DNA from: a bacterium
GTDB lineage: Bacteria; Patescibacteriota; Microgenomatia; UBA1400; UBA12108
Direction: 5' to 3'
Assembly (NCBI GenBank): GCA_021788365.1
Contig: JAJYKS010000001.1
Location: forward strand, 70,113 to 134,112
Length of the DNA stretch: 64,000 bases
Part shown: in pieces, positions 1-64,000 of the stretch
Numbering within the stretch: the first letter of the stretch is position 1
Layout: each line of letters opens with the position of its first letter
The notes under the pieces: generated by a model
What the model was told of the DNA's origin: nothing
Database searches by the model: none
The model's input: only the letters and a program-made list of their open reading frames with translations
Program-made: the position numbers and the translations under genes

Positions 1-599
1 TCGGCGTCGAATTCGAGACTGGTGGGATCCACGACTGTCCAGGTATCGGTCGCAAGCACGGTGGCGCCGGGTGCGGTAACCGGCGAGGAAACCAAAAGCC
101 CGTTGAAGGGACTATAGATATACGACAGCTTGATAAGCAGGTCTTGGTATTCGACGTCCTTGACCGTGTTGTCGAGCGAGTATTGATTGTTTTCGAGGAT
201 ACGGCGCAACGTATTGTCGATACTATTGGCGTCTATGGCGGTTTGATTGTCGGCTTTCGTTTGGTCGAAGGTATTCAGCTGTTTTACGTACAGATTAAGC
301 TTTTCTTTGAGGGTATTTTGGAGGGTACGGGTGTCGAGACCGGCTAGCGTCTGTCCCGCCTTCACCGCGTCGCCCTCTTTCGCCCCTACATAGGTTACAA
401 GCCCACCGGCACCGAGGTGCAGATTCGCGATTTTCCCTGCTTGGACTTTGCCGGACAGCTCAACCACGTCGTCGATTTTGCCACGCGTAACTTTAACCGC
501 GTCGTATTGCACTACCGGTTTCCTGCCGAAGATGAGCCAGCCGATGGCGACCACTCCCGCAACTGCCACTGCCGAAAGGATATATTTCTTCTTTAGCAT
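1..599 (-). CDS. HlyD-family membrane-fusion / periplasmic adaptor protein, C-terminal part cut by window edge
   Basis: Minus-strand translation from the ATG at 597-599 gives MLKKKYILSAVAVAGVVAIGWLIFG..., a single N-terminal TM helix followed by a long coiled-coil and beta-rich region typical of HlyD/RND adaptor proteins. The frame stays open to position 1. Confidence 0.6.
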   Translation of the reverse strand, partial: MLKKKYILSAVAVAGVVAIGWLIFGRKPVVQYDAVKVTRGKIDDVVELSGKVQAGKIANLHLGAGGLVTYVGAKEGDAVKAGQTLAGLDTRTLQNTLKEKLNLYVKQLNTFDQTKADNQTAIDANSIDNTLRRILENNQYSLDNTVKDVEYQDLLIKLSYIYSPFNGLLVSSPVTAPGATVLATDTWTVVDPTSLEFDA

Positions 600-611
600 A
601 GAGTTTGTATT

Positions 612-1541
612 TTACCACGGAATGCGGAAAACCAGGCGGAGCAGAAGCGTGTGGAAGAGATAGATGGGGTATGACCATATGCCGAGCTGCACCAGCGGGC
701 GCCAGGACTTGAACGACCCCTCGCCAATGCAATGCGCGAGTGTAAAGAGTGCCACAATGGCGAACCCGGCGTAGACAAGGGTCCCTATCTCGGTAAATCG
801 CATGGCGATAATGGGGTCTACCCCGCTCCCCACAGCTTGAATGGCACCTGTAGCAACAAACAAAAAGGATACGGCCGTGGCTATGTAGAGACTACTACGT
901 GTTGCGCTTGATTGTGTGAGATGGCGATGGATACGGGGGAGGTGCATGCCGAGCACATAGTAGAAGATCCAAGTGAAAAACCAGCGGTATTGCTCCTGAT
1001 CGTTCCCGAGAACCGTTGCGTGTGCATAGAGCCACCACTCAAAAATAAAGGCGGCGGCGAGTGATATCCACGGCAGTTTCTCGACGAGCTTTTTTACCAA
1101 GGGAAAAAGGAGATAGAGCTCGAAGATCATGGGGACAAAATAGAGCTGGTAGTCGGCGCTACCCCGCACGAGTTGCAGCCAGAGCGGCCCGACATCCCCC
1201 AGTGCTTTCCACGAGGGGATAAAGAAAAAGATGAGGTTAAACAACAGGCTAGCGCCAATATAGAGCGGCAGTAATTTGCCCGCTTGGCGCTTGACGAAGT
1301 CCCAAAAATGGAACGGAACTCCCTGATATTTTTGCCAGAAACTATAGCCAGAGAGGGCAACAAAGAGGGGGACGGAGAAGCGGGAGAGTTGGTCCAGACC
1401 GATTGCGACCCACGACCAGCCGGATGAGGGATAGTAGTCGCCGTGGATACTCGAGAGTGTGTGGATTGCAAGAACGGCGAGTATGGCGAGACCGCGTAAA
1501 ATATTGTTGACGAACGCGTCGCGCGCGGTGGGTTTGGCCAT
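612..1541 (-). CDS. acyltransferase family 3 (OafA-like) integral membrane protein
   Basis: 309-aa ORF with about 10 hydrophobic helices; N-terminal motif ILRGLAILAVLAIH and overall layout match acyltransferase_3 family. Confidence 0.6.
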   Translation of the reverse strand: MAKPTARDAFVNNILRGLAILAVLAIHTLSSIHGDYYPSSGWSWVAIGLDQLSRFSVPLFVALSGYSFWQKYQGVPFHFWDFVKRQAGKLLPLYIGASLLFNLIFFFIPSWKALGDVGPLWLQLVRGSADYQLYFVPMIFELYLLFPLVKKLVEKLPWISLAAAFIFEWWLYAHATVLGNDQEQYRWFFTWIFYYVLGMHLPRIHRHLTQSSATRSSLYIATAVSFLFVATGAIQAVGSGVDPIIAMRFTEIGTLVYAGFAIVALFTLAHCIGEGSFKSWRPLVQLGIWSYPIYLFHTLLLRLVFRIPW

Positions 1542-1747
1542 ATCGGATTATTATACGGTGAAATGTGAGGCTACCAAAGGGAGCAATAATGAGTGTCGAG
1601 AAGGAGCGAAGAACCTTGAACCACCTGACGGGCTCTCAGATGCCATCCGTAAAAGCTGGGATAGCAGTATCCTCAAGAGCGATCTTTTTTCTCGAGAAGA
1701 GGACAGGGTCTTGACTTCCCGGACTTATAATAAGGCTAGTCTATCAT

Positions 1748-1984
1748 ATGAATACTAATACGTCGCACCAGATCAGCCAGCTAGCTACCCCACCGTTGAG
1801 TGCGAGTAGTGCGTCCGAAATTGCTACTACTCCCCCCTCTCCCATTACACGCTTAGTCCAGTCACTACTGACTGTGGATGTGCATGCGGCAGACGCGATA
1901 GCAAATGCAGTGAGCGTCGACAACGGGTCGGGTCAGCGTATCGAGCTTAGCCACGATACCCCTGGACCAGATTTCATTAAGTAA
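1748..1984 (+). CDS. hypothetical small protein (weak call)
   Basis: 78-aa ORF in a 470-bp intergenic gap; Ser/Ala/Thr-rich, no obvious RBS. Confidence 0.2.
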   Translation: MNTNTSHQISQLATPPLSASSASEIATTPPSPITRLVQSLLTVDVHAADAIANAVSVDNGSGQRIELSHDTPGPDFIK

Positions 1985-2013
1985 TTAAGAAGTAGTAGCT
2001 TGAACCAGTACAC

Positions 2014-2739
2014 TTATTTAGCCAATCTAGCCCTTCCCCCCACCATGACATATAGTCCCTCGAGATGCCGGGAATAGATCACCGAACCTTTTCCATGATG
2101 TATTTCGATAGGTTCAGGGGTGTTTTCCGGCTGTAGTTCCAGTGCTAAGAGCATACTTCCCGAGCCGTTCGCCTCGTCCTCTGGTATGCCCCAGTCTGGA
2201 GCAAACGTTCGCGCCCTGATGCTCGCCCCCTCTTTTATCCAAGCCCATGAGACAGTATGTTGCTTTGTGGCGGCTTGTTCTACTGTAATTGCCTCCACTT
2301 TAGCTGGTGATGCTAATTGTTCAACATTCCAGTGTGGTAGGTGAGTTTTGTTTGTCCTAACCCAGAGTAGGTTGTCTTCCTCAACCACCTTACTCACCTT
2401 GCCCATACTTAGGACCGTGTCGGTATGTATGTGAGATATGTTACGTGCGTACCAGGCAGCTCCGAGGATGGCGTGACCGGCAAAAGCTACTTGTTCTTGG
2501 GGGTTGTGGATGGTTACCCGGAGAGGGTTTAGCATGTCGACGAAGACTGACTCGCTATACCCCAGATCTATGGCAATCTCTTGCCTCTCGCCCATACTTA
2601 GCTTGTGGTCAAGGTCAATGACTATACCGACAGCGTTGCCATACTCATCATGCTCATCGACAAAGACGTTTACTGTATGTGATTCGTGGTTACTTGGCTG
2701 ATACGTCATATGTAAATAATACCAGTAGCTGCTGCTCAC
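2014..2739 (-). CDS. PhzF-family (phenazine-biosynthesis-like) isomerase
   Basis: N-terminal HTVNVFVDEHDEYGNAVGIV resembles the PhzF VDAFT..GNPAAVV signature; the two-lobed length fits. True start may be the internal Met (MTYQP) at about 2709. Confidence 0.55.
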   Translation of the reverse strand: MSSSYWYYLHMTYQPSNHESHTVNVFVDEHDEYGNAVGIVIDLDHKLSMGERQEIAIDLGYSESVFVDMLNPLRVTIHNPQEQVAFAGHAILGAAWYARNISHIHTDTVLSMGKVSKVVEEDNLLWVRTNKTHLPHWNVEQLASPAKVEAITVEQAATKQHTVSWAWIKEGASIRARTFAPDWGIPEDEANGSGSMLLALELQPENTPEPIEIHHGKGSVIYSRHLEGLYVMVGGRARLAK

Positions 2740-2829
2740 ACAATCCTGAATTCCAAGTGGTACAATTGCAACATATCAGCCACATAGGCCGCCACAAGCG
2801 GTCTTTTTTGTTATAAGGGGGTGATTTAC

Positions 2830-2970
2830 ATGAAAGATAAGATCAGAGAAAAGCTTTGCAGTGTATGTCGAGCTCAATATGATAATCATGTGCCGCTTTG
2901 GATATGCGCACGGTGCGTTAAAAAGGTTTTCGGCGAGAAAACACCTAAACGTACAACTAGTGAGCAGTAG
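2830..2970 (+). CDS. small zinc-ribbon protein (46 aa), absent from ORF track
   Basis: ATG at 2830 preceded by AAGGGGGTGA RBS; MKDKIREKLCSVCRAQYDNHVPLWICARCVKKVFGEKTPKRTTSEQ has CxxC...CxxC. Confidence 0.35.
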   Translation: MKDKIREKLCSVCRAQYDNHVPLWICARCVKKVFGEKTPKRTTSEQ

Positions 2971-3092
2971 AGAGTGGGATTACATACCAAGACACCAATT
3001 AGACTTAAATGCGTGACAAAAATAGTCCGTGTCGTTCTACCAGCATAAGATGTGATGCGCATGCCCATTGTCTTGTGCCGTGGCTTTTTAGT

Positions 3093-3635
3093 CTAGGTTT
3101 CTTTGTTTTTCTTGAGTTGTGTGCCGGAGGTTATGGGAGGCGATGGTATAAATGGGAGGGTGTCCTTTCCCTCCCAATGGAATAGTCCAAATAGACCACT
3201 AAGTTTCTTGCCCTTGTCGATCAGCTGGTCTAGGTACAAAGCAAGTATCCCGATACTTACAAGTGTAATGGATTCTTGAGATAGTTCCTTGCGATAGAAA
3301 ATGTCAAAACCGACGACAAGAAATATTACCGTTACAATTGCTTCCTTATATTTCATTAGTATCTGTAGGGGAATAAATACCGTCTGCACAATTTGTCCAT
3401 ATATCGGTGTTACCATGACAATTAGAGCTTCTACTGGTGACACTTTCATAGCGTTACGGTATTCCCCTGTGGGTGGATCGTTGCTTTCTGGTGGTTTCTG
3501 TTCGGTGATATATATATGTTTCATTTTTCCAAACCACTCGGGAGGAAATAGTGGCAAAATACTCAACAGCCCCAACCCTAGTGGAACCCAGTTGTTCATT
3601 AGAAAACTTATAAGCAACGCATTCCCGTTTACCAT
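3093..3635 (-). CDS. hypothetical integral membrane protein
   Basis: 180-aa ORF with 4 predicted TM helices; no recognisable family motif. Confidence 0.4.
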   Translation of the reverse strand: MVNGNALLISFLMNNWVPLGLGLLSILPLFPPEWFGKMKHIYITEQKPPESNDPPTGEYRNAMKVSPVEALIVMVTPIYGQIVQTVFIPLQILMKYKEAIVTVIFLVVGFDIFYRKELSQESITLVSIGILALYLDQLIDKGKKLSGLFGLFHWEGKDTLPFIPSPPITSGTQLKKNKET

Positions 3636-3716
3636 AATGGCTTTATTTTACCAGTATCGTCTATGCTCAGTTTTATTTTGGCTTGACATAGACCCACTAT
3701 ACTTACATAGGAGTTT

Positions 3717-4187
3717 ATGTCGAATATAGATTGGCAGGCTGCACGGACAAAGTACATAACTAGCGGGTGTACTCTTGAGGAAATTTCCCAAGACTTCGGG
3801 TGTGACCCTAGCACGGTCAGGCTTCACTCCGCGATGGATAGGTGGGTAGATGCTCGAGAGGAAGCGCAACAAAAGGCCAACAAAATCACTACAGAAAAGG
3901 CTGCCGAGGACTTTGCTGAGATAAACCTAAGGCATGCAGAGTACGGCCAATACCTCCAACACCAGGCTTTGGCTTCCCTGTTAGACAAAGAGCGTCCAGT
4001 AGCCCCTAAAACTTTCTCAGAGGCTCTCTCTGCCCTCCGCGATGGCGTGAGGATCGAACGATTGGCCCTTGGCATGGATGAGGACAAGGGGTCTAAGACA
4101 GCCTGTGAGGTCGTGTACGTGCCTCCAACGTGGTATAAGCCACCTTCTGAGCCTACTGAGGTAGACGAGCCAACGAAAGTTGCGTGA
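3717..4187 (+). CDS. phage terminase small subunit-like HTH protein (could alternatively be an RDF-like DNA-binding protein)
   Basis: MSNIDWQAARTKYITSGCTLEEISQDFGCDPSTVRLHSAMDRWVDAREEAQQKANK follows the Terminase_2/P27-type N-terminal pattern (W..A...Y..G.S..EIA..FGV..STV......W...R); acidic C-terminus. Confidence 0.45.
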   Translation: MSNIDWQAARTKYITSGCTLEEISQDFGCDPSTVRLHSAMDRWVDAREEAQQKANKITTEKAAEDFAEINLRHAEYGQYLQHQALASLLDKERPVAPKTFSEALSALRDGVRIERLALGMDEDKGSKTACEVVYVPPTWYKPPSEPTEVDEPTKVA

Positions 4188-4194
4188 CGGCTAT

Positions 4195-4962
4195 TTATTG
4201 AGCTACTGCAAAGTTCACCGTACTTAACCCCGAAATGGTGATCTCATCACCATTTGTTAGGCTTACAGAGACGCTTGGCACCCCACCGTACTTTGTGTCA
4301 CCGCCTAGTATCTCATTGTACGAGTCAGCTCCCGACACTATGAAGTTTCCACTGTCTCCAGTTCCAGGAGTAACCATGTACCTACCAGCAGCAATGTCTT
4401 CCCCCACAGTGAACGTGCCAGCATATAGCTTTACGGGGCCGTATGCCTTCACAAATGGCGTGGTAACGGGAGTAAAGGTTACTTTGCTTAGACCGGAAAT
4501 TTTGATGCTGTCACCACCGCTTACCTTAACTCGCACTTTTAATACACCGCCCGCAGCGCCGGCACTGCCCAAGATTTCATTGTATGAGTCGGCGCCAGAC
4601 ATGATGAAATTACCGCTTTGGCCAGCTCCTGGCGTCACGTCATATAAGCCTACTGCCACGTCAGTGCCTCCAGTAAACGTACCAGCCCCGATTGTTTTTG
4701 CCGTTCCTACTACCTGTCGCTCGGCTGGTTGATTCGAGGGAGAAGCCTGAGTCTCAGAGGATGTCGTGGAGTTATTTCCCGTCGCGTTCGTGCTTTTGTT
4801 TCCGGAGTTCCCAGAACTCGCCACCATGGAAATTAGGATTATTGCGATAATGCCGGTTATGATGGGGTGTCGGACAAACCAGATTCTTTGATCTGCTTGG
4901 CAGTGGGGACACTTCTTTGCCTTGTCGTCTATGTCCATACGGCAACTTTTACACTTCTTCAT
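4195..4962 (-). CDS. Zn-ribbon / single-TM anchored surface protein with two tandem ~80-aa beta-rich repeats
   Basis: Start at internal Met: MKKCKSCRMDIDDKAKKCPHCQ (CxxC..CxxC), then a TM helix (IITGIIAIILISMVA), an S/T/N-rich linker, and two repeats sharing G.Y.VTPG.G.SGNFI.SGADSYNEILG....V.VS...GD.I.ISGLS.V.F. The repeat is visible at the DNA level at roughly 4200-4455 and 4456-4716. Confidence 0.5.
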   Translation of the reverse strand: MKKCKSCRMDIDDKAKKCPHCQADQRIWFVRHPIITGIIAIILISMVASSGNSGNKSTNATGNNSTTSSETQASPSNQPAERQVVGTAKTIGAGTFTGGTDVAVGLYDVTPGAGQSGNFIMSGADSYNEILGSAGAAGGVLKVRVKVSGGDSIKISGLSKVTFTPVTTPFVKAYGPVKLYAGTFTVGEDIAAGRYMVTPGTGDSGNFIVSGADSYNEILGGDTKYGGVPSVSVSLTNGDEITISGLSTVNFAVAQ

Positions 4963-5094
4963 ACTCTGTCCCTCCAGGCAGTACCTGCTATATATTGAGC
5001 GTAGCAAATTGCTATCTATAGTCAACACCTTTGCTTAAATGAGACCTTTATGTGACAGTGAGCTAGATTTCTCCGGAATCGATGTTGATTCTTC

Positions 5095-5679
5095 CTAGAA
5101 TAGCGGATGCGCGTTTTGGTCTAGATAGACGCTTATAGTCATATTTATCCCTGGAGGTACTCCTTGGAGCATAAACTTTATGCTAGACGGATTTAATGGC
5201 CAGGACTTAATAATTTCTTGGAACAGCTCGTCCACGTCAGCTAGATGAATTTCGTATACATTTCCTTGTATTTTGCGATCCTCCTCCCACTTTTGTTTTG
5301 GCATGACACTGGTTATTAGCGAAACGCTGTCACCGTTTTTATAGTTGGGGTAACGTATCTCTTCCCACCTGTGGATGTCTTTAACAGTTGCGTCAAATTT
5401 GGATAGTGACTGTTTGTCTGTCGTCCGCTTGTATTCTTCCCATAGCTTAGGTAAGTTGTGTCCAAACTTCTCGTATAGTTCTTCGGGAGTATATGCGCTT
5501 TCCTTGTAGAGCAACCTACCTTTTATTAGCATCTCGATGCCATGATGGAAAAGATTGCCGGCAACTGGAGATAGCGAGCAGAGATTGGCAAATCTTCCCG
5601 ATATGTAGTACTGAACGCCTATGCGCAGGTACTCACTCCATCTGGTGGACAGATACTTCACGCCATTCTTTGACCTCAT
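5095..5679 (-). CDS. hypothetical cytoplasmic protein (possibly HEPN-like)
   Basis: 194-aa ORF. N-terminal GRFANLCSLSPVAGNLFHHGIEMLIKGRL is vaguely reminiscent of HEPN R-x(4-6)-H helices; no firm family assignment. Confidence 0.35.
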   Translation of the reverse strand: MRSKNGVKYLSTRWSEYLRIGVQYYISGRFANLCSLSPVAGNLFHHGIEMLIKGRLLYKESAYTPEELYEKFGHNLPKLWEEYKRTTDKQSLSKFDATVKDIHRWEEIRYPNYKNGDSVSLITSVMPKQKWEEDRKIQGNVYEIHLADVDELFQEIIKSWPLNPSSIKFMLQGVPPGINMTISVYLDQNAHPLF

Positions 5680-5756
5680 ATTCTCCCCCTTTAGTGCTAT
5701 TTTCTCACGATAGGTGGGGTGGTTTACAAGTACTGGGGCTATAATGCGGTCAAAGT

Positions 5757-7307
5757 ATGACTATGAATACGGATGAGGTCGACGTCACAAAACTTCGATA
5801 TGTCCTTTATGCCAGGAAAAGTACCACCGACGAATCACGTCAGGTACGATCTATTCCGGACCAGATACGTGAGTGCAAGGAGCTGGTTACTAGGTTAGGT
5901 TTGCACATCGTAGGGAAGCCCCTACAGGAGACTCAATCCGCTAAACTTCCTAGGAAGCGACCTATTTTCCGACAAATGATTTCCGACATTAAACAAAAGA
6001 AGTATGACGGCATCCTCGCTTGGAATCCGGACCGTTTAGCTCGTAACATGCTGGAGGGTGGCGAGATTATTGACTTGATAGATCAGGGCATAATTAAAGA
6101 CCTTAAGTTCGTCACGCACCACTTTACCCCTGATGCCAATGGCAAAATGCTGCTTGGTATGGCCTTTGTTTTGTCAAAACAATATAGTGATGACCTCTCG
6201 CAAAAGGTCACTCGAGGAGTTCGGGCTAAATTTGCTGAGGGAAAGGGATCTGCACCCAAGCACGGTTACGTTCGGGATAAAGATGGTTACTATCGACCAG
6301 ACGGCAAAAACCATCGTTTGATAAAAGATGCTTGGCATATGAGGGTTGAGGGAAAATCCATCCTCGATATTGTTGCACATATGAACCGGGAAGGTTACGG
6401 GAGGAAGGTTAAGAAAACCGGAAAACAGGTAAAGATGAGTAAGCAGACGCTTAGTAGCATCTTCCACGACACGTTTTACTACGGAGTTTTAGCGCAGGGG
6501 GGAGAGACTATCGACCTTAGGAGCCAATACGACTTCGCTCCAGCGTGTACTGAAGCTGACTATAATGCTGTCCAGCAACTTGGCTATAGGAGAATTAAAC
6601 CGTCAAAGCCTCATACAACAGCTTTTTATCCCCTACGTCTTATGGTTTTGTGTTCGCATTGTGGACGAACTATGCGGGTAGGACCTTCAACGGGTAGGCA
6701 GAAGCGTTACCTTTACTTCCGTTGCGATAACCCGGAATGCAGTCGTAGCCCACGCTCAATCCGGTCAAAGATCGTGTTTGACTTTATCTACGGCTTACTT
6801 GCGGACGGATTGCCTCTAACTAAGGCGGATTATGACGAATATTCTAAAGCCCTGATCGCCCAGGCGGACGCGAAACGCCAAGAGCTGACTGTCGAGCTTC
6901 ATAAGCTACAGGCACAGTTAAAGGTTGTAAAGGCAGAGATACGTGATCGATCACTCAAAATCGTTAAGTTCGACGAGAAGAGCATCCCGTATAAGGAAAA
7001 CCTCCGTCGCATAGATGAGTTAGACGGACAAAAACATGACGTTCTCAGCAGATCTACGGCCATTGCACAACAATTAACCGACCCGGAATCTGACCGCCTT
7101 ACTATTGAGCAGTTCTTGAACCTAGCAAAAAATGCTGGTGCTATCGTTAAAAGTGGAAATGCCGTGGCAAAGGACACAATTTGCCGGTTGATTTTCTTGA
7201 ACCTGACTGTAGACACCGAGAAAGTCACGTCATATCAATTAAAAGAGCCATTCGCTACCCTACTGAAAAGCCGTAAAATCCTACCTGGTCGGGGTGCTGG
7301 GAATTGA
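5757..7307 (+). CDS. large serine recombinase (resolvase/invertase N-domain, recombinase domain, zinc ribbon)
   Basis: LRYVLYARKSTTDESRQVRSIPDQ catalytic-Ser resolvase motif; recombinase domain; C-terminal zinc ribbon CSHCGRTMRV...YFRCDNPEC with coiled coil. The last 22 nt overlap tRNA-Pro in antisense. Confidence 0.85.
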   Translation: MTMNTDEVDVTKLRYVLYARKSTTDESRQVRSIPDQIRECKELVTRLGLHIVGKPLQETQSAKLPRKRPIFRQMISDIKQKKYDGILAWNPDRLARNMLEGGEIIDLIDQGIIKDLKFVTHHFTPDANGKMLLGMAFVLSKQYSDDLSQKVTRGVRAKFAEGKGSAPKHGYVRDKDGYYRPDGKNHRLIKDAWHMRVEGKSILDIVAHMNREGYGRKVKKTGKQVKMSKQTLSSIFHDTFYYGVLAQGGETIDLRSQYDFAPACTEADYNAVQQLGYRRIKPSKPHTTAFYPLRLMVLCSHCGRTMRVGPSTGRQKRYLYFRCDNPECSRSPRSIRSKIVFDFIYGLLADGLPLTKADYDEYSKALIAQADAKRQELTVELHKLQAQLKVVKAEIRDRSLKIVKFDEKSIPYKENLRRIDELDGQKHDVLSRSTAIAQQLTDPESDRLTIEQFLNLAKNAGAIVKSGNAVAKDTICRLIFLNLTVDTEKVTSYQLKEPFATLLKSRKILPGRGAGN

Positions 7308-7359
7308 ACCCAGGCCTGACGCACCCCATGCGCCAATTCTACCGTTAAACCACACCCCG
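7286..7359 (-). tRNA. tRNA-Pro (anticodon GGG)
   Basis: Reverse complement is CGGGGUG-UG-GUUU..GAAU-U-GGCGC-AUGGGGU-GCGUC-AGGC-CUGGG-UUCAAUU-CCCAG-CACCCCG-A-CCA. The acceptor stem is a perfect 7 bp, the T arm is canonical, U33 and G37 are present, and CCA is encoded. D stem is weak (G.U, U-A, U-A, U.G). Coordinates may be off by 1. Confidence 0.75.
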
Positions 7360-7372
7360 AATAGAACAGGTG

Positions 7373-8014
7373 TTATTGTAGCATGAGGTAGGTGTGAATT
7401 TCCTGGAGATTGTCTATCGCACGCCCACCAGCTGCCCGAAAAACGTCTTTCGCCGTGGTATGTCCTGCAATTGCTAGAAACTGTATTCCTGCCATTCCTG
7501 CAGCTTGGAAATCAGTGAGTGCGTCTCCTATGTATAGTAATTCATTACGCACTATTCCACGGTCACTAAAATACCTGCATATCGGGTCAAAAACCCGGGG
7601 ATCGGGCTTGTGCACCTCTGTATCATCGGCGGTCTGAATGTACAAAAATGATCCTTGATCCACTCCTGCCTCTTCTAAGGCGGCATGGGTTAGTCGTCTG
7701 TTGGCTGCAGTCACGATTCCAAGTGGCAAGCGTCTGCACAGTTCGGCTACGACTGCGTGTGTTTCTGGGTATGGTGGTATGGGAAAATCACTGGTGATTG
7801 TGTAGTAATTGTTGAGGATGTTCTCAAGTTTATCGATATTGCCGTAGATACCTGCGACCATCTCCTCGAACGGTTTTCCCCAATGTTTATCGATATCTTC
7901 ATCTGTTAGCACTAGGTTGTAGAACTTTTTGGCTGCGTGTTTGTGAGCTGCGTATTTGGCAAGACGCGTTTGGATGAGCGTGTCGTCCATGTCGAAAACA
8001 ACGGCTTTTACCAT
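7373..8014 (-). CDS. HAD-superfamily hydrolase
   Basis: MVKAVVFDMDDTLIQT (DxDxT motif I), later GD motif. Confidence 0.7.
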   Translation of the reverse strand: MVKAVVFDMDDTLIQTRLAKYAAHKHAAKKFYNLVLTDEDIDKHWGKPFEEMVAGIYGNIDKLENILNNYYTITSDFPIPPYPETHAVVAELCRRLPLGIVTAANRRLTHAALEEAGVDQGSFLYIQTADDTEVHKPDPRVFDPICRYFSDRGIVRNELLYIGDALTDFQAAGMAGIQFLAIAGHTTAKDVFRAAGGRAIDNLQEIHTYLMLQ

Positions 8015-8041
8015 GAATATTAGTGTAGCAGGGAGCGCAAA

Positions 8042-8635
8042 TTAGCCGAGACGCTTGGCGACGTCGTCCCAATTCACCACACTCCACCAGGAGTCGACGT
8101 ATTTGCCACGATCGTTGCTGTAGTCGAGATAATACGCATGCTCCCAGACATCAAGGACGAGGATGGGCGTTGTCCCAACTACGCCTAATAGGTTGTGGTT
8201 CTGGATTTCGACAATGTGGAGATCTTCTTCATCCTTGACGAGTGCCGCCCAGCCAGATCCCTCAACTGCCTTGGCTGCACCGGCAAATTCTGCCTGGAAT
8301 TTCTCAAATGAGCCAAACTGTTCCTCGAGTTTTTTGAGGAGAGCTCCATCCGGCATGTTATTTTTCGCAGCTTTCTTCATGTTGGTCCAGAAAATACTGT
8401 GCAACTTGTGACCTGAGAGGTGAAATGAAAGGTCGCGCATCACGGCTTTGTAGTCTATTTCGAGTCCCGTTCCCTCGCGAAATTTCTCTAGCCTATCCAT
8501 GGCAGCGTTGGCACCCGTCACATAGGCAAGGTGGTGACGCGTGTGATGGAGTTGCATAATTTTTTTGGAGATCACCGGTTCCAGGGCATCGTACGCATAG
8601 GGAAGATCAGGAAGCTCTATCCGTTTCTGTTTCAT
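8042..8635 (-). CDS. Fe/Mn superoxide dismutase
   Basis: PDLPYAYDALEPVISKKIMQLHHTRHH...DVWEHAYYLDY Sod_Fe N and C signatures. Start moved to the Met at 8633-8635, which has an AGGAGG RBS; the upstream ORF extension is rejected. Confidence 0.85.
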   Translation of the reverse strand: MKQKRIELPDLPYAYDALEPVISKKIMQLHHTRHHLAYVTGANAAMDRLEKFREGTGLEIDYKAVMRDLSFHLSGHKLHSIFWTNMKKAAKNNMPDGALLKKLEEQFGSFEKFQAEFAGAAKAVEGSGWAALVKDEEDLHIVEIQNHNLLGVVGTTPILVLDVWEHAYYLDYSNDRGKYVDSWWSVVNWDDVAKRLG

Positions 8636-8669
8636 AACTCCTCCTTTTATATGTCTAGTATAGCACACT

Positions 8670-9998
8670 TCAGGAGGTATGTGCCCGAACGCGGTCCCAA
8701 TGCGGCCCTCGGCGGCAGAGCAGTGACGCATCTTTTCTATTTGCAAGTAGCGCTTCTACCGCTCGCTCTAAAAGAATGTTGTTTTGTGATCCTTTTACCA
8801 GTATGTAGGTCTGTTCTTTTACACGACCTTCCACGTACCTTATTAGGTCTTTCATGCGGGTAAAGTGGTGGACTGGGAAGCGTCGCCTCTCGAGTATTGG
8901 TAGTGTGTAGGTGAGTGTCTCCTTGCCAAACAGTATCGCTTCATCGGCTGATCGTATGAGCTCATCGGCAAGTTCTTTGTGGGCAATTTTTGTCTGCATT
9001 CCTAGCTCTCGCATATCACCTACTATCGCTATCTTGTGTGCGCGACCAGCAATCTTGGCAAAGTGTATAAGCGATTCACGTATCGTGTCGGGAGATGCAT
9101 TGTACGAAGAATCTATCACGGTACTGCCTTGCACACCTCGAAACATGCGAAAGCGACCGGCTGGAGCGCGAAAGCGTGAGAGGGCCACAATACTTTTTTC
9201 TGTTGGTACCCCCACTGCTGCCGCACCTGCAATGGCCGCGAGAAACGAGTATGCATAGTGCTCAGGGAGCGGATCGGGGAGGGCAAGTTCGTACGCTGCA
9301 TTTTGATAGGTAAATTGTAGGCAGAATCCACGCTTCCCGGTCGAGACGTGAGTTATATGGAATGTCGACCCTGTGCGTCTACCATAGGTTAACAGCCGTG
9401 CAGTAATATCTCGCGTTTCTTTGGCTATATATGCATCATCTTTATTTACGATAGCCACTCCCGTTGGATCGATTCCTTTCACGAGTACCATCTTTTCTTT
9501 GGCGATCTCATGGCGGATCTTTTCACCCCGTCTTTCGGGATTTTTGTCTTTGACGAGAGCGTCAAATGCCGCTCCGTGTACGAGGCCTGCGTTTAGCACT
9601 ATACCAACTTGTGGACGGATTATAGAGAGGAGATATCTCATATTTTTGGGAGGCAATGGCGAGTCTATCCCCATCTCTACTACGTAGTAGTCGAAGTGGC
9701 GCCAGTTGATAAGTATCATGAGTGGTGCAGCAAGCACAACTCTTGCCCAATCGAGTAGTGTGTAGGTGTGCATGGATAGTCCGAGCATATTGAGAGCAAT
9801 TCCTGACTCAGAATTTGCATTTATGGTGTGCTTGACTATCCCCTTTTCATTCAGGATGGTGACCAGTGCGAGGCGTGTTGTTGTTTTGCCTGCCGAGCCG
9901 GTTATCCCCAGTACAATCGCGTGACGGTTTTTTAGCTGTTGTATTTTTGCAAACGTCCGAAGATATCCCAGGATGCACAAGACAAGTATTTTTTTCAT
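8670..9998 (-). CDS. Mur ligase family protein, MurF-like (UDP-MurNAc-peptide D-Ala-D-Ala ligase)
   Basis: GITGSAGKTTT P-loop of Mur ligases, central and C-terminal Mur ligase domains. Confidence 0.6.
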   Translation of the reverse strand: MKKILVLCILGYLRTFAKIQQLKNRHAIVLGITGSAGKTTTRLALVTILNEKGIVKHTINANSESGIALNMLGLSMHTYTLLDWARVVLAAPLMILINWRHFDYYVVEMGIDSPLPPKNMRYLLSIIRPQVGIVLNAGLVHGAAFDALVKDKNPERRGEKIRHEIAKEKMVLVKGIDPTGVAIVNKDDAYIAKETRDITARLLTYGRRTGSTFHITHVSTGKRGFCLQFTYQNAAYELALPDPLPEHYAYSFLAAIAGAAAVGVPTEKSIVALSRFRAPAGRFRMFRGVQGSTVIDSSYNASPDTIRESLIHFAKIAGRAHKIAIVGDMRELGMQTKIAHKELADELIRSADEAILFGKETLTYTLPILERRRFPVHHFTRMKDLIRYVEGRVKEQTYILVKGSQNNILLERAVEALLANRKDASLLCRRGPHWDRVRAHTS

Positions 9999-9999
9999 T

Positions 10000-11361
10000 T
10001 TATTGTCCGCTATTCAATTCTGCTGCTAGTGTACTCGCCGTATTTGCATCGGTTGTGTCTGCAGTAATCCGCGTTTTCTCGTCCTCGGTAAGCCAAGCAC
10101 GTTTTTGCATAACACCGGCCACTTCCTGTGCTAGTGCTAGTCGGCGTCGGAGGATTGTTAGGAGCTCCTGCAGCTTTCCCTGATCTACTCGACTGTCACC
10201 CACTGCTCCTTCCCAACTTTTTATGACATTTTGCAAACTGGTGACTGCGTCTGTCCAGCTTTGTACCGTCGATGTGTCATATGTTGCTGGGATATAGCCA
10301 CCAAGCTCACCAACTATAACCTGTGTGGGACAACCATTTACCACTTTGTCTATGGCGCCAACACCGATGTCTTGATAGTTTTTGTTTAGCACCTGTGAGG
10401 CTGTGTCTTTAAATGCTAAGAGGTTTTGCATGAGTTCTTCGGCGGTGTAGTGGCCATGACTCACAAATTCGCCCCCCACGATATTACTATAGCCAGCTAC
10501 CTTCTCTGCCTCTTGCTGCGATGATACTGAGCCTGCAGCGCGTAATGACGCGGCGTGTTCTAGCGTTTTGTTTGCCGACAGCGCAGCTATATTGTGACTC
10601 TTTCGCGCTGAGTCCAGGAGCGCGTAAAATGCCGATACGTTAAGCGTGGGTTGTCCCTCGAGTAGCGCGTCTTTTGAGGTGTCGCGCCACAATTTCTTGT
10701 ACAGGTCTTGGTCGCTGTAGGGCAAGACAAAGCTGATATCTTCCGCACGAATGAGCCCCAGCTCATACCGTGAGTCTGAGGAGATTTTGCGATTGTCGCC
10801 CAAGACAAGATACTCTCCCTGCGGGACTACTACCTTTTGACAGTCTGTGATGTTGGTACCGCCATATGTCGAGCGCGGGGCGGCAATGTATGGCTCAGAT
10901 AGGAGTAAACCATTACGGTAGACAAAGCCGTCGCGAAATTCTATGGTGTCTCCTGGCGTACCAATGACTCGTTTGATAAATCCTGCATCGGTCGGTTGTC
11001 CGTCTTTTTGCAAGATGGCGCGCGTGGCACTATTTTGGAATGCAACCATATCGCCAAAGCCGATCGTGCGCCTAAGATAGGTTTGACCGAAGACCGTAAA
11101 TCCAGTGAAATCGCGATACATGAGTGGTGCACTTCTGTATTCTTCAATGACTCTCTTTGATGGGTCTTCCGGTCCCCCGTCGGCTTTATCCCAAAAAAGT
11201 GATGGATACATGGATCCGGTACCTACAACGGAAACGGAGACCGGCACCAGCCCTACAGATTTTTCTATCTCATTTATGCTGATAGCGACGATGGGCATGA
11301 CCGCAGCGAGAATTATCGCCGTCGGAATAAATCGCAAGAGCTTGCCGAGTATTTTTTTCAT
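10000..11361 (-). CDS. signal peptidase I (S26) fused to a C-terminal CAP/YkwD-like domain
   Basis: N-terminal TM helix; GTGSMYPSL (SPase box B with catalytic Ser); GDNRKISSDSRYELGLI (box E). An extra ~230-aa C-terminal region carries GHYTAEEL...NKNYQDIGVGAI, like CAP/YkwD motifs. Confidence 0.7.
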   Translation of the reverse strand: MKKILGKLLRFIPTAIILAAVMPIVAISINEIEKSVGLVPVSVSVVGTGSMYPSLFWDKADGGPEDPSKRVIEEYRSAPLMYRDFTGFTVFGQTYLRRTIGFGDMVAFQNSATRAILQKDGQPTDAGFIKRVIGTPGDTIEFRDGFVYRNGLLLSEPYIAAPRSTYGGTNITDCQKVVVPQGEYLVLGDNRKISSDSRYELGLIRAEDISFVLPYSDQDLYKKLWRDTSKDALLEGQPTLNVSAFYALLDSARKSHNIAALSANKTLEHAASLRAAGSVSSQQEAEKVAGYSNIVGGEFVSHGHYTAEELMQNLLAFKDTASQVLNKNYQDIGVGAIDKVVNGCPTQVIVGELGGYIPATYDTSTVQSWTDAVTSLQNVIKSWEGAVGDSRVDQGKLQELLTILRRRLALAQEVAGVMQKRAWLTEDEKTRITADTTDANTASTLAAELNSGQ

Positions 11362-12176
11362 TGCGGACTCTTACCACAGACCTGTTTCACTTCTCGCATG
11401 ACCGATGCGCGACTCGCCTCTGGAAGCAGTGCAGCATTGTCGCCTTCTAAAAGTTCGCGACATACGACAACTTTGGCGGCAAGCAATCGCTCTTTATCTT
11501 CCTTTGTTAAACTGTCGAGCATGGTCACGGGATGTAGACCCGTGCGTTCAATGAGGTCCATGATCCCCTCACCTTTGGGATACCCCCAACTTGTGATGCG
11601 AATATCGCGACAGCGTGCATAGTCTATGGCATCTCCTGAAAAACGAGTGTTGGTTACGATCCAGGAACCCGTATTCCCGCCCTTCCACGCGTCGACAATA
11701 TCTTCATAGCGAGCGTGGATGTATAGTGTTACTTTAACATCGGTCCGCTGGGTTGGATTTTTGTGAAATTTTGCCTCGATGAACCACGTCCGATCATCCT
11801 TCACCGCTTCGACGTCTATTTCATGTGAGACACACGATCCCTGAACGATTTGATTTGTTTTACAGCTATACCCGATTGCTTCGAGGAGCAGTGCGGTATA
11901 TTGCTCGAATGGATAGCCAGAAGGACCTATTTCGGATAGTGCTTTTTTTAGATTATATTTGGAAGCATAGTGTGGCATATCCTTGCTATGGAGATATGCT
12001 TTGATGATATCGAAGATCTCACGAGTTGTGATACCGTCGTAGAGCTTGCTGTGAATGTCCGCGACCATGTCGTTTTGCACATCTTCTGGTACACCAACGC
12101 GCGAGGCAGAGGCACGAATTTTTGCTTCAGAATATGTTTCTCTTTCGCCATTTGCTTTTATAACGGTAACGGACAT
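11358..12176 (-). CDS. ATP-cone domain fused to Mrr-like (PD-(D/E)xK) restriction endonuclease domain
   Basis: N-terminal VIKANGERETYSEAKI ATP-cone; C-terminal IDVEAV...WFIEAKFHK PD-ExK nuclease core. Stop overlaps the SPase start (ATGA). Confidence 0.6.
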   Translation of the reverse strand: MSVTVIKANGERETYSEAKIRASASRVGVPEDVQNDMVADIHSKLYDGITTREIFDIIKAYLHSKDMPHYASKYNLKKALSEIGPSGYPFEQYTALLLEAIGYSCKTNQIVQGSCVSHEIDVEAVKDDRTWFIEAKFHKNPTQRTDVKVTLYIHARYEDIVDAWKGGNTGSWIVTNTRFSGDAIDYARCRDIRITSWGYPKGEGIMDLIERTGLHPVTMLDSLTKEDKERLLAAKVVVCRELLEGDNAALLPEASRASVMREVKQVCGKSPQ

Positions 12177-12186
12177 ACTCCTCCTT

Positions 12187-13566
12187 TTACACCCACGAGG
12201 CGGTGCGTATTGTTTCTAGTACAAAATAGACAAAGAGACAAAATGCTATAAGTAGTATTCCTTGTCTCGCACGCGATGGGCGTGCAAACGAGGGTAATTT
12301 GGTTTTATTCAATATTAGTATTAGTGGAAATGCGACCATCATAGCTGCAGCATTGAGGATTGCCGCAATAGTAAGTAGCGCGCGCGGCGTCTCAAATCCC
12401 ATGTGTAGAAGTGCCACTCCTCCGACTATTTCTGCCCACAATACAATATAAAATGCTCTGCCAGCGTTTACCGGCTTGTCTACTCCATTTTTTGCAAGTA
12501 ATACGTTTTCTGCCGTGATGCGAGCGGCACTCTCGTACACGCCGAGCTGGGTAGAGAAGAGCATGAGGGCTGCTACCACTAAAAAGATTGTCCCGATGAG
12601 GGGAACTGTTTTATCTCCAATTGTTGCCGCCTCAAAAAAGAGAAAATTAATATCTACTGCGCTTGCCCCTCGCGCGGTACCCGCGGCTAGCGCGGCCAAA
12701 AGCAGGATGGTCGTGAGGCCGAGTACCCAAAATACCAGAAAGTGTTCACTATTTACGAGCCGCCACCACCTTGCCCACCGCGAGCGATTTGCCGCAGTGT
12801 CGACAAAACTGTTACCTTGTATCTCTATTTCCTTAGACTTTCCCTGCAAGAGTGACTTTATTCCTGCAAAGTAGCGACCCATGCCGAATCCTTTTTCTTT
12901 TATGTAATAACTTTGCGCGAGATTAAGATTGCCACCGGCTCCCGAATATGCAAATGCACCGAGGAATGCACCGATCCCGATGCCCGGTGGAAAGAAGCGC
13001 CAGCCAGCACCTTGGCCTACAAGCCCACGCACCAGTTCTAGCCATACCTCAGGTGTGACGAGTGCGAGTGTCACCAGGGTGATAAATGGAAGACCAACCA
13101 TAATGATGGTTTTTTGTATCCGCTCCATTGTTTTATATAGTGTGCGGCCGGTCGATATGATGACGCCGGTAAGTATGAGGAGTCCTATGGCAAAAGCTTT
13201 TTCGGGCAAAGCCGGAACTAGGTAGTGAGAAATTGCCGATGTGCTGGCGGCAAAACCTGGGAGCGCCCAAGGAATGGTGGTCGAGAGTATAAACCAATAA
13301 GGAATCGCACGACTCATTTTTCGCCAGCCGACGAACACCGACTCGCCCCATGCGAGGGTATAGCGCATAGCTTCGGTGTTTAAGAAAAACTGTAACGTAA
13401 TGCCGAGCAAACCACCCCAAATGAGGCCCAGGCCGTATTGTGAGGAAAGATATGGCCAGAGGATGAGCTCACCCGACCCTAAGGCTAAACCGAGAAGAAT
13501 AAATGACGGGCCGATGGATTTTTTAAGCTCAGGTGGTTCGGGTAAGTTGCGAGGGATTTCCGGCAT
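12187..13566 (-). CDS. Nramp-family divalent metal (Mn/Fe) transporter
   Basis: GPSFILLGLALGSGELILWPYLSSQYGLGLIWGGLLGITLQ matches Nramp consensus; about 11 TM. Start chosen at the internal Met to avoid overlapping truB. Confidence 0.7.
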   Translation of the reverse strand: MPEIPRNLPEPPELKKSIGPSFILLGLALGSGELILWPYLSSQYGLGLIWGGLLGITLQFFLNTEAMRYTLAWGESVFVGWRKMSRAIPYWFILSTTIPWALPGFAASTSAISHYLVPALPEKAFAIGLLILTGVIISTGRTLYKTMERIQKTIIMVGLPFITLVTLALVTPEVWLELVRGLVGQGAGWRFFPPGIGIGAFLGAFAYSGAGGNLNLAQSYYIKEKGFGMGRYFAGIKSLLQGKSKEIEIQGNSFVDTAANRSRWARWWRLVNSEHFLVFWVLGLTTILLLAALAAGTARGASAVDINFLFFEAATIGDKTVPLIGTIFLVVAALMLFSTQLGVYESAARITAENVLLAKNGVDKPVNAGRAFYIVLWAEIVGGVALLHMGFETPRALLTIAAILNAAAMMVAFPLILILNKTKLPSFARPSRARQGILLIAFCLFVYFVLETIRTASWV

Positions 13567-13621
13567 ACTTTTTACTATACCATGTCTGGCCCAGCCCCCG
13601 ACTGACGGGTATACTATACAC

Positions 13622-14299
13622 ATGGATGAGATACTTCCGGTATACAAACCATCAGGTATAACAAGCTACGATGTTATTCGCGCGTATAAGCGCGCGGCGT
13701 GCCCCGCGTGGAAGGTGGGGCACGGTGGCACCCTGGATCCCTTTGCCGACGGCGTCTTGCTCCTACTTCTAGGCAAGGCAACAAAGCGGATGAACGAGCT
13801 GTCGGCACTACCTAAAACGTACCGAGCGACGGCAGTACTAGGAGTAAAATCAGACACTCTTGATAGAATGGGAAAGGTAGATTCAAGATTTAAGATTCAA
13901 GATTTACGAATGATAACACGGGAACAAATTGAGGACGCGGCACAGAAGTTTGTGGGGACGTATGAACAAGAGATTCCCGCCTATTCGGCGGCAAAGGTAA
14001 ACGGTCAGCCGCGATACAAATTGGCGCGTAAAGGGCAAGACCTGGAAAAGAAAACAAAGCCGGTGACAATTTATTCGCTGAATATGTTGCACTACGATGA
14101 TTTGAATCATGGTAGTGGAGTGTCGTTCGAGGCTACTGTGTCATCCGGCACGTATATCCGGCAGCTCTCTTATGATATTTTTAAGACTTTGGGCATCGAA
14201 AGCTATCTTGATTCTCTCACCCGCACGGCGATTGGTGAATTTACTTTAGAAAATTGCAGCCGGATAGAAGATTTTGGAACGCTCGTTCACGGTGTGTAG
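13622..14299 (+). CDS. truB: tRNA pseudouridine(55) synthase TruB
   Basis: MDEILPVYKPSGITSYDV...GHGGTLDPFADGVLLLLLGKATK (catalytic Asp motif); upstream ORF extension rejected. Confidence 0.8.
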   Translation: MDEILPVYKPSGITSYDVIRAYKRAACPAWKVGHGGTLDPFADGVLLLLLGKATKRMNELSALPKTYRATAVLGVKSDTLDRMGKVDSRFKIQDLRMITREQIEDAAQKFVGTYEQEIPAYSAAKVNGQPRYKLARKGQDLEKKTKPVTIYSLNMLHYDDLNHGSGVSFEATVSSGTYIRQLSYDIFKTLGIESYLDSLTRTAIGEFTLENCSRIEDFGTLVHGV

Positions 14300-14858
14300 G
14301 GTGATCTAGTTGAAAATTTAGCGGTGAGGCGTGAAACTCTCCGAGCGTCATTGATAGTTCTGGGATGTAGAAAATTGGCCAAAATGGCATGCCGGCTTGC
14401 CGTTCTCGTCGGGGTTGCTCCAGAATTGTCCCTCTAAGCACACCATCAAAATATTGGATTGCGTGGCCTTGACACGCAACGGCAAGCACCGTGTGGAACT
14501 GTGCCCCGCGCGCGTTTGGCGGTACGCCGTTTAGACGTTTGAGACAATATTCAATTATTTCTTCATCTGCCATTTTGTACCCTTTCCAGCGGCGTACTTT
14601 GATCCCCGGCTCGCCCCCCAAGGCGTCAATTTCCAAACCGGTATCGTCGCCGATCACGACAGTTCCAGAAGGGATGAGATCGAGATAGGCCTCGGCTTTT
14701 AGCCGAGCATTTTCGGCGAGACTATTTCCCGTTTCTTCGACATCGAGCGAGATCCCCATGTCTTCGGGGCCTACGATTTCTAGACCGTGGTGAGCGAAGA
14801 TCTTCTGCGCTTCTTTCAATTTACCCGGATTGGTGGTGGCGTAGACGAGCGTGGTCAT
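14241..14858 (-). CDS. rdgB: non-canonical purine NTP pyrophosphatase (RdgB/HAM1, ITPase)
   Basis: YATTNPGKLKE...GDDTGLEIDALGGEPG signature of Ham1 family. Confidence 0.8.
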   Translation of the reverse strand: MTTLVYATTNPGKLKEAQKIFAHHGLEIVGPEDMGISLDVEETGNSLAENARLKAEAYLDLIPSGTVVIGDDTGLEIDALGGEPGIKVRRWKGYKMADEEIIEYCLKRLNGVPPNARGAQFHTVLAVACQGHAIQYFDGVLRGTILEQPRRERQAGMPFWPIFYIPELSMTLGEFHASPLNFQLDHPTHRERAFQNLLSGCNFLK

Positions 14859-16018
14859 ATAGTATGCCGTGCTTCTTTATACACCATCCAGTAGATATAG
14901 GTAATGGAAATTGAAATGGTGGTGATAATAAGCAATGCGCGCGTGGGGCCGTAGGCATCGGCAAGACCACCTAGCACTAGAGTCATCACGGCAAAGCCAA
15001 TATCGCCTCCGAGTGAGTTGAGGGATTCCATTGTCGCTCGTTGATGATCGCTAAATTCTTTTTGCATAAGGTGATTTTCAGCTACCTGACCAACCCCATA
15101 CAAAATTGATACGCTGGACATGATTATCGGAGAAAATACGGTCGGGAATACGAGACCAATAATGGTAACAATCTTCCCGTAAGCGCTTCGCAATAGTATC
15201 AGCGTTTCTGCTTTTATTCTCTTCATAATTTTTCCACTTAGGTAAAAACTAATTGAGGCACCAAAATTGGATATGACATTAGCGAAGCCAATAGCCCACA
15301 AGGGCCACACAAGGTTAAAAAAAGCTGCACGAAACTGGAAGGACAACTCGCTTGTAGAATAGCTGATAATTGATGCGATACTTAGTAAACGAAGTTTGCG
15401 GTTTTTTGCAAACAGGGAAATAGCTTCTTTTAGGTGGGCAAAAATATTGCTTTCGGTACGTATGCTACGTCTTGGTTCAGAGAAGAAGTAGCTAACTATT
15501 AATAAGGCTACTTGGAAGAATACCGTGGCCCACAGGAGGTAGGAGAAAGAAAAACTGGCAATGATACTGCCCACGGCTGCAGAGATACCGAGTGCAAGCT
15601 GCTCGGTAGAGCTCACTTTGCCTAAATATGTATGATATTCGCCCTCCACCCCAGATTCGGCTAGAGTGTCGTAAAGAAAAGCATCATTGTTTCCCGAATA
15701 CAGTGATCGCGAAAGTCCTTCCATTACCGCGCCAATAACGAGAAACCAATACGATCGACCGATTGCATAAAAGACGAATGCGGTAAGGCGAGCCCACGAG
15801 CCGATCACGATCGTGTATTTTCTACCCACCTTATCCGACCAAATTCCTGTAGGCACTTCGAAAATTGCCGCGGCCAGCATGGTTATGCCAAAAATACTAG
15901 TACCGAGAAGATACGAGCCGGAGACACGGGAGAAGTAAATGATCGCGATAGGCGCAAATAGACTCACCCCGATGAGGAAATTGAATATTGAAAGTAGCTT
16001 TACGTTTTTCCGATACAT
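14855..16018 (-). CDS. MFS transporter
   Basis: 387 aa, 12 predicted TM, motif GIWSDKVGRK between TM2 and TM3. Confidence 0.6.
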   Translation of the reverse strand: MYRKNVKLLSIFNFLIGVSLFAPIAIIYFSRVSGSYLLGTSIFGITMLAAAIFEVPTGIWSDKVGRKYTIVIGSWARLTAFVFYAIGRSYWFLVIGAVMEGLSRSLYSGNNDAFLYDTLAESGVEGEYHTYLGKVSSTEQLALGISAAVGSIIASFSFSYLLWATVFFQVALLIVSYFFSEPRRSIRTESNIFAHLKEAISLFAKNRKLRLLSIASIISYSTSELSFQFRAAFFNLVWPLWAIGFANVISNFGASISFYLSGKIMKRIKAETLILLRSAYGKIVTIIGLVFPTVFSPIIMSSVSILYGVGQVAENHLMQKEFSDHQRATMESLNSLGGDIGFAVMTLVLGGLADAYGPTRALLIITTISISITYIYWMVYKEARHTI

Positions 16019-16036
16019 GAGGGGATTATAGCGAGC

Positions 16037-16567
16037 TTAGTGGGTTAAAAGATACATCTCAAAATATTTTAGCGAGACAATTGTCGGTCCGTCTTTAATG
16101 ACGCCATCTTTTATCAGGTTATTCATTTCTTCTAACGTCACCCATTTCATCTGCATATCTTTTTCCGACAGCTCGCGCTCCATCCTTCCTTCCGTCCAAT
16201 CTGTTGCTACATATATGTATCCAACCTGATCCATAGTCCCTGGCGCGGGATAGAATTGGGCTATCTCGTTTATTGCTCTTGCGGATAAACCCGTTTCTTC
16301 CTCTAGCTCCCGCTTTGCGGCAAAATCGGGTGCGTCGCTTTCGGCGTGACCCATGGGGAATTCCCAGGAGAAGTACTTAATAAAGTGCCGGTGCTGACCA
16401 ACTAATAGCATGCGCGTGCCATCCCAGGGAATGATTATTGAAAATGGCTGTTTATGTACAATTCCATATGTCACCTGGTCTCCGTGACCTGTCATTACCA
16501 CGTCCTCAGTAACTGTCATATAGCGATTTTTATATATGACTTTGCTGCTTTTTGTTTCCCACTTCAT
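16037..16567 (-). CDS. NUDIX hydrolase
   Basis: GHAESDAPDFAAKRELEEETGL Nudix box. Confidence 0.7.
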   Translation of the reverse strand: MKWETKSSKVIYKNRYMTVTEDVVMTGHGDQVTYGIVHKQPFSIIIPWDGTRMLLVGQHRHFIKYFSWEFPMGHAESDAPDFAAKRELEEETGLSARAINEIAQFYPAPGTMDQVGYIYVATDWTEGRMERELSEKDMQMKWVTLEEMNNLIKDGVIKDGPTIVSLKYFEMYLLTH

Positions 16568-18189
16568 GACTTTCCTTTCTTTTTAACATGCGCAGCGACA
16601 ACGTGAGCCGCATCTGCGGGAAGTCCGATGTAGTCATCTACGATGATAAATCGTGGTGACCACTGTGGATTAAATTTGTTTTTAAAATTATAAAGCGATT
16701 TGTAGTCATACAACCTATTGAAACGTTCGAATATGAGACCTCGTAGTCGTCGCATTATTTGCGCCTCTGTTCTTATTTTATCAACATCGGCTAACGGAGC
16801 CATGCCTAGATGTAACGTGTCCCAGCCATTCTTTTTCCCGTATTGCACGGCTTCGTTTATCGTCGCCTCCATGACGCCGTTTGGCGAACTTGATCTTCTC
16901 ATCATGAGATCTATAACATATCCGCTCCCGTTTACCGGAAACAGACTTACCACACTCGTGAGTACGCCGCTCCGGTCATGTGAGATAAGTACTTTACCAT
17001 TAGCTATCGAGGGAAATGGGTAAAAACCCAGAGAAAACGTTAGTTCTGGCGCATGTTTTCTTGCAGTCCATTCTTGGTAAAGCTCGTCTATGTCGTGTAG
17101 CTCTTTCCATGGCAATCCCACCATGCTATACCAAGCGAAGTACACACCTTCTCTTTGACTGTGAGTAATCGCATGTCGAACATCGGCCATACGAGACCCT
17201 TCCAGTGTGTATGAAGGTATCGGGATCACTGCAGATTCTCCTACCTTTACTGCCTTGCCTGGCACGTGCTTTGTGGCACTTTCTTCTACGTTGTACCACA
17301 CGACGCTTAGACCTTGTCGGCGCGCCATATCACGAAATTCTAGTGCCGCCGCTCTAACATCAATACCAATCGGCATTCCAAGAACTATGAGGCTATTTTG
17401 TACACGCTTGTAGGCAACGGCTGACTGTCCGTTCTTGCTAAACCACCATACTTTATCTGACATAAGCGAAAAGTAATCCGTTTCGTCGTGGCCATACTGC
17501 TCAACTATTTTTTGCATGCGCTCACGATCCTCTGCGGTTGGCGTGGTGTGGTCGAATGCTGGAGCAAAGAGTGCTGTTGCAACGAGCGCGACAGCGAATA
17601 TTCCAATGGCGTTTATCGACCCTTCGAACCATCGTGCCCATTGCGTCTCGGCCCGTAGTGTATCCCTGCCTACGCCAAAACTTTCATATGCGTATTTTGC
17701 GGGAATGGTGCGTAGGTTGTATGGGCCCACAAATTGTGTGCGCATAAACCAATAGCCACCCACCATATACATAAATAGGAATGCAAGTATGATGGCGGTG
17801 GTTTTTAATGCCGAAAAAACTGCTAGCCGGTCGCTTTTGACATAGAACAGCTGACGCGAAACCACCAGTATTGCGATCGCACCACAGGTAAGTAGGAATT
17901 CTTCGACGTCTAGTCCTTTTATCATGTGCAATATGAGCGTGCCAATGAGGAGTACGATGCTGGTGAGCCACGCACGGTGCTTACGCCCCAGTAGATTTGC
18001 CGATAGTACCACGAGGCAGATACCCACGATGAGGGTGAGTGTGCGAGATGCATGGAGTACGTCCAGAGGTAATATTTCACGTAGCAACTGATATCGAGAC
18101 ATTGCTGGTGGCCACAGTGCCGATATGATATCCATCACACCTGTTGCCCCCACCGCGAGGGAAACGAGCTCTGAAGTCCAATTCCACAT
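16564..18189 (-). CDS. MprF-like aminoacyl-phosphatidylglycerol synthase (TM domain plus DUF2156/LPG-synthase C domain)
   Basis: N-terminal multi-TM region; C-terminal domain with conserved SDKVWWFSKNGQSAVAYKRV...LIVLGMPIG as in LPG synthase C domain. Confidence 0.55.
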   Translation of the reverse strand: MWNWTSELVSLAVGATGVMDIISALWPPAMSRYQLLREILPLDVLHASRTLTLIVGICLVVLSANLLGRKHRAWLTSIVLLIGTLILHMIKGLDVEEFLLTCGAIAILVVSRQLFYVKSDRLAVFSALKTTAIILAFLFMYMVGGYWFMRTQFVGPYNLRTIPAKYAYESFGVGRDTLRAETQWARWFEGSINAIGIFAVALVATALFAPAFDHTTPTAEDRERMQKIVEQYGHDETDYFSLMSDKVWWFSKNGQSAVAYKRVQNSLIVLGMPIGIDVRAAALEFRDMARRQGLSVVWYNVEESATKHVPGKAVKVGESAVIPIPSYTLEGSRMADVRHAITHSQREGVYFAWYSMVGLPWKELHDIDELYQEWTARKHAPELTFSLGFYPFPSIANGKVLISHDRSGVLTSVVSLFPVNGSGYVIDLMMRRSSSPNGVMEATINEAVQYGKKNGWDTLHLGMAPLADVDKIRTEAQIMRRLRGLIFERFNRLYDYKSLYNFKNKFNPQWSPRFIIVDDYIGLPADAAHVVAAHVKKKGKS

Positions 18190-18203
18190 ATGCTGATTGT
18201 ACC

Positions 18204-18959
18204 TTAGCGAAGACGAATAGCCTGGAGTGTGAGGAAAAGTGGAAATTCGCTTCTCGCGCGATTCTCCCGCATTCTTGCCTTACCTTGGCTTTCCTTGTCT
18301 GAGACCCATTCTTCACATGCATTCACCACGCAGCCTGCCGTGGTGAGCGCGTTTATATAGTACGAGAGTGGTTCGTGAAAGGTCCAAGTAATCGGTGACT
18401 TCTCGTCCCCTGGGTGCGCGTTTATTGGTATTTTGAGGGGCGACATATAGCGATTTATTCGCCGGTATTCTAACTTCTGAGTATCATCCACACCCCAGCT
18501 ACTTTGGCGGGGTATACGAAAACAAGGATGATTTATGACTAGTGTGATATCCCCACCAATCGTTGCGGTAGATACCATGTTTGCAATCGCATCTGCCGCA
18601 TCCTCGATGTTTTGCAGCGCAAGTATCGATACTACGTGGTCAAAACCTTGCGGGGGGACCGGAAGTGATTGTCGTGCGTCAGCGACAATGTATGTGTGGC
18701 GCTTGTTTTTGTCGAGCCGACGGGCTTCTTCTATGAGTTTCTCCGATATGTCGACACCTATATAGCTTACTCGCGAATCTATGGCTCTCGCGTACACTCC
18801 TTGACCACATCCGACATCTAGCACCTTTTCGCCAATTTTTAGATTGATAAGTTTTTTGAGACCGGGGAGGATAACATGCTGATGAAAGTAGTGGCCACTA
18901 CTCCCAACGATCTTGCCGTACCAGTCCGCAACAGGAGACCACGACGTGTTACTTCGCAT
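18204..18959 (-). CDS. class I SAM-dependent methyltransferase
   Basis: VLDVGCGQGVYA motif I, acidic motif II. Confidence 0.7.
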   Translation of the reverse strand: MRSNTSWSPVADWYGKIVGSSGHYFHQHVILPGLKKLINLKIGEKVLDVGCGQGVYARAIDSRVSYIGVDISEKLIEEARRLDKNKRHTYIVADARQSLPVPPQGFDHVVSILALQNIEDAADAIANMVSTATIGGDITLVINHPCFRIPRQSSWGVDDTQKLEYRRINRYMSPLKIPINAHPGDEKSPITWTFHEPLSYYINALTTAGCVVNACEEWVSDKESQGKARMRENRARSEFPLFLTLQAIRLR

Positions 18960-19119
18960 CGCTATCCAACTGGCGTTTGAGGAGATCGAGCGTATTTTTC
19001 ATTGCCTCTTCGCGTGACTGCTTTTCGGCCTTGGCCGCCTCGTCAAACGTTTTGGTCGTAATATTTTTTGGATCTCCCATATCATCGTTTGGGTTCCCAC
19101 AACCACAGTTGTAGCACAT
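18949..19119 (-). CDS. small Cys-cluster protein (56 aa), absent from ORF track
   Basis: MCYNCGCGNPNDDMGDPKNITTKTFDEAAKAEKQSREEAMK...; AGGAGG RBS 7 nt upstream; stop overlaps the methyltransferase start (translational coupling). Confidence 0.4.
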   Translation of the reverse strand: MCYNCGCGNPNDDMGDPKNITTKTFDEAAKAEKQSREEAMKNTLDLLKRQLDSDAK

Positions 19120-19122
19120 GCT

Positions 19123-19803
19123 TTACCTCCTTTTTCCCCAGTATAACATTACGACAAGTGTTGGTAGATACGTAAGGCCAAGTACTATTGCAAAAATCAT
19201 GATAATGCTGAGCTCTACTCGCGCTGCAATGAGCGTGCCGACATAAACGAAAAGTGTCACTTCTGGGATAACACCAAATCCTGTTGCCAAGAGAAAGGGT
19301 ATCGGGCGCATATCGGAAAAGCCGGCGAGATAGCTCACATTAAGCGGGGAAGACATGGTGGCACGAAGTGAAAATACGGCGAGTGCACCATGGCGATGCA
19401 AAAAGTTGTGAAAAAATTTGAGTGTGGGAGAGGTGGCGATCTTCTTGGCAACTACGTGTTCGAGCTTGTCCGATATTGCAAATGTGATGGCTGCCGTTGC
19501 CATCTGACTCGCCCAGGCGACAAACAACCCCGGCCAAAAGCCAAAAATGAGACCGACAGCAATTTCGACAAATTGTGCCGGGACGGGGAAAAAGGGAATG
19601 GCGTACGGCAGGAGAATCATTGCAAAAATGATCGCCGGCGTCAGCAAGCCAAATGATTTTATAGACTCGACTGTGGCGACGACGCTTTCGGTGCTGAAGT
19701 AGGCGCGGCCCGAGACGAGCCCGTAGAGCCCGGCAGAGAGGAGCAGTACGATCCCGCCGGTAATCATGGCGTAGTGGACATGACGGCGATGGAGACGTTT
19801 CAT
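19123..19803 (-). CDS. DedA/TVP38/TMEM64 family membrane protein
   Basis: PVPAQFVEIAVGLIFGFWPGLFVAWASQMATAAITFAISDKLEH matches the SNARE-associated/DedA core. Confidence 0.7.
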   Translation of the reverse strand: MKRLHRRHVHYAMITGGIVLLLSAGLYGLVSGRAYFSTESVVATVESIKSFGLLTPAIIFAMILLPYAIPFFPVPAQFVEIAVGLIFGFWPGLFVAWASQMATAAITFAISDKLEHVVAKKIATSPTLKFFHNFLHRHGALAVFSLRATMSSPLNVSYLAGFSDMRPIPFLLATGFGVIPEVTLFVYVGTLIAARVELSIIMIFAIVLGLTYLPTLVVMLYWGKRR

Positions 19804-19805
19804 AC

Positions 19806-20051
19806 TTATTTTGCTCTGTTCCTAGCAAGTACGCTGTACATGAGTAGATCTTCCGCGCTGCGCTCGGCGGTGGAATTCAAGGATAATTGGATTTTTTCTC
19901 TGAACGATGTGTCATTTATTTCGCGTAGCCTGTTCTTGGCCTCGTCTGTAAAACGTGTGGCCATTGTTTTTTGGCCGCGATAGCGGCCTACGGCCACACG
20001 ATATAAATCTTGTGACAGCGCTTGCATGGCGAGTTTTTGCTTGTCAGTCAT
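19806..20051 (-). CDS. hypothetical small protein
   Basis: 81-aa ORF tightly packed between neighbours on the same strand. Confidence 0.35.
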   Translation of the reverse strand: MTDKQKLAMQALSQDLYRVAVGRYRGQKTMATRFTDEAKNRLREINDTSFREKIQLSLNSTAERSAEDLLMYSVLARNRAK

Positions 20052-20385
20052 AGATTGCCTTGAAGAAGAATTTTGTCAGTTCTTCATATCGTTTCCGCAA
20101 TTTTATATCGAGAATGTCGTTGCTGGGATTATTATCTTGGGGGCGAATATTAATAAAAGAGTTATAGTCGATTTCTTTCGTTTCTGTATCTATGCCTCCG
20201 CCCCAAATATCGGATTGTTTGCTACCTTGGCTTAATAAAATTTTCTCACCCTCGTAGTGGCGATCCATGCCGGCTGAGCAGATTCTTTCTTCAATATCTA
20301 TCACCGTTTTTATATACCCGGAAAAATGAGCCTTGAGATCATTTATTTCTTCGAGCGTAAACGGCTTGGCGGATGTCTTTACCAC
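20044..20385 (-). CDS. conserved hypothetical protein
   Basis: 113-aa ORF, start overlaps the neighbour by 8 nt. Confidence 0.4.
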   Translation of the reverse strand: MVKTSAKPFTLEEINDLKAHFSGYIKTVIDIEERICSAGMDRHYEGEKILLSQGSKQSDIWGGGIDTETKEIDYNSFINIRPQDNNPSNDILDIKLRKRYEELTKFFFKAIYD

Positions 20386-20388
20386 GCG

Positions 20389-21102
20389 TTATATCCCCTG
20401 GATTGTGAGCGATCCATTGTCTAGTAAAACTGTTGCACCAGCGAATGAACGCTTATTTTCGTCAAGCAGCGTTGCGATAAATTCAGCCATTTCTTGGTGA
20501 CCAATCACCCTATCCTCTTCTGTAAAAAGAGGTTTTTCGTTTTGACTAGTTAGATGAAGATTTACTGAACCAAAGATGAGCGATGTGGCGGTAATATTAT
20601 CTTTCATATATACAGCGGTAATCTGTTTTGCTAATTGGTTTTCCATCGCTTTGGTGATGGCGTATTCTTGACCAAATTCAGAATGCCCTTTGATAGACCA
20701 GATGCTACCGATAAAAACTATCCTACCATGCCTGACTTTTTGCATTCCTGGGATAATTTTTTGAGATATAAGAAAGGGAAGTTTGCCATTGACAAGGACT
20801 GCTTGATCAAAGTCTTGTTCGGTGATCTTCGTGAAGGGATTTTTCGCATTTTGGCATGGAAAATAGACCATACTATCAAAGTCGCCATACTTATTGATAA
20901 GCTTATCCAACCAACTGATCCCCTCTTTGGTAATATCAAGAACTTCTTTGTGAAGATTGGCCTGTCCTAGTGCCATGAATTCGCGATGACGATCTGTGGC
21001 TTCTTCTATGGCCACTCCTATAATTTGTGTAGATTGGGGGATGCGATAAATTAAGTCTTGAGCGAGATAATTTGAGGCGCCGATTAGGAGCAAATTCTGC
21101 AT
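20389..21102 (-). CDS. NAD(P)-binding SDR-like oxidoreductase (atypical)
   Basis: LLIGASNYLAQ N-terminal Rossmann-like start, YAITKAM (YxxxK). Confidence 0.5.
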   Translation of the reverse strand: MQNLLLIGASNYLAQDLIYRIPQSTQIIGVAIEEATDRHREFMALGQANLHKEVLDITKEGISWLDKLINKYGDFDSMVYFPCQNAKNPFTKITEQDFDQAVLVNGKLPFLISQKIIPGMQKVRHGRIVFIGSIWSIKGHSEFGQEYAITKAMENQLAKQITAVYMKDNITATSLIFGSVNLHLTSQNEKPLFTEEDRVIGHQEMAEFIATLLDENKRSFAGATVLLDNGSLTIQGI

Positions 21103-21114
21103 GGTTTTATTATA

Positions 21115-21204
21115 TCAACCCTTTTGTGGGTAGTGGCAGTGCTTCCATTTTTTCCCGGGACCGCACCCTCCTATGCTGAAGCTTCGGCGGGTAAGCCAGC
21201 ATGA
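21115..21204 (-). other. degenerate in-frame duplicate of the SecA C-terminal zinc-finger tail, directly after the secA TAG stop
   Basis: Continuing the secA frame past TAG gives SCWLTRRSFSIGGCGPGKKWKHCHYPQKG*, against the SecA end LCPCGSGKKWKKCHYPEIPR. The DNA at 21121-21175 also resembles 21212-21265. Confidence 0.5.
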
Positions 21205-23901
21205 CTATCGTGGTATTTCCGGATAGTGGCACTTCTTCCACTTCTTTCCAGACCCACAAGGGCACAAGTCGTTACGGCTTAATTTTTTGATGGTTTTGGC
21301 GGCGGGAACAATGGTATTTTGCGGGCGAGAAGACCCCACCCCTACGGGACTTGCGGCATCTTTGCGAAGAACAATTGGTTGCGGTGTTGGTGGCTGCTGT
21401 ATTGGGGTGATTCTATAGATCTTGCGAACAACATCGCTTTCTATTGCGCCTATCAAACGCTCGAACATACCAAAAGCTTCTTGCTGATATTCTACCAGGG
21501 GGTCACGCTGGGCGTAGCCGCGTAGACCGATACCATCGCGTAGACTTTCCATATTGTCCAGGTGATCCATCCACTTTTCGTCGAGCGATCCTAGGTATAT
21601 AAAACTCTCGATTTGCGACGAAAGGTCGTCGCCGAATTGTTTTACCCGTCCCTCGTATGTCTTTTTGGCAATATCCTGCAGCGCGGCAGTGACGGCGTTT
21701 GGATCTTTTGTTTTACCGAGCTCTGCCTCTAGTCGTTTTTGCGAAGCGTCATCGAACGGAATCATCGTAATAAATTCCTTTACGATTGCGTTTATTTCTT
21801 TTGCCGATAACCCCTCGGCCGCGCGAGCCTGTACTGTAAGCGCTATTTCCTCTCCGATGAGAGAGAGAATACGGGCGCGAAGTGCGCTACGATCGTGTTC
21901 TGCTTCCTCCAAAAGTTTGTTTCGCAACTCATAGATCACCGTGCGGTGTTTGTTCATGACGTCGTCATAATCCACCACTTGTTTACGTTTGTCGAAATAG
22001 AATCCCTCAACTTTTACTTGTGCTGACTCGAGTGCCCGGGAAACCATCGGATGCTCTATTGCCTCTTCTTCGGGAATCTTTAAGGCAGTCATAATGCCGG
22101 CGATCTTGTCCCCGCCGAATATTCGCATGAGGTCGTCTTCTAAACTCACATAGAATCGTGAGGAACCAGGGTCGCCCTGACGACCGGCGCGACCACGAAG
22201 TTGGTTGTCTATGCGGCGTGAGTCGTGACGCTCCGTACCTAGAACATGGAGACCACCGGCTGCAACGACTGCATCATGATTCTTTTGCCATTCTGCAAGG
22301 TCTTTTTTGTAGGTTTTACTGGTTGGTTGCGGCTTTTCGCCGCCCAATATTATGTCCACACCGCGACCCGCAATGTTCGTGGCAACGGTGACTGCACCAA
22401 GCGTACCCGCATTTGCAATAATCTTTGCTTCAGATTCGTGATTTTTGGCGTTTAGCACGTTGTGTGGTAGATTCTTGCGTTTCAAGTATTTGCTAATTAT
22501 TTGGTTGTTTTCGATGCTCTTGGTGCCTATCAAGACCGGCACACCTTTTGCATGAAGTTCGGCAACGGCCGATGCTATCGCGGCATATTTAGCTCGCGTT
22601 GTTTTGTAGATGAGGTCAGGAAAATCCGTGCGAACTACGGGTCGGTGAGTGGGGACCACTACAACGTCGAGGTTGTAGATTTTCTTAAATTCTTCACCTT
22701 CAGTTGCCGCAGTGCCGGTCATGCCTGCCAAGTGTTCGTACATGCGGAAGTAATTTTGCAGGGAAATGGTTGCCAGGGTGCGCGACTCCTGCTGAATGTT
22801 TACCCCTTCTTTGGCTTCGATCGCTTGGTGCAGGCCGTCCGAGTAGCGGCGGCCATACATAAGACGACCTGTATGTTCATCTACGATGATGACCTCGCCA
22901 TCTTTTACGACGTAATCACGGTCGCGCTCGAAAAGCGTTGCTGCTTTCAATGCCTGCTCTACGTGGTGAACCGACTCATATGACTCTTCGTATAAATTCT
23001 TTACGCCCAGGCGTTGCTCCAGACGGCGAATGCCGTAGTCTGTGAGACTAACGGTGCGTAGTTTTTCGTCGACGTCATAGTCTGTGTCTTTGGTGAGGGT
23101 GGTAACTAGTCCGGCAAACTCTCGATACTTTTCTGTCGGTTCGGCGCCCTGGGCACTAATTATGAGCGGAGTGCGCGCTTCGTCTATGAGGATACTATCT
23201 ACTTCGTCTACTACCGCGAAGTAGTGGCCACGTTGTACTTTATCGCCGAGGCGGTGCACCATGTTGTCGCGGAGGTAGTCGAACCCAAACTCGTTATTGG
23301 TACCGTAGGTCACATCGGCGGCATAGGCCTCCTGGCGCGGCACGCGGCGGAGATGGGTCAAGCGTTCGTCTTCCTCGCCGGGATCGTGGTACTCCATGTC
23401 GAGAATATCGGCGGGGGTATCTCCCATACCGGAATAGATAGCGCCAACTTTGAGCCCGAGCATGATGAGGGCACGTCCATACCACCCGGCGTCACGGCGA
23501 GCAAGATAATCGTTCACCGTAACCACGTGGACGCCCTTGCCTGGTATTGCACGAAGATACGCGGCCAAGGCGGCTGAGAGCGTTTTACCCTCGCCCGTCT
23601 TCTGTTCGACGATTTTGCCATGGTAGAGGGTAAGTGCACTCATGAGTTGCACATCGTAGGCACGCTCGCCGGTCACCCGGCGGATCCCCTCACGGACGGT
23701 GGCCAGTCCTTCGGGAACGAGATCGTCCAACGACTCACCATTCTCTAAGCGTAGGCGCAACTCGGCGGTTTTGCTGGCTAGATCTTTGTCTTTTAGCTTT
23801 TGAATGCTTTGCTCAAAATCGTTTACAGCCTGAACAATCGGCTTTAGCCTATCTAATTCCCGCGTGTTGCCGTCAAAAAGTTTTCCCAAGATATTGAGCA
23901 T
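21205..23901 (-). CDS. secA: preprotein translocase ATPase SecA
   Basis: DEAD-like motor domains, preprotein cross-linking domain and helical scaffold; C-terminal CPCGSGKKWKKCH zinc-binding tail. Confidence 0.95.
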   Translation of the reverse strand: MLNILGKLFDGNTRELDRLKPIVQAVNDFEQSIQKLKDKDLASKTAELRLRLENGESLDDLVPEGLATVREGIRRVTGERAYDVQLMSALTLYHGKIVEQKTGEGKTLSAALAAYLRAIPGKGVHVVTVNDYLARRDAGWYGRALIMLGLKVGAIYSGMGDTPADILDMEYHDPGEEDERLTHLRRVPRQEAYAADVTYGTNNEFGFDYLRDNMVHRLGDKVQRGHYFAVVDEVDSILIDEARTPLIISAQGAEPTEKYREFAGLVTTLTKDTDYDVDEKLRTVSLTDYGIRRLEQRLGVKNLYEESYESVHHVEQALKAATLFERDRDYVVKDGEVIIVDEHTGRLMYGRRYSDGLHQAIEAKEGVNIQQESRTLATISLQNYFRMYEHLAGMTGTAATEGEEFKKIYNLDVVVVPTHRPVVRTDFPDLIYKTTRAKYAAIASAVAELHAKGVPVLIGTKSIENNQIISKYLKRKNLPHNVLNAKNHESEAKIIANAGTLGAVTVATNIAGRGVDIILGGEKPQPTSKTYKKDLAEWQKNHDAVVAAGGLHVLGTERHDSRRIDNQLRGRAGRQGDPGSSRFYVSLEDDLMRIFGGDKIAGIMTALKIPEEEAIEHPMVSRALESAQVKVEGFYFDKRKQVVDYDDVMNKHRTVIYELRNKLLEEAEHDRSALRARILSLIGEEIALTVQARAAEGLSAKEINAIVKEFITMIPFDDASQKRLEAELGKTKDPNAVTAALQDIAKKTYEGRVKQFGDDLSSQIESFIYLGSLDEKWMDHLDNMESLRDGIGLRGYAQRDPLVEYQQEAFGMFERLIGAIESDVVRKIYRITPIQQPPTPQPIVLRKDAASPVGVGSSRPQNTIVPAAKTIKKLSRNDLCPCGSGKKWKKCHYPEIPR

Positions 23902-23917
23902 GGGACGAGTATACCAT

Positions 23918-24568
23918 TTACAACCCTAAAAATTTGCTTAAATCGGAGCTAGCTCGTCGATAGTCACGCGAGTCATACAGAAATGTTTGCCAGCCAAGTT
24001 CGCGGGCAGGTATCAGATTCTTTTCTCGATTGTCCACAAAGAGAATTTCTTTGGCCGGTAGTTCGGTGCGCGCCTCGGCAATGCGATAGATTCTAGGGTC
24101 TGGTTTGTTTATTCCTTCAATGCTTGTATCTATAACCGCAGACCAGTTGTCAAAATCAAAAAGGCCGGCTGCACGAATGTCATTGAGTAATCCTGGATAC
24201 TGACCGGTAAGGAGGCCAACCTTCGTTGTTTTTGCCAATTTTTTAATGAGCGCCCATAACTCCACGTTTTTATCAAAATGCTCAATAAAATATTTTTGCA
24301 TAGAGAAATCGGGAGATATGGAGAGATTAAATTCTTTAACAATGCGTGGAACCAACTCGTCTACGTGGTACTTCCCTTCGCACACCTGCTTTTCAAATTC
24401 GTCGTAGATAATATCGAATGCTGGTACGTCAGCATCCTTAAACCCCATATCATGGAGCATTTTTGACCATTTATCTGAGTCGGAGAAATCTCTAACGAGT
24501 ACGCCACCGACATCGAAATACACAAAAGATATTTTTGGCATGTTACTTCTCTGCGACCGGGATGACAT
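23918..24568 (-). CDS. HAD-family hydrolase
   Basis: FVYFDVGGVL motif I (DxGGVL). Confidence 0.65.
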   Translation of the reverse strand: MSSRSQRSNMPKISFVYFDVGGVLVRDFSDSDKWSKMLHDMGFKDADVPAFDIIYDEFEKQVCEGKYHVDELVPRIVKEFNLSISPDFSMQKYFIEHFDKNVELWALIKKLAKTTKVGLLTGQYPGLLNDIRAAGLFDFDNWSAVIDTSIEGINKPDPRIYRIAEARTELPAKEILFVDNREKNLIPARELGWQTFLYDSRDYRRASSDLSKFLGL

Positions 24569-25805
24569 CTACCCCTAGGTATGGCTTTAGCACTTCGGGA
24601 ACGGTGACACTGCCATCTTCGTTCTGGTAGTTCTCGTAGATCGCAATCATGGCGCGGCCGAGTGCCAATACGGTACCGTTTAGCGTGTGCACGTATTCTG
24701 TCTTCCCGTTACGGTTTACTTTGATTCCGAGGCGGCGAGCTTGGAAGTCGGTGGTGTTACTGGTTGATGTCACTTCGCGATACTTTTTCTGTGACGGCAT
24801 CCAGGCTTCGAGGTCGTATTTGCGAGAGGCGGCATTGCCGAGGTCGCCGGTCGCCATTTTTATAACCTGATACGGAATGCCGAGCTCTTGCCACACTTCC
24901 TCTTCTATGTCGCGCAAATCTTCGTGGATCTTGTCACTTTCCTCTGGCAAGCAAAAGACCACCATCTCGACTTTGCGAAATTCGTGGACACGGAGGATAC
25001 CGCGGACGTCTTTGCCATAGCTGCCTTTTTCGTAGCGGTAGCATGAGCTGTATCCCGCATATTTCTTAGGCAAACTATCGGCATGAAAAGTAGTTCCTTG
25101 ATGCTGACCAACGAGCGTGATTTCTGCTGTTGCAATAAGGTCGAGATCCTCGCCCTCCAGGTGGTATATCTGCCGTTCTTTATCGCTCCGTGCCTGGAAA
25201 CCACAGCCAGTCACGCTCGCCTCTTTGGCAACGTTGGGGGTAATGACCGGAGTAAAGCCTTTTGCCATTAGTTTCTTCATGGCATACTGCACGAGCGCAA
25301 ATTCCAGCATGGCGCCCCAACCCTTTATGTAGTAAAAGCCGGACTGGGCCACTTTGGTGCCGCTCTCCATGTCGATCGTGCCGGTAAGACGGCCTATCTC
25401 GAGGTGGTCGCGGACGGAAAAGGAAAAATCCTTCGGCGTGCCGACTTGGCGAAGCACCTCGTTGTCTGCTTCTCCCCCTACTTTCACGTCGGGAGCGGCG
25501 GGGTTGGGGATGCGGTAGGCAAGAGAAAAACATTCTTTGTCAATTTTTTCTAACTCGGGCTCTTGCTTTGCAAGCTCGGCCTTTAATTCTTTGCTTTGTG
25601 CAATCAGCTCTTCCGTGCGGGCTGATTTAAGCTGCTCGTTGAGCGCATTGCGCTTGGCACGCAGGGCATCAACTGCAGTGATCAAGTCTCTACGGCGTAC
25701 ATCGCTGGCTAAAAACTTATCGACAACGGACGGGTCAAACCCCTTGTCCGCCGTAGCTTTTTTTACTGTTTCCGCGTGATCGCGGAGATATTGTTGGTCG
25801 AGCAT
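24543..25805 (-). CDS. serS: serine--tRNA ligase
   Basis: N-terminal coiled-coil arm, class II core motifs, AGGAGG RBS. Confidence 0.95.
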   Translation of the reverse strand: MLDQQYLRDHAETVKKATADKGFDPSVVDKFLASDVRRRDLITAVDALRAKRNALNEQLKSARTEELIAQSKELKAELAKQEPELEKIDKECFSLAYRIPNPAAPDVKVGGEADNEVLRQVGTPKDFSFSVRDHLEIGRLTGTIDMESGTKVAQSGFYYIKGWGAMLEFALVQYAMKKLMAKGFTPVITPNVAKEASVTGCGFQARSDKERQIYHLEGEDLDLIATAEITLVGQHQGTTFHADSLPKKYAGYSSCYRYEKGSYGKDVRGILRVHEFRKVEMVVFCLPEESDKIHEDLRDIEEEVWQELGIPYQVIKMATGDLGNAASRKYDLEAWMPSQKKYREVTSTSNTTDFQARRLGIKVNRNGKTEYVHTLNGTVLALGRAMIAIYENYQNEDGSVTVPEVLKPYLGVDVIPVAEK

Positions 25806-25824
25806 ATGCCCTCCTGTTGTTGGT

Positions 25825-25853
25825 CAATTTTCAAGTAACAATTTTCAATTTTC
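25825..25853 (-). promoter_or_regulatory. leader motif (GAAAATTG)3 between the T-box terminator and the serS RBS
   Basis: Three direct GAAAATTG copies in the minus-strand mRNA sense. Confidence 0.3.
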
Positions 25854-25892
25854 ATACAAGTACCAATGGCCATTGTTGCAAATTGGGCAACA

Positions 25893-26042
25893 AAAAACCA
25901 CGTACAAACTCCCCTGTGCGGACGTTTGTGACGTGGTGCCACCGTACTTACTTCTCTTTGCCTGCTATCACGGGCTTACCCGCTCCGAATTACCGGAGAG
26001 CATCGGCTGGTGGAAAGCCAACCTCAGACGCTTTTTATAACT
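25893..26042 (-). promoter_or_regulatory. T-box riboswitch leader of serS (Ser-specific) with intrinsic terminator
   Basis: Minus-strand leader contains AGUACGGUGGCACCACG, close to the T-box consensus AAUUAGGGUGGUACCGCG. Its UGGC matches the G73 discriminator of tRNA-Ser. Its 3' part is the 5' strand of a 13-bp terminator hairpin (ACCACGUCACAAAC...GUUUGUACGUGGU) followed by UUUUUU. A UUUCCACC loop may carry the UCC specifier. Confidence 0.6.
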
Positions 26043-26048
26043 GAGGTT

Positions 26049-26076
26049 ATTGTATCTTATTTGAACAGGTATTCAA
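26049..26076 (-). promoter_or_regulatory. candidate sigma70-type promoter of the serS T-box leader
   Basis: Minus strand TTGAAT-N16-TACAAT immediately upstream of the leader. Confidence 0.4.
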
Positions 26077-26323
26077 CTATGTATCCACCCCGGCTGCTAG
26101 GGGAAATAATTTCATTTTGTACACCAACAGTAATGATCTCACCTATATAGGGTGCGATATACGAAGCATCTTCTAGGCCTAAAACCGCAGCAAAGTTCTC
26201 TAAAGTGCGTTGGCTAATGCCCATACCAGATTCTGGGACTAATCTTGTTCCAGGTGCCCAAGCCTCTTTGATTTTTTGTGGGGTAATTCCACGGGTACTT
26301 ACAGTCGTTGATGTATAAACCAT
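26057..26323 (-). CDS. hypothetical small HTH-like protein, probably leaderless
   Basis: 88 aa from the ATG at 26321-26323 (MVYTSTTVSTRGITPQKIKEA...GISQRTLENFAAVLG); a consensus promoter ends 6 nt upstream of the ATG. Confidence 0.4.
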   Translation of the reverse strand: MVYTSTTVSTRGITPQKIKEAWAPGTRLVPESGMGISQRTLENFAAVLGLEDASYIAPYIGEIITVGVQNEIISPSSRGGYIVEYLFK

Positions 26324-26329
26324 ATTGCT

Positions 26330-26359
26330 ATTATAGCTATAGGATATTATGTTTGTCAA
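26330..26359 (-). promoter_or_regulatory. consensus promoter TTGACA-N18-TATAAT
   Basis: Minus strand TTGACAaacataatatcctatagcTATAATagcaatATG; predicted TSS at or near the start codon. Confidence 0.45.
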
Positions 26360-26388
26360 TTAGGGAGAAGGCTTCTTTCAAGAAGTAG

Positions 26389-26946
26389 TCACAGTCCTAG
26401 CTCCGGGGCAATGCTTTGCATGGCTGCAAGAACAGAAGGGATGTGTTCCTCCCACAAATCTACGCCAAGCTCACGAGCCCCCTGCTCTACTTCCTCGCGA
26501 TTGACCCCGGCGGCAAACGACTTTTCTTTAAATTTTTTCTTAATGCTCTTTACCTCCACGTCCCCTATCTGGTGACTGGGGCGAACGAGGGCCACGGTCG
26601 TCACGAGGCCGGTAATCTCGTCACAGGCGAAGAGGGCTTTGGCCAGGAGCGACTCGCGGGGGACCCCGGTGTGGTTGCCGTGGCCGAGGATAGCTTGGAT
26701 CACGTCTTCGTCTACTCCTCGCTCGCGGAGGATGGGCACGCCTTTGGTGGGGTGCTCGGCAGAGGTCGGGTGGATTTCCCAGTCAAAGTCGTGGAGGAGG
26801 CCAGTGACGCGCCATTTTTCCTCGTTCTCGCCGTACTTTTTGGCGTACGCGGCCATAGCCGCTTCTACTGCAAGCATGTGGCGGACGAGATTCTCGTTTT
26901 TTACGTATTCACGAACGATTTTTAGGGCGTCGTCTCTACTTACCAT
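26389..26946 (-). CDS. HD-domain phosphohydrolase
   Basis: HMLAVEAAM...GLLHDFDWEIHPT...HG metal-binding H..HD motifs. Confidence 0.7.
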   Translation of the reverse strand: MVSRDDALKIVREYVKNENLVRHMLAVEAAMAAYAKKYGENEEKWRVTGLLHDFDWEIHPTSAEHPTKGVPILRERGVDEDVIQAILGHGNHTGVPRESLLAKALFACDEITGLVTTVALVRPSHQIGDVEVKSIKKKFKEKSFAAGVNREEVEQGARELGVDLWEEHIPSVLAAMQSIAPELGL

Positions 26947-27526
26947 TCTTCCTCCTGTATTCTATTCGCTGATTATACAGCCTCTCAGTATAGCCACCCT
27001 CCCGAATGTGTTTTTGCTCCATGGCGGCAATTTGGCGAGACAACAGGAATGTGGCTTGGTGGCAAAGGGTCAGAAGAAGGTTGGCGGCAATCTCCGGTTC
27101 TCGCGGGAGCGGGAGAAGACTTAGGGTACTTAAGTTACCTAAGTTACTTAAGTGACTTACGAGATTGGCGGTCTTTGACCGCCAATATAGAGTTCGTTGA
27201 TCGGCTTTGTCCCAAACCATCAGATGTCTAACCCTTAAATAATCTTCGTAGTCCTCTATCAGCTCCTCAAGGGAGGCAGACGCCACATTAGTTAGCTTTA
27301 TGGCCATTTTGAGACTAGTTTTCATATCAGCCGAGCCCTCGGCAATATTTTGTTTGCCGCTTCTGGCGGCCTGAATCATTTGGTCGGCTAGTCTTTTGTC
27401 TGGAGCGTAGCCAATATTTCCGTTTAGACGACCATCAAGTATCCATCTTTGACAGAACTCTACCGTTAAATCGTAAATTATCAGAGAGAAGCGATATGTA
27501 AACAAGTCTTTGTAAGACTGTGGCAT
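26936..27526 (-). CDS. four-helix-bundle protein (TIGR02436-like)
   Basis: QMIQAARSGKQNIAEGSADMKTSLKMAIKLTNVASASLEELIED matches the family core; contains a short tandem DNA repeat insertion. Confidence 0.55.
   Translation of the reverse strand: MPQSYKDLFTYRFSLIIYDLTVEFCQRWILDGRLNGNIGYAPDKRLADQMIQAARSGKQNIAEGSADMKTSLKMAIKLTNVASASLEELIEDYEDYLRVRHLMVWDKADQRTLYWRSKTANLVSHLSNLGNLSTLSLLPLPREPEIAANLLLTLCHQATFLLSRQIAAMEQKHIREGGYTERLYNQRIEYRRKNGK
27131..27157. repeat. 3 tandem 9-nt units (taagttacc / taagttact / taagtgact) inside a CDS
   Basis: Seen directly in sequence; encodes a LSNLGNLSTLS insertion in the four-helix-bundle protein. Confidence 0.5.
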
Positions 27527-27540
27527 TGTTTTACTATAAA

Positions 27541-27801
27541 CTATTCACTCAAGTTCTTTTCTAACTGCCGAATTTTCTGGAGACGATAGTAGTTGCCAAC
27601 CATGGCATAAAGCCAATATCCAACACTGCACAAACCAAAAATGGCAACGACTGGAATGTAGGAACTAAGATCAAATCCTAAAGCCCCTAATACAAGTATT
27701 ATGAGAAGGACGATAATTGTTGTGGCAATAGATTCTAAGGCGTAAATGATTTTGTCTTTCCTAAGTTGATCTATAGTAAATCTTGTTTCGTCTTTGCTCA
27801 T
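27541..27801 (-). CDS. small 2-TM membrane protein
   Basis: 86 aa, two hydrophobic helices. Confidence 0.4.
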   Translation of the reverse strand: MSKDETRFTIDQLRKDKIIYALESIATTIIVLLIILVLGALGFDLSSYIPVVAIFGLCSVGYWLYAMVGNYYRLQKIRQLEKNLSE

Positions 27802-27816
27802 GGATCCCTTCTTTTA

Positions 27817-28605
27817 TTACAGTGAATTTGGAATATCTATGAATTCCACTTCCAGTTTGCTACCAAAATGTTCTTTTAGTTTTTTGCCTAGTTCTTGGAC
27901 ACCGAACACTTCGGTCGCGTAGTGACCGGCGGCAAAATAGTTGAAACCCATCTCTTTGGCAAAAGCTGGGCCCGGTTCGGCGATCTCCCCTGCAATATGG
28001 AGTTCTATGCCCTTGTCGATGATTTCCCAGATTTCTTTATCATATGGTTTAGCCGCCCCTGTGCACACTCCCAATCGTTTTACTTTACTTGGTCCGCCGT
28101 ATACGGAAAAAACATCATGACTCGTTATATCGGCTAGTTTTTTGGCGATCAACTGAGTGTCAACAGGGTTGTCGAATTCCGCAACCCAACCCCAACCGCT
28201 CGAATATGGTATTTCTAGACGACGGGCGCCGAGCAATTTTATTAGCGTTGCGTTGTTGCCAAACGCCGGCTGTACATCCAACGAATAATGATAGCCGGCA
28301 ACAGTCAGCTCCTCTGCAAAAATTACCTCCAGCCGCTTTTGTATTGCCGGATGAAGGCGCGAGTACACAAGATTGTGTGAGGTGAGGTCGAGGCCGTGGT
28401 GGAAAATGCAATAATCCGCGTCTGCTTTTACGGCTTCGTCGAGGAAGTCTAGGTTGCACGAGACGCCGAGCGCGATCTTTTTTACTTTTTCATTTCCGAC
28501 TACCTGGACGCCATTGCCGTAGATATCTTCGGTTTTCGCGCGCTCGAGGATATCTGCCCCAATAGTCGTTTCGACAAATTTGGTGATTTCGTCGCGCGTG
28601 ACCAT
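27817..28605 (-). CDS. Nif3-like dinuclear metal center protein (YqfO/GTP cyclohydrolase 1 type 2 homolog)
   Basis: N- and C-terminal Nif3 halves with CIFHHGLDL and HYATE motifs. Confidence 0.75.
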   Translation of the reverse strand: MVTRDEITKFVETTIGADILERAKTEDIYGNGVQVVGNEKVKKIALGVSCNLDFLDEAVKADADYCIFHHGLDLTSHNLVYSRLHPAIQKRLEVIFAEELTVAGYHYSLDVQPAFGNNATLIKLLGARRLEIPYSSGWGWVAEFDNPVDTQLIAKKLADITSHDVFSVYGGPSKVKRLGVCTGAAKPYDKEIWEIIDKGIELHIAGEIAEPGPAFAKEMGFNYFAAGHYATEVFGVQELGKKLKEHFGSKLEVEFIDIPNSL

Positions 28606-30152
28606 TATTTCTTTACCTTCACCGTCGTAGCGGGATTTTGTGTATGACTATCATGCTTGGACGAGCTCGACTTTTTTTCCTCTGGAAGATTATAGATGCG
28701 GCGGGTCAAGTCAGAGACGTGCCGGCGGGTCTGGGGGAAAAGTGTCCCTTCGCGCGCGGTAACGTCTTCCAGGAACCAAAATAGTCGTTCGGAGACACCG
28801 AGACCGGAGGTGGGGGGCATGCCGTACTCCAGCATTTCCACGTAGTCTATGTCGAGCATTTGGGCTTCGTCGTCGCCGGCATCTCTGGCATTTTGCTGCT
28901 CCCGGAACCTAGCCAGCTGGTCGGCAGGGTCGTTTAGTTCGCTATAGCCGTTTGAGAGCTCACTGCCGGCGAGGATGATCTGGAACCGCTCGGTCAATTC
29001 GGGATTGTCTGGCATAGACTTGGCAAGCGGTGAGATGAATTTCGGGGTGTGCACGAGAAAGGCGGGGCCGGCGACATCGGCGCGGATTATCTTCCACAGA
29101 TTGTCGACTAGGCGGGCGCGGTTTACCCCGCCATCCAGACGTACCCCGTGCTTCAGGAGTACCTCGACCATCTTTTTATCCGGATCGTGGAAGATATCTA
29201 CTCCTAGCCGGTCGAGGATAATCGTGGTGTAGTCTAGCTCCTCCCAAACGCCCCCGAGGTCAAACGTGTGTTTGCCACGGGTGAATTTCGTGGTGCCATA
29301 CACTTGCGTTGCCAGTTCGATAAAGAGATTTCTGGTTAGCTCCATGTTGTCTCGATAGTTGGCGTAGGCCCAGTACCACTCCAGTTGGTAGTATTCCTGC
29401 AAGTGTTCGTCGTCTATCCCCTCGTTCCGGAAATTTGGCGCTAAAGTGTAAATTTTCTCGAACCCACCACCTATCAAGCGTTTTTCGTAGAGCTCAGTTG
29501 AGATCCTGAGATAAAATGTTTCGTCCAAGGCATTGTGGTGGGTGACGAATGGCTTGGCGTCAGCGCCGCCGGTCACGTGCTCCAAAACCGGTGTCTCCAC
29601 TTCCATAAAGCCGTTTTTAGCCATGAATAGGCGCGCCACCGCCCAGAACTTGCTCTTCCTAACAAATAGATCACGATGTTCGGGGCTCAAGATAAGATCA
29701 AGGTAGCGGCGGCGGAACATGAGGTCGGGATCCTTTAGTGTCCCCCACGCTTCCGGCAGGGGGCGGAGCGATTTGGTCAGGAGGCGCAGCGTCTTTACAT
29801 CTAGCGAGATGGCGCCTGTTTTGGTTTTTATAACTACTCCCTTAGCTTCGACAAAGTCGCCGACATCCAAAAGTGAAAGATCGGGGAAACCATAGTCTCC
29901 CCGAAGAAACAGTTGGATGCGGCCGGACTGATCCTCGAGATCGGCAAAGGCAATCTTCCCGTGGGAGCGGATGGCGCGAAGGCGGCCAGCCAGCGAGACT
30001 TCTTTGCCTTCCAGCTCTATAAATCGAGCGGCAACCTCGCCGTTTCCGAGGTCTTTATGAGCTTTTGCGGGATAGGGATCCAGTCCCAGCTCGCGCAATC
30101 TCTTGAGCTTTGCTAGTCGTTGGTTTCGTATCTCTTCTAAACGTGATGCCAT
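28605..30152 (-). CDS. lysS: lysine--tRNA ligase (class II)
   Basis: N-terminal OB anticodon-binding domain, class II motifs 1-3 (FRNEG..., GGGFEKIY). Confidence 0.95.
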   Translation of the reverse strand: MASRLEEIRNQRLAKLKRLRELGLDPYPAKAHKDLGNGEVAARFIELEGKEVSLAGRLRAIRSHGKIAFADLEDQSGRIQLFLRGDYGFPDLSLLDVGDFVEAKGVVIKTKTGAISLDVKTLRLLTKSLRPLPEAWGTLKDPDLMFRRRYLDLILSPEHRDLFVRKSKFWAVARLFMAKNGFMEVETPVLEHVTGGADAKPFVTHHNALDETFYLRISTELYEKRLIGGGFEKIYTLAPNFRNEGIDDEHLQEYYQLEWYWAYANYRDNMELTRNLFIELATQVYGTTKFTRGKHTFDLGGVWEELDYTTIILDRLGVDIFHDPDKKMVEVLLKHGVRLDGGVNRARLVDNLWKIIRADVAGPAFLVHTPKFISPLAKSMPDNPELTERFQIILAGSELSNGYSELNDPADQLARFREQQNARDAGDDEAQMLDIDYVEMLEYGMPPTSGLGVSERLFWFLEDVTAREGTLFPQTRRHVSDLTRRIYNLPEEKKSSSSKHDSHTQNPATTVKVKK

Positions 30153-30171
30153 ATTTGTCTTTCGTCAGTAT

Positions 30172-30198
30172 ACCAAAACACCCGGCTGGTAGCCGGGG
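30172..30198 (-). terminator. hairpin (CCCGGCUACCAGCCGGG) plus short U-tract downstream of greA
   Basis: Inverted repeat seen between the greA stop and the lysS start; weak U-run (UGUUUUGG). Confidence 0.35.
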
Positions 30199-30221
30199 TA
30201 TACCGATCTACCACGACGTGC

Positions 30222-30692
30222 TTAGTGGATTTTTTTGATCTTGTAGATGACTTTGCCGGCCGGTGCCTCGAACTCTACCGCGTCGCCTTTTTTCTTGCCG
30301 AGGAGTGCCGAACCCAGGGGTGATGTGTGCGAGATGCGCTTTTTCATGGGATCGGCTTCCCACTCACCGACGACTTCGTAGGTCTGTTCACGACCCCCAA
30401 CTTCGACGGTTACTTTACAACCAATACCCACCTCGGAGTTGCCATTGTCCTTTTTGACCACGACGGCTTTTTTTACGATCTCCTCGAGCTCTTCGATGCG
30501 ACCTTCGATGAAGGACAGCTCCTCCTTGGCGGCGTGGTACTCGGCGTTCTCGGAGAGGTCGCCGAAGTCACGGGCACGTGCAACGCGCTCAACCGCGGTG
30601 GGGAGTTTTTTTTCTTTTAACTCGTCGAGCTCTGCTTGGATTTCGGCCAAGCCGTCGACGGTGAACTGGATTTTGTCGTTTAGTGTCGTCAT
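30222..30692 (-). CDS. greA: transcription elongation factor GreA
   Basis: N-terminal coiled coil with acidic tip and C-terminal FKBP-like domain; typical length. Confidence 0.9.
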   Translation of the reverse strand: MTTLNDKIQFTVDGLAEIQAELDELKEKKLPTAVERVARARDFGDLSENAEYHAAKEELSFIEGRIEELEEIVKKAVVVKKDNGNSEVGIGCKVTVEVGGREQTYEVVGEWEADPMKKRISHTSPLGSALLGKKKGDAVEFEAPAGKVIYKIKKIH

Positions 30693-30825
30693 ATATTCCT
30701 GTAAAGGATACGCCCTCTATACTGAAGGGCGCCTGAGCATAATAGCAAACCAGGTGGGAGTGTCAATATACCTATAGTACGTATGCTAACTAGGAAAATT
30801 AGGACAGTGTATATTAAAGGTAAGA

Positions 30826-31248
30826 ATGGCTGCCTACGTTAAAACTTCGGCGGCCGAGGAAGGAGCGCATATGAGCGGATACATCGGCAATTTGGAGGAG
30901 CTTACCAAAAAGAACGGTGACTTCCGCCGCGTACTCTACACCGGGCCACATTGTCAGCTGGTACTTATGGCCTTGCAACCAACCGAGGAGATTGGTGTAG
31001 AGACACATGATACGGTCGACCAATTTTTCCGCATAGAGGAAGGTACTGTGCAGATTGTCATGAATGGGGAAACTGCTACCCTTACATCGGGCATGGCGGC
31101 TATCGTTCCCGCTGGCACGACACACAACGTGATAAACGTATCTGATACTGCTGTTGCACGGCTGTATACCATATATTCTCCCGCAAACCACCCTGATCGT
31201 GTTGTTCACCACACAAAAGCTGACGCTCTCGCCCATCCGGAGGAGTAA
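30826..31248 (+). CDS. cupin-domain protein
   Basis: Two-His/Glu cupin motifs around GVETHDTVDQFFRIEEG and AGTTHNV. Confidence 0.65.
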   Translation: MAAYVKTSAAEEGAHMSGYIGNLEELTKKNGDFRRVLYTGPHCQLVLMALQPTEEIGVETHDTVDQFFRIEEGTVQIVMNGETATLTSGMAAIVPAGTTHNVINVSDTAVARLYTIYSPANHPDRVVHHTKADALAHPEE

Positions 31249-31251
31249 CCG

Positions 31252-31683
31252 ATGACTGATCACCAGCACCTTGGTGTAACGGTCGTTGTCCGTGACTACC
31301 AGGGACGAGTCCTTTTAGGTAGGAGGAAAAATAGTTATCACCAGGGATGGTGGGGGATGCCGGGCGGCAGGCTGGAAGTAGGCGAGACTCTGATAGACGC
31401 TGCACGGCGAGAACTACTCGAGGAGACGGGACTCTCGGCCGAGAAGCTGCTTTATGTGGGGGTGGTGCGGGACGGGCAGGACGGGTACGATTTTATTCAC
31501 TTTACGTTTGTTTGCGAGAGCTACAGCGGTGAGCTCACTCTGAGGGAGCCGGAAAAGTGCGAGGGATGGGAATGGATCGCGCCGGAAAGCGTGCCGGAGC
31601 AGACGCTACGTGCACATGTTGCCGGGCTCGCCCTTGCCGAGCGCCACGCACGGGACGTTGTAGACCTGCCGAAGATGGAATAG
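31252..31683 (+). CDS. NUDIX hydrolase (MutT-like)
   Basis: GMPGGRLEVGETLIDAARRELLEETGL Nudix box. Confidence 0.75.
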   Translation: MTDHQHLGVTVVVRDYQGRVLLGRRKNSYHQGWWGMPGGRLEVGETLIDAARRELLEETGLSAEKLLYVGVVRDGQDGYDFIHFTFVCESYSGELTLREPEKCEGWEWIAPESVPEQTLRAHVAGLALAERHARDVVDLPKME

Positions 31684-31720
31684 TCTTTATTTATATAGGA
31701 TATTTTGCTACAATGAGTAA

Positions 31721-31942
31721 GTGATTACACCGTCGACGGTTGAACATGAGTGCTCTACGTGTGCCCACTCGCTTAGCTTGCTGGGCGAGTTGTTTTGTGT
31801 TGGTAACGGAGAACTCAATCACACAGAACCACACGTAACATGCCCTCTATGGAAATTGAACTGGCGCAGGCAGCAGTTGCAAGTCATGGCAGCAGCGAAT
31901 GCCGGATTGCAACCTACTGAAATAGCTGCGCTAGTTGCTTAG
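31721..31942 (+). CDS. hypothetical small Cys-containing protein (weak)
   Basis: 73-aa ORF just upstream of tRNA-Glu. Confidence 0.25.
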   Translation: MITPSTVEHECSTCAHSLSLLGELFCVGNGELNHTEPHVTCPLWKLNWRRQQLQVMAAANAGLQPTEIAALVA

Positions 31943-31965
31943 TATACGGTATAATTCGCAGGTAA

Positions 31966-32040
31966 GGCCTCATCGTCTAGCCCGGTCTAGGACAGCGGGT
32001 TCTCATCCCGCTAACTTGGGTTCGAATCCCAATGAGGTCA
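31966..32040 (+). tRNA. tRNA-Glu (anticodon CUC)
   Basis: GGCCUCA-UC-GUCU-AGCCCGGUCUA-GGAC-A-GCGGG-UUCUCAU-CCCGC-UAAC-UUGGG-UUCGAAU-CCCAA-UGAGGUC-A; near-identical architecture to E. coli tRNA-Glu; no encoded CCA. Confidence 0.85.
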
Positions 32041-33703
32041 CAAGTAGCGACTGATCACGATTGAACTGCTCATTTAGGGCGATATATTCGGCTAAATTGG
32101 GTGTTCCAGAAATCAGATCGCTGTATGCTGGTGCAGTGTTAAAAAGTAGGCCAAAGTATATGGCTCGATTGATTGGATTTGAGCCTTCTAACAGCAATTT
32201 ATCGAGGTGTTCCAGAAAATATTTGATGGTTGCTGCGACTTCTTCTATATTGATATCTTTTTCGGGATCTTGAGCCTTTTTAAGGCTTAAGTCCTCGATT
32301 TGTTTTTCGATCTTGAGGAGATCCTCTTCCATAAACCGGATAGCGGTTTCTGAAGAAAGCATCTTGATTTTGTCGGCAATAAGCCTGGCCGACGTTTGCA
32401 GCTCTAGGATTTTTTGGTCAATATGAAGTTTATCTTTGTTTATCTCAGCCTGCCTTCTATTCCATTCCTTGACAACCTCCTCTTTGAACCGCTCGGCATA
32501 TTTAGGGGTTACATGGAGGCGTTTAACGAAGTTTAAGATCGTTAAATCAAATTCTTTTTTGGATACTCTGAAATAATGACCCCGTTTATTACAGTGATAG
32601 GCTGGGTAGTATTTTCCCATTTTACCGCGTGAGGCGCTGCCAAATAGAGGTTTTTTGCACTCGGGGCACATAACATAACGTTTATAGGGAAAATCGGGAT
32701 TTCGCACACCCTTTTTGACCAAATATCGGGGAGGAATATTGCGATAGATCTTGACGCTATCGTCTTCTTCAACAATCGTTACTTTCCCGCGGTTGGCCCG
32801 GTTAAACATATCGATAGTGACAATCCCGTCGTATTTGCCCTTTACTGGTTGTCCTTGTGTCCATTTCTCGACGTTTATGCCGGCGTATATCGGTCTTTGC
32901 AAATAGCGCCAAAGCTGCTTAATATGAAGTTTCTTACCGCCAAGTTTGCCGATTACCTGCTTTTTATCCTCATGAGATCGAATAAGGCGCGTTCGTGATC
33001 GAAAGGCAAGTTTATTCACCTCATCGACTATTTGCTCGTCGGTGAGTGTCCCTTGGATACGCAATTCAAACATTTTTAGTATCCAGTAGGACTCTTCTGG
33101 ATGCGGCTTGAGGATTATCCGTTTTCCGTGAGGAGTCTCAACCTTCTCATTAACATAACCAAAAGGCGCCTGACGTGCCCGATACCCAAGCCTGACGTAG
33201 CGGATTTCGGCGCCGATCATCCGACTCATGATATCGCGCATTTCGTCTTTTGCCCGTTCTGCTTCAAGAATTTCTGCTTTTTTGGTAGGGCTATAAACGC
33301 TCCAATTGTATTTGACACCGAGGTGTTCAAGCGTATTTACTTCTTGAGAGCCAATAATTCCGTAGATATCGACGAGTCTGACGCCGTAATTCGTCAGCTG
33401 CATTTTCAAAAAGTCATAGAAATAGGAGCCTCCGCGAGTGAAACGGTCAATCGATTTGATAATAAAAACATCGATGTGATTCTTGGGATTTTTGCAGTAG
33501 TCGATGGCCTCCTGGATCGGCTGCTGTTCTTTTGAGGCAGATTCCATAAATACAAAATATTTTTTGATCTGAAGGTTGTGTGTCTCAGCGAACCGATCAA
33601 TTTGCTCCTGTTGAGCTTGCGGAGAATCTCCTTGTAAACCCTGTTTGACTGATGAAACGCGGATTGCAGCGACTGCATTTTCCCGCTTTATTTCCATTTC
33701 CAT
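32003..33703 (-). CDS. large serine recombinase
   Basis: AIRVSSVKQ catalytic Ser motif, recombinase domain, zinc ribbon CPECKKP...YHCNKRGH and coiled coil; the last 38 nt are antisense to tRNA-Glu. Confidence 0.85.
   Translation of the reverse strand: MEMEIKRENAVAAIRVSSVKQGLQGDSPQAQQEQIDRFAETHNLQIKKYFVFMESASKEQQPIQEAIDYCKNPKNHIDVFIIKSIDRFTRGGSYFYDFLKMQLTNYGVRLVDIYGIIGSQEVNTLEHLGVKYNWSVYSPTKKAEILEAERAKDEMRDIMSRMIGAEIRYVRLGYRARQAPFGYVNEKVETPHGKRIILKPHPEESYWILKMFELRIQGTLTDEQIVDEVNKLAFRSRTRLIRSHEDKKQVIGKLGGKKLHIKQLWRYLQRPIYAGINVEKWTQGQPVKGKYDGIVTIDMFNRANRGKVTIVEEDDSVKIYRNIPPRYLVKKGVRNPDFPYKRYVMCPECKKPLFGSASRGKMGKYYPAYHCNKRGHYFRVSKKEFDLTILNFVKRLHVTPKYAERFKEEVVKEWNRRQAEINKDKLHIDQKILELQTSARLIADKIKMLSSETAIRFMEEDLLKIEKQIEDLSLKKAQDPEKDINIEEVAATIKYFLEHLDKLLLEGSNPINRAIYFGLLFNTAPAYSDLISGTPNLAEYIALNEQFNRDQSLLVTSLGFEPKLAG
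32026..32041. repeat. attL-side direct repeat (within tRNA-Glu 3' end and the integrase 3' end)
   Basis: Exact 16-mer atcccaatgaggtcac shared with 49887-49902. Confidence 0.6.
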
Positions 33704-33710
33704 ATCGTTT

Positions 33711-33914
33711 TTAGGTTACTTTTAACGTCCCCTGTCTTTGCATTTCCATGAGCCGGTCGACAATTACATTGGCTAAAATGTGTATCCGTTCCTGTGTGGA
33801 GAGTGATGACGCCACTAAACGTGTAAGATCGGCATTTTTCTTGTTTGCGGATGAAGAAATAGTATATACTTGGGTATTGGAGGCTAAAAGTTTATCAGTA
33901 TTAGACATAGTCAA
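33711..33914 (-). CDS. small hypothetical protein next to the integrase (possible RDF; speculative)
   Basis: 67-aa ORF, 8 nt from the integrase start. Confidence 0.3.
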   Translation of the reverse strand: MTMSNTDKLLASNTQVYTISSSANKKNADLTRLVASSLSTQERIHILANVIVDRLMEMQRQGTLKVT

Positions 33915-34002
33915 TGATTATTAACTATCCGTATACTGTTTATTTTAGACTCATCTTTTATGCTTGTCAAGAGCAATTAAGTGATTAAAGAAAAAAGCAA
34001 AT

Positions 34003-34227
34003 ATGTTAGGAAAACACAATCAAAAAGTATTAACCGCTTTAGGAGAAAAGCTAAAAAAGGCTCGTAAGAAGACTGGTTTAACCCAGGAGAAAGTAGCCGA
34101 AAAAGCGGGAATTCACGTCAATTTCTATGCAAGGGTTGAACGGGGTGAAGAAAATCCATCATTTGAGGTGTTAAATAAGATTGCCAAAATTTTGAAAGTT
34201 AAATCTTCGAATATCCTTCCAATTTAG
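34003..34227 (+). CDS. XRE-family HTH transcriptional regulator
   Basis: LKKARKKTGLTQEKVAEKAGIHVNFYARVERGEENPSFEVLNKIAKIL is a canonical Cro/C1 HTH. Confidence 0.7.
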   Translation: MLGKHNQKVLTALGEKLKKARKKTGLTQEKVAEKAGIHVNFYARVERGEENPSFEVLNKIAKILKVKSSNILPI

Positions 34228-34281
34228 CTAGTGTTTGATCGATCCTTTTAGTCTTTATTTCTTGTGAGTCTTCAGTTTTTG

Positions 34282-34963
34282 TTACTCGTAATATTCATTT
34301 TTTAAATCGAATCCATTTTCATCAATAACGAGATATTGGCCTATTCCATATTGAACCATTCCTGTATTAATAAAGTTTAAATTATTATCAATCTCGGCTA
34401 AATGTGTGTGTCCAAAAAGATAGAAATTATTTTTAGTCTGTTTATTTTTAATAATATTTTTGAGTTCTCTGTTCTGTTTTTCATATAGGAGTTTTAAGAT
34501 AAATTTATCTGATAACCTTATAATTTTCCCCGCTATTTTTTTAAAATACTTCGTTAACAACCTAGGAGGTCTCAGAATATTATCTTCGTCATTGAGGGCG
34601 TTATCAAGTTTGCTTAAAGATATATCATAATGATTTCCATGTTCTATGTGATAGGTCATATTTCCTATTTGAAGACGATATTTTTCTACTTGAATATCAG
34701 AGAAAAGTGATGTTTTTTTTATCCGTTAATGATTTTTTATCATGATTTCCATAAATATAGACTGTCTTCTTCGTTTTTAATAAAGGAAATAACTTTTTCC
34801 ATGGGGAATTAATAAAATCTGAAAAGCTGCAGATATAGGAATCCCAAAAATCACCGTTAATAATGACTCTGTCCACCTTAGAGATTATTCTTTTGAGAAA
34901 ATTGAATTTTTTTTCATCAAATTCTTCGTAGAGATGAGTGTCTGATAATACTATTGTTTTCAT
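34282..34963 (-). pseudogene. calcineurin-like metallophosphoesterase split by a frameshift
   Basis: Upstream ORF (34697-34963) has VLSDTHL...GDFWD...GNHD. Downstream ORF (34282-34659) has GHTH...G. The break coincides with a T9 homopolymer at about 34727-34735. Confidence 0.55.
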
Positions 34964-35033
34964 AAAGCTAATTATAGCAAGATTTCGCCCTTTCTCTTGA
35001 ATATCTGGTATTTTCTAGTACAATCTGTGCAAT

Positions 35034-37907
35034 GTGAGCACAGCCACGATTACACCCATACCGACTGCCACTTTATCCTCAACTGATCTTGAGCAGCTGC
35101 AGCTACTTCATCAAATCCAGAACCACGTTATGTCTGTAAATCATGCATTCCTGCTTACGGTAGCACTTGGACTACCACTTCCGATTAGCTGGCGATTGGC
35201 GTTTTACCACTTTTTAATCTCATTACCATTTCCCGCGCTTTCTCCTGTAGGTTTTACTCTCCTTGTTGTTCTTGGGCCGATTGTTACCATTCTTTTCCTT
35301 GTTCTTATTGTGAAGGTCATCGTTTGGTTTATTCGAACAGTAATTCCTTTTGCTGCCTCCAAAACAATGAAAACAACTCGTACGAATACCTATTTGGAAT
35401 TAACCTTTCCTGCCGATACCAGTAAATCCGCGTATGCTACCGAACAGTTGTATACACTAATTCACACCCTGGCCAAAAGAATATCATCTGCCGATTCGTT
35501 TCTGGGAAGAAAGAAACAGTTTTCGCTTGAGATTGTTTCAACCAAAAAAGAGGGAATCCGTTATTTGATGGTGGCGCCTGAGAAAGATGCCGAGATTTTA
35601 AAACGAAGTCTGTTATCGTATTTACCCGGTATAAAAATCAGTAAAGTTGACGATTACCTCACCGAGAAAAGAAGTGCCAGTGATGTAAGTAAAACAATTG
35701 TTGATCTGAAATTATCCAGTCATTTTGCCTTGCCTTTGACCAAACAGAAATCGTTATCTGAAAACGATCCTATTTCATATCTCACCGGTCAAATGGCGTC
35801 TTTAGAGGTTGGGAGCTTGGTTGCCTTTCAGTTAATTGCCACACCAGTACTAAATTCTTTCCATCAAAGCCAGGTCAAAGAAATGTACACGCTCCGACAA
35901 AAGATGTATGGGTCAGAAGCGTTAACTCCGGTATTACAAAAAGGACTTTTTGACCAACTCGCCACTATTCCGGTACTTTCCATTTTTGTTTTAGCGATTG
36001 AGGTTGTGTGGAAGATAGTTTCATTCGCTTTTATGTTTGTCTTTAGTATGTTTTTGGGATTTATCGATCCTCAAAGTAAATCCATACCGTTTTTAATGAC
36101 AACACAGGCTCTAGATAAGGCAATTCCCAGGGAGATATTAAACCCGTACGAGCAGGAGCTAAAAACGGTCGTCAAAGAGAAAATCGATCAACAGTTATTT
36201 GAATGCTCAATACGGATTCTGATTATGGGAAAGGACCAAGCTGATATTGAGAGTCGGTTAGAGGGGATTATGTCGTCGTTTGGCATGATGAGTAGCGCGT
36301 ATCAGTCGATCGTTGCTAAAAGCTCATTTATTGCACATTCTTTTGCCAGACGGTTTGCTGATTTTTCCCAAAGAAGGTTGTCTACAAATACCGGTTTTAA
36401 TCAAAATCCCATTCTTTCTGCCTCAGAACTATCCGATATTTACCATTTCCCATATACCGATACGACCAAAACAGAAGATTTGGTAAAAGTTCATAGCCGG
36501 GATTTACCGGCGCCCTTATCCCTGAAACAGGGAAAAAGATTGGACGTCGTTTTCGGTCGGAATAGCTACGGCAGCCAGACAACCGATATTGGCCTTACCG
36601 ATGATGACCGTTCCCGCCACGTCTACATTCTTGGCCAAACTGGTTCGGGTAAGACAACTATTATTTTCCATATGGCCAAAGGAGACATTCAAAAAGGCCG
36701 AGGCTTGGCTGTTATTGATCCTCATGGTGATTTAGCAGAGGATTTGCTGGCTACTATTCCTCCTGATAGGAAAAACGATCTTGTTTATCTTAATCCCTAT
36801 GATCTGAAATACCCGATCGGAATTAACCTTTTGGAACTGACGCCCAACCAAGACGAGGGTATGATGGAACTCGAAAAAGAACTAGTTTGTGAAGGCGTTA
36901 TTTCAATCTTTCGCCGCGTGTTTTCAAAAGATGAAAATGTCGACGCTCACCGGATCGAGTATATTTTGCGAAATACGATCTATACGGCCTTTACGGTTCC
37001 AAGCGCAACGCTTTTTACGATCTATGATCTATTAAATAACCCGCAATATCAAAAAAGCATAGTGAATAAACTCCATGACGAAAATCTGAAGAATTTTTGG
37101 AAATCAGAGTTTGGTCGGGCTGGCAACTATCAGATAGTGAAAATGGTATCCGGCGTGACAGCAAAAGTCGGAAGGTTCTTGTTTTCTCCTATTGCCAAAA
37201 GAATTCTGGAGCAGCCCAAATCGACCATTAACTTCGATAAGATTTTGGATGAGCAAAAAATTCTTATCTGTAACCTGTCCGAAGGAAAAATCTCGGAGGA
37301 CACAATGCAGCTACTGGGAATGACGATCGTTACTAAAATTCATCAGGCGGCCCTGCGACGGGCAAGAGTGAGTGCCAAACAAAGAACACCGTTTTATCTC
37401 TTTATCGACGAATTCCAGAATTTTGCTACCGCTTCATTTACCAGACTGCTATCCGGTGGACGAAAATTCGGCTTGAGACTAACTGTCGCTGAACAATCAA
37501 CCTCCCAACAGGAAGATAGGAATGTTGTGAATGTTATTCTAGCTAACGTCGGAACCGTTATTTGTTTTCGAACGGCAAGCCCGATTGATGAAAACCTCAT
37601 GCTTGCCCAGTTTTCTCCCTACGTTAAACCAGGAGAAATTGTCAATCTGCCACGATACAAGTTCTTTATGAAAATGTCAGCCATTGAGCCGGAGGAACCG
37701 TTCTCAGGAACCACACTCTCTATTGAGGAAAAGCGCAACCAGGACAAAATTAACGGCCTAATTGAATCCTCAAGGCGTAACTGGGCAAAAAAATACGTGC
37801 CGAAAGAACCAGTTGTCGTTCCAGTGGATAATAATCAACAAAAGATTGTTAAACAGGACAGCACACCTTCTAAAAGAGGTGGATTACCAGGTTCGAAAAG
37901 GAGATAA
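35034..37907 (+). CDS. type IV coupling protein-like P-loop ATPase (VirD4/TraD/TrwB-HerA superfamily) with N-terminal TM anchor
   Basis: N-terminal TM helices; Walker A HVYILGQTGSGKTT followed by VIDPHGDL (cf. TrwB VIVDPNGD / HerA VIDPHGEY); Walker B/DEFQNF region; basic C-terminal tail. Confidence 0.6.
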   Translation: MSTATITPIPTATLSSTDLEQLQLLHQIQNHVMSVNHAFLLTVALGLPLPISWRLAFYHFLISLPFPALSPVGFTLLVVLGPIVTILFLVLIVKVIVWFIRTVIPFAASKTMKTTRTNTYLELTFPADTSKSAYATEQLYTLIHTLAKRISSADSFLGRKKQFSLEIVSTKKEGIRYLMVAPEKDAEILKRSLLSYLPGIKISKVDDYLTEKRSASDVSKTIVDLKLSSHFALPLTKQKSLSENDPISYLTGQMASLEVGSLVAFQLIATPVLNSFHQSQVKEMYTLRQKMYGSEALTPVLQKGLFDQLATIPVLSIFVLAIEVVWKIVSFAFMFVFSMFLGFIDPQSKSIPFLMTTQALDKAIPREILNPYEQELKTVVKEKIDQQLFECSIRILIMGKDQADIESRLEGIMSSFGMMSSAYQSIVAKSSFIAHSFARRFADFSQRRLSTNTGFNQNPILSASELSDIYHFPYTDTTKTEDLVKVHSRDLPAPLSLKQGKRLDVVFGRNSYGSQTTDIGLTDDDRSRHVYILGQTGSGKTTIIFHMAKGDIQKGRGLAVIDPHGDLAEDLLATIPPDRKNDLVYLNPYDLKYPIGINLLELTPNQDEGMMELEKELVCEGVISIFRRVFSKDENVDAHRIEYILRNTIYTAFTVPSATLFTIYDLLNNPQYQKSIVNKLHDENLKNFWKSEFGRAGNYQIVKMVSGVTAKVGRFLFSPIAKRILEQPKSTINFDKILDEQKILICNLSEGKISEDTMQLLGMTIVTKIHQAALRRARVSAKQRTPFYLFIDEFQNFATASFTRLLSGGRKFGLRLTVAEQSTSQQEDRNVVNVILANVGTVICFRTASPIDENLMLAQFSPYVKPGEIVNLPRYKFFMKMSAIEPEEPFSGTTLSIEEKRNQDKINGLIESSRRNWAKKYVPKEPVVVPVDNNQQKIVKQDSTPSKRGGLPGSKRR

Positions 37908-38016
37908 AAAAAGTGTCCGCGTGTAGACACTAAAATAAACAAATAATAAGGCTAAAGTATCGATAATTACATCCTTATATCTTTATATATACATATAACT
38001 GGATACAATTAACTAT

Positions 38017-38790
38017 ATGTCTATTACTAATTGCTCAAAATCAGAACAACGAATTATTTCCTTTCTTTACTCATTCCGTTATTTACAAATTAAACAGATA
38101 CAAAAGTTATTTGATCATAAATCACCCAATCGAATTAAAATCTGGCTTAAACATTTACTGACAAATCATTTTATTTATGCCATTACAAACAAAAAAGACA
38201 GAACGAAACCGTATATTTATTGTTTGGATCAAAAAGCAAGCAAAATAGTAAGTGAGGTGATAAAAAAGGAAGATTTGGATAAAAGTTTTACCAATCGGAT
38301 ATACAAGGAAAAATCGTACAGCAGGAAGTTTATCAACAGAAACCTTTTTATCGTTGACTGTTATTTATATTTCTTAAAACATAAAGAAAAAGATTCAACG
38401 ATAAACTTTTTTACGAGACAAGATCTGTATGGCTATTCCTATTTCCCAAAACCCTTGCCAGACAGCTATATCGATGAGGAGGTAAAAACCGGACATAACA
38501 GATATTTCCTTGAGGTTTTTAGCTATAACGTTCCTATCAAATATCACTTTCAAAGAATTGAATACTATTTTGATTACTTTGATGATGGGCAGTGGAAAGA
38601 AAATACCAATGGCGCACCATTCCCGTCGCTTCTGATCGTGTGTGCCAATAACCAGTTAAAAAGAAAAATTTTCTTTCATGCAAAATCACTATTGGAACGA
38701 TCGTATGATGAAATTAGTGTCTTTCTAGCCACGGCCGACAAGATTACTCGGAATGATGAGAATGTTTGGGATGAAGTTAGAGTTGACTGA
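38017..38790 (+). CDS. replication-relaxation family protein (candidate relaxase)
   Basis: N-terminal wHTH QRIISFLYSFRYLQIKQIQKLF typical of Replic_Relax proteins of mobilizable elements. Confidence 0.55.
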   Translation: MSITNCSKSEQRIISFLYSFRYLQIKQIQKLFDHKSPNRIKIWLKHLLTNHFIYAITNKKDRTKPYIYCLDQKASKIVSEVIKKEDLDKSFTNRIYKEKSYSRKFINRNLFIVDCYLYFLKHKEKDSTINFFTRQDLYGYSYFPKPLPDSYIDEEVKTGHNRYFLEVFSYNVPIKYHFQRIEYYFDYFDDGQWKENTNGAPFPSLLIVCANNQLKRKIFFHAKSLLERSYDEISVFLATADKITRNDENVWDEVRVD

Positions 38791-38835
38791 TGAAGTAGAC
38801 CAAAAAATCGCAGATAAGAGTGATTAAGAGTTATA

Positions 38836-39228
38836 TTACAGATAAACAGCTTCTCCCACCTTAAATGCCAGCAGCGCGACGTCTTCTTTAATGTTATTCA
38901 CGCCTTTATTCCCCATGTACACTATGGCGTGAGTAGTACCGGTAATTATTTGTAGGGTCCCGTTAGCTACACTGTGAGTTGCATTACCGAAACGATTAAA
39001 GCCCTCTTCAAAACCACCCACGGCGGAGCTCAATCTACTTGCTAAGGCTACGTGTGTTTTTTCAACTCCGGTTGCCACAGCTTCCTGTAAGTTACCAAAA
39101 GCAAGGGCCGTAGTTTTCTTTACATCGCCAGTTACGTTGGTAGCTGCCTCAGAAATATCGGAAGCAGTCTTGCCGATAACTTTGAGGGCAGTCTTGGCAA
39201 CGCCCGGTGCAACATCTGTCAATGCCAA
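38836..39228 (-). CDS. hypothetical protein (weak; lies in a higher-GC patch between the two relaxase copies)
   Basis: 130-aa Ala/Gly/Thr-rich ORF; composition differs from the surrounding AT-rich DNA. Confidence 0.25.
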   Translation of the reverse strand: MALTDVAPGVAKTALKVIGKTASDISEAATNVTGDVKKTTALAFGNLQEAVATGVEKTHVALASRLSSAVGGFEEGFNRFGNATHSVANGTLQIITGTTHAIVYMGNKGVNNIKEDVALLAFKVGEAVYL

Positions 39229-39262
39229 ACTTGGCTTTTATACCAAAGTTGACCTTTTCGGC

Positions 39263-39625
39263 ATGAGATATATGATTCGCCCCGAACCATCCTGTTACTT
39301 GTCTATTGAAGACACTAATAAAGTGATTAAGCGACATTTTTTAGACATTTTTGACTATTTTGTGCCTGATGACTTATATAAACGGATTGATAAGTATATG
39401 TATTATTTTGAGAAACGCTTTTGGCAAGAGAATACGGATAAGCAATTCCCAGAAATTATCCCTGTTTGTCCGAATAAAGCTGCCAAAACCTTCCTTGAGA
39501 AAACAATTGCCAGAAGACTAAAAGAAAAAGAATTACTCATAGGTTTTTATTTATCCAGCTGGGAAGAGATTAGGCAGTATGGAATGTGTAGGCAAGCGTT
39601 ACATAAAGTTGAAATGGAAAATTAA
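39263..39625 (+). pseudogene. truncated second copy of the replication-relaxation gene (C-terminal half only)
   Basis: FLDIFDYFVPDDLYKRIDKYMYYFEKRFWQENTDKQFPEIIPVCPNKAAK aligns with YFLEVFSYNVPIKYHFQRIEYYFDYFDDGQWKENTNGAPFPSLLIVCANNQLK of the full-length copy. Confidence 0.5.
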
Positions 39626-39694
39626 ACAAATTAATTTTGCTAGTAGTACAATTCGCTGATTTGAAAATCGTTTGTAAGCAAAAGGACTATAAAC

Positions 39695-40099
39695 TTAAAA
39701 AGTTTTAGAAAGCGGAGTGAGTTCGGCAGTTTGCGTTGCCTCATTGCTCAACACCGCGCCCTTGTACGGCAAAATAGCTTGTATCATTTTGTCGGTATTG
39801 GTTTTGCTTGCGTCGTATACAACTTCGCCTCTGCCATCAACTGTTCCGTTCACAACTTCTTTGCCGACAAAACCAACGGTCGCATTCACAACACCAGGTG
39901 TATCCTTGAGGGCATTTTCTACATTGTAAGGGCAGGATGCGCAGTCCATTCCATCAATCTTTAGCGCAACGTGGCGCAAGTTATTCGTATTTGCCGCTTG
40001 CGTAGTGTTTGCTGGGTTGGCGTTGTGCGTTGCCAAACGAAAGCCGATAACACCGATCAAAACGAGAGGGACTGCGATTAAAACAAGTTTCTTGTTCAT
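39695..40099 (-). CDS. merP: MerP-like periplasmic heavy-metal-binding protein (HMA domain)
   Basis: Signal/TM helix then GMDCASC metal-binding motif in a ferredoxin-like HMA fold; last gene of the mer operon. Confidence 0.65.
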   Translation of the reverse strand: MNKKLVLIAVPLVLIGVIGFRLATHNANPANTTQAANTNNLRHVALKIDGMDCASCPYNVENALKDTPGVVNATVGFVGKEVVNGTVDGRGEVVYDASKTNTDKMIQAILPYKGAVLSNEATQTAELTPLSKTF

Positions 40100-40101
40100 A
40101 G

Positions 40102-40473
40102 TTAGTAAAGGTATTTATAAACGAGCGGCGCGAGAATAGGCACGAGCACGAATGTGAACAAAAGATACAGTGCAATCATCACACAGAGAGCAATCACAAC
40201 CTGCACCGCTATTTTCTTATTGTCGAGCTTGCCCGATCCGTCTCCGCAATTGCAAACGGCCTTTTGTTTCTTTCTGAAATAGAACCAACCGGCGATAACA
40301 AAAAACAGAAGCGCGCCGACAAGGAAGTAAGGTTTGTTATAGCCGATTGAGAGGATGCTTCCCGCAGTACCTACTCCAAGCGCAATCAGAATAAGAGGGC
40401 CGAGGCAGCAGAGCGAAGCGAGGAATGCTCCTATAATCCCGATTTTGAGAAATGTTTTGTCGTCGTTGTTCAT
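40102..40473 (-). CDS. merT: mercuric ion transport protein MerT
   Basis: First TM helix LASLCCLGPLILIALG (MerT Cys-Cys pair), second cytoplasmic pair CNCGDGSG, 3 TM, ~120 aa. Confidence 0.8.
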   Translation of the reverse strand: MNNDDKTFLKIGIIGAFLASLCCLGPLILIALGVGTAGSILSIGYNKPYFLVGALLFFVIAGWFYFRKKQKAVCNCGDGSGKLDNKKIAVQVVIALCVMIALYLLFTFVLVPILAPLVYKYLY

Positions 40474-41873
40474 ATGCAGCAGCTTAATTTTGAAATGTCT
40501 TTGGTAAAAGACAGTGCTACGATTTTTATTGCTTCGGAAAGCGTCGGGAACATCGGCAGAGAATTCACTACATCGTCAATGGTATTTTTGTTTTTCACCA
40601 ATATCATAGCTTCGGCGATAAGCTCTCCGGCATTCGGCGCGAGAATATGCACGCCGAGAATTTGTTTTGTCTGGGGGTGAATCGCCATTTTGATAAGCCC
40701 CTCGGTTCGTCGCATGATGATTGCCTTTGGCACATCCTCAAACGAAACCGTGCGGCAGGCGCAAACGCCCATTTGCTTCATTTGCTCGTCCTCGGTAAAA
40801 CCGACACCGGCAAGCTGGGGATCGGTAAAAATGGTATAGGGCACAGCGTTGTAATCAACAGAAAGTGTTGTGCCCTTGAGCGCGTTTTCTGCCGCAAGCG
40901 TTCCCTCGCGTCCGGCAGTTGGTTCAAGCCGCAAGGGCCCGCTTGTAACATCGCCGACCGCAAAAATATTTTTGGTGGAAGTTTGAAAATACTGATTGAC
41001 GACAATCGCTTGCCCTTTGTTTACTTCAACACCGACAACATCAAGACCGAGTCCTTGCGTGTTGGGCGTTTTGCCTACCGCCAAAAGTATTTCATCAGCG
41101 GATATTTCCTCTTGCACCCCTCCGATTTGATACGAGACAACTTTTTTATCGCCCTCTTTGCGCGCGCTTTTTACCTCAACATTTGTTTCGACTGTTATCC
41201 CTTCCTTTGAGAGTATCTCGGCGAGGCGATCAGTAAGTATTTTTTCAGAGTGCGGAAAAATTGAATCGCCGCGCTGCAAAATGGTTACTTTCGTGCCAAA
41301 GCGGGAAAACATTTGAGCAAATTCCAAGCCAAGCGGCCCCGAGCCGATAACGATTAACTCCTTTGGCTGCTTTTCCATTTTCAACGCTTTGATATGCGTA
41401 ACAAATCCAGTTTCTCGGATGCCTTCAATCGGCGGCACATTGGCGGTAGAGCCGGTGGCAATAACAAATTTTTCTGCACTTAACTTTTCGCCGTTCACTT
41501 CGATCTTGTTTTGAGAGATAAATTTTGCCTTCCCCTCGATTGCCGTTACATACTCTAAATTTTTCAGCACCTTTTCGTATTTCTCTTGGCGCAACTTTTC
41601 CACAAGCGAGAGTTCGTCTTGCACGACTTTTTGAAAATCAAAATTTTTTACTTCAAGCTCAACGCCGGCAACGCGGTGATGTTTGGCGTGGTGTAAAATT
41701 TCACCGGCGTACAAAAGCGTTTTTGACGGTACACAGCCAACATTGACGCAGGTGCCGCCGAGCGGGAGTCCGGCGTTCGCAAGGGCAGTTTTTGCCTTGA
41801 GTTCATTAGCCCGGATTGCCGCCGCAAACGCGCCTGCTCCGCCACCGATAACGATAAGGTCAAATGTTTTCAT
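40470..41873 (-). CDS. merA: mercuric reductase MerA (core enzyme, no NmerA domain)
   Basis: FAD-binding GGGAGAFAAA, redox-active GGTCVNVGCVPSK, C-terminal Cys pair ...KLSCCI, pyridine nucleotide-disulfide oxidoreductase dimerization domain. Confidence 0.9.
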   Translation of the reverse strand: MKTFDLIVIGGGAGAFAAAIRANELKAKTALANAGLPLGGTCVNVGCVPSKTLLYAGEILHHAKHHRVAGVELEVKNFDFQKVVQDELSLVEKLRQEKYEKVLKNLEYVTAIEGKAKFISQNKIEVNGEKLSAEKFVIATGSTANVPPIEGIRETGFVTHIKALKMEKQPKELIVIGSGPLGLEFAQMFSRFGTKVTILQRGDSIFPHSEKILTDRLAEILSKEGITVETNVEVKSARKEGDKKVVSYQIGGVQEEISADEILLAVGKTPNTQGLGLDVVGVEVNKGQAIVVNQYFQTSTKNIFAVGDVTSGPLRLEPTAGREGTLAAENALKGTTLSVDYNAVPYTIFTDPQLAGVGFTEDEQMKQMGVCACRTVSFEDVPKAIIMRRTEGLIKMAIHPQTKQILGVHILAPNAGELIAEAMILVKNKNTIDDVVNSLPMFPTLSEAIKIVALSFTKDISKLSCCI

Positions 41874-42177
41874 AATAGTTGATTCTTTCTTTCATCACCC
41901 CGACAATAGGTGATTTTTTGAGTTTATAATAAACAGTGCGAAATTCGCGGCGGCTCTCCACCATATCCGCCTTGTGGAGTTTGTGGAGCGTGTGAGAAAC
42001 GGCAGAGACCGAAACACCGACAACTTCGGCAATGTCTCCCACAGAAAGCTCTTTGTGACGGCATAGGAGATAACAGATTTTCAGCCGCGTGGGATCGCCG
42101 ACCATGTTAAATTCTCGCGCGCAAGCGAGAATCGCGTCTTTATTCTTGAGTTCTTTTTTGAGTTTATCCTTTTTCAT
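41860..42177 (-). CDS. ArsR/SmtB-family metalloregulatory repressor
   Basis: ACAREFNMVGDPTRLKICYLL...LSVGDIAEVVGVSVSAVSHTLHKL. Start set at the internal Met (MKKDKL). The stop overlaps the merA start. Confidence 0.75.
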   Translation of the reverse strand: MKKDKLKKELKNKDAILACAREFNMVGDPTRLKICYLLCRHKELSVGDIAEVVGVSVSAVSHTLHKLHKADMVESRREFRTVYYKLKKSPIVGVMKERINYYENI

Positions 42178-42195
42178 ACTTGAATCTATATTCAA
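42178..42195 (-). promoter_or_regulatory. candidate ArsR operator (inverted repeat TTGAAT-N4-ATTCAA) abutting the arsR start
   Basis: Plus strand cTTGAATctatATTCAAa directly upstream of the arsR ATG. Confidence 0.25.
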
Positions 42196-42347
42196 ATGAT
42201 AGCAGACGGAAAGAAAAAGGACAACAAGTATTTTGTGCACAGGGAGTTCCTTAACCTTTTCCGCGCAGGAAGAGTGGGTAGGAAAAGAAAAAGGACTATA
42301 AAAAAACCGCAAGCGTAAGAGATTAGTCTCCCGCCTGCGGCCAAGAG

Positions 42348-42653
42348 CTACTCCTTCATTATTTCCGATAACCGACATGGGGTAAAATACCAGTCTCGCT
42401 CGACTGGTAGCCCTAATTTGCCTTTATTATTCTGCAGTTCGGATAGACTAAAGTATCCAAGCTCTTTTTCGAACCCGTCCACCAATCCATAGAACAAGTC
42501 ATTGCCGTCAAATTCAATAGCGTACCATGTCCAGGAAAAATTCGGATAGAAAAACTTAGCAATCACCACCGGATCCTTGACTTCCTCCTGTGAGTAAAGT
42601 GGCGGTAATTTACCACGCAATTCTTTGGTTAACAATTCCATAATTTTCACCAC
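42348..42653 (-). CDS. DUF2958-family protein (common on conjugative plasmids and ICEs)
   Basis: FSWTWYAIEFDGNDLFYGLVDGFEKELGYFSLSEL matches the DUF2958 core. Confidence 0.55.
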   Translation of the reverse strand: MVKIMELLTKELRGKLPPLYSQEEVKDPVVIAKFFYPNFSWTWYAIEFDGNDLFYGLVDGFEKELGYFSLSELQNNKGKLGLPVERDWYFTPCRLSEIMKE

Positions 42654-42931
42654 CTTTCTAAAATTAAATAATCTGGATCAGGAATGTTTGTCCTGTCCAT
42701 TGAAAACGGGGCATGGGGTGAAAAACAGATGTCAAAAGTTTTTTAGAAGTTTATGAAGAAAAAAGGATTTTAACGCCTGTCAGAAAAATGCGTACCTTAG
42801 CAACATTCTCTTATTTAAATTGCATTTTTCTACAGGCTTAAACACCCACCTTTTGATAGATGTTTTGAACCCCATATAATGAGAAGAAACAGGACAGGAC
42901 AAAAAGCTCTTGTACTCTAATATAACGTATT

Positions 42932-42944
42932 CTACAATGTGTAG
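42932..42944. promoter_or_regulatory. BlaI/CopY-type operator-like palindrome CTACA-atg-TGTAG
   Basis: Perfect 5-bp inverted repeat 4 nt upstream of the blaI-like ATG; TACA/TGTA half-sites as in BlaI/MecI/CopY boxes. Confidence 0.4.
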
Positions 42945-42947
42945 TAT

Positions 42948-43328
42948 ATGAGACCAAAAGCGTTGAGTAATCTCGAACTAGAAATTATGAAGGTGGTTTG
43001 GGAGTGTCAGCGATGTTCAGTACGTGATGTATTAAGGCAGGTAGGCAACAGCCGTAAACTAGCTTATACGACTGTGGCTACCATTCTTCAGCGACTGCAT
43101 AAAAAAGGACTCGTTGAGAGAAAAAGTGACAAACTTGCATATATTTATTCCCCAATGCTATCCAAAAAATCATACGGTAAACAACTGACAGAGTTATTTA
43201 TCAAAAGATTTGTCAGGTCCTTTGGTGATGTGGCGATTGCCTCGTTTGCAGAAGGGATAGAAAGTCTGCCTCTGCAAAAAAGAAACAATTTACTGACACA
43301 ACTTCAGAACTATGATAAATCAAAATAA
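42948..43328 (+). CDS. BlaI/MecI/CopY-family transcriptional repressor
   Basis: LSNLELEIMKVVWECQRCSVRDVLRQV...YTTVATILQRLHKKGLVERK is a penicillinase-repressor-type winged helix. Confidence 0.8.
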   Translation: MRPKALSNLELEIMKVVWECQRCSVRDVLRQVGNSRKLAYTTVATILQRLHKKGLVERKSDKLAYIYSPMLSKKSYGKQLTELFIKRFVRSFGDVAIASFAEGIESLPLQKRNNLLTQLQNYDKSK

Positions 43329-44307
43329 ATATCTCCTCTTATTTTTGGGTCTGCTTTTTCTCCTTGGCATTGGTGTGGTGATTGACCTCGGCAAAGTGCT
43401 TCATTTGACTTTTCAGCATACTGCCTATTATTGTCAGGCATTCATAAAGTCATTCTCGCTAAGAATTCCTCACAGCTTAGGAACATTCCTTCTTTTTTTT
43501 ATCGGAGCCAGCGTCATGGCGGCAGCAGTGAAATTATTGAGCGCGTATATTCAGATTCATACAATGAAAAGATCACTTCGTCGGAACGTTATTGTTAATG
43601 AAAGTTTTCAGTTGATTTTGAAAGGGCTTAACCTAACCCATCAGGCACTACTAATAAAAGACAATAAACCATTTGCGTTTTGTTTTGGCCTACGGCGTCC
43701 GAAAATTTATCTTTCTACTAAGATGTACAACCTATTGGAGCAAAAGGAATTAGAAGCGGTACTCTTGCATGAAAGCTACCATTTACAAAAGAGCGATACC
43801 TTAACCCTGTTTGTGGCATCTTTTGTACAATTTCTCTTTCCTTTTTTTCCTGTAGTTTCAGATCTTGTCCGAAACTACAGAATAGAGCGAGAATTAAATG
43901 CCGACAAGGAAGCTCTTAAATCTATTAGCGATCCTGATATCCTTTTAAATACTTTTAAAAAGCTTTTCGTATATACAAATACTAATCCGGCATTTGTTTC
44001 AGCGATTATAGATAGCGAAACAATAGAATCTCGTATAAAGGCCCTTACAGCGCAAAACTTTTTGTGGCGGAAGTTTAGTACGAAAAATATGTTTATTTCT
44101 CTCCTTTCGTTTTCAATCTTCTATTTACTGGCGCTTGCACCCGTCTTTGCGATAAAACAAAATAATAAAAATAGTGAAGTAATGATATGCACAGTAAGCA
44201 ATGATTGTTCTCGTTGGTGTAGAGAGCATAGTACTGTTACTCCAAACATACCTTCTAGATCTCCAAATACATCATATCCCTATACCCCCGTCGTTCACTC
44301 CATATAG
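43312..44307 (+). CDS. BlaR1/MecR1-type M56 membrane metalloprotease without a beta-lactam sensor domain
   Basis: KPFAFCFGLRRPKIYLSTKMYNLLEQKELEAVLLHESYHLQKSD (HExxH) matches M56; 4+ TM; Cys-rich C-terminal tail (CTVSNDCSRWCREHS). Confidence 0.8.
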   Translation: MINQNKYLLLFLGLLFLLGIGVVIDLGKVLHLTFQHTAYYCQAFIKSFSLRIPHSLGTFLLFFIGASVMAAAVKLLSAYIQIHTMKRSLRRNVIVNESFQLILKGLNLTHQALLIKDNKPFAFCFGLRRPKIYLSTKMYNLLEQKELEAVLLHESYHLQKSDTLTLFVASFVQFLFPFFPVVSDLVRNYRIERELNADKEALKSISDPDILLNTFKKLFVYTNTNPAFVSAIIDSETIESRIKALTAQNFLWRKFSTKNMFISLLSFSIFYLLALAPVFAIKQNNKNSEVMICTVSNDCSRWCREHSTVTPNIPSRSPNTSYPYTPVVHSI

Positions 44308-44314
44308 TTTCGTC

Positions 44315-44354
44315 TTGACAACTATTTAATTATCTACTACATTTAGTAGTAGAT
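44315..44354 (+). promoter_or_regulatory. candidate promoter (TTGACA-N17-TACATT) overlapping palindrome ATCTACTAC-attta-GTAGTAGAT
   Basis: 9-bp perfect inverted repeat seen in sequence; shares a CTACA-N3-xGTAG core with the site at 42932. Confidence 0.4.
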
Positions 44355-44374
44355 CGGTTGATAAATTCCCTGAA

Positions 44375-45115
44375 ATGATTACTATGGCAGAAGAGATGAA
44401 TAAAAGAATAAATATTAAAGTAATACTAGTTGGTCTTTTAGTCATTGCCGCCTTTCTTATCGGCTCACTTTGGACCAAAGTACAAATGTTAGAGAAAGGG
44501 ACAACTGTAGCTAGTGCTACTGCTACCGTCCCAAACCAACCCAATCAACCACAAGCTCCTGCACCCGGACAAAAAGTAAATGTCTCTGTGGGACACTTGC
44601 CTCCTAAAGGAAATCCAAATGCCAAAGTAAAAATTGTCGCATTTGAAGATTTCCGTTGTCCGTTCTGCGACAGATTTTTTAAAGATGCCGAAGCGCAAAT
44701 TATTAAAGATTACGTAGATACAGGTAAAGCGGTTATTTACTACAGAAATTATCAGTTCTTAGGTCCGGCGTCAGTTGTTGCCGGCAATACCGGCGAATGC
44801 GCCAATGAACAGGGTAAATTCTGGGAGATGCATGATTACCTCTATCAAAATCAACCAGATGAATCAGATACATCAATGTATACCGTTGATAAACTTACAT
44901 CTATCGCTTCAAATCTTGGTTTAAGTGGTGACAAATTCAAGTCATGCTTAGAAAGTAAAAAATATGATAAGAATGTAGCTGATGATTTAAGCGCCGGACA
45001 ACAAGCAGGTGTACAAGGGACACCCACAGTCTTTATCAATGGCATATCAATTGTTGGGGCACAACCGTACAGTACATTTAAAACAATAATTGATCAGCAA
45101 CTAGCAAAATTATGA
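44375..45115 (+). CDS. DsbA-family thiol:disulfide oxidoreductase (membrane-anchored)
   Basis: N-terminal anchor; thioredoxin fold with CPFC active site (KIVAFEDFRCPFCDRF); DsbA-like helical insert. Confidence 0.7.
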   Translation: MITMAEEMNKRINIKVILVGLLVIAAFLIGSLWTKVQMLEKGTTVASATATVPNQPNQPQAPAPGQKVNVSVGHLPPKGNPNAKVKIVAFEDFRCPFCDRFFKDAEAQIIKDYVDTGKAVIYYRNYQFLGPASVVAGNTGECANEQGKFWEMHDYLYQNQPDESDTSMYTVDKLTSIASNLGLSGDKFKSCLESKKYDKNVADDLSAGQQAGVQGTPTVFINGISIVGAQPYSTFKTIIDQQLAKL

Positions 45116-45684
45116 AGAAGATATTTAGCAAAAAGTTTCTTATAAAAACTTTACTCATTGCCGCAGTGTATCTTATCACAATCAATTATTTGATGAATAT
45201 CTCATTAGTAAAAAATACTATTCTTGGTAGTTATCCACTAGGTTATAAATTTAGACTACTTGGTGACCTTTTAGAAGGTATGTGGACCGTAATGACGCAC
45301 GTAACCTTATTTGTTCTTATACTAAATTCTTTACTTACCGGTGCTATTTTAACCCTTCTTGAACAAAAAATTAGGATATTACGAGAAATGGGCCCCTTAC
45401 ATATCCTGGCAGGAGGAAGTACATTCCTTTCGATTGTAGGAAGTGGTTGTGCTGCCTGTGGGCTACCCATCCTTTCACTTCTGGGACTCAGTGGGGCTGT
45501 GCTTTATCTCCCTTTTAAAGGCGGAGAGCTTCTTTACATATCGTTTGTACTTCTTCTTAGCTCCTTCTACTTTATAGCCAAAGATTATGTTTCAATTCAA
45601 TGTTCCTGGGAGCAGAAGAAGAATAGTTCTTTTACGAAACCTGTTTTAAAGACTTTTGTAGGTCATATTGACGCTAGAAACTAA
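45112..45684 (+). CDS. membrane protein with intramembrane CxxC module (paralog of the TM part of 46431-48095)
   Basis: LSIVGSGCAACGLPILSLLGLSGAVLYLPFKGGEL aligns with IGAFAASCPVCSGLLLSLIGISGGLSVFPFKGLEL of the downstream gene. Confidence 0.5.
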   Translation: MKKIFSKKFLIKTLLIAAVYLITINYLMNISLVKNTILGSYPLGYKFRLLGDLLEGMWTVMTHVTLFVLILNSLLTGAILTLLEQKIRILREMGPLHILAGGSTFLSIVGSGCAACGLPILSLLGLSGAVLYLPFKGGELLYISFVLLLSSFYFIAKDYVSIQCSWEQKKNSSFTKPVLKTFVGHIDARN

Positions 45685-45686
45685 AT

Positions 45687-46418
45687 ATGCGGAAATTGTT
45701 TGCGATCATAAAAGAAAATAAATTACCTGCAATCATACTCGTAGTAGCCGTATTGATGATCGGATTTTTTGTGGCTAACACTTTTCATACGAATAGTACC
45801 AATAGTCAACCGACTACTAGTCAAAACACAAATTCTCTTTATCAGGAACTCTTAAGTATCTACAATAACATTCCCACTCAATCTGGAAAAACTAATTTTC
45901 TCAAACAAAGCAATAACCTCACCCAAAAAGTTGATCCGGAACTCGTAGATTTAGATAGTCAAATCATTACCTGTAGTGCGAATGTGGATAGTCTTCTTTC
46001 CAGTCAGCCAAGCACCGGTGGTAGTTGCGTTGGGGGAAACACCCCCTTAAGTAGCATAAAGGGGAAATATTTAAGCGGTCAATGCTGCGGAACCCTCATG
46101 GATACCAAAGAAAGGCATGAGAATCTTGAAAAATTACAAGCCTATAAAGGTATGCCAGATATTCCGCTTGATCCCATGCATACACCTATTGAGATGGCAA
46201 AAGGATGGATCGACTATGATAACTCGACCCAACTTACATCTGAAGAACAGAAAGTTTACGATCAGGCATACGCCATATCAAAAGAAAAACCCTGTTGCTG
46301 CAAATGCTGGCACTATTTTGTCAACGAAGGCATTGCCAAAAAAATGATAAAAGACGGTACATTTAATTCAAAACAGATCGCTGACTATTGGGATGCCTCA
46401 GATATTTGCGGAGTATGA
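45687..46418 (+). CDS. membrane-anchored cysteine-rich extracytoplasmic protein (PCC...C.H domain)
   Basis: N-terminal TM anchor; GQCCGTL and LTSEEQKVYDQAYAISKEKPCCCKCWHYF align with LTTEQEEHIRTLAENIYRPCCNNSTFFQDCNHG of 46431-48095. Confidence 0.5.
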   Translation: MRKLFAIIKENKLPAIILVVAVLMIGFFVANTFHTNSTNSQPTTSQNTNSLYQELLSIYNNIPTQSGKTNFLKQSNNLTQKVDPELVDLDSQIITCSANVDSLLSSQPSTGGSCVGGNTPLSSIKGKYLSGQCCGTLMDTKERHENLEKLQAYKGMPDIPLDPMHTPIEMAKGWIDYDNSTQLTSEEQKVYDQAYAISKEKPCCCKCWHYFVNEGIAKKMIKDGTFNSKQIADYWDASDICGV

Positions 46419-46430
46419 AAATAAAGAGCT

Positions 46431-48095
46431 ATGGAAAAATCAATAAGAAGAGAAAAAGAGTATCAGTGCCCAATTTGTAAATTGCATTATAAAGAAAGGG
46501 TTTGGGCAACCAAATGTAAAGCATGGTGTAGCAAACATGAAAGCTGCAATTTAGCTATTACTCGCCATTCACTTGAAGCAAAAAATGATAATATCGAAAA
46601 AACAGCTATTCAACAAAGAGACACTCTTTCCCATACAGAAACAAGAGACTCAAAACACGAGAAACAATCAAGTCAAAGATTACTGACCTTTCTTTTTTAT
46701 CTCTTAATTGGTATAACCGCCTCGATTGGGCTTTTTCTCCTCTATGATTTCTTTCTTACCAGAACCTCAAGTATCACCACGCTTATTCTTAATACTGTAA
46801 ACGATCCTTTTTACCTGTGGTTTTATAGTCTCTCCACGTTTGTAGCAATCATTCTTTTTGGTATTGATGTCGCAGTTTCCATCTATCTATTCAGGAGCTT
46901 ACACGTAGCTCATTTAAAGGAACAGGGCGGCAATACGGTGGGGGTTATTATTGGAGCCTTTGCCGCTTCTTGTCCTGTCTGCTCAGGACTTCTTCTCTCT
47001 CTTATCGGCATTTCAGGAGGACTGAGTGTTTTTCCATTTAAAGGACTTGAGTTAAAGACACTTTCGGTACTCTTTCTCGCTGTGCCACTTTTCTTCCTTT
47101 TGAGGAGATTAAAAAGTCATAACTGTGAAGATACCTGTTCACATCTAGAAAACGCCGCGTTTCAAACAAAAGATCGTGTACTCTTTGGTTCACTTTTTGT
47201 CTTTTTGCTTGCCGAAATACTTCTTGGTTACTCTTTTCTTCGTGCAGAGCCTATTCTAGCGGATTTATTTTATCCCATCCCGAAAGCCACTACTTCAGCT
47301 ACTGCTCCTAATGCGCAGCTATCGCAGCAAGTACAACAAGAAGTATTACCCACCAGTGGGTTTCAAACTCCAATAGTTTTGGGTAAGGTGATTCCAGAAA
47401 TGGTAGCAAACGGTATTATTGATGTCCAAAAACTCCAAGATTTGTATAAGGAGCGGGGTGGTATCCCCCAAGAGGAGATGGATCTTTTGACAAAGCAGTC
47501 AGACAAACCGTTAGTAATTACAAGCAAAAACCAGTTCTGGCTTGTCACTTTTCTCTGGCCTTTAGGATTAGCAAATAAAATGATTATTAATAACCAGAGC
47601 CCTCTCGCCGGTAAAGATTTATTTAATTTTGCCTCAACCGGGGGTTGGAATTTGGGTCAAGCGAAAAATGGAGGCAGTTACTTTAACCAATATTCAATTA
47701 TTCCCCTGACTACGGAACAAGAAGAGCATATAAGAACTCTTGCCGAGAATATATACAGACCATGTTGTAACAACTCAACCTTTTTCCAGGATTGTAACCA
47801 CGGTTCAGCCGCGCTTGCTCTCATTGAACTTGGTGTAGCCCAAGGTTTATCAGATCAGGAAATCTATAAAACAGTCCTTCATTTTAACTCTTTCTGGTTC
47901 CCACAAAATTACACGGAGATGGGCTTATACTTCAAAGCCGTAAAACATACTGATTGGAATGATGTTGATCCAGAGCTAGCTCTGTCGAAAGACTATTCAA
48001 GCATTAGTGGCTGGTCTCAAAATGTCGATGCCCCAATTCGCCAAATTCCAGGACTTTTGCCAGCCCAAAATGGTGGTGGGAGCTGTGGTACATAG
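46431..48095 (+). CDS. fusion protein: N-terminal zinc ribbon, CxxC membrane module, C-terminal PCC cysteine-rich domain
   Basis: YQCPICKLHY...CKAWCSKHESC; TM region with ASCPVCSG...PFKGLEL; C-terminal domain with PCCNNS..CNHG; ends GGGSCGT. Confidence 0.5.
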   Translation: MEKSIRREKEYQCPICKLHYKERVWATKCKAWCSKHESCNLAITRHSLEAKNDNIEKTAIQQRDTLSHTETRDSKHEKQSSQRLLTFLFYLLIGITASIGLFLLYDFFLTRTSSITTLILNTVNDPFYLWFYSLSTFVAIILFGIDVAVSIYLFRSLHVAHLKEQGGNTVGVIIGAFAASCPVCSGLLLSLIGISGGLSVFPFKGLELKTLSVLFLAVPLFFLLRRLKSHNCEDTCSHLENAAFQTKDRVLFGSLFVFLLAEILLGYSFLRAEPILADLFYPIPKATTSATAPNAQLSQQVQQEVLPTSGFQTPIVLGKVIPEMVANGIIDVQKLQDLYKERGGIPQEEMDLLTKQSDKPLVITSKNQFWLVTFLWPLGLANKMIINNQSPLAGKDLFNFASTGGWNLGQAKNGGSYFNQYSIIPLTTEQEEHIRTLAENIYRPCCNNSTFFQDCNHGSAALALIELGVAQGLSDQEIYKTVLHFNSFWFPQNYTEMGLYFKAVKHTDWNDVDPELALSKDYSSISGWSQNVDAPIRQIPGLLPAQNGGGSCGT

Positions 48096-48168
48096 AATTT
48101 GTCAAAAATAATCAATTTCTCCTCCAGATTGAAATCTTAAGGACTGACGTTTAATTTCTCATATATAT

Positions 48169-48552
48169 ATGATGTTTACATACATGTGTAGAACTTGTGG
48201 CTGTTCATTTAGGTCAAGAGATTTTGGTAATGTAGAGAGATTTATTGAGCCATGTATCTTATTACTTCTCTCAAAAGATTCTTCTCACGGATATGGTCTG
48301 ATGGAGGATTTAGAAAAGCATTGCGGTGAAAAAGTGGATATTGGCGATTTTCATAGAACCTTAAGAAGGATGGAAAGGGATGGTTGGGTCAAATCCGACT
48401 GGGAAAAGAATGAGGCTGGTGCTGATAGGAGAGTCTATACGATTACCCAAGAAGGTAAAGAATTCTTAAAGTCAGCGGCTAACTCACTTATCCGTACAGA
48501 CAAACTTATACATAAATTTTTAGAGGGTTTCCAAAAGAGTCAATCTGTATGA
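48169..48552 (+). CDS. PadR-family transcriptional regulator
   Basis: ILLLLSKDSSHGYGLMEDLEKH...FHRTLRRMERDGWV...RRVYTITQEG is a PadR winged helix; the N-terminal Cys-rich extension is of uncertain reality. Confidence 0.6.
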   Translation: MMFTYMCRTCGCSFRSRDFGNVERFIEPCILLLLSKDSSHGYGLMEDLEKHCGEKVDIGDFHRTLRRMERDGWVKSDWEKNEAGADRRVYTITQEGKEFLKSAANSLIRTDKLIHKFLEGFQKSQSV

Positions 48553-48643
48553 AATTGTCAATAATTCTTTCTACCAAAAATACGGAAACAAATTGGAACG
48601 CATTCAGACTTGCTAATCTGGCTTTAACTCACGGAGATGTGAG

Positions 48644-48910
48644 CTATTTAACGGCCTTCTTTTGTTTCAGCTCGTTATAAATTTTAAGTAGTGTTTCCGG
48701 ATCCTTATGACTCATCGTGTGAACTGTTGCCTGCAAATGCTCAAGTAAAACTATTGCCATTTCAGGTGTAGCATTTTTAGGATCGATAGTTTTTAGGAAT
48801 CGGATAACACTATCGATATCCTTTTCGTTCATTTCGTATCTGTCGGATTTAGTCATACCGTTATTATACAACACGTTAGTAAATATACTTTCCCAGGTTG
48901 ATAAAATCAA
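48644..48910 (-). CDS. hypothetical protein
   Basis: 88-aa ORF (apparent TTG start with GGAG RBS); no family recognised. Confidence 0.3.
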   Translation of the reverse strand: MILSTWESIFTNVLYNNGMTKSDRYEMNEKDIDSVIRFLKTIDPKNATPEMAIVLLEHLQATVHTMSHKDPETLLKIYNELKQKKAVK

Positions 48911-49418
48911 AACACTCCTGAACGTGGCTTTTGCTTTCGATCCTGCGCATAATCTCCCGGCTGCAGCTTTGAGAAAGAATATTTAAGCTTCCTTCCCAAA
49001 GAATTTGCCGATCAATGATCGCCAATTTCCTGTGGCTATATTCTGCCGAAAGAAGCACTTGAACGCCAAGCATTTCCAGCTTTCTTATTTCCTGCTCTGC
49101 CTGCGTTCTCATGGTTAAATCGTGATCTTCGGGATTTCGGGTGATAACGTATATTTTTACCTTTCTGCTAACTAAGGCTTCAAAAATCCGCAGGAACGAA
49201 AACATCCTGGTGGTTGTTATATATGGGCTTTCGATTATAATCTCCTTTTTGGCGGCCTTTAAGTCCTTCAAAAACCGGTTGTAAAACGTCGTCTCGTCAA
49301 AAAGTTGGGAATGGGTAAGATCCGGCGATAAGTGTAGGACCCTTTCTGCCAATTTGCTAATTAGCTTATTCATGGGTATCACCTCCGTTCTTGTTTGTGG
49401 CTGAATTATCGGGTACAA
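48876..49418 (-). CDS. PLD-family (HKD) nuclease-like protein
   Basis: SHRKLAIIDRQILWEGSLN is an HxK(x4)D(x6)GSxN HKD motif, single copy (Nuc/Bfi-like). Confidence 0.6.
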   Translation of the reverse strand: MYPIIQPQTRTEVIPMNKLISKLAERVLHLSPDLTHSQLFDETTFYNRFLKDLKAAKKEIIIESPYITTTRMFSFLRIFEALVSRKVKIYVITRNPEDHDLTMRTQAEQEIRKLEMLGVQVLLSAEYSHRKLAIIDRQILWEGSLNILSQSCSREIMRRIESKSHVQECFDFINLGKYIY

Positions 49419-49565
49419 TCAGGCTAACTGAGCCGTTATGGTAGGTAAACCCTAGCTCTTTGAGTTTCTGATATACTTTGAGTAAGTTAGGAAAGAGTGA
49501 GTTCCACCTGGCGGACAGTGAGCTCACCCTTCGACAAGCTCAGGGTTTTGGCGGATTATATAGAC

Positions 49566-49865
49566 ATGGCATGGTACACATATATTCTTCTTTGCGATGG
49601 ACTGTCTTATTATGTTGGGTTGAGTGGTAATTTGGAACAAAGAATTGCTTCGCATAAATCCAAGCAAAATATCGGCACAAAAGAATTTTCCCAGATAGAG
49701 CTTGTTTACCACGAAACCTACAAGACCCGCCATGAAGCAGAACTACGTGAAACACAACTCAAGAAATGGAGTAGAGCAAAGAAGAAAGCTTTGATAGATG
49801 GAGACATTGGTACATTGCGAAAGCTAAGCCATAACCCTAAACTTGTCGAGGATACATTGGGATAA
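49566..49865 (+). CDS. GIY-YIG nuclease family protein
   Basis: MAWYTYILLCDGLSYYVGLSGNLEQRIASHK is the GIY-YIG core; start set at the internal Met. Confidence 0.65.
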   Translation: MAWYTYILLCDGLSYYVGLSGNLEQRIASHKSKQNIGTKEFSQIELVYHETYKTRHEAELRETQLKKWSRAKKKALIDGDIGTLRKLSHNPKLVEDTLG

Positions 49866-49886
49866 TAATGGTGAGCCCGTCGAACC

Positions 49887-49902
49887 ATCCCAATGAGGTC
49901 AC
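49887..49902. repeat. attR-side direct repeat (copy of the tRNA-Glu 3' end)
   Basis: Exact 16-mer atcccaatgaggtcac with further degenerate T-arm-like similarity upstream (gcccgtcgaacc). Confidence 0.6.
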
Positions 49903-49907
49903 CGACA

Positions 49908-50642
49908 TTACCTAACTTTGCACATCTTTTTCGTTTGTGCAGCGTACACCCATAGCTTCTCTGGATTGTACGGCGTATTTTCATTTTCATTTTTCTCGAT
50001 GATTACCCGTGTCCCTGTTTCGATCTGCTCACCAACATCGATAACTTGTTTTATGCAGTCTGCAACATCTGAGGCTTTCATGCACCAATCCCAGTCAAAA
50101 TCTCGCCCTTCTCTTAACACATGTTGCAGCGGTGTATCAACGTATGACGGAAGAATATTTACGATTTTTACCGATGGCTCTTCTGCGGCCATGGCCTCGA
50201 AGAATATGTTTACCGCTGCTTTTGAGGCGCAGTACAACCCAAATTCTTGGTCTGGATATCTATCGGATAAGGAGGAAATATTGAGGAGTAAGCCACCGGA
50301 AAGCTTGGGGAAAAGTAGCTTTGCGAGTTTGGCGTACGCCTTAAAGTTAAGCGTAAACATCCTATCAAAGTCTGCATCCGTGTATTGCAATGCCTTTTGT
50401 GGAAAGTCGGTACCTGCGTTATTAATGAGAATGTCGATTGTTTCTTCGCCCACTAGCGCTGGTATTTTGTCTATATCTATGTCTTTGGCAAGATCTGCTT
50501 GAATCCAGATAAGATTCTTGTTGGGAGATTTTGGCTTACTTCTAGAGACACCGTAGACTTTATACCCCATCTCGATGAGCCGATGACTCATCTCCTCTCC
50601 TAAGCCATAGCTTGCACCTGTCACAATTGCAGTCTTTTGCAT
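49908..50642 (-). CDS. SDR-family oxidoreductase
   Basis: TAIVTGASYGLGEE Rossmann motif, YCASK catalytic YxxxK. Confidence 0.8.
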   Translation of the reverse strand: MQKTAIVTGASYGLGEEMSHRLIEMGYKVYGVSRSKPKSPNKNLIWIQADLAKDIDIDKIPALVGEETIDILINNAGTDFPQKALQYTDADFDRMFTLNFKAYAKLAKLLFPKLSGGLLLNISSLSDRYPDQEFGLYCASKAAVNIFFEAMAAEEPSVKIVNILPSYVDTPLQHVLREGRDFDWDWCMKASDVADCIKQVIDVGEQIETGTRVIIEKNENENTPYNPEKLWVYAAQTKKMCKVR

Positions 50643-50674
50643 TTTCGTATTCTTGCTACGTATACCCGAACCGA

Positions 50675-51415
50675 TCAGTCCTTGTAACGGTTGCCGCCAT
50701 CCATGTACAGGAATAGCCCATTTATGTATTTAGCTTTGTCGCTCACGAGATAGCTCACGCCGTCGGCTATATCTTCTGGTGTGGGAACTCGGCCCATGGG
50801 ATTATTTTTAGCAAAGCGCCCCCACATGGCGTCGTCTTCTAGCCCAAACCCTATCCAGTTGTCGGTTCTCGTGGTGCCTGGACAGATTGCATTGACCCGA
50901 ATACCTTCGGGGGCAAGCTCGACTGCCAGGTACTTAACCAGACTCTCTACACCGGCTGAGGCGATCGTGTAGGCGAGTGCACCGATTTGAGGGGTCTGAA
51001 CAACACTGGAAGTATTGAGAATAATACTTGGTGATTTCGATTTTTTGAGGAGGTCGTAAAACATTTTGGGAACTAGAAACGATGAGTCGAGCTTACTGTT
51101 TAGCACAAATTTCCAGTCCTCGTAGCTCGTTTCACGAAAGCTATGTGGGCGATCGTGCATGCCGCTTACGATCAAAACATCGAGATGGCCATATTTTTGA
51201 GATACTGCCTTTACCGCTTCGCTTACACTTTTTTCATTTCCCCCGTCGAGCTCGAGTAGCAACCCGGCTTTCTCGATTTCGTTGTAGACCCTTTCTCCCG
51301 CGACTTTGTCGTAACAATAGGTGACGATAACCTCATAGCCTTCGCTGTGCAAACGCCGTGCGATTGCCCGACCAATCCCCCTTGATGAGCCGGTGACCAG
51401 TGCAACTTTTTGCAT
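50675..51415 (-). CDS. SDR-family oxidoreductase
   Basis: VALVTGSSRGIGRAIA, NAICPG, YTIAS motifs; start at internal Met. Confidence 0.8.
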   Translation of the reverse strand: MQKVALVTGSSRGIGRAIARRLHSEGYEVIVTYCYDKVAGERVYNEIEKAGLLLELDGGNEKSVSEAVKAVSQKYGHLDVLIVSGMHDRPHSFRETSYEDWKFVLNSKLDSSFLVPKMFYDLLKKSKSPSIILNTSSVVQTPQIGALAYTIASAGVESLVKYLAVELAPEGIRVNAICPGTTRTDNWIGFGLEDDAMWGRFAKNNPMGRVPTPEDIADGVSYLVSDKAKYINGLFLYMDGGNRYKD

Positions 51416-51565
51416 ATGCGCTAAGCATACCATGTATTTCCTGACTTTTCTCCAGATATGGTGTATACTACAGGCTAGTGTCTGGCATGACGCCATGATG
51501 GTTTTTGGTTTCGACCGTACATCTCATGTGGTGCTTCTCACTTTAGACTACCTCAGGAGAACTTT

Positions 51566-52684
51566 ATGCGTGCGACAACGATTTTTGATGTACTCGTCGT
51601 ATATGGCGACACGCTCGCAACGAGCGCAATGTCACCAAGCGCCTCTACTGGACCTTTCTCACAAAGCGCGGGGTGCGAATATTACAACGATGCGTATGGA
51701 TATCTTCTTGCATCTTGCGAAAATGCTAACCTACGGGCCGCTTTTACTACTTCGGCTGATATTGTGGGTCCCGGTACGTGCCGGAGCTATTGGACATATA
51801 GCAAGGGCGTGTGGCAGGCGACAGAGCGCCGCGGAGTGGCAAAAATAATATTTGATAAGTTTGCTCCGAGTACTGCTCATCGAAAGCGTGCCCGGGAAAT
51901 ATTATTTTCATCCGGATCGATAGTGCCATTTAACGACCCTGCGCTGTACCAACTTTTTTTTGATAAGTATGATTTTTTTACCCATCTCTCCTCGTACACT
52001 ATACCAACCGTGGCGGTGGAAGATGACATACTCTTTGCGCTTTCCGAGCTAGGTCAGCTTATGGACTCTCATCCACACCCCGCAGATTTTTTGTCCGACT
52101 TTGTTCTTAAAGATCGCTATGGGTCGACTGGCTCTCACGTGTATCGCATAGATAGCCGTGGCGCTTCTCGTATCCGTGAAATCGTAGGTGCAAACCCGAA
52201 AATTTCTTTCGTACTCCAACCCATGGTTCGTTTTGACCAAGGCGGCAAGGGAACCCTAGCTCAGGCGGATATCCGACTCATTTTTAACAGCACAAAAATC
52301 ATCCAAACCTATCTTCGCGTGGCAAAAGAGGGCGAATTTAGGTGTAATGGGCATTATGGGAGTACGACCGTATACCTCACTGAGCGGGATCTCCCGGTTG
52401 CCGTACGAGCCCTTGCCAAACATGTTGTACAAGAGCTACCGAAGAATGATTCGATTTACGCCCTCGACTTCCTCCTGAGCAATCACGGCCATCCCTATCT
52501 ATTGGAGGGAAATACCGGACCTGGGATAAATTGGGATGCAAATGATCCCTATGACATACGAGTTACCAAAGGATTCATTCGTAAAATCGTAGCCGAACTA
52601 TCCAGGCGTGTACGGGTCTCGGAACGACCCCATCACCGGAACATCGCTATTTCAGAAACAGGACTTTCCCTAATCCCATCATAG
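51566..52684 (+). CDS. ATP-grasp-like ligase family protein
   Basis: C-terminal YALDFLLSNHGHPYLLEGNTGPGI resembles the ATP-grasp Mg/ATP-binding segment (RimK/GshB-like). Confidence 0.45.
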   Translation: MRATTIFDVLVVYGDTLATSAMSPSASTGPFSQSAGCEYYNDAYGYLLASCENANLRAAFTTSADIVGPGTCRSYWTYSKGVWQATERRGVAKIIFDKFAPSTAHRKRAREILFSSGSIVPFNDPALYQLFFDKYDFFTHLSSYTIPTVAVEDDILFALSELGQLMDSHPHPADFLSDFVLKDRYGSTGSHVYRIDSRGASRIREIVGANPKISFVLQPMVRFDQGGKGTLAQADIRLIFNSTKIIQTYLRVAKEGEFRCNGHYGSTTVYLTERDLPVAVRALAKHVVQELPKNDSIYALDFLLSNHGHPYLLEGNTGPGINWDANDPYDIRVTKGFIRKIVAELSRRVRVSERPHHRNIAISETGLSLIPS

Positions 52685-53102
52685 ATATACCCTGGAAAAA
52701 GTCGAGGACAACACCTAAGAGCAAAGCCACCCACCAATGGGCAATACCGAACCCAAGGTGCGAAGCGAAGCGGGCTATAACCCAGACGGCGACGACGTCG
52801 AGAACAAAATAAGCCATCGTCCAATCTCGCGGGCTGTAGATCCTGCCGCGCTTCCATTCGTGATAGCTCACCGCTGCCATACCCCAGACACAGAGGAGCG
52901 ACAGGAACGACATACTAAGAAACAGCGACCAGGATACAGAGAGGGCGTGGGTGCCGAGGACTACCACCGCAGGAAACCATAGGTGGGCGAGGAAAATAAC
53001 AAGCACGTTCACCACTAGCATAACCCAAAAGGAAAGGAAGAGGTTCACCCCTACTTTTGCTTGAATTTCTTCTTTTGACATCGCAGCTTTTGCCATACAC
53101 AC
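52647..53102 (-). CDS. hypothetical 4-TM membrane protein
   Basis: 151-aa hydrophobic ORF. Confidence 0.4.
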   Translation of the reverse strand: MCMAKAAMSKEEIQAKVGVNLFLSFWVMLVVNVLVIFLAHLWFPAVVVLGTHALSVSWSLFLSMSFLSLLCVWGMAAVSYHEWKRGRIYSPRDWTMAYFVLDVVAVWVIARFASHLGFGIAHWWVALLLGVVLDFFQGISMMGLGKVLFLK

Positions 53103-53144
53103 TCCTCCTTGGGATAACTACTAGCTAGCCTCAGCATAGCACTT

Positions 53145-53438
53145 TTATTTCACGATGGCTCCGACAAAATCAATCATCGGGAAGAGCTTGCGTACCTCTC
53201 CCCAAAATTTCTCGGAGAGTTTGGCAGAATAGACGCTGTTGTTACCTCGCTCCATGCGACCACAAAGCTTCCTATCCCAATCTTCGATGATACGGCGGAC
53301 AACCAGTCCCTGCTCGTTAAACACTACTTGATTGGCCTTTTTATTGGCTTTGTACAGGTCGTGTACAAACTTGAAGTCGTCGAAAACTTTCTTATTTTCT
53401 TCGCACATTTTTTGGAAATATTCTTTGTACTTGATCAT
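53145..53438 (-). CDS. hypothetical protein
   Basis: Internal Met start chosen to avoid overlap with the lon stop. Confidence 0.35.
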   Translation of the reverse strand: MIKYKEYFQKMCEENKKVFDDFKFVHDLYKANKKANQVVFNEQGLVVRRIIEDWDRKLCGRMERGNNSVYSAKLSEKFWGEVRKLFPMIDFVGAIVK

Positions 53439-53463
53439 CTGACCATAGTACGGGAAAGAAGGC

Positions 53464-55827
53464 TTATTTGGCAAGGGCAAGCGCAAGAACTTCATCGATG
53501 GATTTCACTGGATGGAAGGCGAGGCCAGCCCGCACCTCTTTGGGGATTTTTTCCAAATCTTTGGTGTTCTCTGCCGGATGGATGATCTCTTTTAGCCCTG
53601 CGGTGTAGGCGGCAATTACCTTTTCTTTAAGACCTCCAATCTCAAGTACGCGGCCGCGAAGCGTGATTTCCCCCGTCATGCCGAGATGTTTTTTGACTGG
53701 GCGGCGAGTCAGTGCTGAGACTATAGCTGTTGTCATCGTGACTCCGGCACTGGGACCGTCTTTTGGCACTGCCCCTTCTGGAACGTGAATGTGGATATCG
53801 ATTTTTTTGTAAAAATCTGGCTTGAGCCCTAGCTCTTTATAGTGCGCACGTACGTAGCTCCAGGCCGCTTGAGCTGATTCTTTCATGACGTCACCGAGCT
53901 GGCCGGTAATTTGTAGGTGGCCACTCCCGGGCATCGTGGAGACCTCGATAAACAAGATCTCGCCACCAGCAGCGGTCCAGGCCAAGCCAGTTGCCATACC
54001 GACGGTATTCTTTTTCTCGGCGATGGTACCGGAGAAAACTGCCGGACCGAGGTAGTCGTGAAGATTTTCGATCGTTATGTTTGGTCGCTTAGTTTTATTG
54101 TTACCGTTTCCTGCAAGCTTGCGGGCGACTTTTCGGGCGACCTTGGCAATTTCCCGTTCCAGATCGCGCACACCAGCCTCACGAGTGTAACGACTAATTA
54201 TTTCTTTTAAGACGGTATCCGACAGTTTGAGGTCACTTGATTTTAGTGCGTTTTTCTCTACGACTTTGGGGAGTAGATATTGCCTTGCGATTGACAGCTT
54301 CTCCGCCGCTGTGTAGCTCGTAAATTGGATAACTTCTAGGCGGTCACGAAGTGCCGGTGGAATGGTATCCAAGACGTTTGCCGTTGCAATAAACATGACT
54401 CGCGATAGATCGAACGGCACTTCCAGATAGTGGTCGGAAAAGTCTTTATTTTGCTCCGGGTCTAGGGCTTCAAGGAGTGCGGCGGAGGGGTCACCCCGAA
54501 AATCGGTTCCCACCTTGTCGAGCTCGTCTAGCATAAAGACTGGATTCATAGAGCCGGCTTGTTTCATCCCCTCGATGATGCGGCCTGGCATGGCGCCGAT
54601 GTAGGTTTTGCGGTGGCCGCGGATCTCAGCCTCATCGCGAATACCCCCTAGACTAATTTTTATAAACTTTCGTTTCAGTGAGCGCGCAATGCTGCGCCCG
54701 ATCGATGTTTTTCCAACGCCCGGTGGACCTACAAAACAAAGTATCGTAGGGAGGGCCACGGCTTTGCCTTTATTTGTCTTTTGTTTTAGTTTCATGACGG
54801 CCAGATACTCGAGTATGCGTTCTTTTACTTCCTCGAGTCCGTAGTGGTCTTCGTTGAGTGTTTTCTCCGCCGTTTTTAGTGAGACGCGATCGCTCGTTAT
54901 GTGGCCCCAAGGAAGCTCTACCACCGTATCTAGCCAAGTACGCATGTAGCTTCCTTCGGGGTTGTTTGGCGACATGCGCTCCAAGCGCTCGAATTCCTTG
55001 TGAATCTTGTCTTTGACTGGTTTGTCTGCAACTAATTTGTGGATCTTCTCGTGTAACTCGTCCAATTCTGTCTCTTCGTCGTCTAGTTCGCCAAGTTCTT
55101 GCTTAATCGTATTTAGGCGCTCTCTGAGAACCGATTCACGCATACTCTTGCTAAATTTTTCCTGGGTTTTACTGGCGATACTTTTTTCGATCTCTAGGAC
55201 TTTCACTTCGCGGGCAAGGAGGTCGACGACGCGCTCTAGGCGTATTTTGAGATCGGTCGTCTCCAGGAGATTCTGTCGCTCTACCGTTGCAATTGTCAGT
55301 GTTGCGCTGACCTGGTCTGCAAGCTCAGAGGCAGATACTCCCGACATGAGTCGCATAAAATTGGTGAACTCTACGGCTTTGCCGAGATTCACCGCTTCGC
55401 GGAATGTGGCCGTCAGGTGGCGAGCAAGTGCCTCTACTTCTGGTGACATGGCGATGTTTTCCTCGAGCTCCACTACTTCTGCAAGCTGTACGGGCTCGTC
55501 GGCGGCTATGTTTACGAGTTTTATACGAGCGATGCCACGAACCAAGGCGTTTAGTTCATTGTCGGATTTTAAGGTTCGCTCTACAACACAGAGGGTACCC
55601 ACCCGATACAGGTCTTTTACCGCCGGTTCGTCGACGCCTGCATCTTTTTGGGTAAAGAGTGCCACCAATTTGTCCTCACGAGACAAGGCAGCATGGATGG
55701 CGTTCATTGATTTCTTGCGACCAAAGGTTAAGACCAATTCATTTGTGGGAAATACCACTACATCACGCACCGGGATGAGGGGTACCTGGCGAATTGGTTG
55801 TTTGCGGACTGGAACGAGAAAGCTCAT
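53464..55827 (-). CDS. lon: ATP-dependent Lon protease (LonA)
   Basis: LON N-domain, AAA+ GPPGVGKTS Walker A, C-terminal proteolytic domain with PKDGPSAG. Confidence 0.95.
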
Positions 55828-55860
55828 ATATTAGCAGTGTAAACTACTGACTGCTAACTG

Positions 55861-56655
55861 TCAATTGATTTTGTCACCGACTTTTATGCCAAAATGCTCT
55901 GCAGCACTCTTGCCCTGCACAACAATTTCTATGAAACGGTGATCACGGTAGCCACTCGACCCCACAATAATACCTTCCTCGCTATTGGGGACGTCTTTTA
56001 GTCGGTTGTAGCACATGATTTCTCCCCAGGCAGTTTTTATTTTCTGCCCAGCTTTGTGCTCTACGTCTTCGGCCCAGGCAGTTGTCTTGCAGTTGCCAAA
56101 GTTATCGATGGAGTAAACGGCAAGAGGCGCATCCAAGAAATCGGCAAGAGCGTGTGTCTCAGAGGGTATGTCCATGCCTTGAAAATACCACTTGGCAACG
56201 CGTGGCAAAAACTCGAAACTACGAAATTGCGTGTCGGTAATAGGCTCACGTAAGTGCTCGGCGAGTTTACCCCCCTTGATCATGGCGTCTAACACTGTTG
56301 GGATGTCATACACTTCGATACTGTCGGCGAGACCGTATTTGCGAATCAACGATAATGTGGCACCGTCTACCGTCGCGAAGATGTCAGTATGGCGATATTT
56401 AATGTGACCAAAGGGGGTGCCGTTTGGCCATTTCTTGGCTTTACCGTGACGGGGAGCGACGTTGGCTAGAATAATGCCGGGCTCGTCCATGGCAGCATCC
56501 AGTGTTTCTATGATGGCGCCTGATGCCTCGAGGTCGGCGAAGTTACCGACAGCAACGAAGCTGACATTTGTCGCGGGGAAAAGCGTACTCGCCCGTACTA
56601 CTTGGCGATTGCGTGTTAGGGGATCATGGCAGTCATTGATGACGGTTACATACAT
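55861..56655 (-). CDS. SAM hydroxide adenosyltransferase / DUF62 (chlorinase-fluorinase-like) family protein
   Basis: N-terminal YVTVINDCHD (TDFG..D.Y-like) and two-domain layout of the DUF62 family; start at internal Met. Confidence 0.55.
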   Translation of the reverse strand: MYVTVINDCHDPLTRNRQVVRASTLFPATNVSFVAVGNFADLEASGAIIETLDAAMDEPGIILANVAPRHGKAKKWPNGTPFGHIKYRHTDIFATVDGATLSLIRKYGLADSIEVYDIPTVLDAMIKGGKLAEHLREPITDTQFRSFEFLPRVAKWYFQGMDIPSETHALADFLDAPLAVYSIDNFGNCKTTAWAEDVEHKAGQKIKTAWGEIMCYNRLKDVPNSEEGIIVGSSGYRDHRFIEIVVQGKSAAEHFGIKVGDKIN

Positions 56656-56666
56656 ACGGCGAGCTC

Positions 56667-56681
56667 CAATTTTCAATTTTC
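56667..56681 (-). promoter_or_regulatory. leader motif (GAAAATTG)2, identical 15-mer to the serS leader
   Basis: Plus strand caattttcaattttc at 56667-56681 matches 25839-25853; both sit 11-20 nt upstream of a minus-strand start codon. Confidence 0.3.
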
Positions 56682-56705
56682 GGTTTTCAAATAATAGAGA
56701 ACAGG

Positions 56706-57146
56706 TTATTTTAGCACGGCTTTTTTGGGTTCGCGGGAGATCCATAGGAGCACGATGATCACGGTGAGGGCAAGGAGCGAGAGTTGGGGAAAATCGATGA
56801 AGCCGAAGAGGCTCATGTAGCGCGTGGTGCAAGGTGTAGAGTTGGTACAGAGCGCGATCGTTTCGGGTATGACACCGTAATACAGCAGATTTTGATACAA
56901 ACCAAAGAGCCAGCCGAGAGCCGCAAGTGGGAGCGCATACATCCAAACTTTTTTATCGCCTCTAAACATGGCGATTGCGAGGATAATGGTCTGTGGATAC
57001 AGAGCGATCCGCTGATACCAACACAAATTGCACGGAGTGAACTTTAATATCTCGCTCCCGTAGAGCGAACCAACCATGGCAACCATGGCTTGCAGCCAAG
57101 CTAGTGGGACGGCATAGGGGCGAATGATGGCGAGTAGTTTTTGCAC
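56706..57146 (-). CDS. disulfide bond formation protein B (DsbB/BdbC family)
   Basis: PCNLCWYQRIALYPQ matches the BdbC/DsbB CxxC periplasmic loop; 4 TM. Confidence 0.7.
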   Translation of the reverse strand: MQKLLAIIRPYAVPLAWLQAMVAMVGSLYGSEILKFTPCNLCWYQRIALYPQTIILAIAMFRGDKKVWMYALPLAALGWLFGLYQNLLYYGVIPETIALCTNSTPCTTRYMSLFGFIDFPQLSLLALTVIIVLLWISREPKKAVLK

Positions 57147-57153
57147 AATGTGA

Positions 57154-57837
57154 TTATAACAAAGGTTTTTCTACTTCTTTCCACGTCCCTGGGAGTAGCG
57201 TTCCTAATTCCCAGGGTCCGAGGTGTGTGCGAATGAGGCGGAGAACTGGGTAGTGCAGTGCATCGCACATGCGGCGAACCTGGCGATTGCGCCCTTCGTG
57301 GATAGTCATGTCGAACCATGTATTACCACCCTCTGGAACAATGTTTTCTACTAGAGCCGGAGCGGTGACTCCATCCTCTAGGTGGACGCCTTCTCGGAGT
57401 ATTTTTAGCGATATTTCAGTTGGATTCCCTTTTACTAGCACGTGATATGTTTTCTTTATCTCGTATTTGGGGTGCGTTAGTTTTTCTGCGAGTGCGCCGT
57501 CGTTTGTCAGTAGTATCAATCCTTCTGAGTCGTAATCCAGCCGACCCACAGGATAGAGACGAACACCTTTTGGAACAAAGTCTAGGACAGTTTTGCGGCC
57601 CTCTGGGTCACTTGTGGTTGAGACCACACCGTGCGGCTTGTGGAGAAGATAGTAGACGTGACGCGCCTCGCCCTTAATTGGCACGCCGTTTACCAGTACC
57701 GTGTCATGAGCTGGGTCCACTGGCTGCCCTATACTCGCCACTTTGCCATTTACCGTAACTAGTCCTTGCCGTACCATGTCTTCGGCTTTGCGACGAGAGG
57801 TAATACCGGCGGCACTTAAGAATTTGTGTATACGCAT
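57154..57837 (-). CDS. rRNA pseudouridine synthase (RsuA/RluB family with S4 domain)
   Basis: N-terminal S4 (MRIHKFLSAAGITSRRKAEDMVRQGLVTVNG), catalytic GRLDYDSEGL. Confidence 0.8.
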   Translation of the reverse strand: MRIHKFLSAAGITSRRKAEDMVRQGLVTVNGKVASIGQPVDPAHDTVLVNGVPIKGEARHVYYLLHKPHGVVSTTSDPEGRKTVLDFVPKGVRLYPVGRLDYDSEGLILLTNDGALAEKLTHPKYEIKKTYHVLVKGNPTEISLKILREGVHLEDGVTAPALVENIVPEGGNTWFDMTIHEGRNRQVRRMCDALHYPVLRLIRTHLGPWELGTLLPGTWKEVEKPLL

Positions 57838-57871
57838 ATACTCCTTACCGCGTATGATACGCTATCCACAT

Positions 57872-58906
57872 ATGAAATGGATACTCGGTATTTTTGTTGC
57901 AGCACTACTTGCCTTTGTTGCTGCCGCACCCTATCTAACAGGCTCTACCGGTACTGTTGGGTCTATTATGGCGCTTCGAGACGCGACTAACTCTACAATT
58001 TCCGAGAAGATAGCGACCGTGCAGCTCTTACATCAAACGGTCGAGGCAACTTTGTACGATACTCAATCTTCCTACCGTGTCGGAGACCAAGTCATCCTGA
58101 CACGTGATGCGGCCGCTGGCGGCTATACCATTGCCGATCAGTTGCGAACTCCCGCGCTCCTTCAGATATTTGGTATATTCCTCATCGTTGCTGTGCTTAT
58201 GGCAGGACTGTCGGGTGTGCGTGCTTTGATGGGACTCTATATATCATTTGCCATCCTATTCTCATTTGTGTTGCCGCAAATCTCCAACGGGGCAGATCCC
58301 CTTGTTGTCACCCTCATGGCAAGCGTGCTTATTCTTGTCGTTACCTATTATCTTGCCCATGGCATCTCGACAAAAACTACCATAGCGGTTGTTGGTACTG
58401 CGATTGCGCTTTTTGTAACAGGGATCCTTGCCGTATCATTTGGGGCTTTGGCACACCTCAATGGGTTTGGGAATGAGGCGGCCGCATACTTACCCCAATC
58501 TCTCGCGCAGGGGTCCACTATCTATCACCTACTTTTGGCGGGGATTATTATTGCCACTCTTGGGGTCTTGAACGATATTACGATCGCACAATCCTCTGTT
58601 GTGTCTGAGCTACACGATGCCAGCACAAAAATGAGCACACGTGAACTTTTTACTCGCGGTATGCGAGTGGGACACGATCACATCGCCTCCCTCGTTAATA
58701 CCCTCATTCTTGTCTACGCGGGGAGTGCATTGCCCCTACTCATCCTTTTTACTAATAGCCGCGAGGCACCACTTGCACTCGTCAACTACGAGGCACTTGC
58801 AGAGGAAATTGTGCGAACCATGGTGGCGTCCATTGGTCTCGTTTTGGCTGTACCCATAACGACGGGCATCGCAGCATGGTGGTACAGTAAGAAAAAGCGA
58901 CGCTAG
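57872..58906 (+). CDS. YibE/F-family membrane protein
   Basis: Signal-anchor, extracytoplasmic N domain, then about 7 TM; start at internal Met. Confidence 0.55.
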   Translation: MKWILGIFVAALLAFVAAAPYLTGSTGTVGSIMALRDATNSTISEKIATVQLLHQTVEATLYDTQSSYRVGDQVILTRDAAAGGYTIADQLRTPALLQIFGIFLIVAVLMAGLSGVRALMGLYISFAILFSFVLPQISNGADPLVVTLMASVLILVVTYYLAHGISTKTTIAVVGTAIALFVTGILAVSFGALAHLNGFGNEAAAYLPQSLAQGSTIYHLLLAGIIIATLGVLNDITIAQSSVVSELHDASTKMSTRELFTRGMRVGHDHIASLVNTLILVYAGSALPLLILFTNSREAPLALVNYEALAEEIVRTMVASIGLVLAVPITTGIAAWWYSKKKRR

Positions 58907-59409
58907 TTGAGTATGACTATCCCCAGGTTGAGTAGCGTTGCAAATGACACCCAGGCGAGGTAGGGGTAAAGCAAGTACGCTGCTACCGGCGTCAATTTGT
59001 TGGCGAGCGTGATGAGACGGTAGATGACATACCATAGCGCGGCGATAATGAGCATACTCAGACGGATATTATGCGCGCCAAAAAATACCAGTGACCAGCC
59101 AAAGTTGAGCGCGAGTTGCAAGGCATAGGTTGTATAGAACGATTGCGCCTTGGGACGAAATGAGTATTTTACCCAGACAAGGTAGGCAGAGAGCGCCATT
59201 GCAATGTAGAGGAGCGTCCATACCGGTCCAAAGATACTATTGGGCGGCGTGAAGAATGGCTTATGCAGCCCTGCGTACCACGTTGGGATGGCACCCACTG
59301 TTGCAAGTGAACCCAAAAAACCAATTGCGAGCGCAATACCTATTGAGATCACGAGCGCGTCCCAGTGGATTTCGATGGGATCCTGTGTGCGACGAACTTT
59401 AAGTGGCAT
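58903..59409 (-). CDS. TspO/MBR-family tryptophan-rich sensory protein
   Basis: W..LHKPFFTPPNSIFGPVWTLLYIAMALSAYLVW matches the TspO core; 5 TM. Confidence 0.75.
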   Translation of the reverse strand: MPLKVRRTQDPIEIHWDALVISIGIALAIGFLGSLATVGAIPTWYAGLHKPFFTPPNSIFGPVWTLLYIAMALSAYLVWVKYSFRPKAQSFYTTYALQLALNFGWSLVFFGAHNIRLSMLIIAALWYVIYRLITLANKLTPVAAYLLYPYLAWVSFATLLNLGIVILN

Positions 59410-59426
59410 AGCCTAACTATAGCAAA

Positions 59427-60038
59427 TTAGACGGTTACTATGTATTTTTTGGCGCCATCTACGATGAGCGCTTGGTCATTACGCAGCCGCGTTACTGTAT
59501 CTCCCCACACCGCATCCAGCTTTTCGTACCGCTCACGGTACTTTTCTTGATCGTAGTGAGGAACGAGTCTCTCGGGAATAAAGCCGAGTGCCGTAAAGTC
59601 GGTGAGCTCGGGGACCTGATCAGGATGGTCAATTGTGATCAGATAATCGAGCGATGGGCCAAGCAGTGCCGAGCCAGCACTACTGCCGACATATACCTTC
59701 CCCTCGAGCAGATGCTTGAGAGCCTCAGTGAAGCCTGATTTTATAGCATGATAGAGCAGGTAAAACGTGTTACCGCCTTCGACGTAGATGACGTCGTACA
59801 CAGATAGATCTTTTGCAAGAACTTCTGGTGTTTTGTTTTTCAGATCGTAGTTGGTCGTCACAAATCCCATCGAGACAACCTTGGTACGGTCCAGGTCGTA
59901 CCATGGGCGGTTGTCGGTGGGGTATGGGTCGGCGGCTGTCGTAATAAAAGCCAACTTTAGTTTATGTGGATCGGCCGGCAAAAGGGGGAGAACAAGGTCG
60001 AGTGAATCACTGGCACGTGAGGCAAGAAAGAGTTTCAT
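59427..60038 (-). CDS. peptidase S51 (dipeptidase E-like) family protein
   Basis: YVEGGNTFYLL...VYVGSSAGSALLG catalytic Ser region. Confidence 0.65.
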   Translation of the reverse strand: MKLFLASRASDSLDLVLPLLPADPHKLKLAFITTAADPYPTDNRPWYDLDRTKVVSMGFVTTNYDLKNKTPEVLAKDLSVYDVIYVEGGNTFYLLYHAIKSGFTEALKHLLEGKVYVGSSAGSALLGPSLDYLITIDHPDQVPELTDFTALGFIPERLVPHYDQEKYRERYEKLDAVWGDTVTRLRNDQALIVDGAKKYIVTV

Positions 60039-60039
60039 A

Positions 60040-60342
60040 TCATTTCACTATACCGTTGAGCCAGTGAGTAAAGTCATCGTTTATATGTTCTACTTTGAGG
60101 GCGCCGACAAAATTGTCGTAGTTGATGTGAGATTTCACGACACCCAGTACATGGTCATAGTAATCTTCTTTGGTTTTCACGATGAGCACCGTTTCTGGCT
60201 CTTCAGTTACTTCACCTTTATACTTGTAGATACAGGTGATGGGGAAAAAGTTGACGCAGTTGGCGAAATTCTTTTCCAGGAGTTCATTGCCAATGGTGCG
60301 AGCCTCAGCGGCGTCATTTAGGGTTATGTAGATAGCTATCAT
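60040..60342 (-). CDS. cutA: divalent-cation tolerance protein CutA
   Basis: 100-aa CutA1 fold (IAIYITLND...CVNFFPITCIYKYKGEV). Confidence 0.8.
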   Translation of the reverse strand: MIAIYITLNDAAEARTIGNELLEKNFANCVNFFPITCIYKYKGEVTEEPETVLIVKTKEDYYDHVLGVVKSHINYDNFVGALKVEHINDDFTHWLNGIVK

Positions 60343-60581
60343 GAGACTATTTTATACCCCAATTTCTCAATGGTCTTGTAAATCTCCGACAGCGAGATTT
60401 TCGCGGGATCGTAATTAACGACCGACTCTTGTTTGGCGTAGCTTGTATGGGAAGATAAGACGCCGGTGGTTTCTTCTAGTTCGCCATCGATATTTATTGA
60501 GCACGAGCTGCAATGGAGGCCAGATAATTTTAGAGTTGCGGTCTCGCCGGCTGGTTTCGTTTTTTTAAAGAGATTAAACAT
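60339..60581 (-). CDS. HMA-domain copper chaperone (CopZ-like)
   Basis: LKLSGLHCSSCSINIDGELEE in a ~70-aa ferredoxin-like fold; start at internal Met. Confidence 0.65.
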   Translation of the reverse strand: MFNLFKKTKPAGETATLKLSGLHCSSCSINIDGELEETTGVLSSHTSYAKQESVVNYDPAKISLSEIYKTIEKLGYKIVS

Positions 60582-60625
60582 AGATGATCCTTTGACTTCG
60601 CTCAGGATCCTCTGGTACTGGCGTA

Positions 60626-61693
60626 CTAGAGGACCTCCATGGTGCCGGTGTACATGCCCATGCTGCACGAAAATGTGTATAACCCGGCTTGCGTGGGCGT
60701 AAATGTGTGTACCTTGAATGTTCCGGGACTAATGTAGTCGGCAATACCAAAAGACCTAAACGTAAAACTGGCTGCGCAGCTATAGACGCCTGTCGCGGTC
60801 GTGAGGGTGAGCTCCACGGGTACCCCGCGGGCAACCCGTACATAGCTCGGTGAGTAACCGGTATTTTCTATGGCTATTTTCACCTTTTGTACCCCATCCA
60901 CTACCGCTACTGTTGGCTCTGCCAACTGAGCTGCTTTGCCCATATTGTAGGGAGGAAGTAGTGCGACTAATTTTGGTCCCAACCTGTCGAGCGCGAGGGG
61001 AGCGTCTAGCGCAGTTGCAACACCATTTAATCCTACCAATCCCATAATGACGAGTACCGCCGCGGCAGCTCGCAGGAAGTGGCGTCGCCATACTTCTGAG
61101 AACTTTGCTGTTGCTATACCAATCACAAAGAACATGGGAGCGGTGCCTGCAACAAATGCCCCCATAGTTAGAGCACCAACGACGGGTGATCCTGAGTTAA
61201 TTGCCAGTACTTCCATGGCTTGCGTGACACCACATGGGATAAAAATCGTGAGGAGTCCGAGGAGCGCCGGCGTAAACAGTGCGCGGCGAGAGGTCGTGTT
61301 CTTTATAAGCTTATATGCGAAGCGAGGTGGGCGCATGGATAGATAGCGGAAGATAGGGTGGATCTCCAGTAAGTTACCGGCGGTGGCAATCATAAAGAGT
61401 GAAACGACTGCTTGGAATATCAGTCGTGGCGTAGTTGAGAGCACCAGTACGCCACCCAACACACCGAGGAGTGCGCCAAGCGCCATGTGTATGAGTAATT
61501 TTGCTGTGAGAAAGGCGGTAACCGGTCCCCAGTCGTCTACACCGAAGCTACCCGGGGCGATTGCTTTCCCACCGCGTTCTACTTGCTCTAATTTTTGATT
61601 GGCAATGGCTGACGCGAGAAATCCACCTTGTAGTGCGGCGCAGCTTACTCCTCCCGAAGTCAATCCGGTAAGAAAGATGAAAAGATAGTTCAT
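60626..61693 (-). CDS. permease with intramembrane Cys (TauE/CcdA-like?) fused to a C-terminal cupredoxin-like domain
   Basis: TM core with [11 protein letters not shown] and [11 protein letters not shown]; C-terminal beta domain ...[18 protein letters not shown] is cupredoxin_1-like; start overlaps the copA stop by 4 nt. Confidence 0.5.
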
Positions 61694-63864
61694 ACCTTTA
61701 CCTTTCGCAGCCGCAGCGCATTCGTTACTACCGAAACGGAGGAGAAGGCCATGGCTGCTCCGGCCAACATCGGTGACAGCTGTAGGTGCCAAACTGGATA
61801 GAAAACGCCCATGGCAACTGGAATGAGCACGATGTTGTAGCCAAACGCCCAAATGAGATTTTCTTGTATGTTGCGGAGGGTGACGCGAGCGAGACGAAAA
61901 ACAACGGGCACGAGCGTTATATCACTCCTCAGAAGCGTAATTCCGGAGGAAGCTATCGCTACGTCGGTTCCTCCGCCCATTGCAATGCCTACGGTTGCGG
62001 CTGCAAGGGCCGGTGCATCGTTTATTCCGTCTCCAACCATGGCTACCCCACCAGCCTGGTATTTTTGCACAATTGCTTCTTTTCCCTCAGGAAGCACCCC
62101 AGCCTCAACTGAGGTTATCCCAACCTCACGGGCAACAATGTCGGCAACCTGCTGTGCGTCACCCGTTACCATAACCGGCACGATGCCAAGCGCTTTTACC
62201 GCCCCAATCGTAGCGGCACTCTCCTGCCTTACTGTATCTGATACGGCGAGACGGCCAACATCTACGCCGTTTTGTGCGACATAGATTATTGTCCAGCCTT
62301 TTTCTCCCCATACTTTACTTTGTGCGGTAAGCTCACGCGATTCTAAGACTTTTTCGCGCGCAAGGAGCGTTGCACTCCCTATAAGCACAACATCTTTATT
62401 TACTTTGGCGATGACACCCATACCGGGAATATCTTTTACCGTGACTACGTTTTCTTTACTCCCTGATAATCCTTTGGCGATAGCTGTGGCTAGTGGGTGC
62501 GCCGATCGCTCTTCTATGGCTTTAACGATAGATTCCGTTCCCTTTATGTCATTCCCGATGAACAATTTTGCTTGTACTGAAGGAATTCCTTCGGTAAGCG
62601 TACCTGTTTTGTCAAAGAGTACGTGTTTTACTTTTGACGCTGCCTCAAGTGTTTCTGCGTTTTTTATTAAGATGCCGAGATGGGCGGCACGGCCGGTTGC
62701 CACAATGATCGATGTAGGGGTAGCAAGTCCCAACGCACAGGGGCACGCAACAACTAAAACAGCCACCATACGAATAAGCGCTGGCTGTACTCCCGCAATA
62801 GGGAACCATACCAAAAAGGTTAGTGCGGCAAGCACAAGTACTATAGGAACAAAATACGCAGAAACTTTGTCTGCGAGACGCTCTATCTGTGCCCGCGATC
62901 CCTGCGCCTCTCGCACAAGTTTAACAATACTCGCGAGTACCGTATCTTCTCCAACGTGACTTACGGAGAATTCTATGGCTCCGCCTATATTTACTGTGGC
63001 ACCTACAACAATATCACCTACCTGTTTTTCCACCGGCAAACTTTCTCCAGTGATCATGCTTTCGTCCACCGAAGTTTCTCCTTTCGTAATCGTCCCATCG
63101 GTGGGAATTTTTTCACCGGGTTTTACGAGGATGATATCGCCGACCACTATCTCGGCGAGCGGTACGGTAACTGGCCGACCATTTTTTAGTACAGTAGCAG
63201 ACTTTGCCGATAAATCGAGAAGTTTTCGTATTGCCTCTCCGGTCTTACCCTTGGCGCGCATTTCTAGGTATTTCCCAAGTAGTACTAAAACAATCACAAC
63301 GGCGGAGGACTCAAAATACAAATCGGACGGCGCGCGGGCGGAAAGTGTCGCCAAGACGAGCGCCATTACCGAATACCCATACGCAACGCTCGTACCCATG
63401 ACGACGAGCGTGTCCATATCTGCGACGCGATTTTTCAGCCCTGACCAAGCGCTTTGATAAAACGAGCGACCTATCCAGAACTGAACCGGCGTTGCCAAAA
63501 TGAGTTGCACCCAAGGGTTGTCGAGTATGGGAACGTGCAACATTGCCCCAGCTAGTAGGGGGAGGACAAGTGTGGCACCTATCGCTACCTTTTTGCGGAG
63601 TGTCGCAAGTGTTTGTTCCATGTCTCTCTCTGCTTCTACTTCCGAATCGTGAAGGTGCGGGATATATCCGAGTGAGCTAACGACGTCAGCGAGGGTTTGT
63701 TTTTTGCAACTTGTCGGATCATAGGTGATATGCGCCACTTCGGCGCCGTAATTGACTGCTGCATCCGAGACTCCAGATACTTTCTTTAACTTGCGCTCGA
63801 TATTGGCTGCACAAGAAGCACAATGCATCCCCCCGATACGGAAGCTAACGTTTTCGTTGTTCAT
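61690..63864 (-). CDS. copA: copper-translocating P1B-type ATPase
   Basis: N-terminal [20 protein letters not shown] motif [26 protein letters not shown]. Confidence 0.9.
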
Positions 63865-64000
63865 GCGACCCTTTTATCCACATATATCGAATAACCACAA
63901 CAAGCAGTATTACGACTTCACTGCTGATAATCCACGGTACAAATGACCATCCCGGCGACATATTCCGTGGATTTGATGTGCTAGGGGTTATCACACTATC

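Follow-up and report, generated by a model that had tools for sequence, protein, structure and literature searches.

The streptococcal integrative mobilizable elements (IMEs) of Firmicutes resemble the island described here in being compact, in encoding their own integration functions (in some cases a serine recombinase), in having a non-canonical relaxase, frequently accompanied by a coupling protein of their own, but no mating pore, and in occupying precise target sites bounded by direct repeats. However, their coupling proteins are mostly TcpA/FtsK-like and their relaxases mostly Rep-related, with PF13814/MOBC in only two (PMC5357655, PMC5704250), whereas the island has a CPR host, a serine integrase at a tRNA 3' end, and a phylum-wide integrase family. 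SCCmec/Ccr also uses a large serine recombinase for insertion at the 3' end of a conserved housekeeping gene, with repeats of ~15-18 bp, but its target is rlmH rather than a tRNA, it is without a T4CP or relaxase module, and the integrases are only distantly related. The actinomycete ICEs pSAM2 and SLP1 are 10-17-kb elements in tRNA genes with a replication/relaxation-type protein and a single membrane DNA translocase; they differ in their tyrosine integrases and in relying on an FtsK-like TraB, which transports double-stranded DNA and needs no T4SS (PMC2440964). ICETh1 of Thermus thermophilus is similar in size (14 kb), lies at a tRNA 3' end between direct repeats, and encodes a site-specific recombinase, a DNA-translocating ATPase, and nucleases, but its repeats are 47 bp long, its TdtA ATPase belongs to another family, and it mediates T4SS-independent transfer of generalized chromosomal DNA (PMC5365140).

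Two further comparisons concern the transfer genes. Plasmids of Bacillus sp. BC1-43 (NZ_CP086062), Embleya (NZ_CP108778), and Desulfosporosinus (pDESACI.01) also carry, within conjugation clusters, an ATPase gene followed directly by a Replic_Relax gene on the same strand, as in the island. Their ATPases are distant homologues (21-26% identity), kinship of the Replic_Relax proteins is at the Pfam-family level only, and these plasmids differ in having VirB4-like, PrgI, 'conjugal transfer protein', or cell-wall hydrolase genes beside the pair and in not being integrated by the island's integrase. With the MOBC relaxases TraX of pAD1 and MobC of CloDF13, the island's Replic_Relax protein shares the PF13814/PD-(D/E)XK-superfamily assignment and the joining of a DNA-binding domain to a nuclease-like alpha/beta domain, but there is no experimental link, and its Pfam score (24.2) is just below the gathering threshold (25.3).

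The island lies in a 64,000-nucleotide stretch of DNA (the window) from a Microgenomates (Patescibacteria/CPR) host, an ultra-small bacterium of the candidate phyla radiation. We consider it probable that it is a pore-less IME of an ICE/IME family, an interpretation in which transfer between cells is inferred. Its features are as follows.

31966..32041, + strand: tRNA-Glu(CTC), target of integration and attB side of attL (ARAGORN; Rfam RF00005, 55.8 bits)
32026..32041, + strand: attL core, 16-bp direct repeat, final 16 nt of the tRNA gene
32003..33703, - strand: large serine recombinase (integrase, int), 566 aa (PF00239, 41.6 bits; PF07508, 18.8 bits)
33711..33914, - strand: small ORF of 67 aa directly upstream of int
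34003..34227, + strand: XRE-family HTH regulator (PF01381, 59.2 bits; in 15 related loci)
34282..34963, - strand: metallophosphoesterase split in two ORFs (PF00149 on 34697-34963; PF12850 on 34282-34659)
35034..37907, + strand: membrane-anchored T4CP-like (VirD4/TraD/TrwB superfamily) ATPase, 957 aa (DUF87, TrwB_AAD_bind, TraG-D_C)
38017..38790, + strand: Replic_Relax protein (PF13814, MOBC-superfamily), N-terminal winged helix and C-terminal alpha/beta domain
39137..39625, + strand: relic of a second Replic_Relax gene that differs from the first (C-terminal half)
39695..42378, - strand: mercury-resistance (mer) block of four genes between the relaxase region and DUF2958 (GC 0.466)
39695-40099, - strand: MerP-like HMA protein (below cutoff)
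40102-40473, - strand: MerT-like protein (below cutoff)
40470-41873, - strand: MerA (TIGR02053, 526.7 bits vs cutoff 454)
41860-42378, - strand: ArsR-type regulator of the mer block
42348..42653, - strand: DUF2958 protein, conserved backbone gene of unknown function (PF11171, 55.7 bits)
42948..48095, + strand: cargo operon with BlaI/CopY-type repressor, BlaR1-like M56 protease, and secreted DsbA-like thioredoxin (Pfam)
48169..48552, + strand: PadR-family regulator (PF03551, 59.4 bits)
48644..49418, - strand: 88-aa protein and PLD-family (Nuc-like) nuclease (PF13091, 57.3 bits)
49497..49865, + strand: GIY-YIG nuclease-domain protein, final gene before attR (PF01541, 55.6 bits)
49887..49902, + strand: attR core, second copy of the 16-bp repeat

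Integration at tRNA-Glu(CTC)

The window contains exactly two copies of the 16-mer ATCCCAATGAGGTCAC, both on the + strand and at the two core positions; no third copy with up to two mismatches is present in the window, and two matches appeared in none of 100 dinucleotide shuffles. Because ARAGORN ends the tRNA gene at 32041 (Rfam gives 31966-32040), the left copy is its final 16 nt, while host DNA, the end of an SDR gene, restarts at 49903 right after the right copy. GC content is 0.400 across the 17,845 bp that separate the copies vs 0.490 in the flanks (equal-length windows outside the island all reach at least 0.475), and the tetranucleotide distance from the flanks doubles within the island, at 0.031-0.038 vs 0.016-0.021 outside, with both measures breaking at both island ends. 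Four other assemblies of the same Microgenomates population contain the empty site: their contigs (L085-L088) are 99.7-99.96% identical to the island's left flank, and the tRNA core runs directly into the right flank at 49887, the 16-nt overlap being the core itself. Given the exact repeat, the empty sites joining at the core, and the composition breaks, integration at tRNA-Glu between 16-bp repeats is well supported. The crossover must lie within the core, and the tRNA gene remains intact once the element is integrated.

A sequence-only reading of the locus had proposed this insertion, with an exact repeat and a backbone more AT-rich than the flanks, and had named windowed GC and k-mer profiles as checks; the recount, the profiles, and the empty sites bear it out. 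Its authoring model would have abandoned the idea had the block been present at this locus in all relatives with no empty sites, which is not the case. Of the two junctions it suggested looking for, the empty attB was found, but we found no attP contig from an excised circle, nor any other direct sign of present activity. The T-arm similarity that it saw to the left of the right-hand repeat is weak: the two core-adjacent bases differ, and any farther match needs indels.

The integrase and its family

The integrase is a large serine recombinase, as judged from its Pfam and PHROG matches (phrog_95 integrase, 3.7e-38), from residues R15/S17/Q21 and C346/C349/C371, which are invariant in a 19-sequence alignment, and from Foldseek, whose top matches are full-length serine integrase complexes (E 1e-15). 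Its sole NCBIfam match, to CcrB, is very weak. It is not a tyrosine integrase; the sequence-only reading had located the gene without recognizing its type or the element's membership of a large Patescibacteria family. The ORF passes through the attL core and ends 39 nt into the tRNA gene.

Homologues 55-73% identical occur in 80 other species genomes, mostly labelled Patescibacteria. Where sequence extends past the gene, 59 of 67 homologues have an int that enters the 3' end of a tRNA gene in antisense orientation or, in a single case, only reaches it. The int stop codon lies within a tRNA gene at 59 of 81 loci (the window and 80 relatives); at L006 it stops at a tRNA-end fragment. The targeted tRNAs are mostly Glu, Gln, and Lys, and integrase clades follow tRNA identity. 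Cores of the 16-bp type were seen elsewhere only via tandem remnants in two relatives (L006 and L068), the far ends of the relatives not having been reached. tblastn places equivalents of the 67-aa ORF immediately upstream of int at 13 or more loci; the ORF has no Pfam or PHROG match and is, by inference only, a candidate directionality or regulatory factor. We found no published description of this family of islands.

Transfer genes and the missing pore

The order of the conserved backbone (integrase, ATPase, Replic_Relax, DUF2958) is fixed across related loci. The ATPase, found in 56 of 80 of them, is 957 aa long counted from the first start (the public gene call begins at 35130 and gives 925 aa), with residues 60-109 and 304-346 forming hydrophobic stretches and the Walker A and B motifs at 534 and 788, respectively; it also matches SXT_TraD and VirD4-like CD1115. 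The Replic_Relax gene occurs in 54 loci, and DUF2958 in 30 related loci at a fixed position past it. PF13814 corresponds to the MOBC relaxase superfamily (PMC5357655), and the Replic_Relax protein is a candidate for the element's relaxase, although its catalytic D/E/K residues are not clearly conserved and could not be confidently assigned in a 14-sequence alignment, and its profile matches those of plasmid Replic_Relax proteins only weakly (E 0.015 and 0.22). No oriT was identified. In Patescibacteria at large, 5,713 VirD4-like T4CPs have been reported, mostly distant from virB4, and recognized relaxases are few (PMC12102498).

VirB4, PrgI, VirB2-like pilin, TrbL/VirB6-like, CHAP hydrolase, and other pore genes are absent from the island and from the whole window. 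Only some family members encode pore genes: the ICE-type members carry VirB4-like, PrgI, VirB2-like pilin, TrbL/VirB6-like, and CHAP hydrolase genes beside the shared backbone. On a Kitasatospora plasmid, a 'replication-relaxation family protein' gene lies three genes upstream of an ATPase homologue. The regulator, coupling protein, relaxase, and DUF2958 genes named from sequence alone are real, the absence of a mating pore holds, and the proposed dependence on a helper conjugative system is strengthened, both because monoderm conjugation clusters use the ATPase/Replic_Relax pair for DNA processing and because sister islands with the same integrase and backbone carry the pore genes; actual transfer is still inferred.

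Alternatively, the element could be self-transmissible without a T4SS, its ATPase itself exporting DNA as TraB does in actinomycete AICEs or TdtA in ICETh1, with Replic_Relax nuclease preparing the DNA and uptake occurring through the competence/type IV pilus machinery common in Patescibacteria. ICETh1, a tRNA island with a hexameric ATPase, needs no T4SS (PMC5365140); the island ATPase has N-terminal hydrophobic segments and also matches HerA/DUF87-type models, and 168 of 197 plasmids with homologues are typed non-mobilizable. We nevertheless regard this as unlikely. The nearest solved relatives of the ATPase (profile vs PDB) are the coupling proteins TrwB (2.5e-9) and DotL (3.4e-8), not FtsK or HerA, and in plasmids and sister islands alike the pair adjoins genes for VirB4, PrgI, pilin, or hydrolase, which points to channel-dependent transfer in the family.

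Cargo, decay, and the proposed life cycle

The accessory genes predicted from sequence alone (mer cassette, BlaI/BlaR-headed Cys-rich operon, PadR, PLD and GIY-YIG nucleases) are all present. The mer block is absent from related loci, and the cargo operon, which also encodes three unknown proteins rich in Cys (190, 243, and 554 aa), either membrane or secreted, is matched only sporadically in relatives; the PLD gene is found again, with the 88-aa ORF and/or an XRE gene, in L005, L063, L071, and L072. The split metallophosphoesterase, in the lowest-GC kilobase (0.30), is likely a pseudogene. The second Replic_Relax gene had been taken for a truncated duplicate of the first; both are real, but the relic is only 31% identical to residues 126-255 of its neighbor and up to 63% identical to the L057 gene, so it derives from another lineage of the family rather than from local duplication, and it marks a mosaic or accretion junction.

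The split phosphoesterase and the relic show some decay, and the island could be immobile between cells, perhaps still integrating and excising, its T4CP-like and Replic_Relax genes being leftovers of an ancestral ICE or serving to maintain or replicate an excised circle. All pore genes have been lost relative to ICE-type relatives, the lack of an attP contig fits, and every assembly that has the island has it at the same site. Yet int, ATPase, and Replic_Relax are intact full-length ORFs, the pore-less set of int, T4CP, Replic_Relax, and DUF2958 recurs (in 10-kb views) in dozens of species, and the island is present or absent among strains ~99.9% identical in the left flank, which points to recent gain or loss; we give this possibility only a small chance. 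A prophage or phage satellite is scarcely credible despite the tRNA-end integration and XRE regulator typical of prophages and a full-length ATPase match to phrog_5156, as the island has no capsid, portal, tail, or lysis gene, the only structural-category PHROG match among 10 island proteins scanned is a weak one of the ATPase to a terminase family over Walker A, and integrase relatives are absent from 2.9 million IMG/VR contigs, with one weak match in 50,697 phage records.

Under the favored interpretation as a pore-less IME, the serine recombinase put a circular element into the final 16 bp of tRNA-Glu(CTC), the element's own 16-bp copy restoring the tRNA; attP overlaps the 3' end of the int ORF, so that integrated int reads across attL into the tRNA. 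These integration steps can be deduced from the sequence together with the empty sites, while excision, DNA processing, and delivery are inferred. Excision would probably be aided by an unidentified directionality factor. The island is a mosaic: a backbone of int, XRE, T4CP, and Replic_Relax is followed by the Replic_Relax relic, a mer operon that was inserted, DUF2958, and an arm of cargo genes in the place of the pore genes of ICE-type relatives. The island belongs to a large Patescibacteria family combining tRNA-targeting serine integrases with conjugation-type transfer genes. In this host, the MOBC-type Replic_Relax protein, with its restriction-endonuclease fold, would process DNA at an unidentified oriT, and the membrane ATPase would pass the processed DNA on to a type IV secretion channel. 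The element itself lacks genes for such a channel, which could be supplied by an ICE-type relative or by a chromosomal MPF-FATA-like T4SS common in Patescibacteria.

Site-specific insertion at the 3' end of a tRNA-Glu gene

The island lies between two copies of a 16-mer, ATCCCAATGAGGTCAC, that occurs exactly twice in the 64-kb window. Its main features are these:

31966-32041: tRNA-Glu(CTC) as predicted by ARAGORN (31966-32040 by Rfam)
32026-32041: attL core, the left 16-mer copy and final 16 nt of the tRNA gene
32003-33703 (-): int, the island integrase, 566 aa
33711-33914 (-): 67-aa ORF upstream of int
35034-37907 (+): ATPase resembling type IV coupling proteins (T4CPs)
38017-38790 (+): Replic_Relax, a PF13814 protein
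39137-39625: fragment related to Replic_Relax
48644-49418 (-): 88-aa ORF and PLD nuclease gene
49887-49902: attR core, the right 16-mer copy

A recount bears out the exact 16-mer at both positions that the sequence-only reading had given, with no third copy in the window at up to two mismatches and two matches in 0 of 100 shuffled sequences. The further similarity to a T-arm claimed for the right copy is only weak: a pattern lengthened by two bases into the T-loop has two mismatches there, which limits the exact repeat to 16 bp. As that reading had supposed, the 17,845 bp enclosed by the repeats are AT-rich relative to their surroundings (GC 0.400 vs 0.490 in the flanks); every equally long stretch outside the island has a GC content of at least 0.475, and in windowed profiles the tetranucleotide distance to the flanks is doubled across ~32 to 50 kb.

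The presence of the same block at this locus in all relatives would have refuted the insertion, and an exact-sequence look-up of the flanking NUDIX protein instead led to four contigs with empty sites, each with its junction at the core: GCA_021839925.1 (L085) and ENA ERZ27237587, ERZ27237554, and ERZ27237541 (L086-L088). On these contigs the short-chain dehydrogenase (SDR) gene found at window position 49908 comes immediately after the NUDIX gene and tRNA-Glu, and BLAST alignments to the window run at 99.7-99.96% identity up to 32041 and resume at 49887, the 16-nt overlap being the core. The sequence at the empty sites, ...GGGTTCGA-ATCCCAATGAGGTCAC-CGACATTACC..., is the predicted attB; a fifth contig (L090) stops one base past the core, and that base is the one in attB. 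Occupied copies are present in the window's own assembly, in Logan SRR13170411, and in ENA ERZ27233565. The island is thus a recent presence/absence polymorphism with its boundaries exactly at the 16-bp repeat, inserted site-specifically into the 3' end of tRNA-Glu with regeneration of the tRNA. The data place the crossover only somewhere within the 16-bp identity.

The attP site reconstructed from these junctions reads ...GGTGAGCCCGTCGAACC-ATCCCAATGAGGTCAC-AAGTAGCGACTG.... An excised circle was sought through contigs carrying the island's PLD gene, and all four of them held the integrated form; a degenerate attL/attR/attB/attP pattern had no match in JGI metagenome contigs, and a 21-mer from the tRNA 3' end had none in GTDB species genomes. 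Dyad symmetry in attB and attP was uninformative, reaching at most 11 of 22 positions with no best centre within the core.

Two further observations concern the right end. In a perfect 9-bp inverted repeat in 49855-49895 (CATTGGGAT ... ATCCCAATG, 23-nt spacing), one arm is formed by the first 9 nt of the attR core and the other by element DNA close to the right end, so the repeat would be in attP too; by a rough estimate, chance alone would give about 0.1 repeats of this kind in the stretch that was scanned. The right flank of L085 and L086, with its SDR genes, is 86% identical to window 49887-51070 (left flank, 99.9%), and in the other two empty-site contigs the first 141-325 nt of the right flank are 98.8-100% identical; these differences indicate that a diverged or recombined tract starts next to attR.

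A serine integrase gene overlapping attP, and its relatives at tRNA genes

Insertion into tRNA genes is textbook behaviour for tyrosine integrases, the usual type at such sites; int belongs instead to the large serine recombinases. It matches Resolvase (PF00239) at 41.6 bits (cutoff 23.3) and a PHROG integrase family at 3.7e-38; its match to Recombinase (PF07508), at 18.8 bits, falls under the cutoff of 21.1, and many homologues have a precomputed PF07508 match. Among 19 family members, R15, S17, and Q21 of the R-x-S...Q motif are invariant, as are C346, C349, H370, and C371. In the AlphaFold model (pLDDT 70.7), a catalytic domain and a long helix (142-171) are joined by recombinase, zinc-ribbon, and coiled-coil parts; an alpha/beta domain spans 183-330, and after beta strands at 354-381 come helices at 400-448 and 452-477. 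The catalytic-domain and zinc-ribbon/coiled-coil criteria for a serine integrase are both satisfied. In Foldseek searches the full length of the model aligned to the N-terminal and recombinase domains of phiC31 integrase (4bqq) and to whole integrases: the top matches were full-length att-bound serine integrase complexes (9y66, 9dxh) and Bxb1 (9iu2), at E 1e-15 to 2e-12, and the wider set took in att-bound complexes, Bxb1, phiC31, TP901-1, and TnpX (E 1e-15 to 1e-2). Sequence searches of the PDB, with a single sequence or a profile, gave no match, and the link to solved integrases is made through the predicted structure only.

The int ORF has no stop before the crossover region, crosses the attL core, and ends 23 nt beyond it within the tRNA gene, so attP and the 3' end of int overlap. 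In the reconstruction of the excised form, the int stop would fall nine codons further on and the tail would differ. Integration thus changes the C-terminus of the protein: it ends in ...VTSLGFEPKLAG (566 aa) when integrated and would end in ...VTSLGWFDGLTIIIPMYPRQV (575 aa) in the excised form.

More than 1,800 relatives of int are present in databases, the best 120 at 60-72% identity. A scan of one genome per species gave 234 int loci, the best 80 of which were fetched; all locus counts here come from these. By record title they are mostly Patescibacteria (Roizman-, Shapiro-, Levy-, and Daviesbacteria, WWE3, including the complete genome CP006914, and Saccharibacteria). Many records that carry the backbone are titled "uncultured Gammaproteobacteria" or "uncultured Pseudomonadales" and a few Methanobacterium, Micrarchaeota, Methylococcaceae, or Limisphaerales; judging from the titles alone, these are likely to be placeholder labels or mis-binned contigs.

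In 58 of the 80 relatives, as in the window, the int stop codon lies inside an antisense tRNA gene, and in one more (L006) the ORF ends in a duplicated tRNA-end fragment. The contig ends within 80 nt of int in 13 others and no tRNA was found in 8, so that int runs into a tRNA gene or tRNA-end fragment in 59 of the 67 relatives with sequence beyond it. In the relatives where a tRNA follows int, the ORF stays open as far as the tRNA end (in L006, as far as the duplicated fragment). The targets, counting the window's own locus, are tRNA-Glu (25), Gln (14), and Lys (11), and also Arg, Val, Ser, Asn, and Asp, and the identity of the target tracks integrase clades. The tails read from the tRNA fall into two frame classes, "G[FLIV]EP" and "GDPTGNRTP", that follow the clades; the amino acid sequence of the tail is thus not what is conserved.

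Some related loci differ in the structure of the site. Extra tandem copies of the tRNA 3' end lie between int and the full tRNA-Glu in L006 (2100-2345; two copies, each followed by the same 50-nt sequence) and L068 (11638-11879; one copy with a single mismatch), which suggests repeated use of the site; the copies look like remnants of earlier integrations or accretion. Accretion may also be seen in L043, where an inverted int-like gene, the second at this locus, lies downstream of tRNA-Gln together with a separate set of T4CP, Replic_Relax, and DUF2958 genes (10142-16104), and in L072, where a relic of another int gene (1-159) adjoins the PLD end of an island; we had considered L072 as a circular contig and rejected this on finding that its first 159 nt are that relic. 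The eight loci with flanking sequence and no tRNA (L002, L014, L024, L031, L034, L037, L041, and L064, the last with a degenerate T-arm-plus-acceptor-like sequence after int) may be decayed sites, non-tRNA targets, or attP-like junctions. A search of the relatives for a far-end repeat (exact matches of at least 11 nt, and 20-mers with mismatches) gave nothing above shuffled controls within 10 kb, and 11-mers in L075 and L077 could not be extended.

The window holds a second large serine recombinase (5757-7307, +, 516 aa; Resolvase 77 bits, Recombinase 28.6 bits), unrelated to int at the sequence level (19% identity, E 0.17). Its ORF ends within an antisense tRNA-Pro(GGG) at 7286-7359 (-), with an overlap of 22 nt. 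The ORFs upstream of the recombinase gene are unknown, in a region somewhat low in GC. In 1-5757 the tRNA-Pro end is not repeated over 10 nt or more, so any far end is probably beyond the window.

A conserved, putative DNA-processing module without pore genes

Searches of the fetched loci with the island proteins (tblastn) recovered the backbone in one constant order, which runs from DUF2958 through Replic_Relax, the ATPase, and a small ORF or XRE gene to int beside the tRNA. Of these loci, 56 have the ATPase, 54 have Replic_Relax, and 30 have DUF2958. With hydrophobic stretches at 60-109 and 304-346 and Walker A (GQTGSGKT at 534) and Walker B (YLFIDE at 788) motifs that are invariant in 19 sequences, the ATPase meets the T4CP criterion of an N-terminal membrane anchor plus a P-loop NTPase. 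It scores over the Pfam cutoffs for TrwB_AAD_bind (34.9 bits) and TraG-D_C (24.1 bits) and also matches DUF87; a profile search of the PDB placed the coupling proteins TrwB and DotL best, with HerA behind. Its scores against the NCBIfam T4CP models are all far under cutoff, and HerA/DUF87 models match as well.

Replic_Relax is a candidate MOBC-type relaxase, its nicking activity inferred. Its PF13814 match, at 24.2 bits, is just under the cutoff of 25.3 and spans model positions 3-187 of 191; 13 of 14 family members match (best E 2.7e-7). PF13814 has been grouped with MOBC relaxases (PMC5357655) and assigned a PD-(D/E)XK fold (PMC3424549), and the structural model of Replic_Relax (pLDDT 88.7) combines a winged helix with an alpha/beta domain resembling a nicking endonuclease. 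The catalytic residues could not be pinned down, and repeat and hairpin scans gave no convincing oriT. The subfamily profile finds 765 cluster representatives at E <=1e-10. A tblastn search of PLSDB plasmids with Replic_Relax gave no match, and hhalign comparisons with single plasmid Replic_Relax proteins were weak.

Plasmids offer a link to conjugation through the ATPase. PLSDB has 197 plasmids with a distant homologue (21-32% identity), most of them from Bacillus, Streptomyces, Clostridium, and archaea, and 168 of the 197 are typed as non-mobilizable by MOB-suite. On plasmids of Bacillus sp. BC1-43, Embleya, and Desulfosporosinus, the gene immediately after the homologue, in the same orientation, codes for a "replication-relaxation family protein", and the pair has conjugation-type neighbours. 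In Bacillus these are "conjugal transfer proteins" and a VirB4-like ATPase; in Embleya, PrgI, an ATP-binding protein, and an NlpC/P60 hydrolase; and in Desulfosporosinus, an SLT transglycosylase. On a Kitasatospora plasmid the replication-relaxation gene lies three genes upstream of the homologue; it is missing from four other contexts. The four plasmids with the gene beside or near the ATPase, three of them with it among conjugation genes, are all typed "non-mobilizable", and this type of relaxase seems to escape standard mobility typing.

With the Embleya VirB4-like and PrgI proteins as probes for pore genes, VirB4-like ATPases (P-loop_TraG, 80-88 bits) were found in six sister islands: L005, L011, L017, L029, L061, and L071. 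Further T4SS genes lie beside the backbone in three of these: PrgI and VirB2-like pilins in L029; PrgI, VirB2-like pilins, and a pilin-TrbL/VirB6-like fusion in L011; and a CHAP hydrolase with a PrgI-like ORF (tblastn only) in L061. The pore genes of L011 come just past DUF2958, in the place of the window element's BlaI/BlaR cargo arm. The sequence-only reading had held that the island lacks VirB4 and a mating pore, and this stands: none of its ORFs is a VirB4, PrgI, pilin, or VirB6 gene, and tblastn of the window with VirB4-like, PrgI, and "conjugal transfer protein" queries from the plasmid clusters found no match, the first two of these queries matching sister islands. With pore genes in sister islands and none in the window, the family spans ICE-type and pore-less members; the window's element is, on its gene content, of the pore-less, mobilizable type, its mobilization being inferred.

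The rest of the island is a mosaic. The fragment at 39137-39625, which the earlier reading took for a truncated duplicate of the relaxase gene, is only 31% identical to the adjacent Replic_Relax and 63% identical to that of L057, and a local duplication is rejected. After it comes a mer block of higher GC (0.466), whose MerA meets the criterion for mer-operon MerA (TIGR02053 equivalog, 526.7 bits, cutoff 454.45); the MerT and MerP models match under their cutoffs, and the regulator is of the ArsR/SmtB type, not the MerR type. In the distal cargo the regulators are a BlaI/CopY-type repressor and PadR; with them are a BlaR1-like protease, a DsbA-like protein, three Cys-rich proteins whose function is unknown, a GIY-YIG protein, and the PLD nuclease. 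The PLD gene turns up in some relatives as well, accompanied by the 88-aa ORF, an XRE gene, or both. Related loci lack the mer genes and most of the cargo or have them only sporadically. A metallophosphoesterase gene (34282-34963), in the island's most AT-rich kilobase (GC 0.30), is split into two ORFs, and the public gene call gives the same two fragments.

The Cys-rich genes adjoin the DsbA-like and BlaI/BlaR1-like genes. Across 45112-48095, Cys pairs lie in hydrophobic stretches (GSGCAACGLP in a 190-aa protein, AASCPVCSG in a 554-aa protein), and PCC-type clusters occur in a 243-aa protein and the 554-aa protein. Separately, genes for a heavy-metal P-type ATPase and a DsbD_2-cupredoxin protein lie in the host flank at 60626-63864. 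Roles of the Cys-rich cargo in metal or thiol stress are suggested and are untested.

Classification, transfer, and significance

The element is best read as an IME, an already known kind of element, with relaxase function and mobilization inferred: its integration module, defined ends, and empty sites fit that class, as does the lack of a complete pore set, and the VirB4/pore criterion for a T4SS-type ICE is not met. We propose that the element would excise, that its DNA would be processed by Replic_Relax, and that the T4CP-like ATPase would deliver it to a T4SS supplied in trans, either by an ICE-type relative or by a chromosomal MPF-FATA-like T4SS, a system widespread in Patescibacteria (PMC12102498). 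Alternatively, the DNA could be exported without any T4SS, as in ICETh1 or AICEs, or the island could be decaying and no longer transferable. A prophage or phage satellite is rejected, since int has no relative in IMG/VR and only one weak match among GenBank phages, and the sole match in a structural category among the island proteins scanned is a weak one of the ATPase to a terminase (phrog_2666, 32.3 bits) confined to residues 527-570 in the Walker A region.

A survey that covered 2,168 genomes placed only 14 of its 297 serine-integrase islands at t(m)RNA genes, a use of these genes by serine integrases that "has not been reported previously" (PMC7192596). The comparison of loci made here extends this to a whole, highly conserved serine-integrase clade that targets tRNA genes systematically, with exact empty sites confirming one case, and attP and attB pairs are now at hand for a new serine-integrase group. 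We found no description of this integrase or island family in the papers searched, and very little is known about mobile elements in CPR bacteria (PMC12023590). In Patescibacteria, a 2025 survey counted 5,713 VirD4-like T4CPs, thousands of them far from virB4, and only 109 relaxases; the words integrase and recombinase do not occur in a text search of that paper (PMC12102498). The backbone of int, T4CP, Replic_Relax, and DUF2958, together with ICE-type members carrying VirB4, PrgI, pilins, and VirB6-like genes, is a testable candidate for those missing pieces.

The SecA encoded in the window is 73-74% identical to proteins named "Microgenomates group bacterium" and "Candidatus Microgenomates bacterium", which places the host in the Microgenomates, within the Patescibacteria (CPR). 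For the Microgenomates population studied here, the polymorphism means strain-level gain or loss of mercury resistance and of thiol- or metal-related cargo. More tentatively, and with considerable doubt on our part, the element may belong to a phylum-wide family of Patescibacteria islands in which a dedicated serine-integrase clade at tRNA 3' ends goes together with many of the "orphan" VirD4-like T4CPs and a cryptic MOBC-type relaxase missed by typing. If this is true, DNA would still be moved by the T4SSs of Patescibacteria, for which co-option away from conjugation is now argued, and the ICE and IME elements described here would be a main vehicle of gene flow in CPR bacteria, for example of mercury resistance.

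Follow-up and report, generated by a model that had tools for sequence, protein, structure and literature searches.

A predicted ArsR-regulated mercury resistance operon circulating among CPR bacteria, apparently inserted as a cassette into an AT-rich integrative element

In the merRTPAD operons of Tn501 and Tn21, Hg(II) passes from MerP to MerT, then to the C-terminal cysteines of MerA and on to its active site. These operons are governed by the activator/repressor MerR at a promoter with a 19-bp spacer, encode a MerA that bears an NmerA domain, follow the gene order T-P-A, and reside on a Tn3-family transposon that encodes its transposase and ends in 38-bp inverted repeats. ArsR-type mer regulators have been documented in Sulfolobus, Streptomyces and others (PMC3466566), and the metal chemistry of such mercury sensors has, according to a recent review, never been examined (PMC11672702). 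In Streptomyces lividans 1326, an ArsR/SmtB repressor takes the place of MerR in a locus that also contains MerT and MerP genes (PMC3466566; PMC11672702); this regulator contains more than six cysteines and belongs to a divergently transcribed operon (PMC11672702). The merRHAI operon of Sulfolobus (Saccharolobus) solfataricus combines an ArsR-type repressor that acts in the absence of Hg with a core MerA carrying Phe605 (PMC3466566); it encodes a TRASH-domain protein but no MerT or MerP, and is expressed from archaeal promoters. [quoted passage not shown] 2021, PMC8261052). That article concerns MerA phylogeny only, and in the text searched no mention was found of an ArsR regulator, an operator, the addition of merT-merP or a mobile cassette.

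The locus described here lies within a window of 64,000 nucleotides, meaning the whole stretch of DNA that was analysed, and comprises four genes on the minus strand in the order arsR-merA-merT-merP (Table 1). The arsR stop and the merA start overlap by 14 nt (ATGAAAACATTTGA, 41873-41860), which is exactly the overlap estimated in an earlier note on this DNA, merA shares 4 nt with merT, and the MerP-like gene begins 2 nt past the end of merT; because of these overlaps and this short gap, the sequence supports a single co-directional transcript. No terminator-like site was found 3' of merP. All four genes proved to be what the earlier note had named them, the fourth only in the looser sense of being MerP-like. 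The cluster appears to be an intact Hg detoxification operon, ordinary mer in function, and we assign a probability of about 0.8 to the reading that it confers narrow-spectrum resistance to Hg(II) and belongs to a lineage circulating among CPR/Patescibacteria, here in a Microgenomates-group host. The operon lacks merB, unlike the mer locus of S. lividans 1326, which also includes this gene.

Table 1. Positions of the mer cassette, its borders and the carrier element within the 64,000-nucleotide window.
Feature	Position	Strand	Description
Inserted unit	39694-42292	(-)	2,599 bp; promoter, arsR, merA, merT, merP; limits of nucleotide homology
arsR	41860-42177	(-)	105 aa, predicted ArsR/SmtB-family repressor; C19, C35, C39
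merA	40470-41873	(-)	467 aa core mercuric reductase, without NmerA; C42/C47, Y99, F442, C465/C466
merT	40102-40473	(-)	123 aa membrane protein; three hydrophobic segments
MerP-like gene	39695-40099	(-)	134 aa; hydrophobic N-terminus and HMA domain
Predicted operon promoter	42196-42224	(-)	Promoter scan and conservation
Putative operator palindrome TTGAAT-ATAG-ATTCAA	42180-42195	strand-neutral	Read directly
Left direct repeat GGACTATAAA	39684-39693	strand-neutral	10 nt; 18 nt with one mismatch, 39676-39693
Right direct repeat GGACTATAAA	42293-42302	strand-neutral	10 nt; 18 nt with one mismatch, 42285-42302
Truncated Replic_Relax-type gene, second copy	39272-39625	(+)	Backbone gene on the merP side; 5'-truncated
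DUF2958 gene	42348-42653	(-)	Backbone gene on the arsR side; Pfam DUF2958 7.5e-15
tRNA-Glu(CTC)	31966-32041		3' end = attL
attL ATCCCAATGAGGTCAC	32026-32041	(+)	16 nt, 3' end of tRNA-Glu(CTC)
Serine recombinase	32003-33703		
TrwB/TraG-like (coupling-protein-like) ATPase	35034-37907		
Replic_Relax gene	38017-38790		
attR	49887-49902	(+)	Exact second copy of the 16-nt attL sequence

MerA scored 526.7 bits on the TIGR02053 equivalog model (cut-off 454.45), the only one among the family models scored for this protein whose own cut-off was exceeded. It aligns over its full length with the MerA structures 5x1y, 4ywo and 1zk7, and its top solved relatives are all MerAs. In this alignment, the active site GGTCVNVGCVPSK (C42/C47) coincides with C122/C127 of 5x1y, the C-terminal ...KLSCCI places C465/C466 on the terminal CC of both 5x1y and 4ywo, Y99 corresponds to Y179 of 5x1y (the Y264 equivalent), and F442 aligns with Y520 of 5x1y and with a Phe in M. 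sedula 4ywo. We equate C42/C47 with C207/C212 of the Bacillus RC607 enzyme, the redox-active CxxxxC beside FAD, and take the vicinal C-terminal pair to be C628/C629 in reference numbering. The active site and C-terminal pair that the earlier note had recognized by eye are therefore aligned with solved MerAs, and the misalignment that it had named as a ground for rejection was not seen. Its claim that the NmerA domain is missing also stands, as the alignment with an NmerA-bearing MerA pairs residue 3 with residue 84 of the latter. MerAs are characterized by Tyr264 together with either Tyr605 (bacterial) or Phe605 (archaeal) (PMC8261052; PMC3466566); because F442 matches the Phe of M. sedula 4ywo, the enzyme is of the archaeal-type variant at position 605.

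This reductase belongs to the published CPR MerA clade (PMC8261052): like the K12-K14 MerAs, it is a core protein without NmerA and with Phe at the Tyr605 position, and its relatives at 64-92% identity come from the same candidate phyla. More than 100 clusters spread over many CPR classes, Saccharibacteria, Giovannonibacteria, Magasanikbacteria, Vogelbacteria and others among them, contain a MerA of 81-92% identity to this one, whereas the host LysRS is already down to ~75% identity within Microgenomates; this discrepancy points to a wide and comparatively recent spread of the MerA lineage across CPR. Among cultured plasmids and phages, no close relatives were found (ArsR at most 38% and MerA at most 40% identity), and a pattern scan of IMG/VR gave no match. 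The donor pool is other CPR/Patescibacteria, not actinobacteria or archaea, as the MerA matches are CPR; the parallel with those two groups that the earlier note drew for the type of regulator does not extend to the source of the genes.

The two proteins encoded after merA fit their families less tightly. MerT passes the Pfam MerT model (PF02411; 40.9 against a cut-off of 32.9) but remains below the stricter NCBIfam MerT equivalog (42.9 against 150), and because this second cut-off was missed, we regard it as a divergent family member. It contains LCCLGPL (C22/C23) as well as the second cysteine pair reported in the earlier note, VCNCG (C74/C76). Hydropathy, from which alone the topology is derived, places hydrophobic segments at residues 13-31, 48-66 and 92-110, with the CC in the first segment and the CxC in a loop after the second that is predicted to be cytoplasmic. 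The fourth protein matches Pfam HMA (5.5e-09), contains GMDCASC (C53/C56) and has a hydrophobic anchor or signal at residues 5-23 by hydropathy. As in MerP-type proteins, it is a predicted exported HMA protein with a GMxCxxC motif whose gene adjoins merT. Membership in the MerP equivalog (TIGR02052) is ruled out by a score of 39.7 bits, far short of the 92.55 required, and the protein is equally similar to the metal-binding domains of Cu-ATPases and to MerP 1afi. For both reasons, we call it a MerP-like protein, a generic HMA protein that is MerP-like by context; the motif cited in the earlier note is present, and the family assignment given with it was not sustained.

The regulator was assigned to the ArsR/SmtB type rather than to MerR, as previously proposed, by Pfam HTH_5 (PF01022, 1.8e-13) and by NCBIfam HTH_metalloreg (NF033788, 74.4 bits; cut-off 55). 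An ORF tool listed a longer frame for it, 41860-42378; since most of the more than 100 homologue clusters checked are called at 105 aa and the conserved promoter lies within the longer ORF, the true start is the ATG at 42177. Ahead of arsR there is no recognizable Shine-Dalgarno sequence, and for this reason its transcript is predicted to be leaderless or nearly so. The operon promoter appears to be sigma-70-like, with a -35 box TTGTCC (42224-42219), a 17-nt spacer and a TG-extended -10 box TATCAT (42201-42196). The TTGAAT-N4-ATTCAA inverted repeat that had been noticed at the arsR start is present, ends 2 nt upstream of the ATG and also abuts the -10 box; it is the sole perfect copy in the window. 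The layout of TTGnnn-17-TAtcAT promoter, palindrome and ATG is kept in 45 of 47 diverged arsR upstream regions, with the consensus TTGAATAnnnnTTCAA retained while the flanking bases have diverged, and on the strength of this conserved promoter-adjoining layout, the palindrome is in all likelihood a real operator. A second operator-like site with one mismatch (26061-26076) was rejected, as it has no ArsR-type gene beside it and is not above chance, one-mismatch matches to the palindrome having a mean of 0.31 in shuffled sequence.

The closest solved protein to ArsR is SmtB of Synechococcus (PDB 1r22/1smt; E = 1e-14, residues 18-101), which has the same winged-helix fold and length. The operators of SmtB and CzrA contain a TGAA-N6-TTCA core, and the putative operator here contains it as well. 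Both zinc sites of SmtB are gone, however: C61 corresponds to Ser45, and the alpha5 ligands Asp/His/His/Glu are absent. The alpha3 motif ELCVC(D) reads ELSVG(D) in ArsR, and comparison therefore rules out the characterised metal sites of the family (alpha3 CxC, alpha3N and alpha5). Instead, ArsR contains exactly three cysteines, C19, C35 and C39, compared with more than six in the S. lividans regulator, and SmtB has no equivalent of these residues in helices 1 and 2. These three residues are invariant in 32 close homologues and retained in 29 of 31 merA-adjacent relatives, down to ~45% identity. A structure model, which gives helix positions only, predicts five helices and a beta wing, with C19 falling in the helix of residues 13-22 and C35/C39 in that of residues 29-40. 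Across 80 genome loci, arsR is near merA in 57, and in ~30 it lies directly upstream, often overlapping. As in ArsR-type mer repressors, the gene is encoded with merA, and a putative operator is located at the mer promoter. From the linkage to merA and the conserved cysteines, we infer that ArsR senses Hg, with C19/C35/C39 as the candidate sensing site.

These features suggest how the operon could work. Without Hg, a dimer of the 105-aa ArsR would sit on the TTGAAT-N4-ATTCAA operator and, since this site adjoins the -10 box and overlies the start of transcription, would block RNA polymerase. Binding of Hg(II) to C19 in helix 1 and to C35/C39 in helix 2 would then cause ArsR to leave the DNA. 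By analogy with the mer pathway as established elsewhere, the HMA protein, anchored in the membrane, would take up Hg(II) outside the cell and hand it to C22/C23 in the first transmembrane segment of MerT, from which it would move to the cytoplasmic pair C74/C76, then to C465/C466 of MerA and finally to C42/C47 beside FAD, where NAD(P)H would reduce it to volatile Hg(0). While this relay resembles that of Tn501/Tn21, none of the MerR regulator, the 19-bp-spacer promoter, the NmerA domain and the T-P-A gene order of those operons is found here. Likewise, the single co-directional R-A-T-P operon differs from the divergent arrangement in S. lividans, and the presence of MerT, a MerP-like protein and a bacterial sigma-70-type promoter sets the locus apart from that of S. 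solfataricus.

The carrier of the operon is an AT-rich island of 17.9 kb bounded by the att repeats, and the GC step coincides with attR. Its border repeats, recombinase and transfer-related genes are those of an integrative mobilisable element at a tRNA, and its gene order recurs in 80 metagenome loci; the island is an integrative element at the 3' end of tRNA-Glu and is probably mobilisable. For a tRNA-Pro/serine-recombinase pair at 5757-7359, no second att repeat was found inside the window.

Within this element, the mer insert occupies the junction between convergent Replic_Relax-type and DUF2958 genes. The cassette shares 80.8% nucleotide identity with locus L086 over window positions 42290..39698 and none beyond, homology to other CPR loci stops at ~42270-42292, and the same four-gene cassette occurs in the unrelated contexts L086, L085, L031 and L058. 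Its junctions were found in three independent assemblies. The right copy of the flanking direct repeat is native to the backbone, lying in the T-tail after DUF2958, and at the corresponding position of the mer-free relative L123, GGACTACAAAAAAACCGCAAGCG occurs only once. The truncated Replic_Relax gene, which the public record annotates with a length of 117 aa, is 37-64% identical to full-length orthologues of L117, L121, L123, L156, L160, L161 and L165. None of 80 related element backbones contains mer genes, and in 33 related elements DUF2958 follows Replic_Relax at a distance of no more than a few hundred nt. The 80 mer-free backbones, the normally close flanking genes and the direct repeat at the insert argue for separate acquisition, and the comparison shows that the mer operon came as a 2.6-kb cassette inserted into the AT-rich element. 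The earlier note had proposed such an acquisition from GC content, and the insertion evidence is much stronger than GC alone.

No terminal inverted repeats were found at the ends of the 2,599-bp insert, and Pfam scans of the neighbouring ORFs tested gave no transposase in or beside it, leaving the cassette without its own recombinase. A Tn21-like (Tn3-family) transposon is ruled out on these two grounds. In L005, L031, L086 and L084, the cassette is bracketed by a GC-rich inverted-repeat family, of which a search of the window gave no copy. The cassette has a GC content of 46.8% (GC3 ~0.48-0.55), compared with 38.9% for the remainder of the element and 48.8-49.4% for the chromosomal flanks, and thus resembles the host chromosome more closely than it does the element. 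The figure of ~50% in the earlier note was an overestimate; its claim of distinct composition holds against the element, but the AT-rich backbone is an island and not the genome. Uniform GC, which would have counted against that claim, was not obtained on calculation.

Three other readings deserve consideration, the most serious of which concerns the regulator. ArsR might sense thiol redox state or persulfide in the manner of BigR/SqrR, or another soft metal (Cd, Cu, Ag, Au), instead of Hg, and thiol stress would then induce the operon. Persulfides are sensed by those ArsR/SmtB proteins that carry cysteine pairs, the weaker solved relatives of ArsR include BigR and HlyU along with similar regulators, and the model places C35 and C39 one helical turn apart, where a disulfide or polysulfide bridge would be possible; in other CPR genomes, moreover, arsR-merA adjoins DsbA-like, BlaI/BlaR1-like and cysteine-rich membrane proteins. 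We nonetheless consider this reading unlikely, given the linkage of ArsR to merA in most loci and the presence of three conserved thiols rather than two, MerR itself binding Hg(II) with three (PMC11672702). In addition, the sole enzyme under ArsR control is Hg(II)-specific. That the enzyme might be another flavoprotein disulfide reductase, lipoamide dehydrogenase-like or RclA-like, and the locus not a mercury system, is very improbable. It does score well on the lipoamide dehydrogenase and glutathione reductase models, as the whole superfamily does, yet its 380.5 bits on the former fall short of the 408.8 cut-off, and only the MerA model is passed. The MerA-defining C-terminal vicinal cysteines and Tyr99, the solved relatives that are MerAs throughout, and the co-transcription with MerT and a predicted exported HMA protein all speak for a mercuric reductase.

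The third reading regards the GC difference as coding constraint only, with mer original to the AT-rich element and never separately acquired. In its favour, merA GC over all relatives follows that of its surroundings (r = 0.82), implying drift toward the host, and the gap between cassette and element is only ~8 points. Against it stand the 80 mer-free backbones, the 33 cases with the two flanking genes close together, the homology to cassettes in unrelated contexts that ends at both junctions, the 10-nt repeat that is single in a mer-free relative, and the truncated backbone gene at the insertion junction. As the merA GC of 47.6% also equals the value of its close clade (46.1 +/- 2.4%), we judge this reading to be slightly less probable still than the one that denies a mercuric reductase.

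For mercury biology, this operon offers nothing new in principle, since ArsR-regulated mer operons and the CPR MerA clade have already been published. Its modest interest lies in the mobility evidence and in the candidate Hg-sensing site. The locus provides a junction-level example of an integrative element capturing a resistance cassette in a CPR bacterium, and gene exchange in CPR is poorly documented. Furthermore, the small three-cysteine ArsR could serve as a tractable model for ArsR-type Hg sensors, and the conserved fusion of promoter and operator would lend itself to direct use as a component of biosensors.

More tentatively, with a confidence somewhat short of even, we propose a combined view that joins a new minimal ArsR/SmtB Hg(II) site, a recombinase-less cassette spreading among CPR and a MerT-like replacement family elsewhere. 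The site may be a tris-thiolate formed by C19 of helix 1 and the CxxxC of helix 2 (C35/C39), and its operator would be the TTGAAT-N4-ATTCAA palindrome joined directly to the -10 box. As for the 2.6-kb operon, it may be spreading over CPR classes as a cassette without a recombinase, flanked here by a 10-nt duplication and elsewhere by long inverted repeats. Classical MerT/MerP may, in other CPR genomes, have given way to an undescribed four-transmembrane MerT-like family.

A paralogue of this four-transmembrane CxxC family is located 3 kb away in the window, at 45112-45684. Within the carrier element, the ORFs at 45112-48095 matched no Pfam or NCBIfam family, apart from a weak MerT match in one relative.

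Read from sequence, the four minus-strand genes of the 2,599-bp cassette at 39694-42292 probably make up a working Hg(II) reductase system (probability about 0.8). MerA scores 526.7 bits against the NCBIfam MerA equivalog (cut-off 454.45) and stays under the cut-off of each of the other flavoprotein disulfide reductase models. The active site and C-terminal CC pair described in the earlier note are present and lie in register with three solved MerAs, 5x1y (Lysinibacillus), 4ywo (Metallosphaera) and 1zk7 (Tn501), in full-length alignments that also place Tyr99 at the Tyr264-equivalent position and Phe442 at that of bacterial Tyr605, which is Phe in archaeal MerA. Passages of two mer surveys (PMC8261052, PMC3466566) name these cysteine pairs and the Tyr264 and residue-605 positions as MerA criteria. 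As had been proposed, MerA carries no NmerA domain in the full-length alignment.

MerT clears its Pfam threshold. Its three hydrophobic segments are as expected, and so are its two cysteine pairs, which the earlier note had recognized. The fourth protein does contain the motif reported for MerP, together with an HMA domain and a hydrophobic N-terminal segment; its membership in the MerP equivalog was nevertheless rejected, with a score far under the cut-off, and its similarity to MerP is no greater than that to copper-ATPase metal-binding domains. It is therefore called MerP-like, on the basis of genomic context. The operon is compact: arsR ends exactly 14 nt inside merA, matching the earlier estimate, the overlap between merA and merT is 4 nt, and 2 nt separate merT from the MerP-like gene. 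The true start of arsR is the ATG at 42177, because the majority of its homologue clusters, which number more than 100, have a 105-aa protein call and because the conserved promoter falls within the longer reading frame.

By analogy with established mer and ArsR/SmtB biology, a repressor dimer on the operator would block initiation, and binding of Hg(II) by the three ArsR thiols would lower its affinity for DNA. Hg(II) would pass from the exported HMA protein to C22/C23 and C74/C76 of MerT, to C465/C466 of MerA and on to C42/C47, where it would be reduced to Hg(0).

Coordinates of the mercury-resistance cassette, its control region and the surrounding element
Feature	Position	Strand	Remarks
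Left att repeat	32026-32041		ATCCCAATGAGGTCAC; 3' end of tRNA-Glu(CTC)
Serine recombinase	32003-33703		adjoins tRNA-Glu(CTC); its 3' end overlaps the tRNA
TrwB/TraG-like ATPase	35034-37907		after serine recombinase
Replic_Relax protein	38017-38790		after TrwB/TraG-like ATPase
Unassigned ORF	38836-39228	minus	130 aa; 47% GC; between Replic_Relax and DUF2958
Second Replic_Relax copy	39272-39625	plus	5'-truncated; abuts 130-aa ORF
MerP-like gene	39695-40099	minus	134 aa; GMDCASC
merT	40102-40473	minus	123 aa; LCCLGPL (C22/C23); VCNCG (C74/C76)
merA	40470-41873	minus	467 aa; GGTCVNVGCVPSK (C42/C47); C-terminus KLSCCI (C465/C466)
arsR	41860-42177	minus	105 aa from ATG 42177; longer frame readable from 42378
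Candidate operator	42195-42180	minus	TTGAAT-ATAG-ATTCAA
Predicted promoter	42224-42196	minus	TTGTCC-17 nt-TATCAT, TG extension
Right att repeat	49887-49902		ATCCCAATGAGGTCAC

The regulator matches ArsR/SmtB profiles in Pfam and NCBIfam, in agreement with its earlier assignment to this family rather than to MerR. Among solved structures SmtB is nearest to it (E = 1e-14), yet both SmtB zinc sites are missing from the regulator, and comparison with solved ArsR/SmtB relatives revealed no CxC motif. Its only cysteines, C19, C35 and C39, are invariant across 32 close homologues; in an AlphaFold model (mean pLDDT 80), C19 lies within helix 13-22, and C35 and C39 within helix 29-40, separated by one turn. 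All three are retained in 29 of 31 merA-adjacent ArsR relatives, down to about 45% identity, while the other two carry an arsenic-type ELCVCD motif instead. We lean towards Hg(II) as the signal sensed through these cysteines. According to passages of a 2024 review (PMC11672702), the metal chemistry of ArsR-type Hg sensors is unexamined, and the HgS3 site of MerR is the only natural one known. Of 80 genome loci, 57 have an arsR gene in the vicinity of merA; in about 30 it lies immediately upstream, and overlaps of 14 nt or 4 nt recur.

The inverted repeat reported earlier at the arsR start was located 2 nt before the ATG, its sole perfect copy within the 64-kb window. The palindrome begins one base past the -10 hexamer found by a promoter scan, with no gap, fusing promoter and putative operator. 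Among arsR upstream regions from 47 loci, in an alignment anchored on the palindrome motif itself, 45 keep a TTGaca-like hexamer, 17 nt, TAtcAT and TTGAATAnnnnTTCAA, with the ATG 0-8 nt after the palindrome or within its right arm; the remaining two have the near variant TTGTAT...ATGCAA. The conservation of this layout amid freely varying neighbouring bases is comparative evidence for a functional operator at the palindrome, and the layout also implies a transcript with little or no leader. A one-mismatch copy at 26061-26076 (TTGAACAGGTATTCAA), preceded by TCTTAT, lies at the 3' end of a 100-aa ORF with no ArsR gene close by; it was rejected as a second operator, being not above chance expectation. 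Just 5' of the -35 hexamer, several related loci (L015, L016, L029, L031, L063, L077, L086) carry the 9-mer TGTGGATAA, which is the DnaA-box consensus TTATCCACA in reverse complement; its counterpart in the window, at about 42232-42240, is TGTGCACAA.

Passages of a 2012 survey (PMC3466566) describe ArsR-type mer regulation as known in Sulfolobus and Streptomyces and noted in Bacteroidetes, Actinobacteria and some Firmicutes; they also report an inverse correlation of arsR with merT and merP, so that the combination of ArsR with MerT and a MerP-like protein is a less common one. It is not new, since Streptomyces shares both the ArsR-type regulator and the MerT/MerP combination. CPR MerA has already been published (PMC8261052), and the passages of that survey considered here do not mention CPR operon structure, the operator, a three-cysteine regulator or cassette mobility.

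MerA has more than 100 clusters of relatives at 81-92% identity, all metagenome-assembled and with taxon labels that may be wrong for short contigs; those named include Saccharibacteria, Giovannonibacteria, Magasanikbacteria, Vogelbacteria, Harrisonbacteria, Nealsonbacteria, Berkelbacteria and others, along with a few MAGs labelled as other phyla. This pattern contrasts strongly with that of the host lysyl-tRNA synthetase, whose best named relatives are Microgenomates-group bacteria (74-75% identity), followed by matches at about 60-65%, one of them named Patescibacteria group bacterium. MerA belongs to the CPR group within 'Group B' of Christakis et al., which passages of that study place as sister to MerA of Thermococci and Archaeoglobi (PMC8261052). 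Cultured plasmid and phage collections contained nothing similar (best ArsR at most 38%, best MerA at most 40% identity).

The AT-rich block (32026-49902) that surrounds the cassette is an integrative element of 17.9 kb, located at tRNA-Glu(CTC) and delimited by exact 16-nt att repeats. In 80 metagenome loci fetched through its ATPase, and read where sequence sufficed, the backbone order is serine recombinase, ATPase, Replic_Relax and a convergent DUF2958 gene; backbone matches at 40-70% identity in 80 metagenome contigs suggest a widespread CPR element family. The window belongs to a 580-kb contig of assembly GCA_027372535.1, and two further independent assemblies show this arrangement too. 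All related-locus sets were fetched via exact peptide patterns and are non-exhaustive.

The earlier note had also proposed that the cassette was acquired separately, and this is borne out by the backbones, the junctions and the flanking repeat. DUF2958 lies within a few hundred nt of Replic_Relax in 33 of the 80 ATPase-fetched loci, and arsR, merA, merT and merP occur in none of the 80. In the window this interval holds the 130-aa ORF, the truncated Replic_Relax copy, of the type seen beside the most similar DUF2958 genes, and the cassette; 38836-39625 resembles a recombination scar involving two element variants, or a further insertion. The cassette of L086, in an unrelated context, is 80.8% identical in nucleotides over 2.6 kb, from 42290 to 39698 and not beyond, and arsR-merA homology to other loci stops at about 42270-42292. 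The insert is flanked on each side by GGACTATAAA, an 18-nt repeat with one mismatch, whose consensus (at most two mismatches) matches three times in the window, a number reached in 0 of 100 shuffles. The mer-free relative L123 has a single copy, as GGACTACAAAAAAACCGCAAGCG, straight after the Replic_Relax stop, which together with the junctions indicates insertion into the convergent intergenic spacer, either with a duplication of about 10 nt or by recombination at a shared core. The insert itself lacks both terminal inverted repeats and a recombinase.

Composition agrees in part with what had been expected, about 50% GC against an AT-rich backbone: GC is non-uniform, but the cassette stands at 46.8%, compared with 38.9% in the rest of the AT-rich region and 48.8% and 49.4% in the chromosomal flanks. 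The four mer genes have GC3 values of 0.48-0.55, host genes 0.47-0.63 and the adjoining plus-strand element genes from blaI to padR 0.29-0.37. The merA GC of the clade at 80% identity or more (46.1 +/- 2.4%) is the same as here.

The four-gene unit also occurs in L086, L085, L031 and L058. L085 (1-19746) has the cassette at 90% identity plus an additional weak MerC-like gene, in an element that also encodes a serine recombinase, two restriction-modification systems, an S24-type repressor and ParB and shows a faint match to a portal protein; this may be a CPR prophage with mercury resistance, and a pattern scan of IMG/VR returned no viral copy. merT and merP are missing from most other CPR merA loci. 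The closest MerA (91%), from Saccharibacteria MAG L084, has only arsR-merA, and at 11404-11575 a remnant of 100 nt from the 5' end of merT runs directly into the final 78 nt of merP; the two-gene form is therefore an internal deletion derivative. Perfect inverted repeats surround the cassette in L005 (141 nt; 1-141, 4525-4665) and L031 (99 nt; 1-99, 3967-4065), where they are contig-terminal and equal to the assembler k-mer length, so that these are minimum lengths, and in L086 (31 nt; 9555-9585, 12192-12222). They form one GC-rich hairpin-rich family (GGGCGCGGCGGAATTCCCCCC...TTCCGCCGCGCCC...) in which two short contigs terminate exactly, and which is missing from the window; the repeats may mark the ends of the cassette, form a palindromic target or act as insulating terminators.

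An adjoining plus-strand operon (42948-48095) codes for three unassigned cysteine-rich proteins of 190, 243 and 554 aa alongside a BlaI-like repressor, a BlaR1/M56 peptidase and a DsbA-like thioredoxin. Loci considered together with it are L004, L005, L007, L009, L020, L029, L043, L062, L067, L073, L068, L069 and L080. In about 30 of 80 CPR loci, merA has a relative of the 190-aa protein as its immediate neighbour, often with an overlap at the merA stop. These relatives have a MerT-like layout of four hydrophobic segments, with CxxC in the third and ARKxxxxCxxC past the fourth. Their family, for which Pfam and NCBIfam have no entry, is probably the one that usually transports mercury in CPR bacteria. 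The 243-aa and 554-aa proteins have relatives within the arsR...merA operons of L055, L056 and L059. A second serine recombinase at 5757-7359 (XisF-like, 516 aa) ends within tRNA-Pro(GGG), an arrangement matching that at the tRNA-Glu element, and no att repeat for it was found within the window. Beyond the element, the chromosome has genes for a CopA-type P1B ATPase (61690-63864), which bears an HMA domain at its N-terminus, and for an Nramp transporter (12187-13647), so the host has metal-handling genes of its own.

Follow-up and report, generated by a model that had tools for sequence, protein, structure and literature searches.

Cysteine-motif membrane and surface proteins encoded beside a DsbA-like gene recur as a modular cassette in copper-resistance loci of bacteria and archaea

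Genes A, B and C of the 64,000-nt bacterial DNA stretch analyzed here (the window) are old partner genes that together make up a conserved cassette. With its parts split or fused, the cassette is found again next to a DsbA-like gene at copper-resistance loci in tiny bacteria and archaea. It is cargo of mobile metal-resistance islands, and its products are uncharacterised Cys-motif membrane and surface proteins. Judging by gene context and motifs, the chances are about even that these proteins relay thiol electrons across the membrane under stress from copper or soft metals.

Results

Genes, domains and the integrated element

All three open reading frames exist as the first-pass annotation had placed them, and the four peptides quoted from them were all located (Table 1). 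Gene A encodes an intramembrane CAAC motif (C113, C116) and a single Cys after TM4 (C164), and its family, 117 proteins in all, has no match in Pfam or NCBIfam. B contains nine invariant Cys residues, among them those of a PCCCKCWH motif and a C-terminal CG. In C, an N-terminal Cys5 zinc-ribbon-like domain is followed by a CxxC membrane module, a fifth TM segment and a C-type ectodomain. The module of C carries CPVC (C181, C184; nt 46971-46982) and a Cys pair, C232/C236, after TM4. C181, C184, C236, C445, C446, C455, H457 and C552 are invariant in the C family. The predicted topologies, with 4 TM for A, 1 TM plus ectodomain for B and 5 TM plus ectodomain for C, fit the earlier picture of A and B together matching C. 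For none of the three cassette proteins was a match found in Pfam, NCBIfam or the PDB.

The zinc-ribbon-like domain of C is modelled with a pLDDT of 90-95 at residues 10-50. Model confidence is lowest at the CxxC helix (pLDDT 42-61 at residues 160-200) and is low around residues 187-201. Among the 120 C-family proteins listed, 75 possess the zinc-ribbon-like domain and 45 lack it, and it is also found as stand-alone small ORFs at other loci. The Pfam family PF23447 (DUF7128) was matched by 25 of 40 C-family members with a best E-value of 4.6e-5, the C protein of the window itself remaining below the threshold.

Table 1. Features of the cassette, its neighbours and the surrounding element in window coordinates.
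Feature	Coordinates	Strand	Description or basis
tRNA-Glu	31966-32041		16-nt repeat is its 3' end
Integrated element, ~17.9 kb	32026..49902	.	16-nt direct repeat at both ends
mer-type genes, divergent, same element	39695..42378	-	Pfam HMA, MerT, Pyr_redox_2 with Pyr_redox_dim, HTH_5
BlaI-like repressor	42948-43328	+	Pfam Penicillinase_R 2e-24
BlaR1/M56-like membrane sensor-protease	43312-44307	+	Pfam Peptidase_M56 3e-14
DsbA-like exported thioredoxin	44375..45115	+	Pfam; CPFC active site (residues 95-98)
Gene A	45112..45684	+	190 aa, stand-alone module, 4 predicted TM segments
A residues 75-171, homologous to C membrane module	45334..45624	+	hhalign, BLASTP, shuffles
CAAC codons of A, residues 113-116	45448..45459	+	C113 and C116 invariant among 44 family members
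Gene B	45687..46418	+	243 aa, N-terminal membrane anchor, exported Cys-rich domain
Core of B, residues 182-241	46230..46409	+	helix, PCCCxCWH, helix, helix, terminal Cys
Gene C	46431..48095	+	554 aa, fused protein
Zinc-ribbon-like N-terminal domain of C	46431..46610	+	C13, C16, C29, C33, C39; predicted cytoplasmic
Membrane module of C, residues 133-234	46827..47132	+	homologous to A
C-type ectodomain, residues 300-554	47328..48092	+	carries RPCCNNSTFFQDCNHGSA and C-terminal GGGSCGT
PadR-family regulator, directly 3' of C	48169..48552	+	Pfam PadR 3.5e-16

The gene upstream of A scored well above the gathering cut-offs for Thioredoxin_4 (7e-36, 124 bits; cut-off 23.2) and DSBA (2e-17, 64 bits; cut-off 25.6) and, together with its CxxC active site, this marks it as a DsbA-like thioredoxin. 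Its stop and the start of A overlap by 4 nt. The BlaI-like and BlaR1-like genes head this co-directional gene string, and the order BlaI-BlaR1-DsbA-A-(B) is repeated in L005, L011, L019, L020 and L086, as is the order B-C-PadR in L084 and L085. The divergent mer-type set comprises an HMA/MerP-like gene, MerT, a MerA-like oxidoreductase (467 aa, ending in CCI) and ArsR.

The earlier suggestion that these genes are located on an element was confirmed by a 17.9-kb insertion in tRNA-Glu. It is bounded by the exact repeat ATCCCAATGAGGTCAC at 32026-32041 and 49887-49902, shows a dip in GC content and also carries genes for a serine recombinase, a VirD4/TraG-like protein and a Replic_Relax protein.

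Homology of the membrane modules

The alignment between the membrane regions of A and C that had been proposed from the sequence reflects real homology. BLASTP aligned A101-165 with C166-233 at 35 % identity (E=3e-8). The Smith-Waterman score of 104 exceeded shuffled controls (38.5 +/- 6.1 in 500 shuffles; z=10.7, 0/500 as high), and hhalign of the family profiles returned 97.6 % and E=2.7e-12 over A75-171 and C133-234. The two copies in the window are ancient paralogs: A is the module on its own, placed between the DsbA-like gene and B, whereas in C the module is part of a fusion. A recent duplication, which the first-pass annotation had considered, is refuted: no repeated DNA was found between the A-B and C genes, homologous codons of A and C are only ~45 % identical, the DNA is saturated, and A scores 8e-71 on its own subfamily model versus 1e-9 on the other. 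Both proteins sit in separate, widely distributed subfamilies, and the order DsbA-A-B-...-C is repeated at six other loci (L098, L102, L110, L130, L131, L162), with a His-rich gene separating B from C in four of them.

Relationship of the soluble domains

How B relates to the C-terminal domain of C is a different matter. Pairwise, the alignment claimed earlier did not exceed its shuffled controls, the outcome that the first-pass annotation had named as refuting (z=1.2-2.1; 25-68 of 500 shuffles equalled or beat the observed score), BLASTP over the quoted stretch gave E=0.67 for only 18 residues, and a first profile-profile run with hhalign gave a probability of 0.6 % and E=0.1. A search of 1.84 billion representatives with the B-family profile yielded 157 matches, none of them at C-family length (480-570 aa). 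With more diverse alignments, hhalign of B against the C-type domain took the register proposed before (LTxEQ...PCC...CxH) with a score of 36.4-38.6 and a probability of 25-35 %, depending on which profile was the query; in the 36.4 run, column shuffles scored 16.2 +/- 2.6 (z=7.8, 0/60). A third class of ectodomain bridges the two, matching B over 56 columns (hhalign 94.4 %, E=9e-8; column-shuffle z=18.9, 0/60) and the C-type domain over 95 columns (97.6 %; z=27.0, 0/60). The predicted models of B and C both show the succession helix, Cys motif, helix, helix.

By profile similarity over this core, B-type, C-type and class 3 ectodomains can be proposed as one 'CC...CxH' superfamily. At most, the classes appear to have in common only a ~50-residue core (helix, CC, loop, CxH, helix) and a Cys-terminated, Gly-rich tail; residues 182-241 are the only portion of B that hhalign could align to the other two. 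The soluble-domain alignment survives in a weaker form, for the core and solely through the diverse profiles and the class 3 bridge, and fails as a pairwise match.

Arrangements in other loci

The idea that the CxxC module and exported Cys domains belong together is borne out by other loci. The module is joined to a C-type ectodomain in all 120 C-family proteins listed and to a class 3 ectodomain in the archaeal loci L036, L042, L047 and L048, and B lies immediately downstream of a stand-alone module gene in 28 of 56 cases. A DsbA-like gene is immediately upstream of the stand-alone module gene in 30 of these 56 and immediately downstream in 3 more, and is found at most 5 kb from B in 51 of 80 loci.

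Both split and fused arrangements are indeed found, but they concern the C-type domain itself and not B. What corresponds to C in split form is a C-type ectodomain gene standing by itself, whether or not a stand-alone module gene accompanies it (e.g. L086, L140, L167, L019). Outside C, this ectodomain occurs in stand-alone genes of ~330 aa and in Zn-plus-ectodomain genes. Many of the stand-alone genes have no membrane-module gene inside 8 kb (e.g. L144, L147, L158, L160), and in the Zn-plus-ectodomain proteins the CxxC module is entirely missing; therefore, the ectodomain is not strictly dependent on the module in cis. In a set of 270 B-family proteins and 160 loci, no module-B fusion was found, and in 39 of 80 C-centred loci a B gene directly precedes the C-type gene. 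Thus, B is a separate partner that co-occurs with the C-type domain and not an alternative to C, and the notion that A plus B equals C does not hold as homology, given that B and the C-terminal domain share no more than the ~50-residue core.

Metal-related gene context

A P1B (copper-type) ATPase with a CPC motif was found within 5-10 kb or less of B in 42 of 80 loci. Other metal genes within 5-10 kb of B are CsoR (10 of 80), multicopper oxidase (8), HMA (11) and a CopR-like HTH-TRASH regulator (11). Mercury and arsenic genes likewise occur near the cassette, MerA being infrequent near cassette genes (6/80 and 3/80 loci). L083 contains a run of CsoR, ATPase, ArsR, B, C, MerA-like, DsbD_2-cupredoxin and HMA genes. 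A copper specificity of the cassette is suggested by guilt by association only.

Discussion

The cassette is assembled from four kinds of module. The first has 4 TM segments, its CxxC lying within membrane helix 3 and a further one or two Cys following closely on TM4, whose end is predicted on the cytoplasmic side. The second is an optional cytoplasmic Cys-rich zinc-ribbon-like domain, the third comprises ectodomains with a membrane anchor, of which there are at least three classes (B-type, C-type and the third), and the fourth is the DsbA-like exported thioredoxin. As to direction and cargo, we infer that cytoplasmic reducing equivalents could reach the intramembrane CxxC by way of the zinc-ribbon domain and the Cys that follows TM4, and from there to the DsbA-like protein and the Cys motifs of the ectodomains. 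As a result, surface thiols would stay competent for binding Cu(I) or soft metals, or wrong disulfides formed by metal catalysis would be repaired. A bolder version, which we regard as possible but doubtful, is that the 4-TM CxxC module represents a class of transmembrane thiol relays that has so far gone unrecognised and has no relation to DsbB, VKOR or DsbD/CcdA. With its DsbA-like partner, it would drive novel-fold Cu(I)-handling surface domains (CC...CxH plus C-terminal Cys tail) in quinone-poor CPR bacteria, DPANN archaea and Thaumarchaeota. If true, this would be a mobile extracytoplasmic copper-defence system spanning bacteria and archaea.

The best reading of comparisons with known systems is that the cassette would resemble DsbD/Scs or Mer in its logic without being a member of those families. 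Like the cassette, DsbD/CcdA/ScsB systems combine a membrane protein that has essential Cys in the bilayer with a gene for an exported thioredoxin-fold partner (ScsC, DsbC/DsbG), and they occur fused to extracytoplasmic domains (DsbD, ScsB) or as a bare membrane core (CcdA). DsbD versus CcdA is the classical precedent for fused and split forms, and Scs (ScsB-ScsC) is specifically a copper-tolerance system. However, no similarity in sequence or fold to DsbD/CcdA/ScsB was found. A and C did not match DsbD_TM (PF02683) or DsbD_2 (PF13386) at E-values up to 0.1, nor did 44 A-family and 40 C-family members at E-values up to 10; true DsbD_2 proteins are encoded by separate genes in L083 and L086. 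DsbD/CcdA place one Cys on each of two TM helices in an inverted-repeat core of 6-8 TM, whereas the cassette module has 4 TM with CxxC in one helix. The ectodomains of DsbD/ScsB are Ig-like or thioredoxin-like, and those of the cassette are helical with Cys/His motifs. By profile and by the position of its Cys, the cassette thus falls outside the DsbD/CcdA family.

A metal-ion relay of the Mer type is fairly unlikely, but it is the rival to be taken most seriously. Here the Cys/His site of the ectodomain would take up Hg(II) or Cu(I) and pass it to the intramembrane CxxC and on to the cytoplasmic Cys pair and zinc ribbon, like MerP, MerT/MerC and NmerA, and the module would be a thiol-lined metal transporter and not an electron relay. 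MerC, MerT and MerF are likewise small proteins with 2-4 TM, a Cys pair in a TM helix and a cytoplasmic Cys pair, have an exported Cys-protein partner and reside on mobile metal-resistance elements. Genuine MerT and MerC genes occur in the same islands as the cassette, the element in the window itself bears MerA, MerT and MerP, and a MerA-like gene adjoins C in L083. At 467 aa, the MerA-like protein of the window falls some 100 residues short of Tn21 MerA, as would fit a protein that lacks the N-terminal HMA domain. GCAAC-x-P in a TM helix of Tn21 MerC (the sequence used is 100 % identical to annotated merC) resembles GSGCAACGLP of A, and the cytoplasmic CGPDGC resembles C-GDGT-C-P of the C family, hhalign picking both registers. 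The putative Mer-like pattern comprises CAAC/CPVC in a TM helix with C232/C236 past TM4 in C and the lone C164 in A, sidedness being predicted only. Soft metals are typically bound by such groups as a vicinal CC, a CxH and a flexible C-terminal tail with Cys. The motif that combines Cys and His, the adjacent CC and the pair of Cys on the cytoplasmic side resemble metal ligands more than redox pairs, which favours this rival. Nevertheless, the likeness lies at the motif level only: CxxC is in the first helix of the Mer proteins and in the third of the cassette module, and hhalign of MerC gave an insignificant 6.3 % against the A family and 0.4 % against the C family. Members of both families did not match MerC (PF03203), and MerT (PF02411) matched a single one of 40 C-family members (E=0.12). 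MerA is also rare around the cassette, where export ATPases and DsbA-like genes dominate; copper import would counteract the co-encoded efflux pump, and pure transport gives no role to the close adjacency of DsbA-like and module genes.

That adjacency would be explained if the module re-oxidised the DsbA-like protein in the manner of DsbB or VKOR, an improbable reading in which the DsbA-like protein puts structural disulfides into the B and C ectodomains as clients and not as relay partners. A DsbA gene followed by a membrane CxxC protein of 4-5 TM is the classic dsbA-dsbB or VKOR order, VKOR also occurs fused to a thioredoxin-like partner, and the ectodomains have 4-9 conserved Cys. However, no Pfam match to DsbB (PF02600) or VKOR (PF07884) was found, and the required second Cys pair in an extracytoplasmic loop is missing, A having only C113, C116 and C164. 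Most CPR and DPANN organisms are not known to have quinones, which argues against an oxidase of this type, and the conserved cytoplasmic Cys and zinc-ribbon domain would be left without a role. Still less credible is a transmembrane sensor, in which the ectodomain would detect the extracellular metal or redox state and signal to the cytoplasmic zinc ribbon. Proteins consisting of Zn domain, single TM and ectodomain without CxxC module (L145, L150, L154, L156) and the flanking regulators BlaI/BlaR1 and PadR are in line with a sensor, but an output domain is missing, the zinc ribbon is dispensed with in over a third of the C family, and a sensor-regulator pair, BlaR1/BlaI, is already present upstream. 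We consider the original reading of A and B as a split form of C, arising by recent duplication and subsequent fission or fusion, to be very unlikely, since it is already largely refuted. The homologous modules, the topologies that sum correctly and the weak core common to B and C speak for it; the saturated codons and missing DNA repeat, the distinct subfamilies, the failed pairwise shuffles, the C-family proteins unmatched by the B profile, the B genes adjoining C-type genes and the lack of module-B fusions speak against it.

Turning to B within the thiol relay, its KPCCCKC is similar to KPCCAC, the Cu(I) motif of Cox17. The folds differ, and this CCxC likeness is a lead only. A domain of the B type is joined to SCO1/SenC in a distant B homologue (P0418) and to a YtkA-like domain in P0371.

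The A, B and C genes and their integrated element

The adjacent genes A (a stand-alone 4-TM module with a CxxC motif), B (an anchored Cys-rich ectodomain) and C (a fusion of a zinc-ribbon-like domain, a CxxC membrane module and a C-type ectodomain) together make up a mobile and widespread, so far uncharacterised cassette that would act as a Cys relay. The three ORFs and all four peptides quoted in the first-pass annotation are present as given. Hydropathy prediction yields four TM segments for A, one N-terminal anchor for B and five for C, so that topologically A plus B equals C minus its N-terminal domain. The genes are closely packed and run in the same direction as those for the BlaI-like, BlaR1-like, DsbA-like and PadR proteins. 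Operon boundaries are based on gene spacing only, since a terminator scan returned sites no more numerous than in shuffles. The BlaR1/M56-like protein carries a C-terminal extracytoplasmic Cys/His motif, CTVSNDCSRWCREH, which is kept as CLQGDACSAWCKDH in a homologue from another locus (L022).

The location of the genes on an element was borne out. The last 16 nt of a tRNA-Glu(ctc) gene have an exact second copy 17.86 kb downstream, and the two sites bracket a low-GC stretch. They look like attL and attR of an integrated mobilisable element, which in addition to the tabulated window genes carries ArsR, PLD-like and GIY-YIG proteins. The regulator of the MerA-like, MerT and HMA genes is of the ArsR type, not the MerR type. 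Tn21 MerA is probably the longer protein by about 100 residues, and the MerA-like oxidoreductase of the element would then have no N-terminal HMA domain (NmerA).

Coordinates of features in the window and in fetched loci (L-numbers)
Feature	Sequence	Position	Strand	Remarks
tRNA-Glu(ctc)	window	31966-32041		last 16 nt ATCCCAATGAGGTCAC
Second copy of ATCCCAATGAGGTCAC	window	49887-49902		exact
Serine recombinase	window	32003-33703	minus	on element
VirD4/TraG-like protein	window	35034-37907		on element
Replic_Relax protein	window	38017-38790		on element
Anchored HMA (MerP-like) protein	window	39695-40099		on element
MerT	window	40102-40473		on element
MerA-like oxidoreductase	window	40470-41873	minus	on element; 467 aa, ends in CCI
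BlaI-like repressor	window	42948-43328		co-directional with A, B, C
BlaR1/M56-like sensor	window	43312-44307		co-directional with A, B, C
DsbA-like thioredoxin	window	44375-45115		co-directional with A, B, C; stop overlaps A start
A	window	45112-45684	+	ORF, 190 aa
B	window	45687-46418	+	ORF, 243 aa
C	window	46431-48095	+	ORF, 554 aa
PadR regulator	window	48169-48552		co-directional with A, B, C
Class 3 ectodomain fused to CxxC module	L048	6884-8101		DPANN archaea
Class 3 ectodomain fused to CxxC module	L042	7413-8648		DPANN archaea
Class 3 ectodomain fused to CxxC module	L047	2829-4142	minus	DPANN archaea
Class 3 ectodomain fused to CxxC module	L036	1596-2921		DPANN archaea
His-rich secreted protein	L081	6452-6988		about 178 aa
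DsbD_2-cupredoxin or DsbD_TM-thioredoxin fusion	L086	6731-7786		
DsbD_2-cupredoxin or DsbD_TM-thioredoxin fusion	L086	9777-11528		
DsbD_2-cupredoxin or DsbD_TM-thioredoxin fusion	L083	9934-10971		

Relationship of the membrane and soluble halves

The similarity of A to the membrane part of C is solid. BLASTP aligned A101-165 with C166-233 at 35 % identity (E=3e-8), and the local score of 104 was reached by none of 500 composition-preserving shuffles (38.5 +/- 6.1; z=10.7). Profiles of 44 A-family and 40 C-family proteins aligned A75-171 with C133-234 at an hhalign probability of 97.6 % (E=2.7e-12). Both families have an invariant CxxC (C113/C116 in A, C181/C184 in C), and the last helix of the module is followed by C164 in A, at most one position from a column with Cys in more than 90 % of the members, and by the pair C232/C236 in C. 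The membrane part of C is an ancient paralog of A. The recent duplication on the element that had been proposed is excluded because no DNA repeat was found between the genes, the homologous codons of A and C are about 45 % identical, and each copy belongs to a separate subfamily, scoring about 60 orders of magnitude better with its own model.

The proposed alignment of B with the C-terminal domain of C failed at the pairwise level and held as a distant relationship of a short core. Over the quoted stretch, BLASTP gave E=0.67 across 18 residues, and B and C did not score above shuffled controls, the observed score being reached by 25-68 of 500 shuffles (z=1.2-2.1). An initial profile-profile comparison returned a probability of 0.6 % (E=0.1), and none of the 157 matches (E<=0.001) of the B-family profile among 1.84 billion representative proteins had the length of the C family. 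With diverse alignments, hhalign recovered the originally proposed register at 25-35 % (E=4e-4 to 8e-4).

In profile comparisons, the B-type and C-type ectodomains are connected by a third class, which came to light in the loci retrieved around B homologues and has the signature C-E-Y-C-C-G ... C-G-C-A-H ... G-L-A-K-Y-L-I. Proteins of this class that stand alone (L010, L066, L067, L077, L055, L071, L035) have a terminal MVGGC. Class 3 aligned with B over 56 columns (hhalign 94.4 %, E=9e-8) and with the C type over 95 columns (97.6 %, E=4e-12), and its HMM matches both C-type and B-type proteins. Column-shuffle controls gave z=18.9 for class 3 and B, 27.0 for class 3 and C, and 7.8 for B and C, each with 0/60 shuffles reaching the score, and reversed profiles scored at background level. 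By these controls, the motif likeness of B and C is not pure chance, and an old core of some 50 residues is probably common to B and the C-terminal domain of C. This core comprises an LTxEQ helix, vicinal CC, a variable loop, CxH and one or two helices, after which comes a Gly-rich tail ending in Cys. AlphaFold models of B and C have the same element order around the motif; outside the core, the two ectodomains gave no alignment.

Split, fused and neighbouring forms across genomes

Two sets of 80 loci, from genomes with the B profile as query and from metagenomes with the C profile, were scanned with one HMM per module. Across these 160 loci, the modules are shuffled between genomes. There are four forms of the C-type ectodomain, namely behind a zinc ribbon and module, behind the module, behind a zinc ribbon, or alone with its own anchor, and a fully split set of A, B and a stand-alone C-type ectodomain is present in three loci (L140, L167, L086). 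No fusion of B to the module was detected among 270 B-family proteins and the 160 loci, and B lies directly upstream of the C-type gene in 39 of the 80 C-centred loci. The reading of A plus B as the split equivalent of C is therefore wrong, and B as a fission product of C was rejected on the profile search, the locus order and the missing module-B fusion. B is a partner of the C-type ectodomain and a protein distinct from it. Variation between fused and split forms does exist, in the C-type and class 3 ectodomains and the module.

The order B-C-PadR of the window recurs in L084 and L085, DsbA-A-B-...-C in L098, L102, L110, L130, L131 and L162 (in four of which a His-rich gene separates B from C), and BlaI-BlaR1-DsbA-A-(B) in L005, L011, L019, L020 and L086. 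A DsbA-like gene immediately precedes 30 of 56 stand-alone module genes and immediately follows three more, and 28 of the 56 are directly followed by B. These partner genes and fusions support the suggestion that the modules act together. As stand-alone ectodomains without a nearby module exist among the loci, coupling of the two is not obligatory in cis. For annotation, four reusable modules are thereby defined, along with gene pairs that belong together.

The zinc ribbon is also encoded on its own, by small ORFs of 55-70 aa that adjoin module or ATPase genes in L004, L016, L050-L052, L054, L063, L066, L102, L130, L134, L136 and L137. In C, the N-terminal Cys spacing is C-x2-C-x13-C-x3-C-x5-C, which is weakly DUF7128-like and presumably resembles the TRASH motif.

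Comparison with known families

Pfam and NCBIfam scans assigned A, B and C to no family and gave nothing usable, the sole matches being DUF3796 (E=0.062) and a mycoplasma family, which scored 18 bits where the cut-off is 125. Scanning all members of the A and C alignments at E-values up to 10 returned only DUF7128, a weak match to the N-terminal zinc-ribbon domain in 25 of 40 C members. A PDB sequence search with family profiles found no relatives for C. For B, it returned the Ig J chain (E=0.11), which was treated as a chance match on Cys content. The model of C had no Foldseek match in the PDB at E<=0.001, and literature searches found no description of the three families. The likeness of the module to Tn21 MerC consists of the GCAAC-P helix and the post-TM C-G-x-x-x-C. 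Using the verified MerC sequence, hhalign aligned exactly those two registers with the A and C families at 6 % and 0.4 %, and by these scores the likeness is a resemblance at motif level, not membership.

Metal-resistance context

Neighbours were counted in 80 B-centred and 80 C-centred loci. A DsbA-like gene occurred in 51 and 19 of these, respectively, a P1B-type heavy-metal ATPase with a CPC motif in 42 and 13, an unannotated His-rich secreted protein in 29 and 25, HMA in 11 and 7, CsoR in 10 and 8, and a multicopper oxidase in 8 and 4; a CopR-like HTH-TRASH regulator was present in 11 of the B-centred loci, which were those counted. Mercury as the main context was rejected because MerA is near only 6 and 3 loci. 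In one locus (L083), genes for CsoR, an ATPase, ArsR, B, C, a MerA-like protein, DsbD_2-cupredoxin and HMA follow one another, and L084 has an additional ars operon.

The His-rich protein, with the motifs H-x-H ... HTHD-x-SG-x-IH and no Pfam match, is the commonest neighbour of C-type genes and often lies between B and C. The B domain has distant homologues in two fusion proteins, one with SCO1/SenC (P0418, 360 aa) and one with a YtkA-like domain (P0371, 508 aa), domains linked to copper delivery in other organisms. True DsbD_2-cupredoxin fusions and one DsbD_TM-thioredoxin fusion share islands with the new module, so that membrane Cys proteins of two unrelated kinds lie together there.

Possible mechanism

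The cassette is conserved as a membrane CxxC module with a DsbA-like neighbour and Cys/His-motif ectodomains, two classes of which are fused to the module, in a copper or soft-metal resistance context. The module would pass a thiol-borne cargo across the membrane. The favoured cargo is reducing equivalents, by analogy with DsbD/CcdA/ScsB, because they would keep a role for the DsbA-like neighbour, fit organisms without quinones and agree with the established connection of copper tolerance to disulfide repair in the periplasm. Respiratory chains and quinones are generally absent from CPR and DPANN organisms. A serious rival is a Mer-like relay of metal ions through the module, since four features are of the kind that typically binds metal: the vicinal CC, the CxH, the Cys tail at the C-terminus and the Cys pair on the cytoplasmic side.

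Profile and Cys-arrangement tests did not place the module in the DsbD/CcdA, DsbB or VKOR families, and a DsbB-like oxidase is a less likely reading of it. The same holds for the cassette as a sensor; the BlaI/BlaR1 pair may be a metal or thiol-stress sensor for the cassette. If the module is the DsbA partner, or if it is a metal relay, it would represent a new solution to a textbook problem. The cassette bears on extracytoplasmic thiol and toxic soft-metal handling in ultra-small CPR/DPANN organisms.

Hosts and distribution

The families comprise at least 985 C-type, 339 B-type and 117 A-type proteins, and the fetched loci come, according to their record titles, from Patescibacteria, DPANN archaea and Thaumarchaeota. 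B of the window is 54-58 % identical to its counterparts in Nitrosotalea or Nitrosopumilales, and an A-like module gene lies directly upstream of B in eight loci of Thaumarchaeota, Nitrosotalea or Nitrosopumilales (L014, L015, L017, L021, L025, L033, L034, L041), L033 being from Ca. Nitrosotalea sp. TS. This distribution points to the cassette having crossed between bacteria and archaea. As some carriers can be grown, for example Nitrosotalea and Nitrosopumilales, the question of its function is testable. High-GC, actinobacterial-looking B homologues (e.g. P0382, P0399, P0402) keep GPCCCxCW and have a C-terminal GCGG or CCGG.
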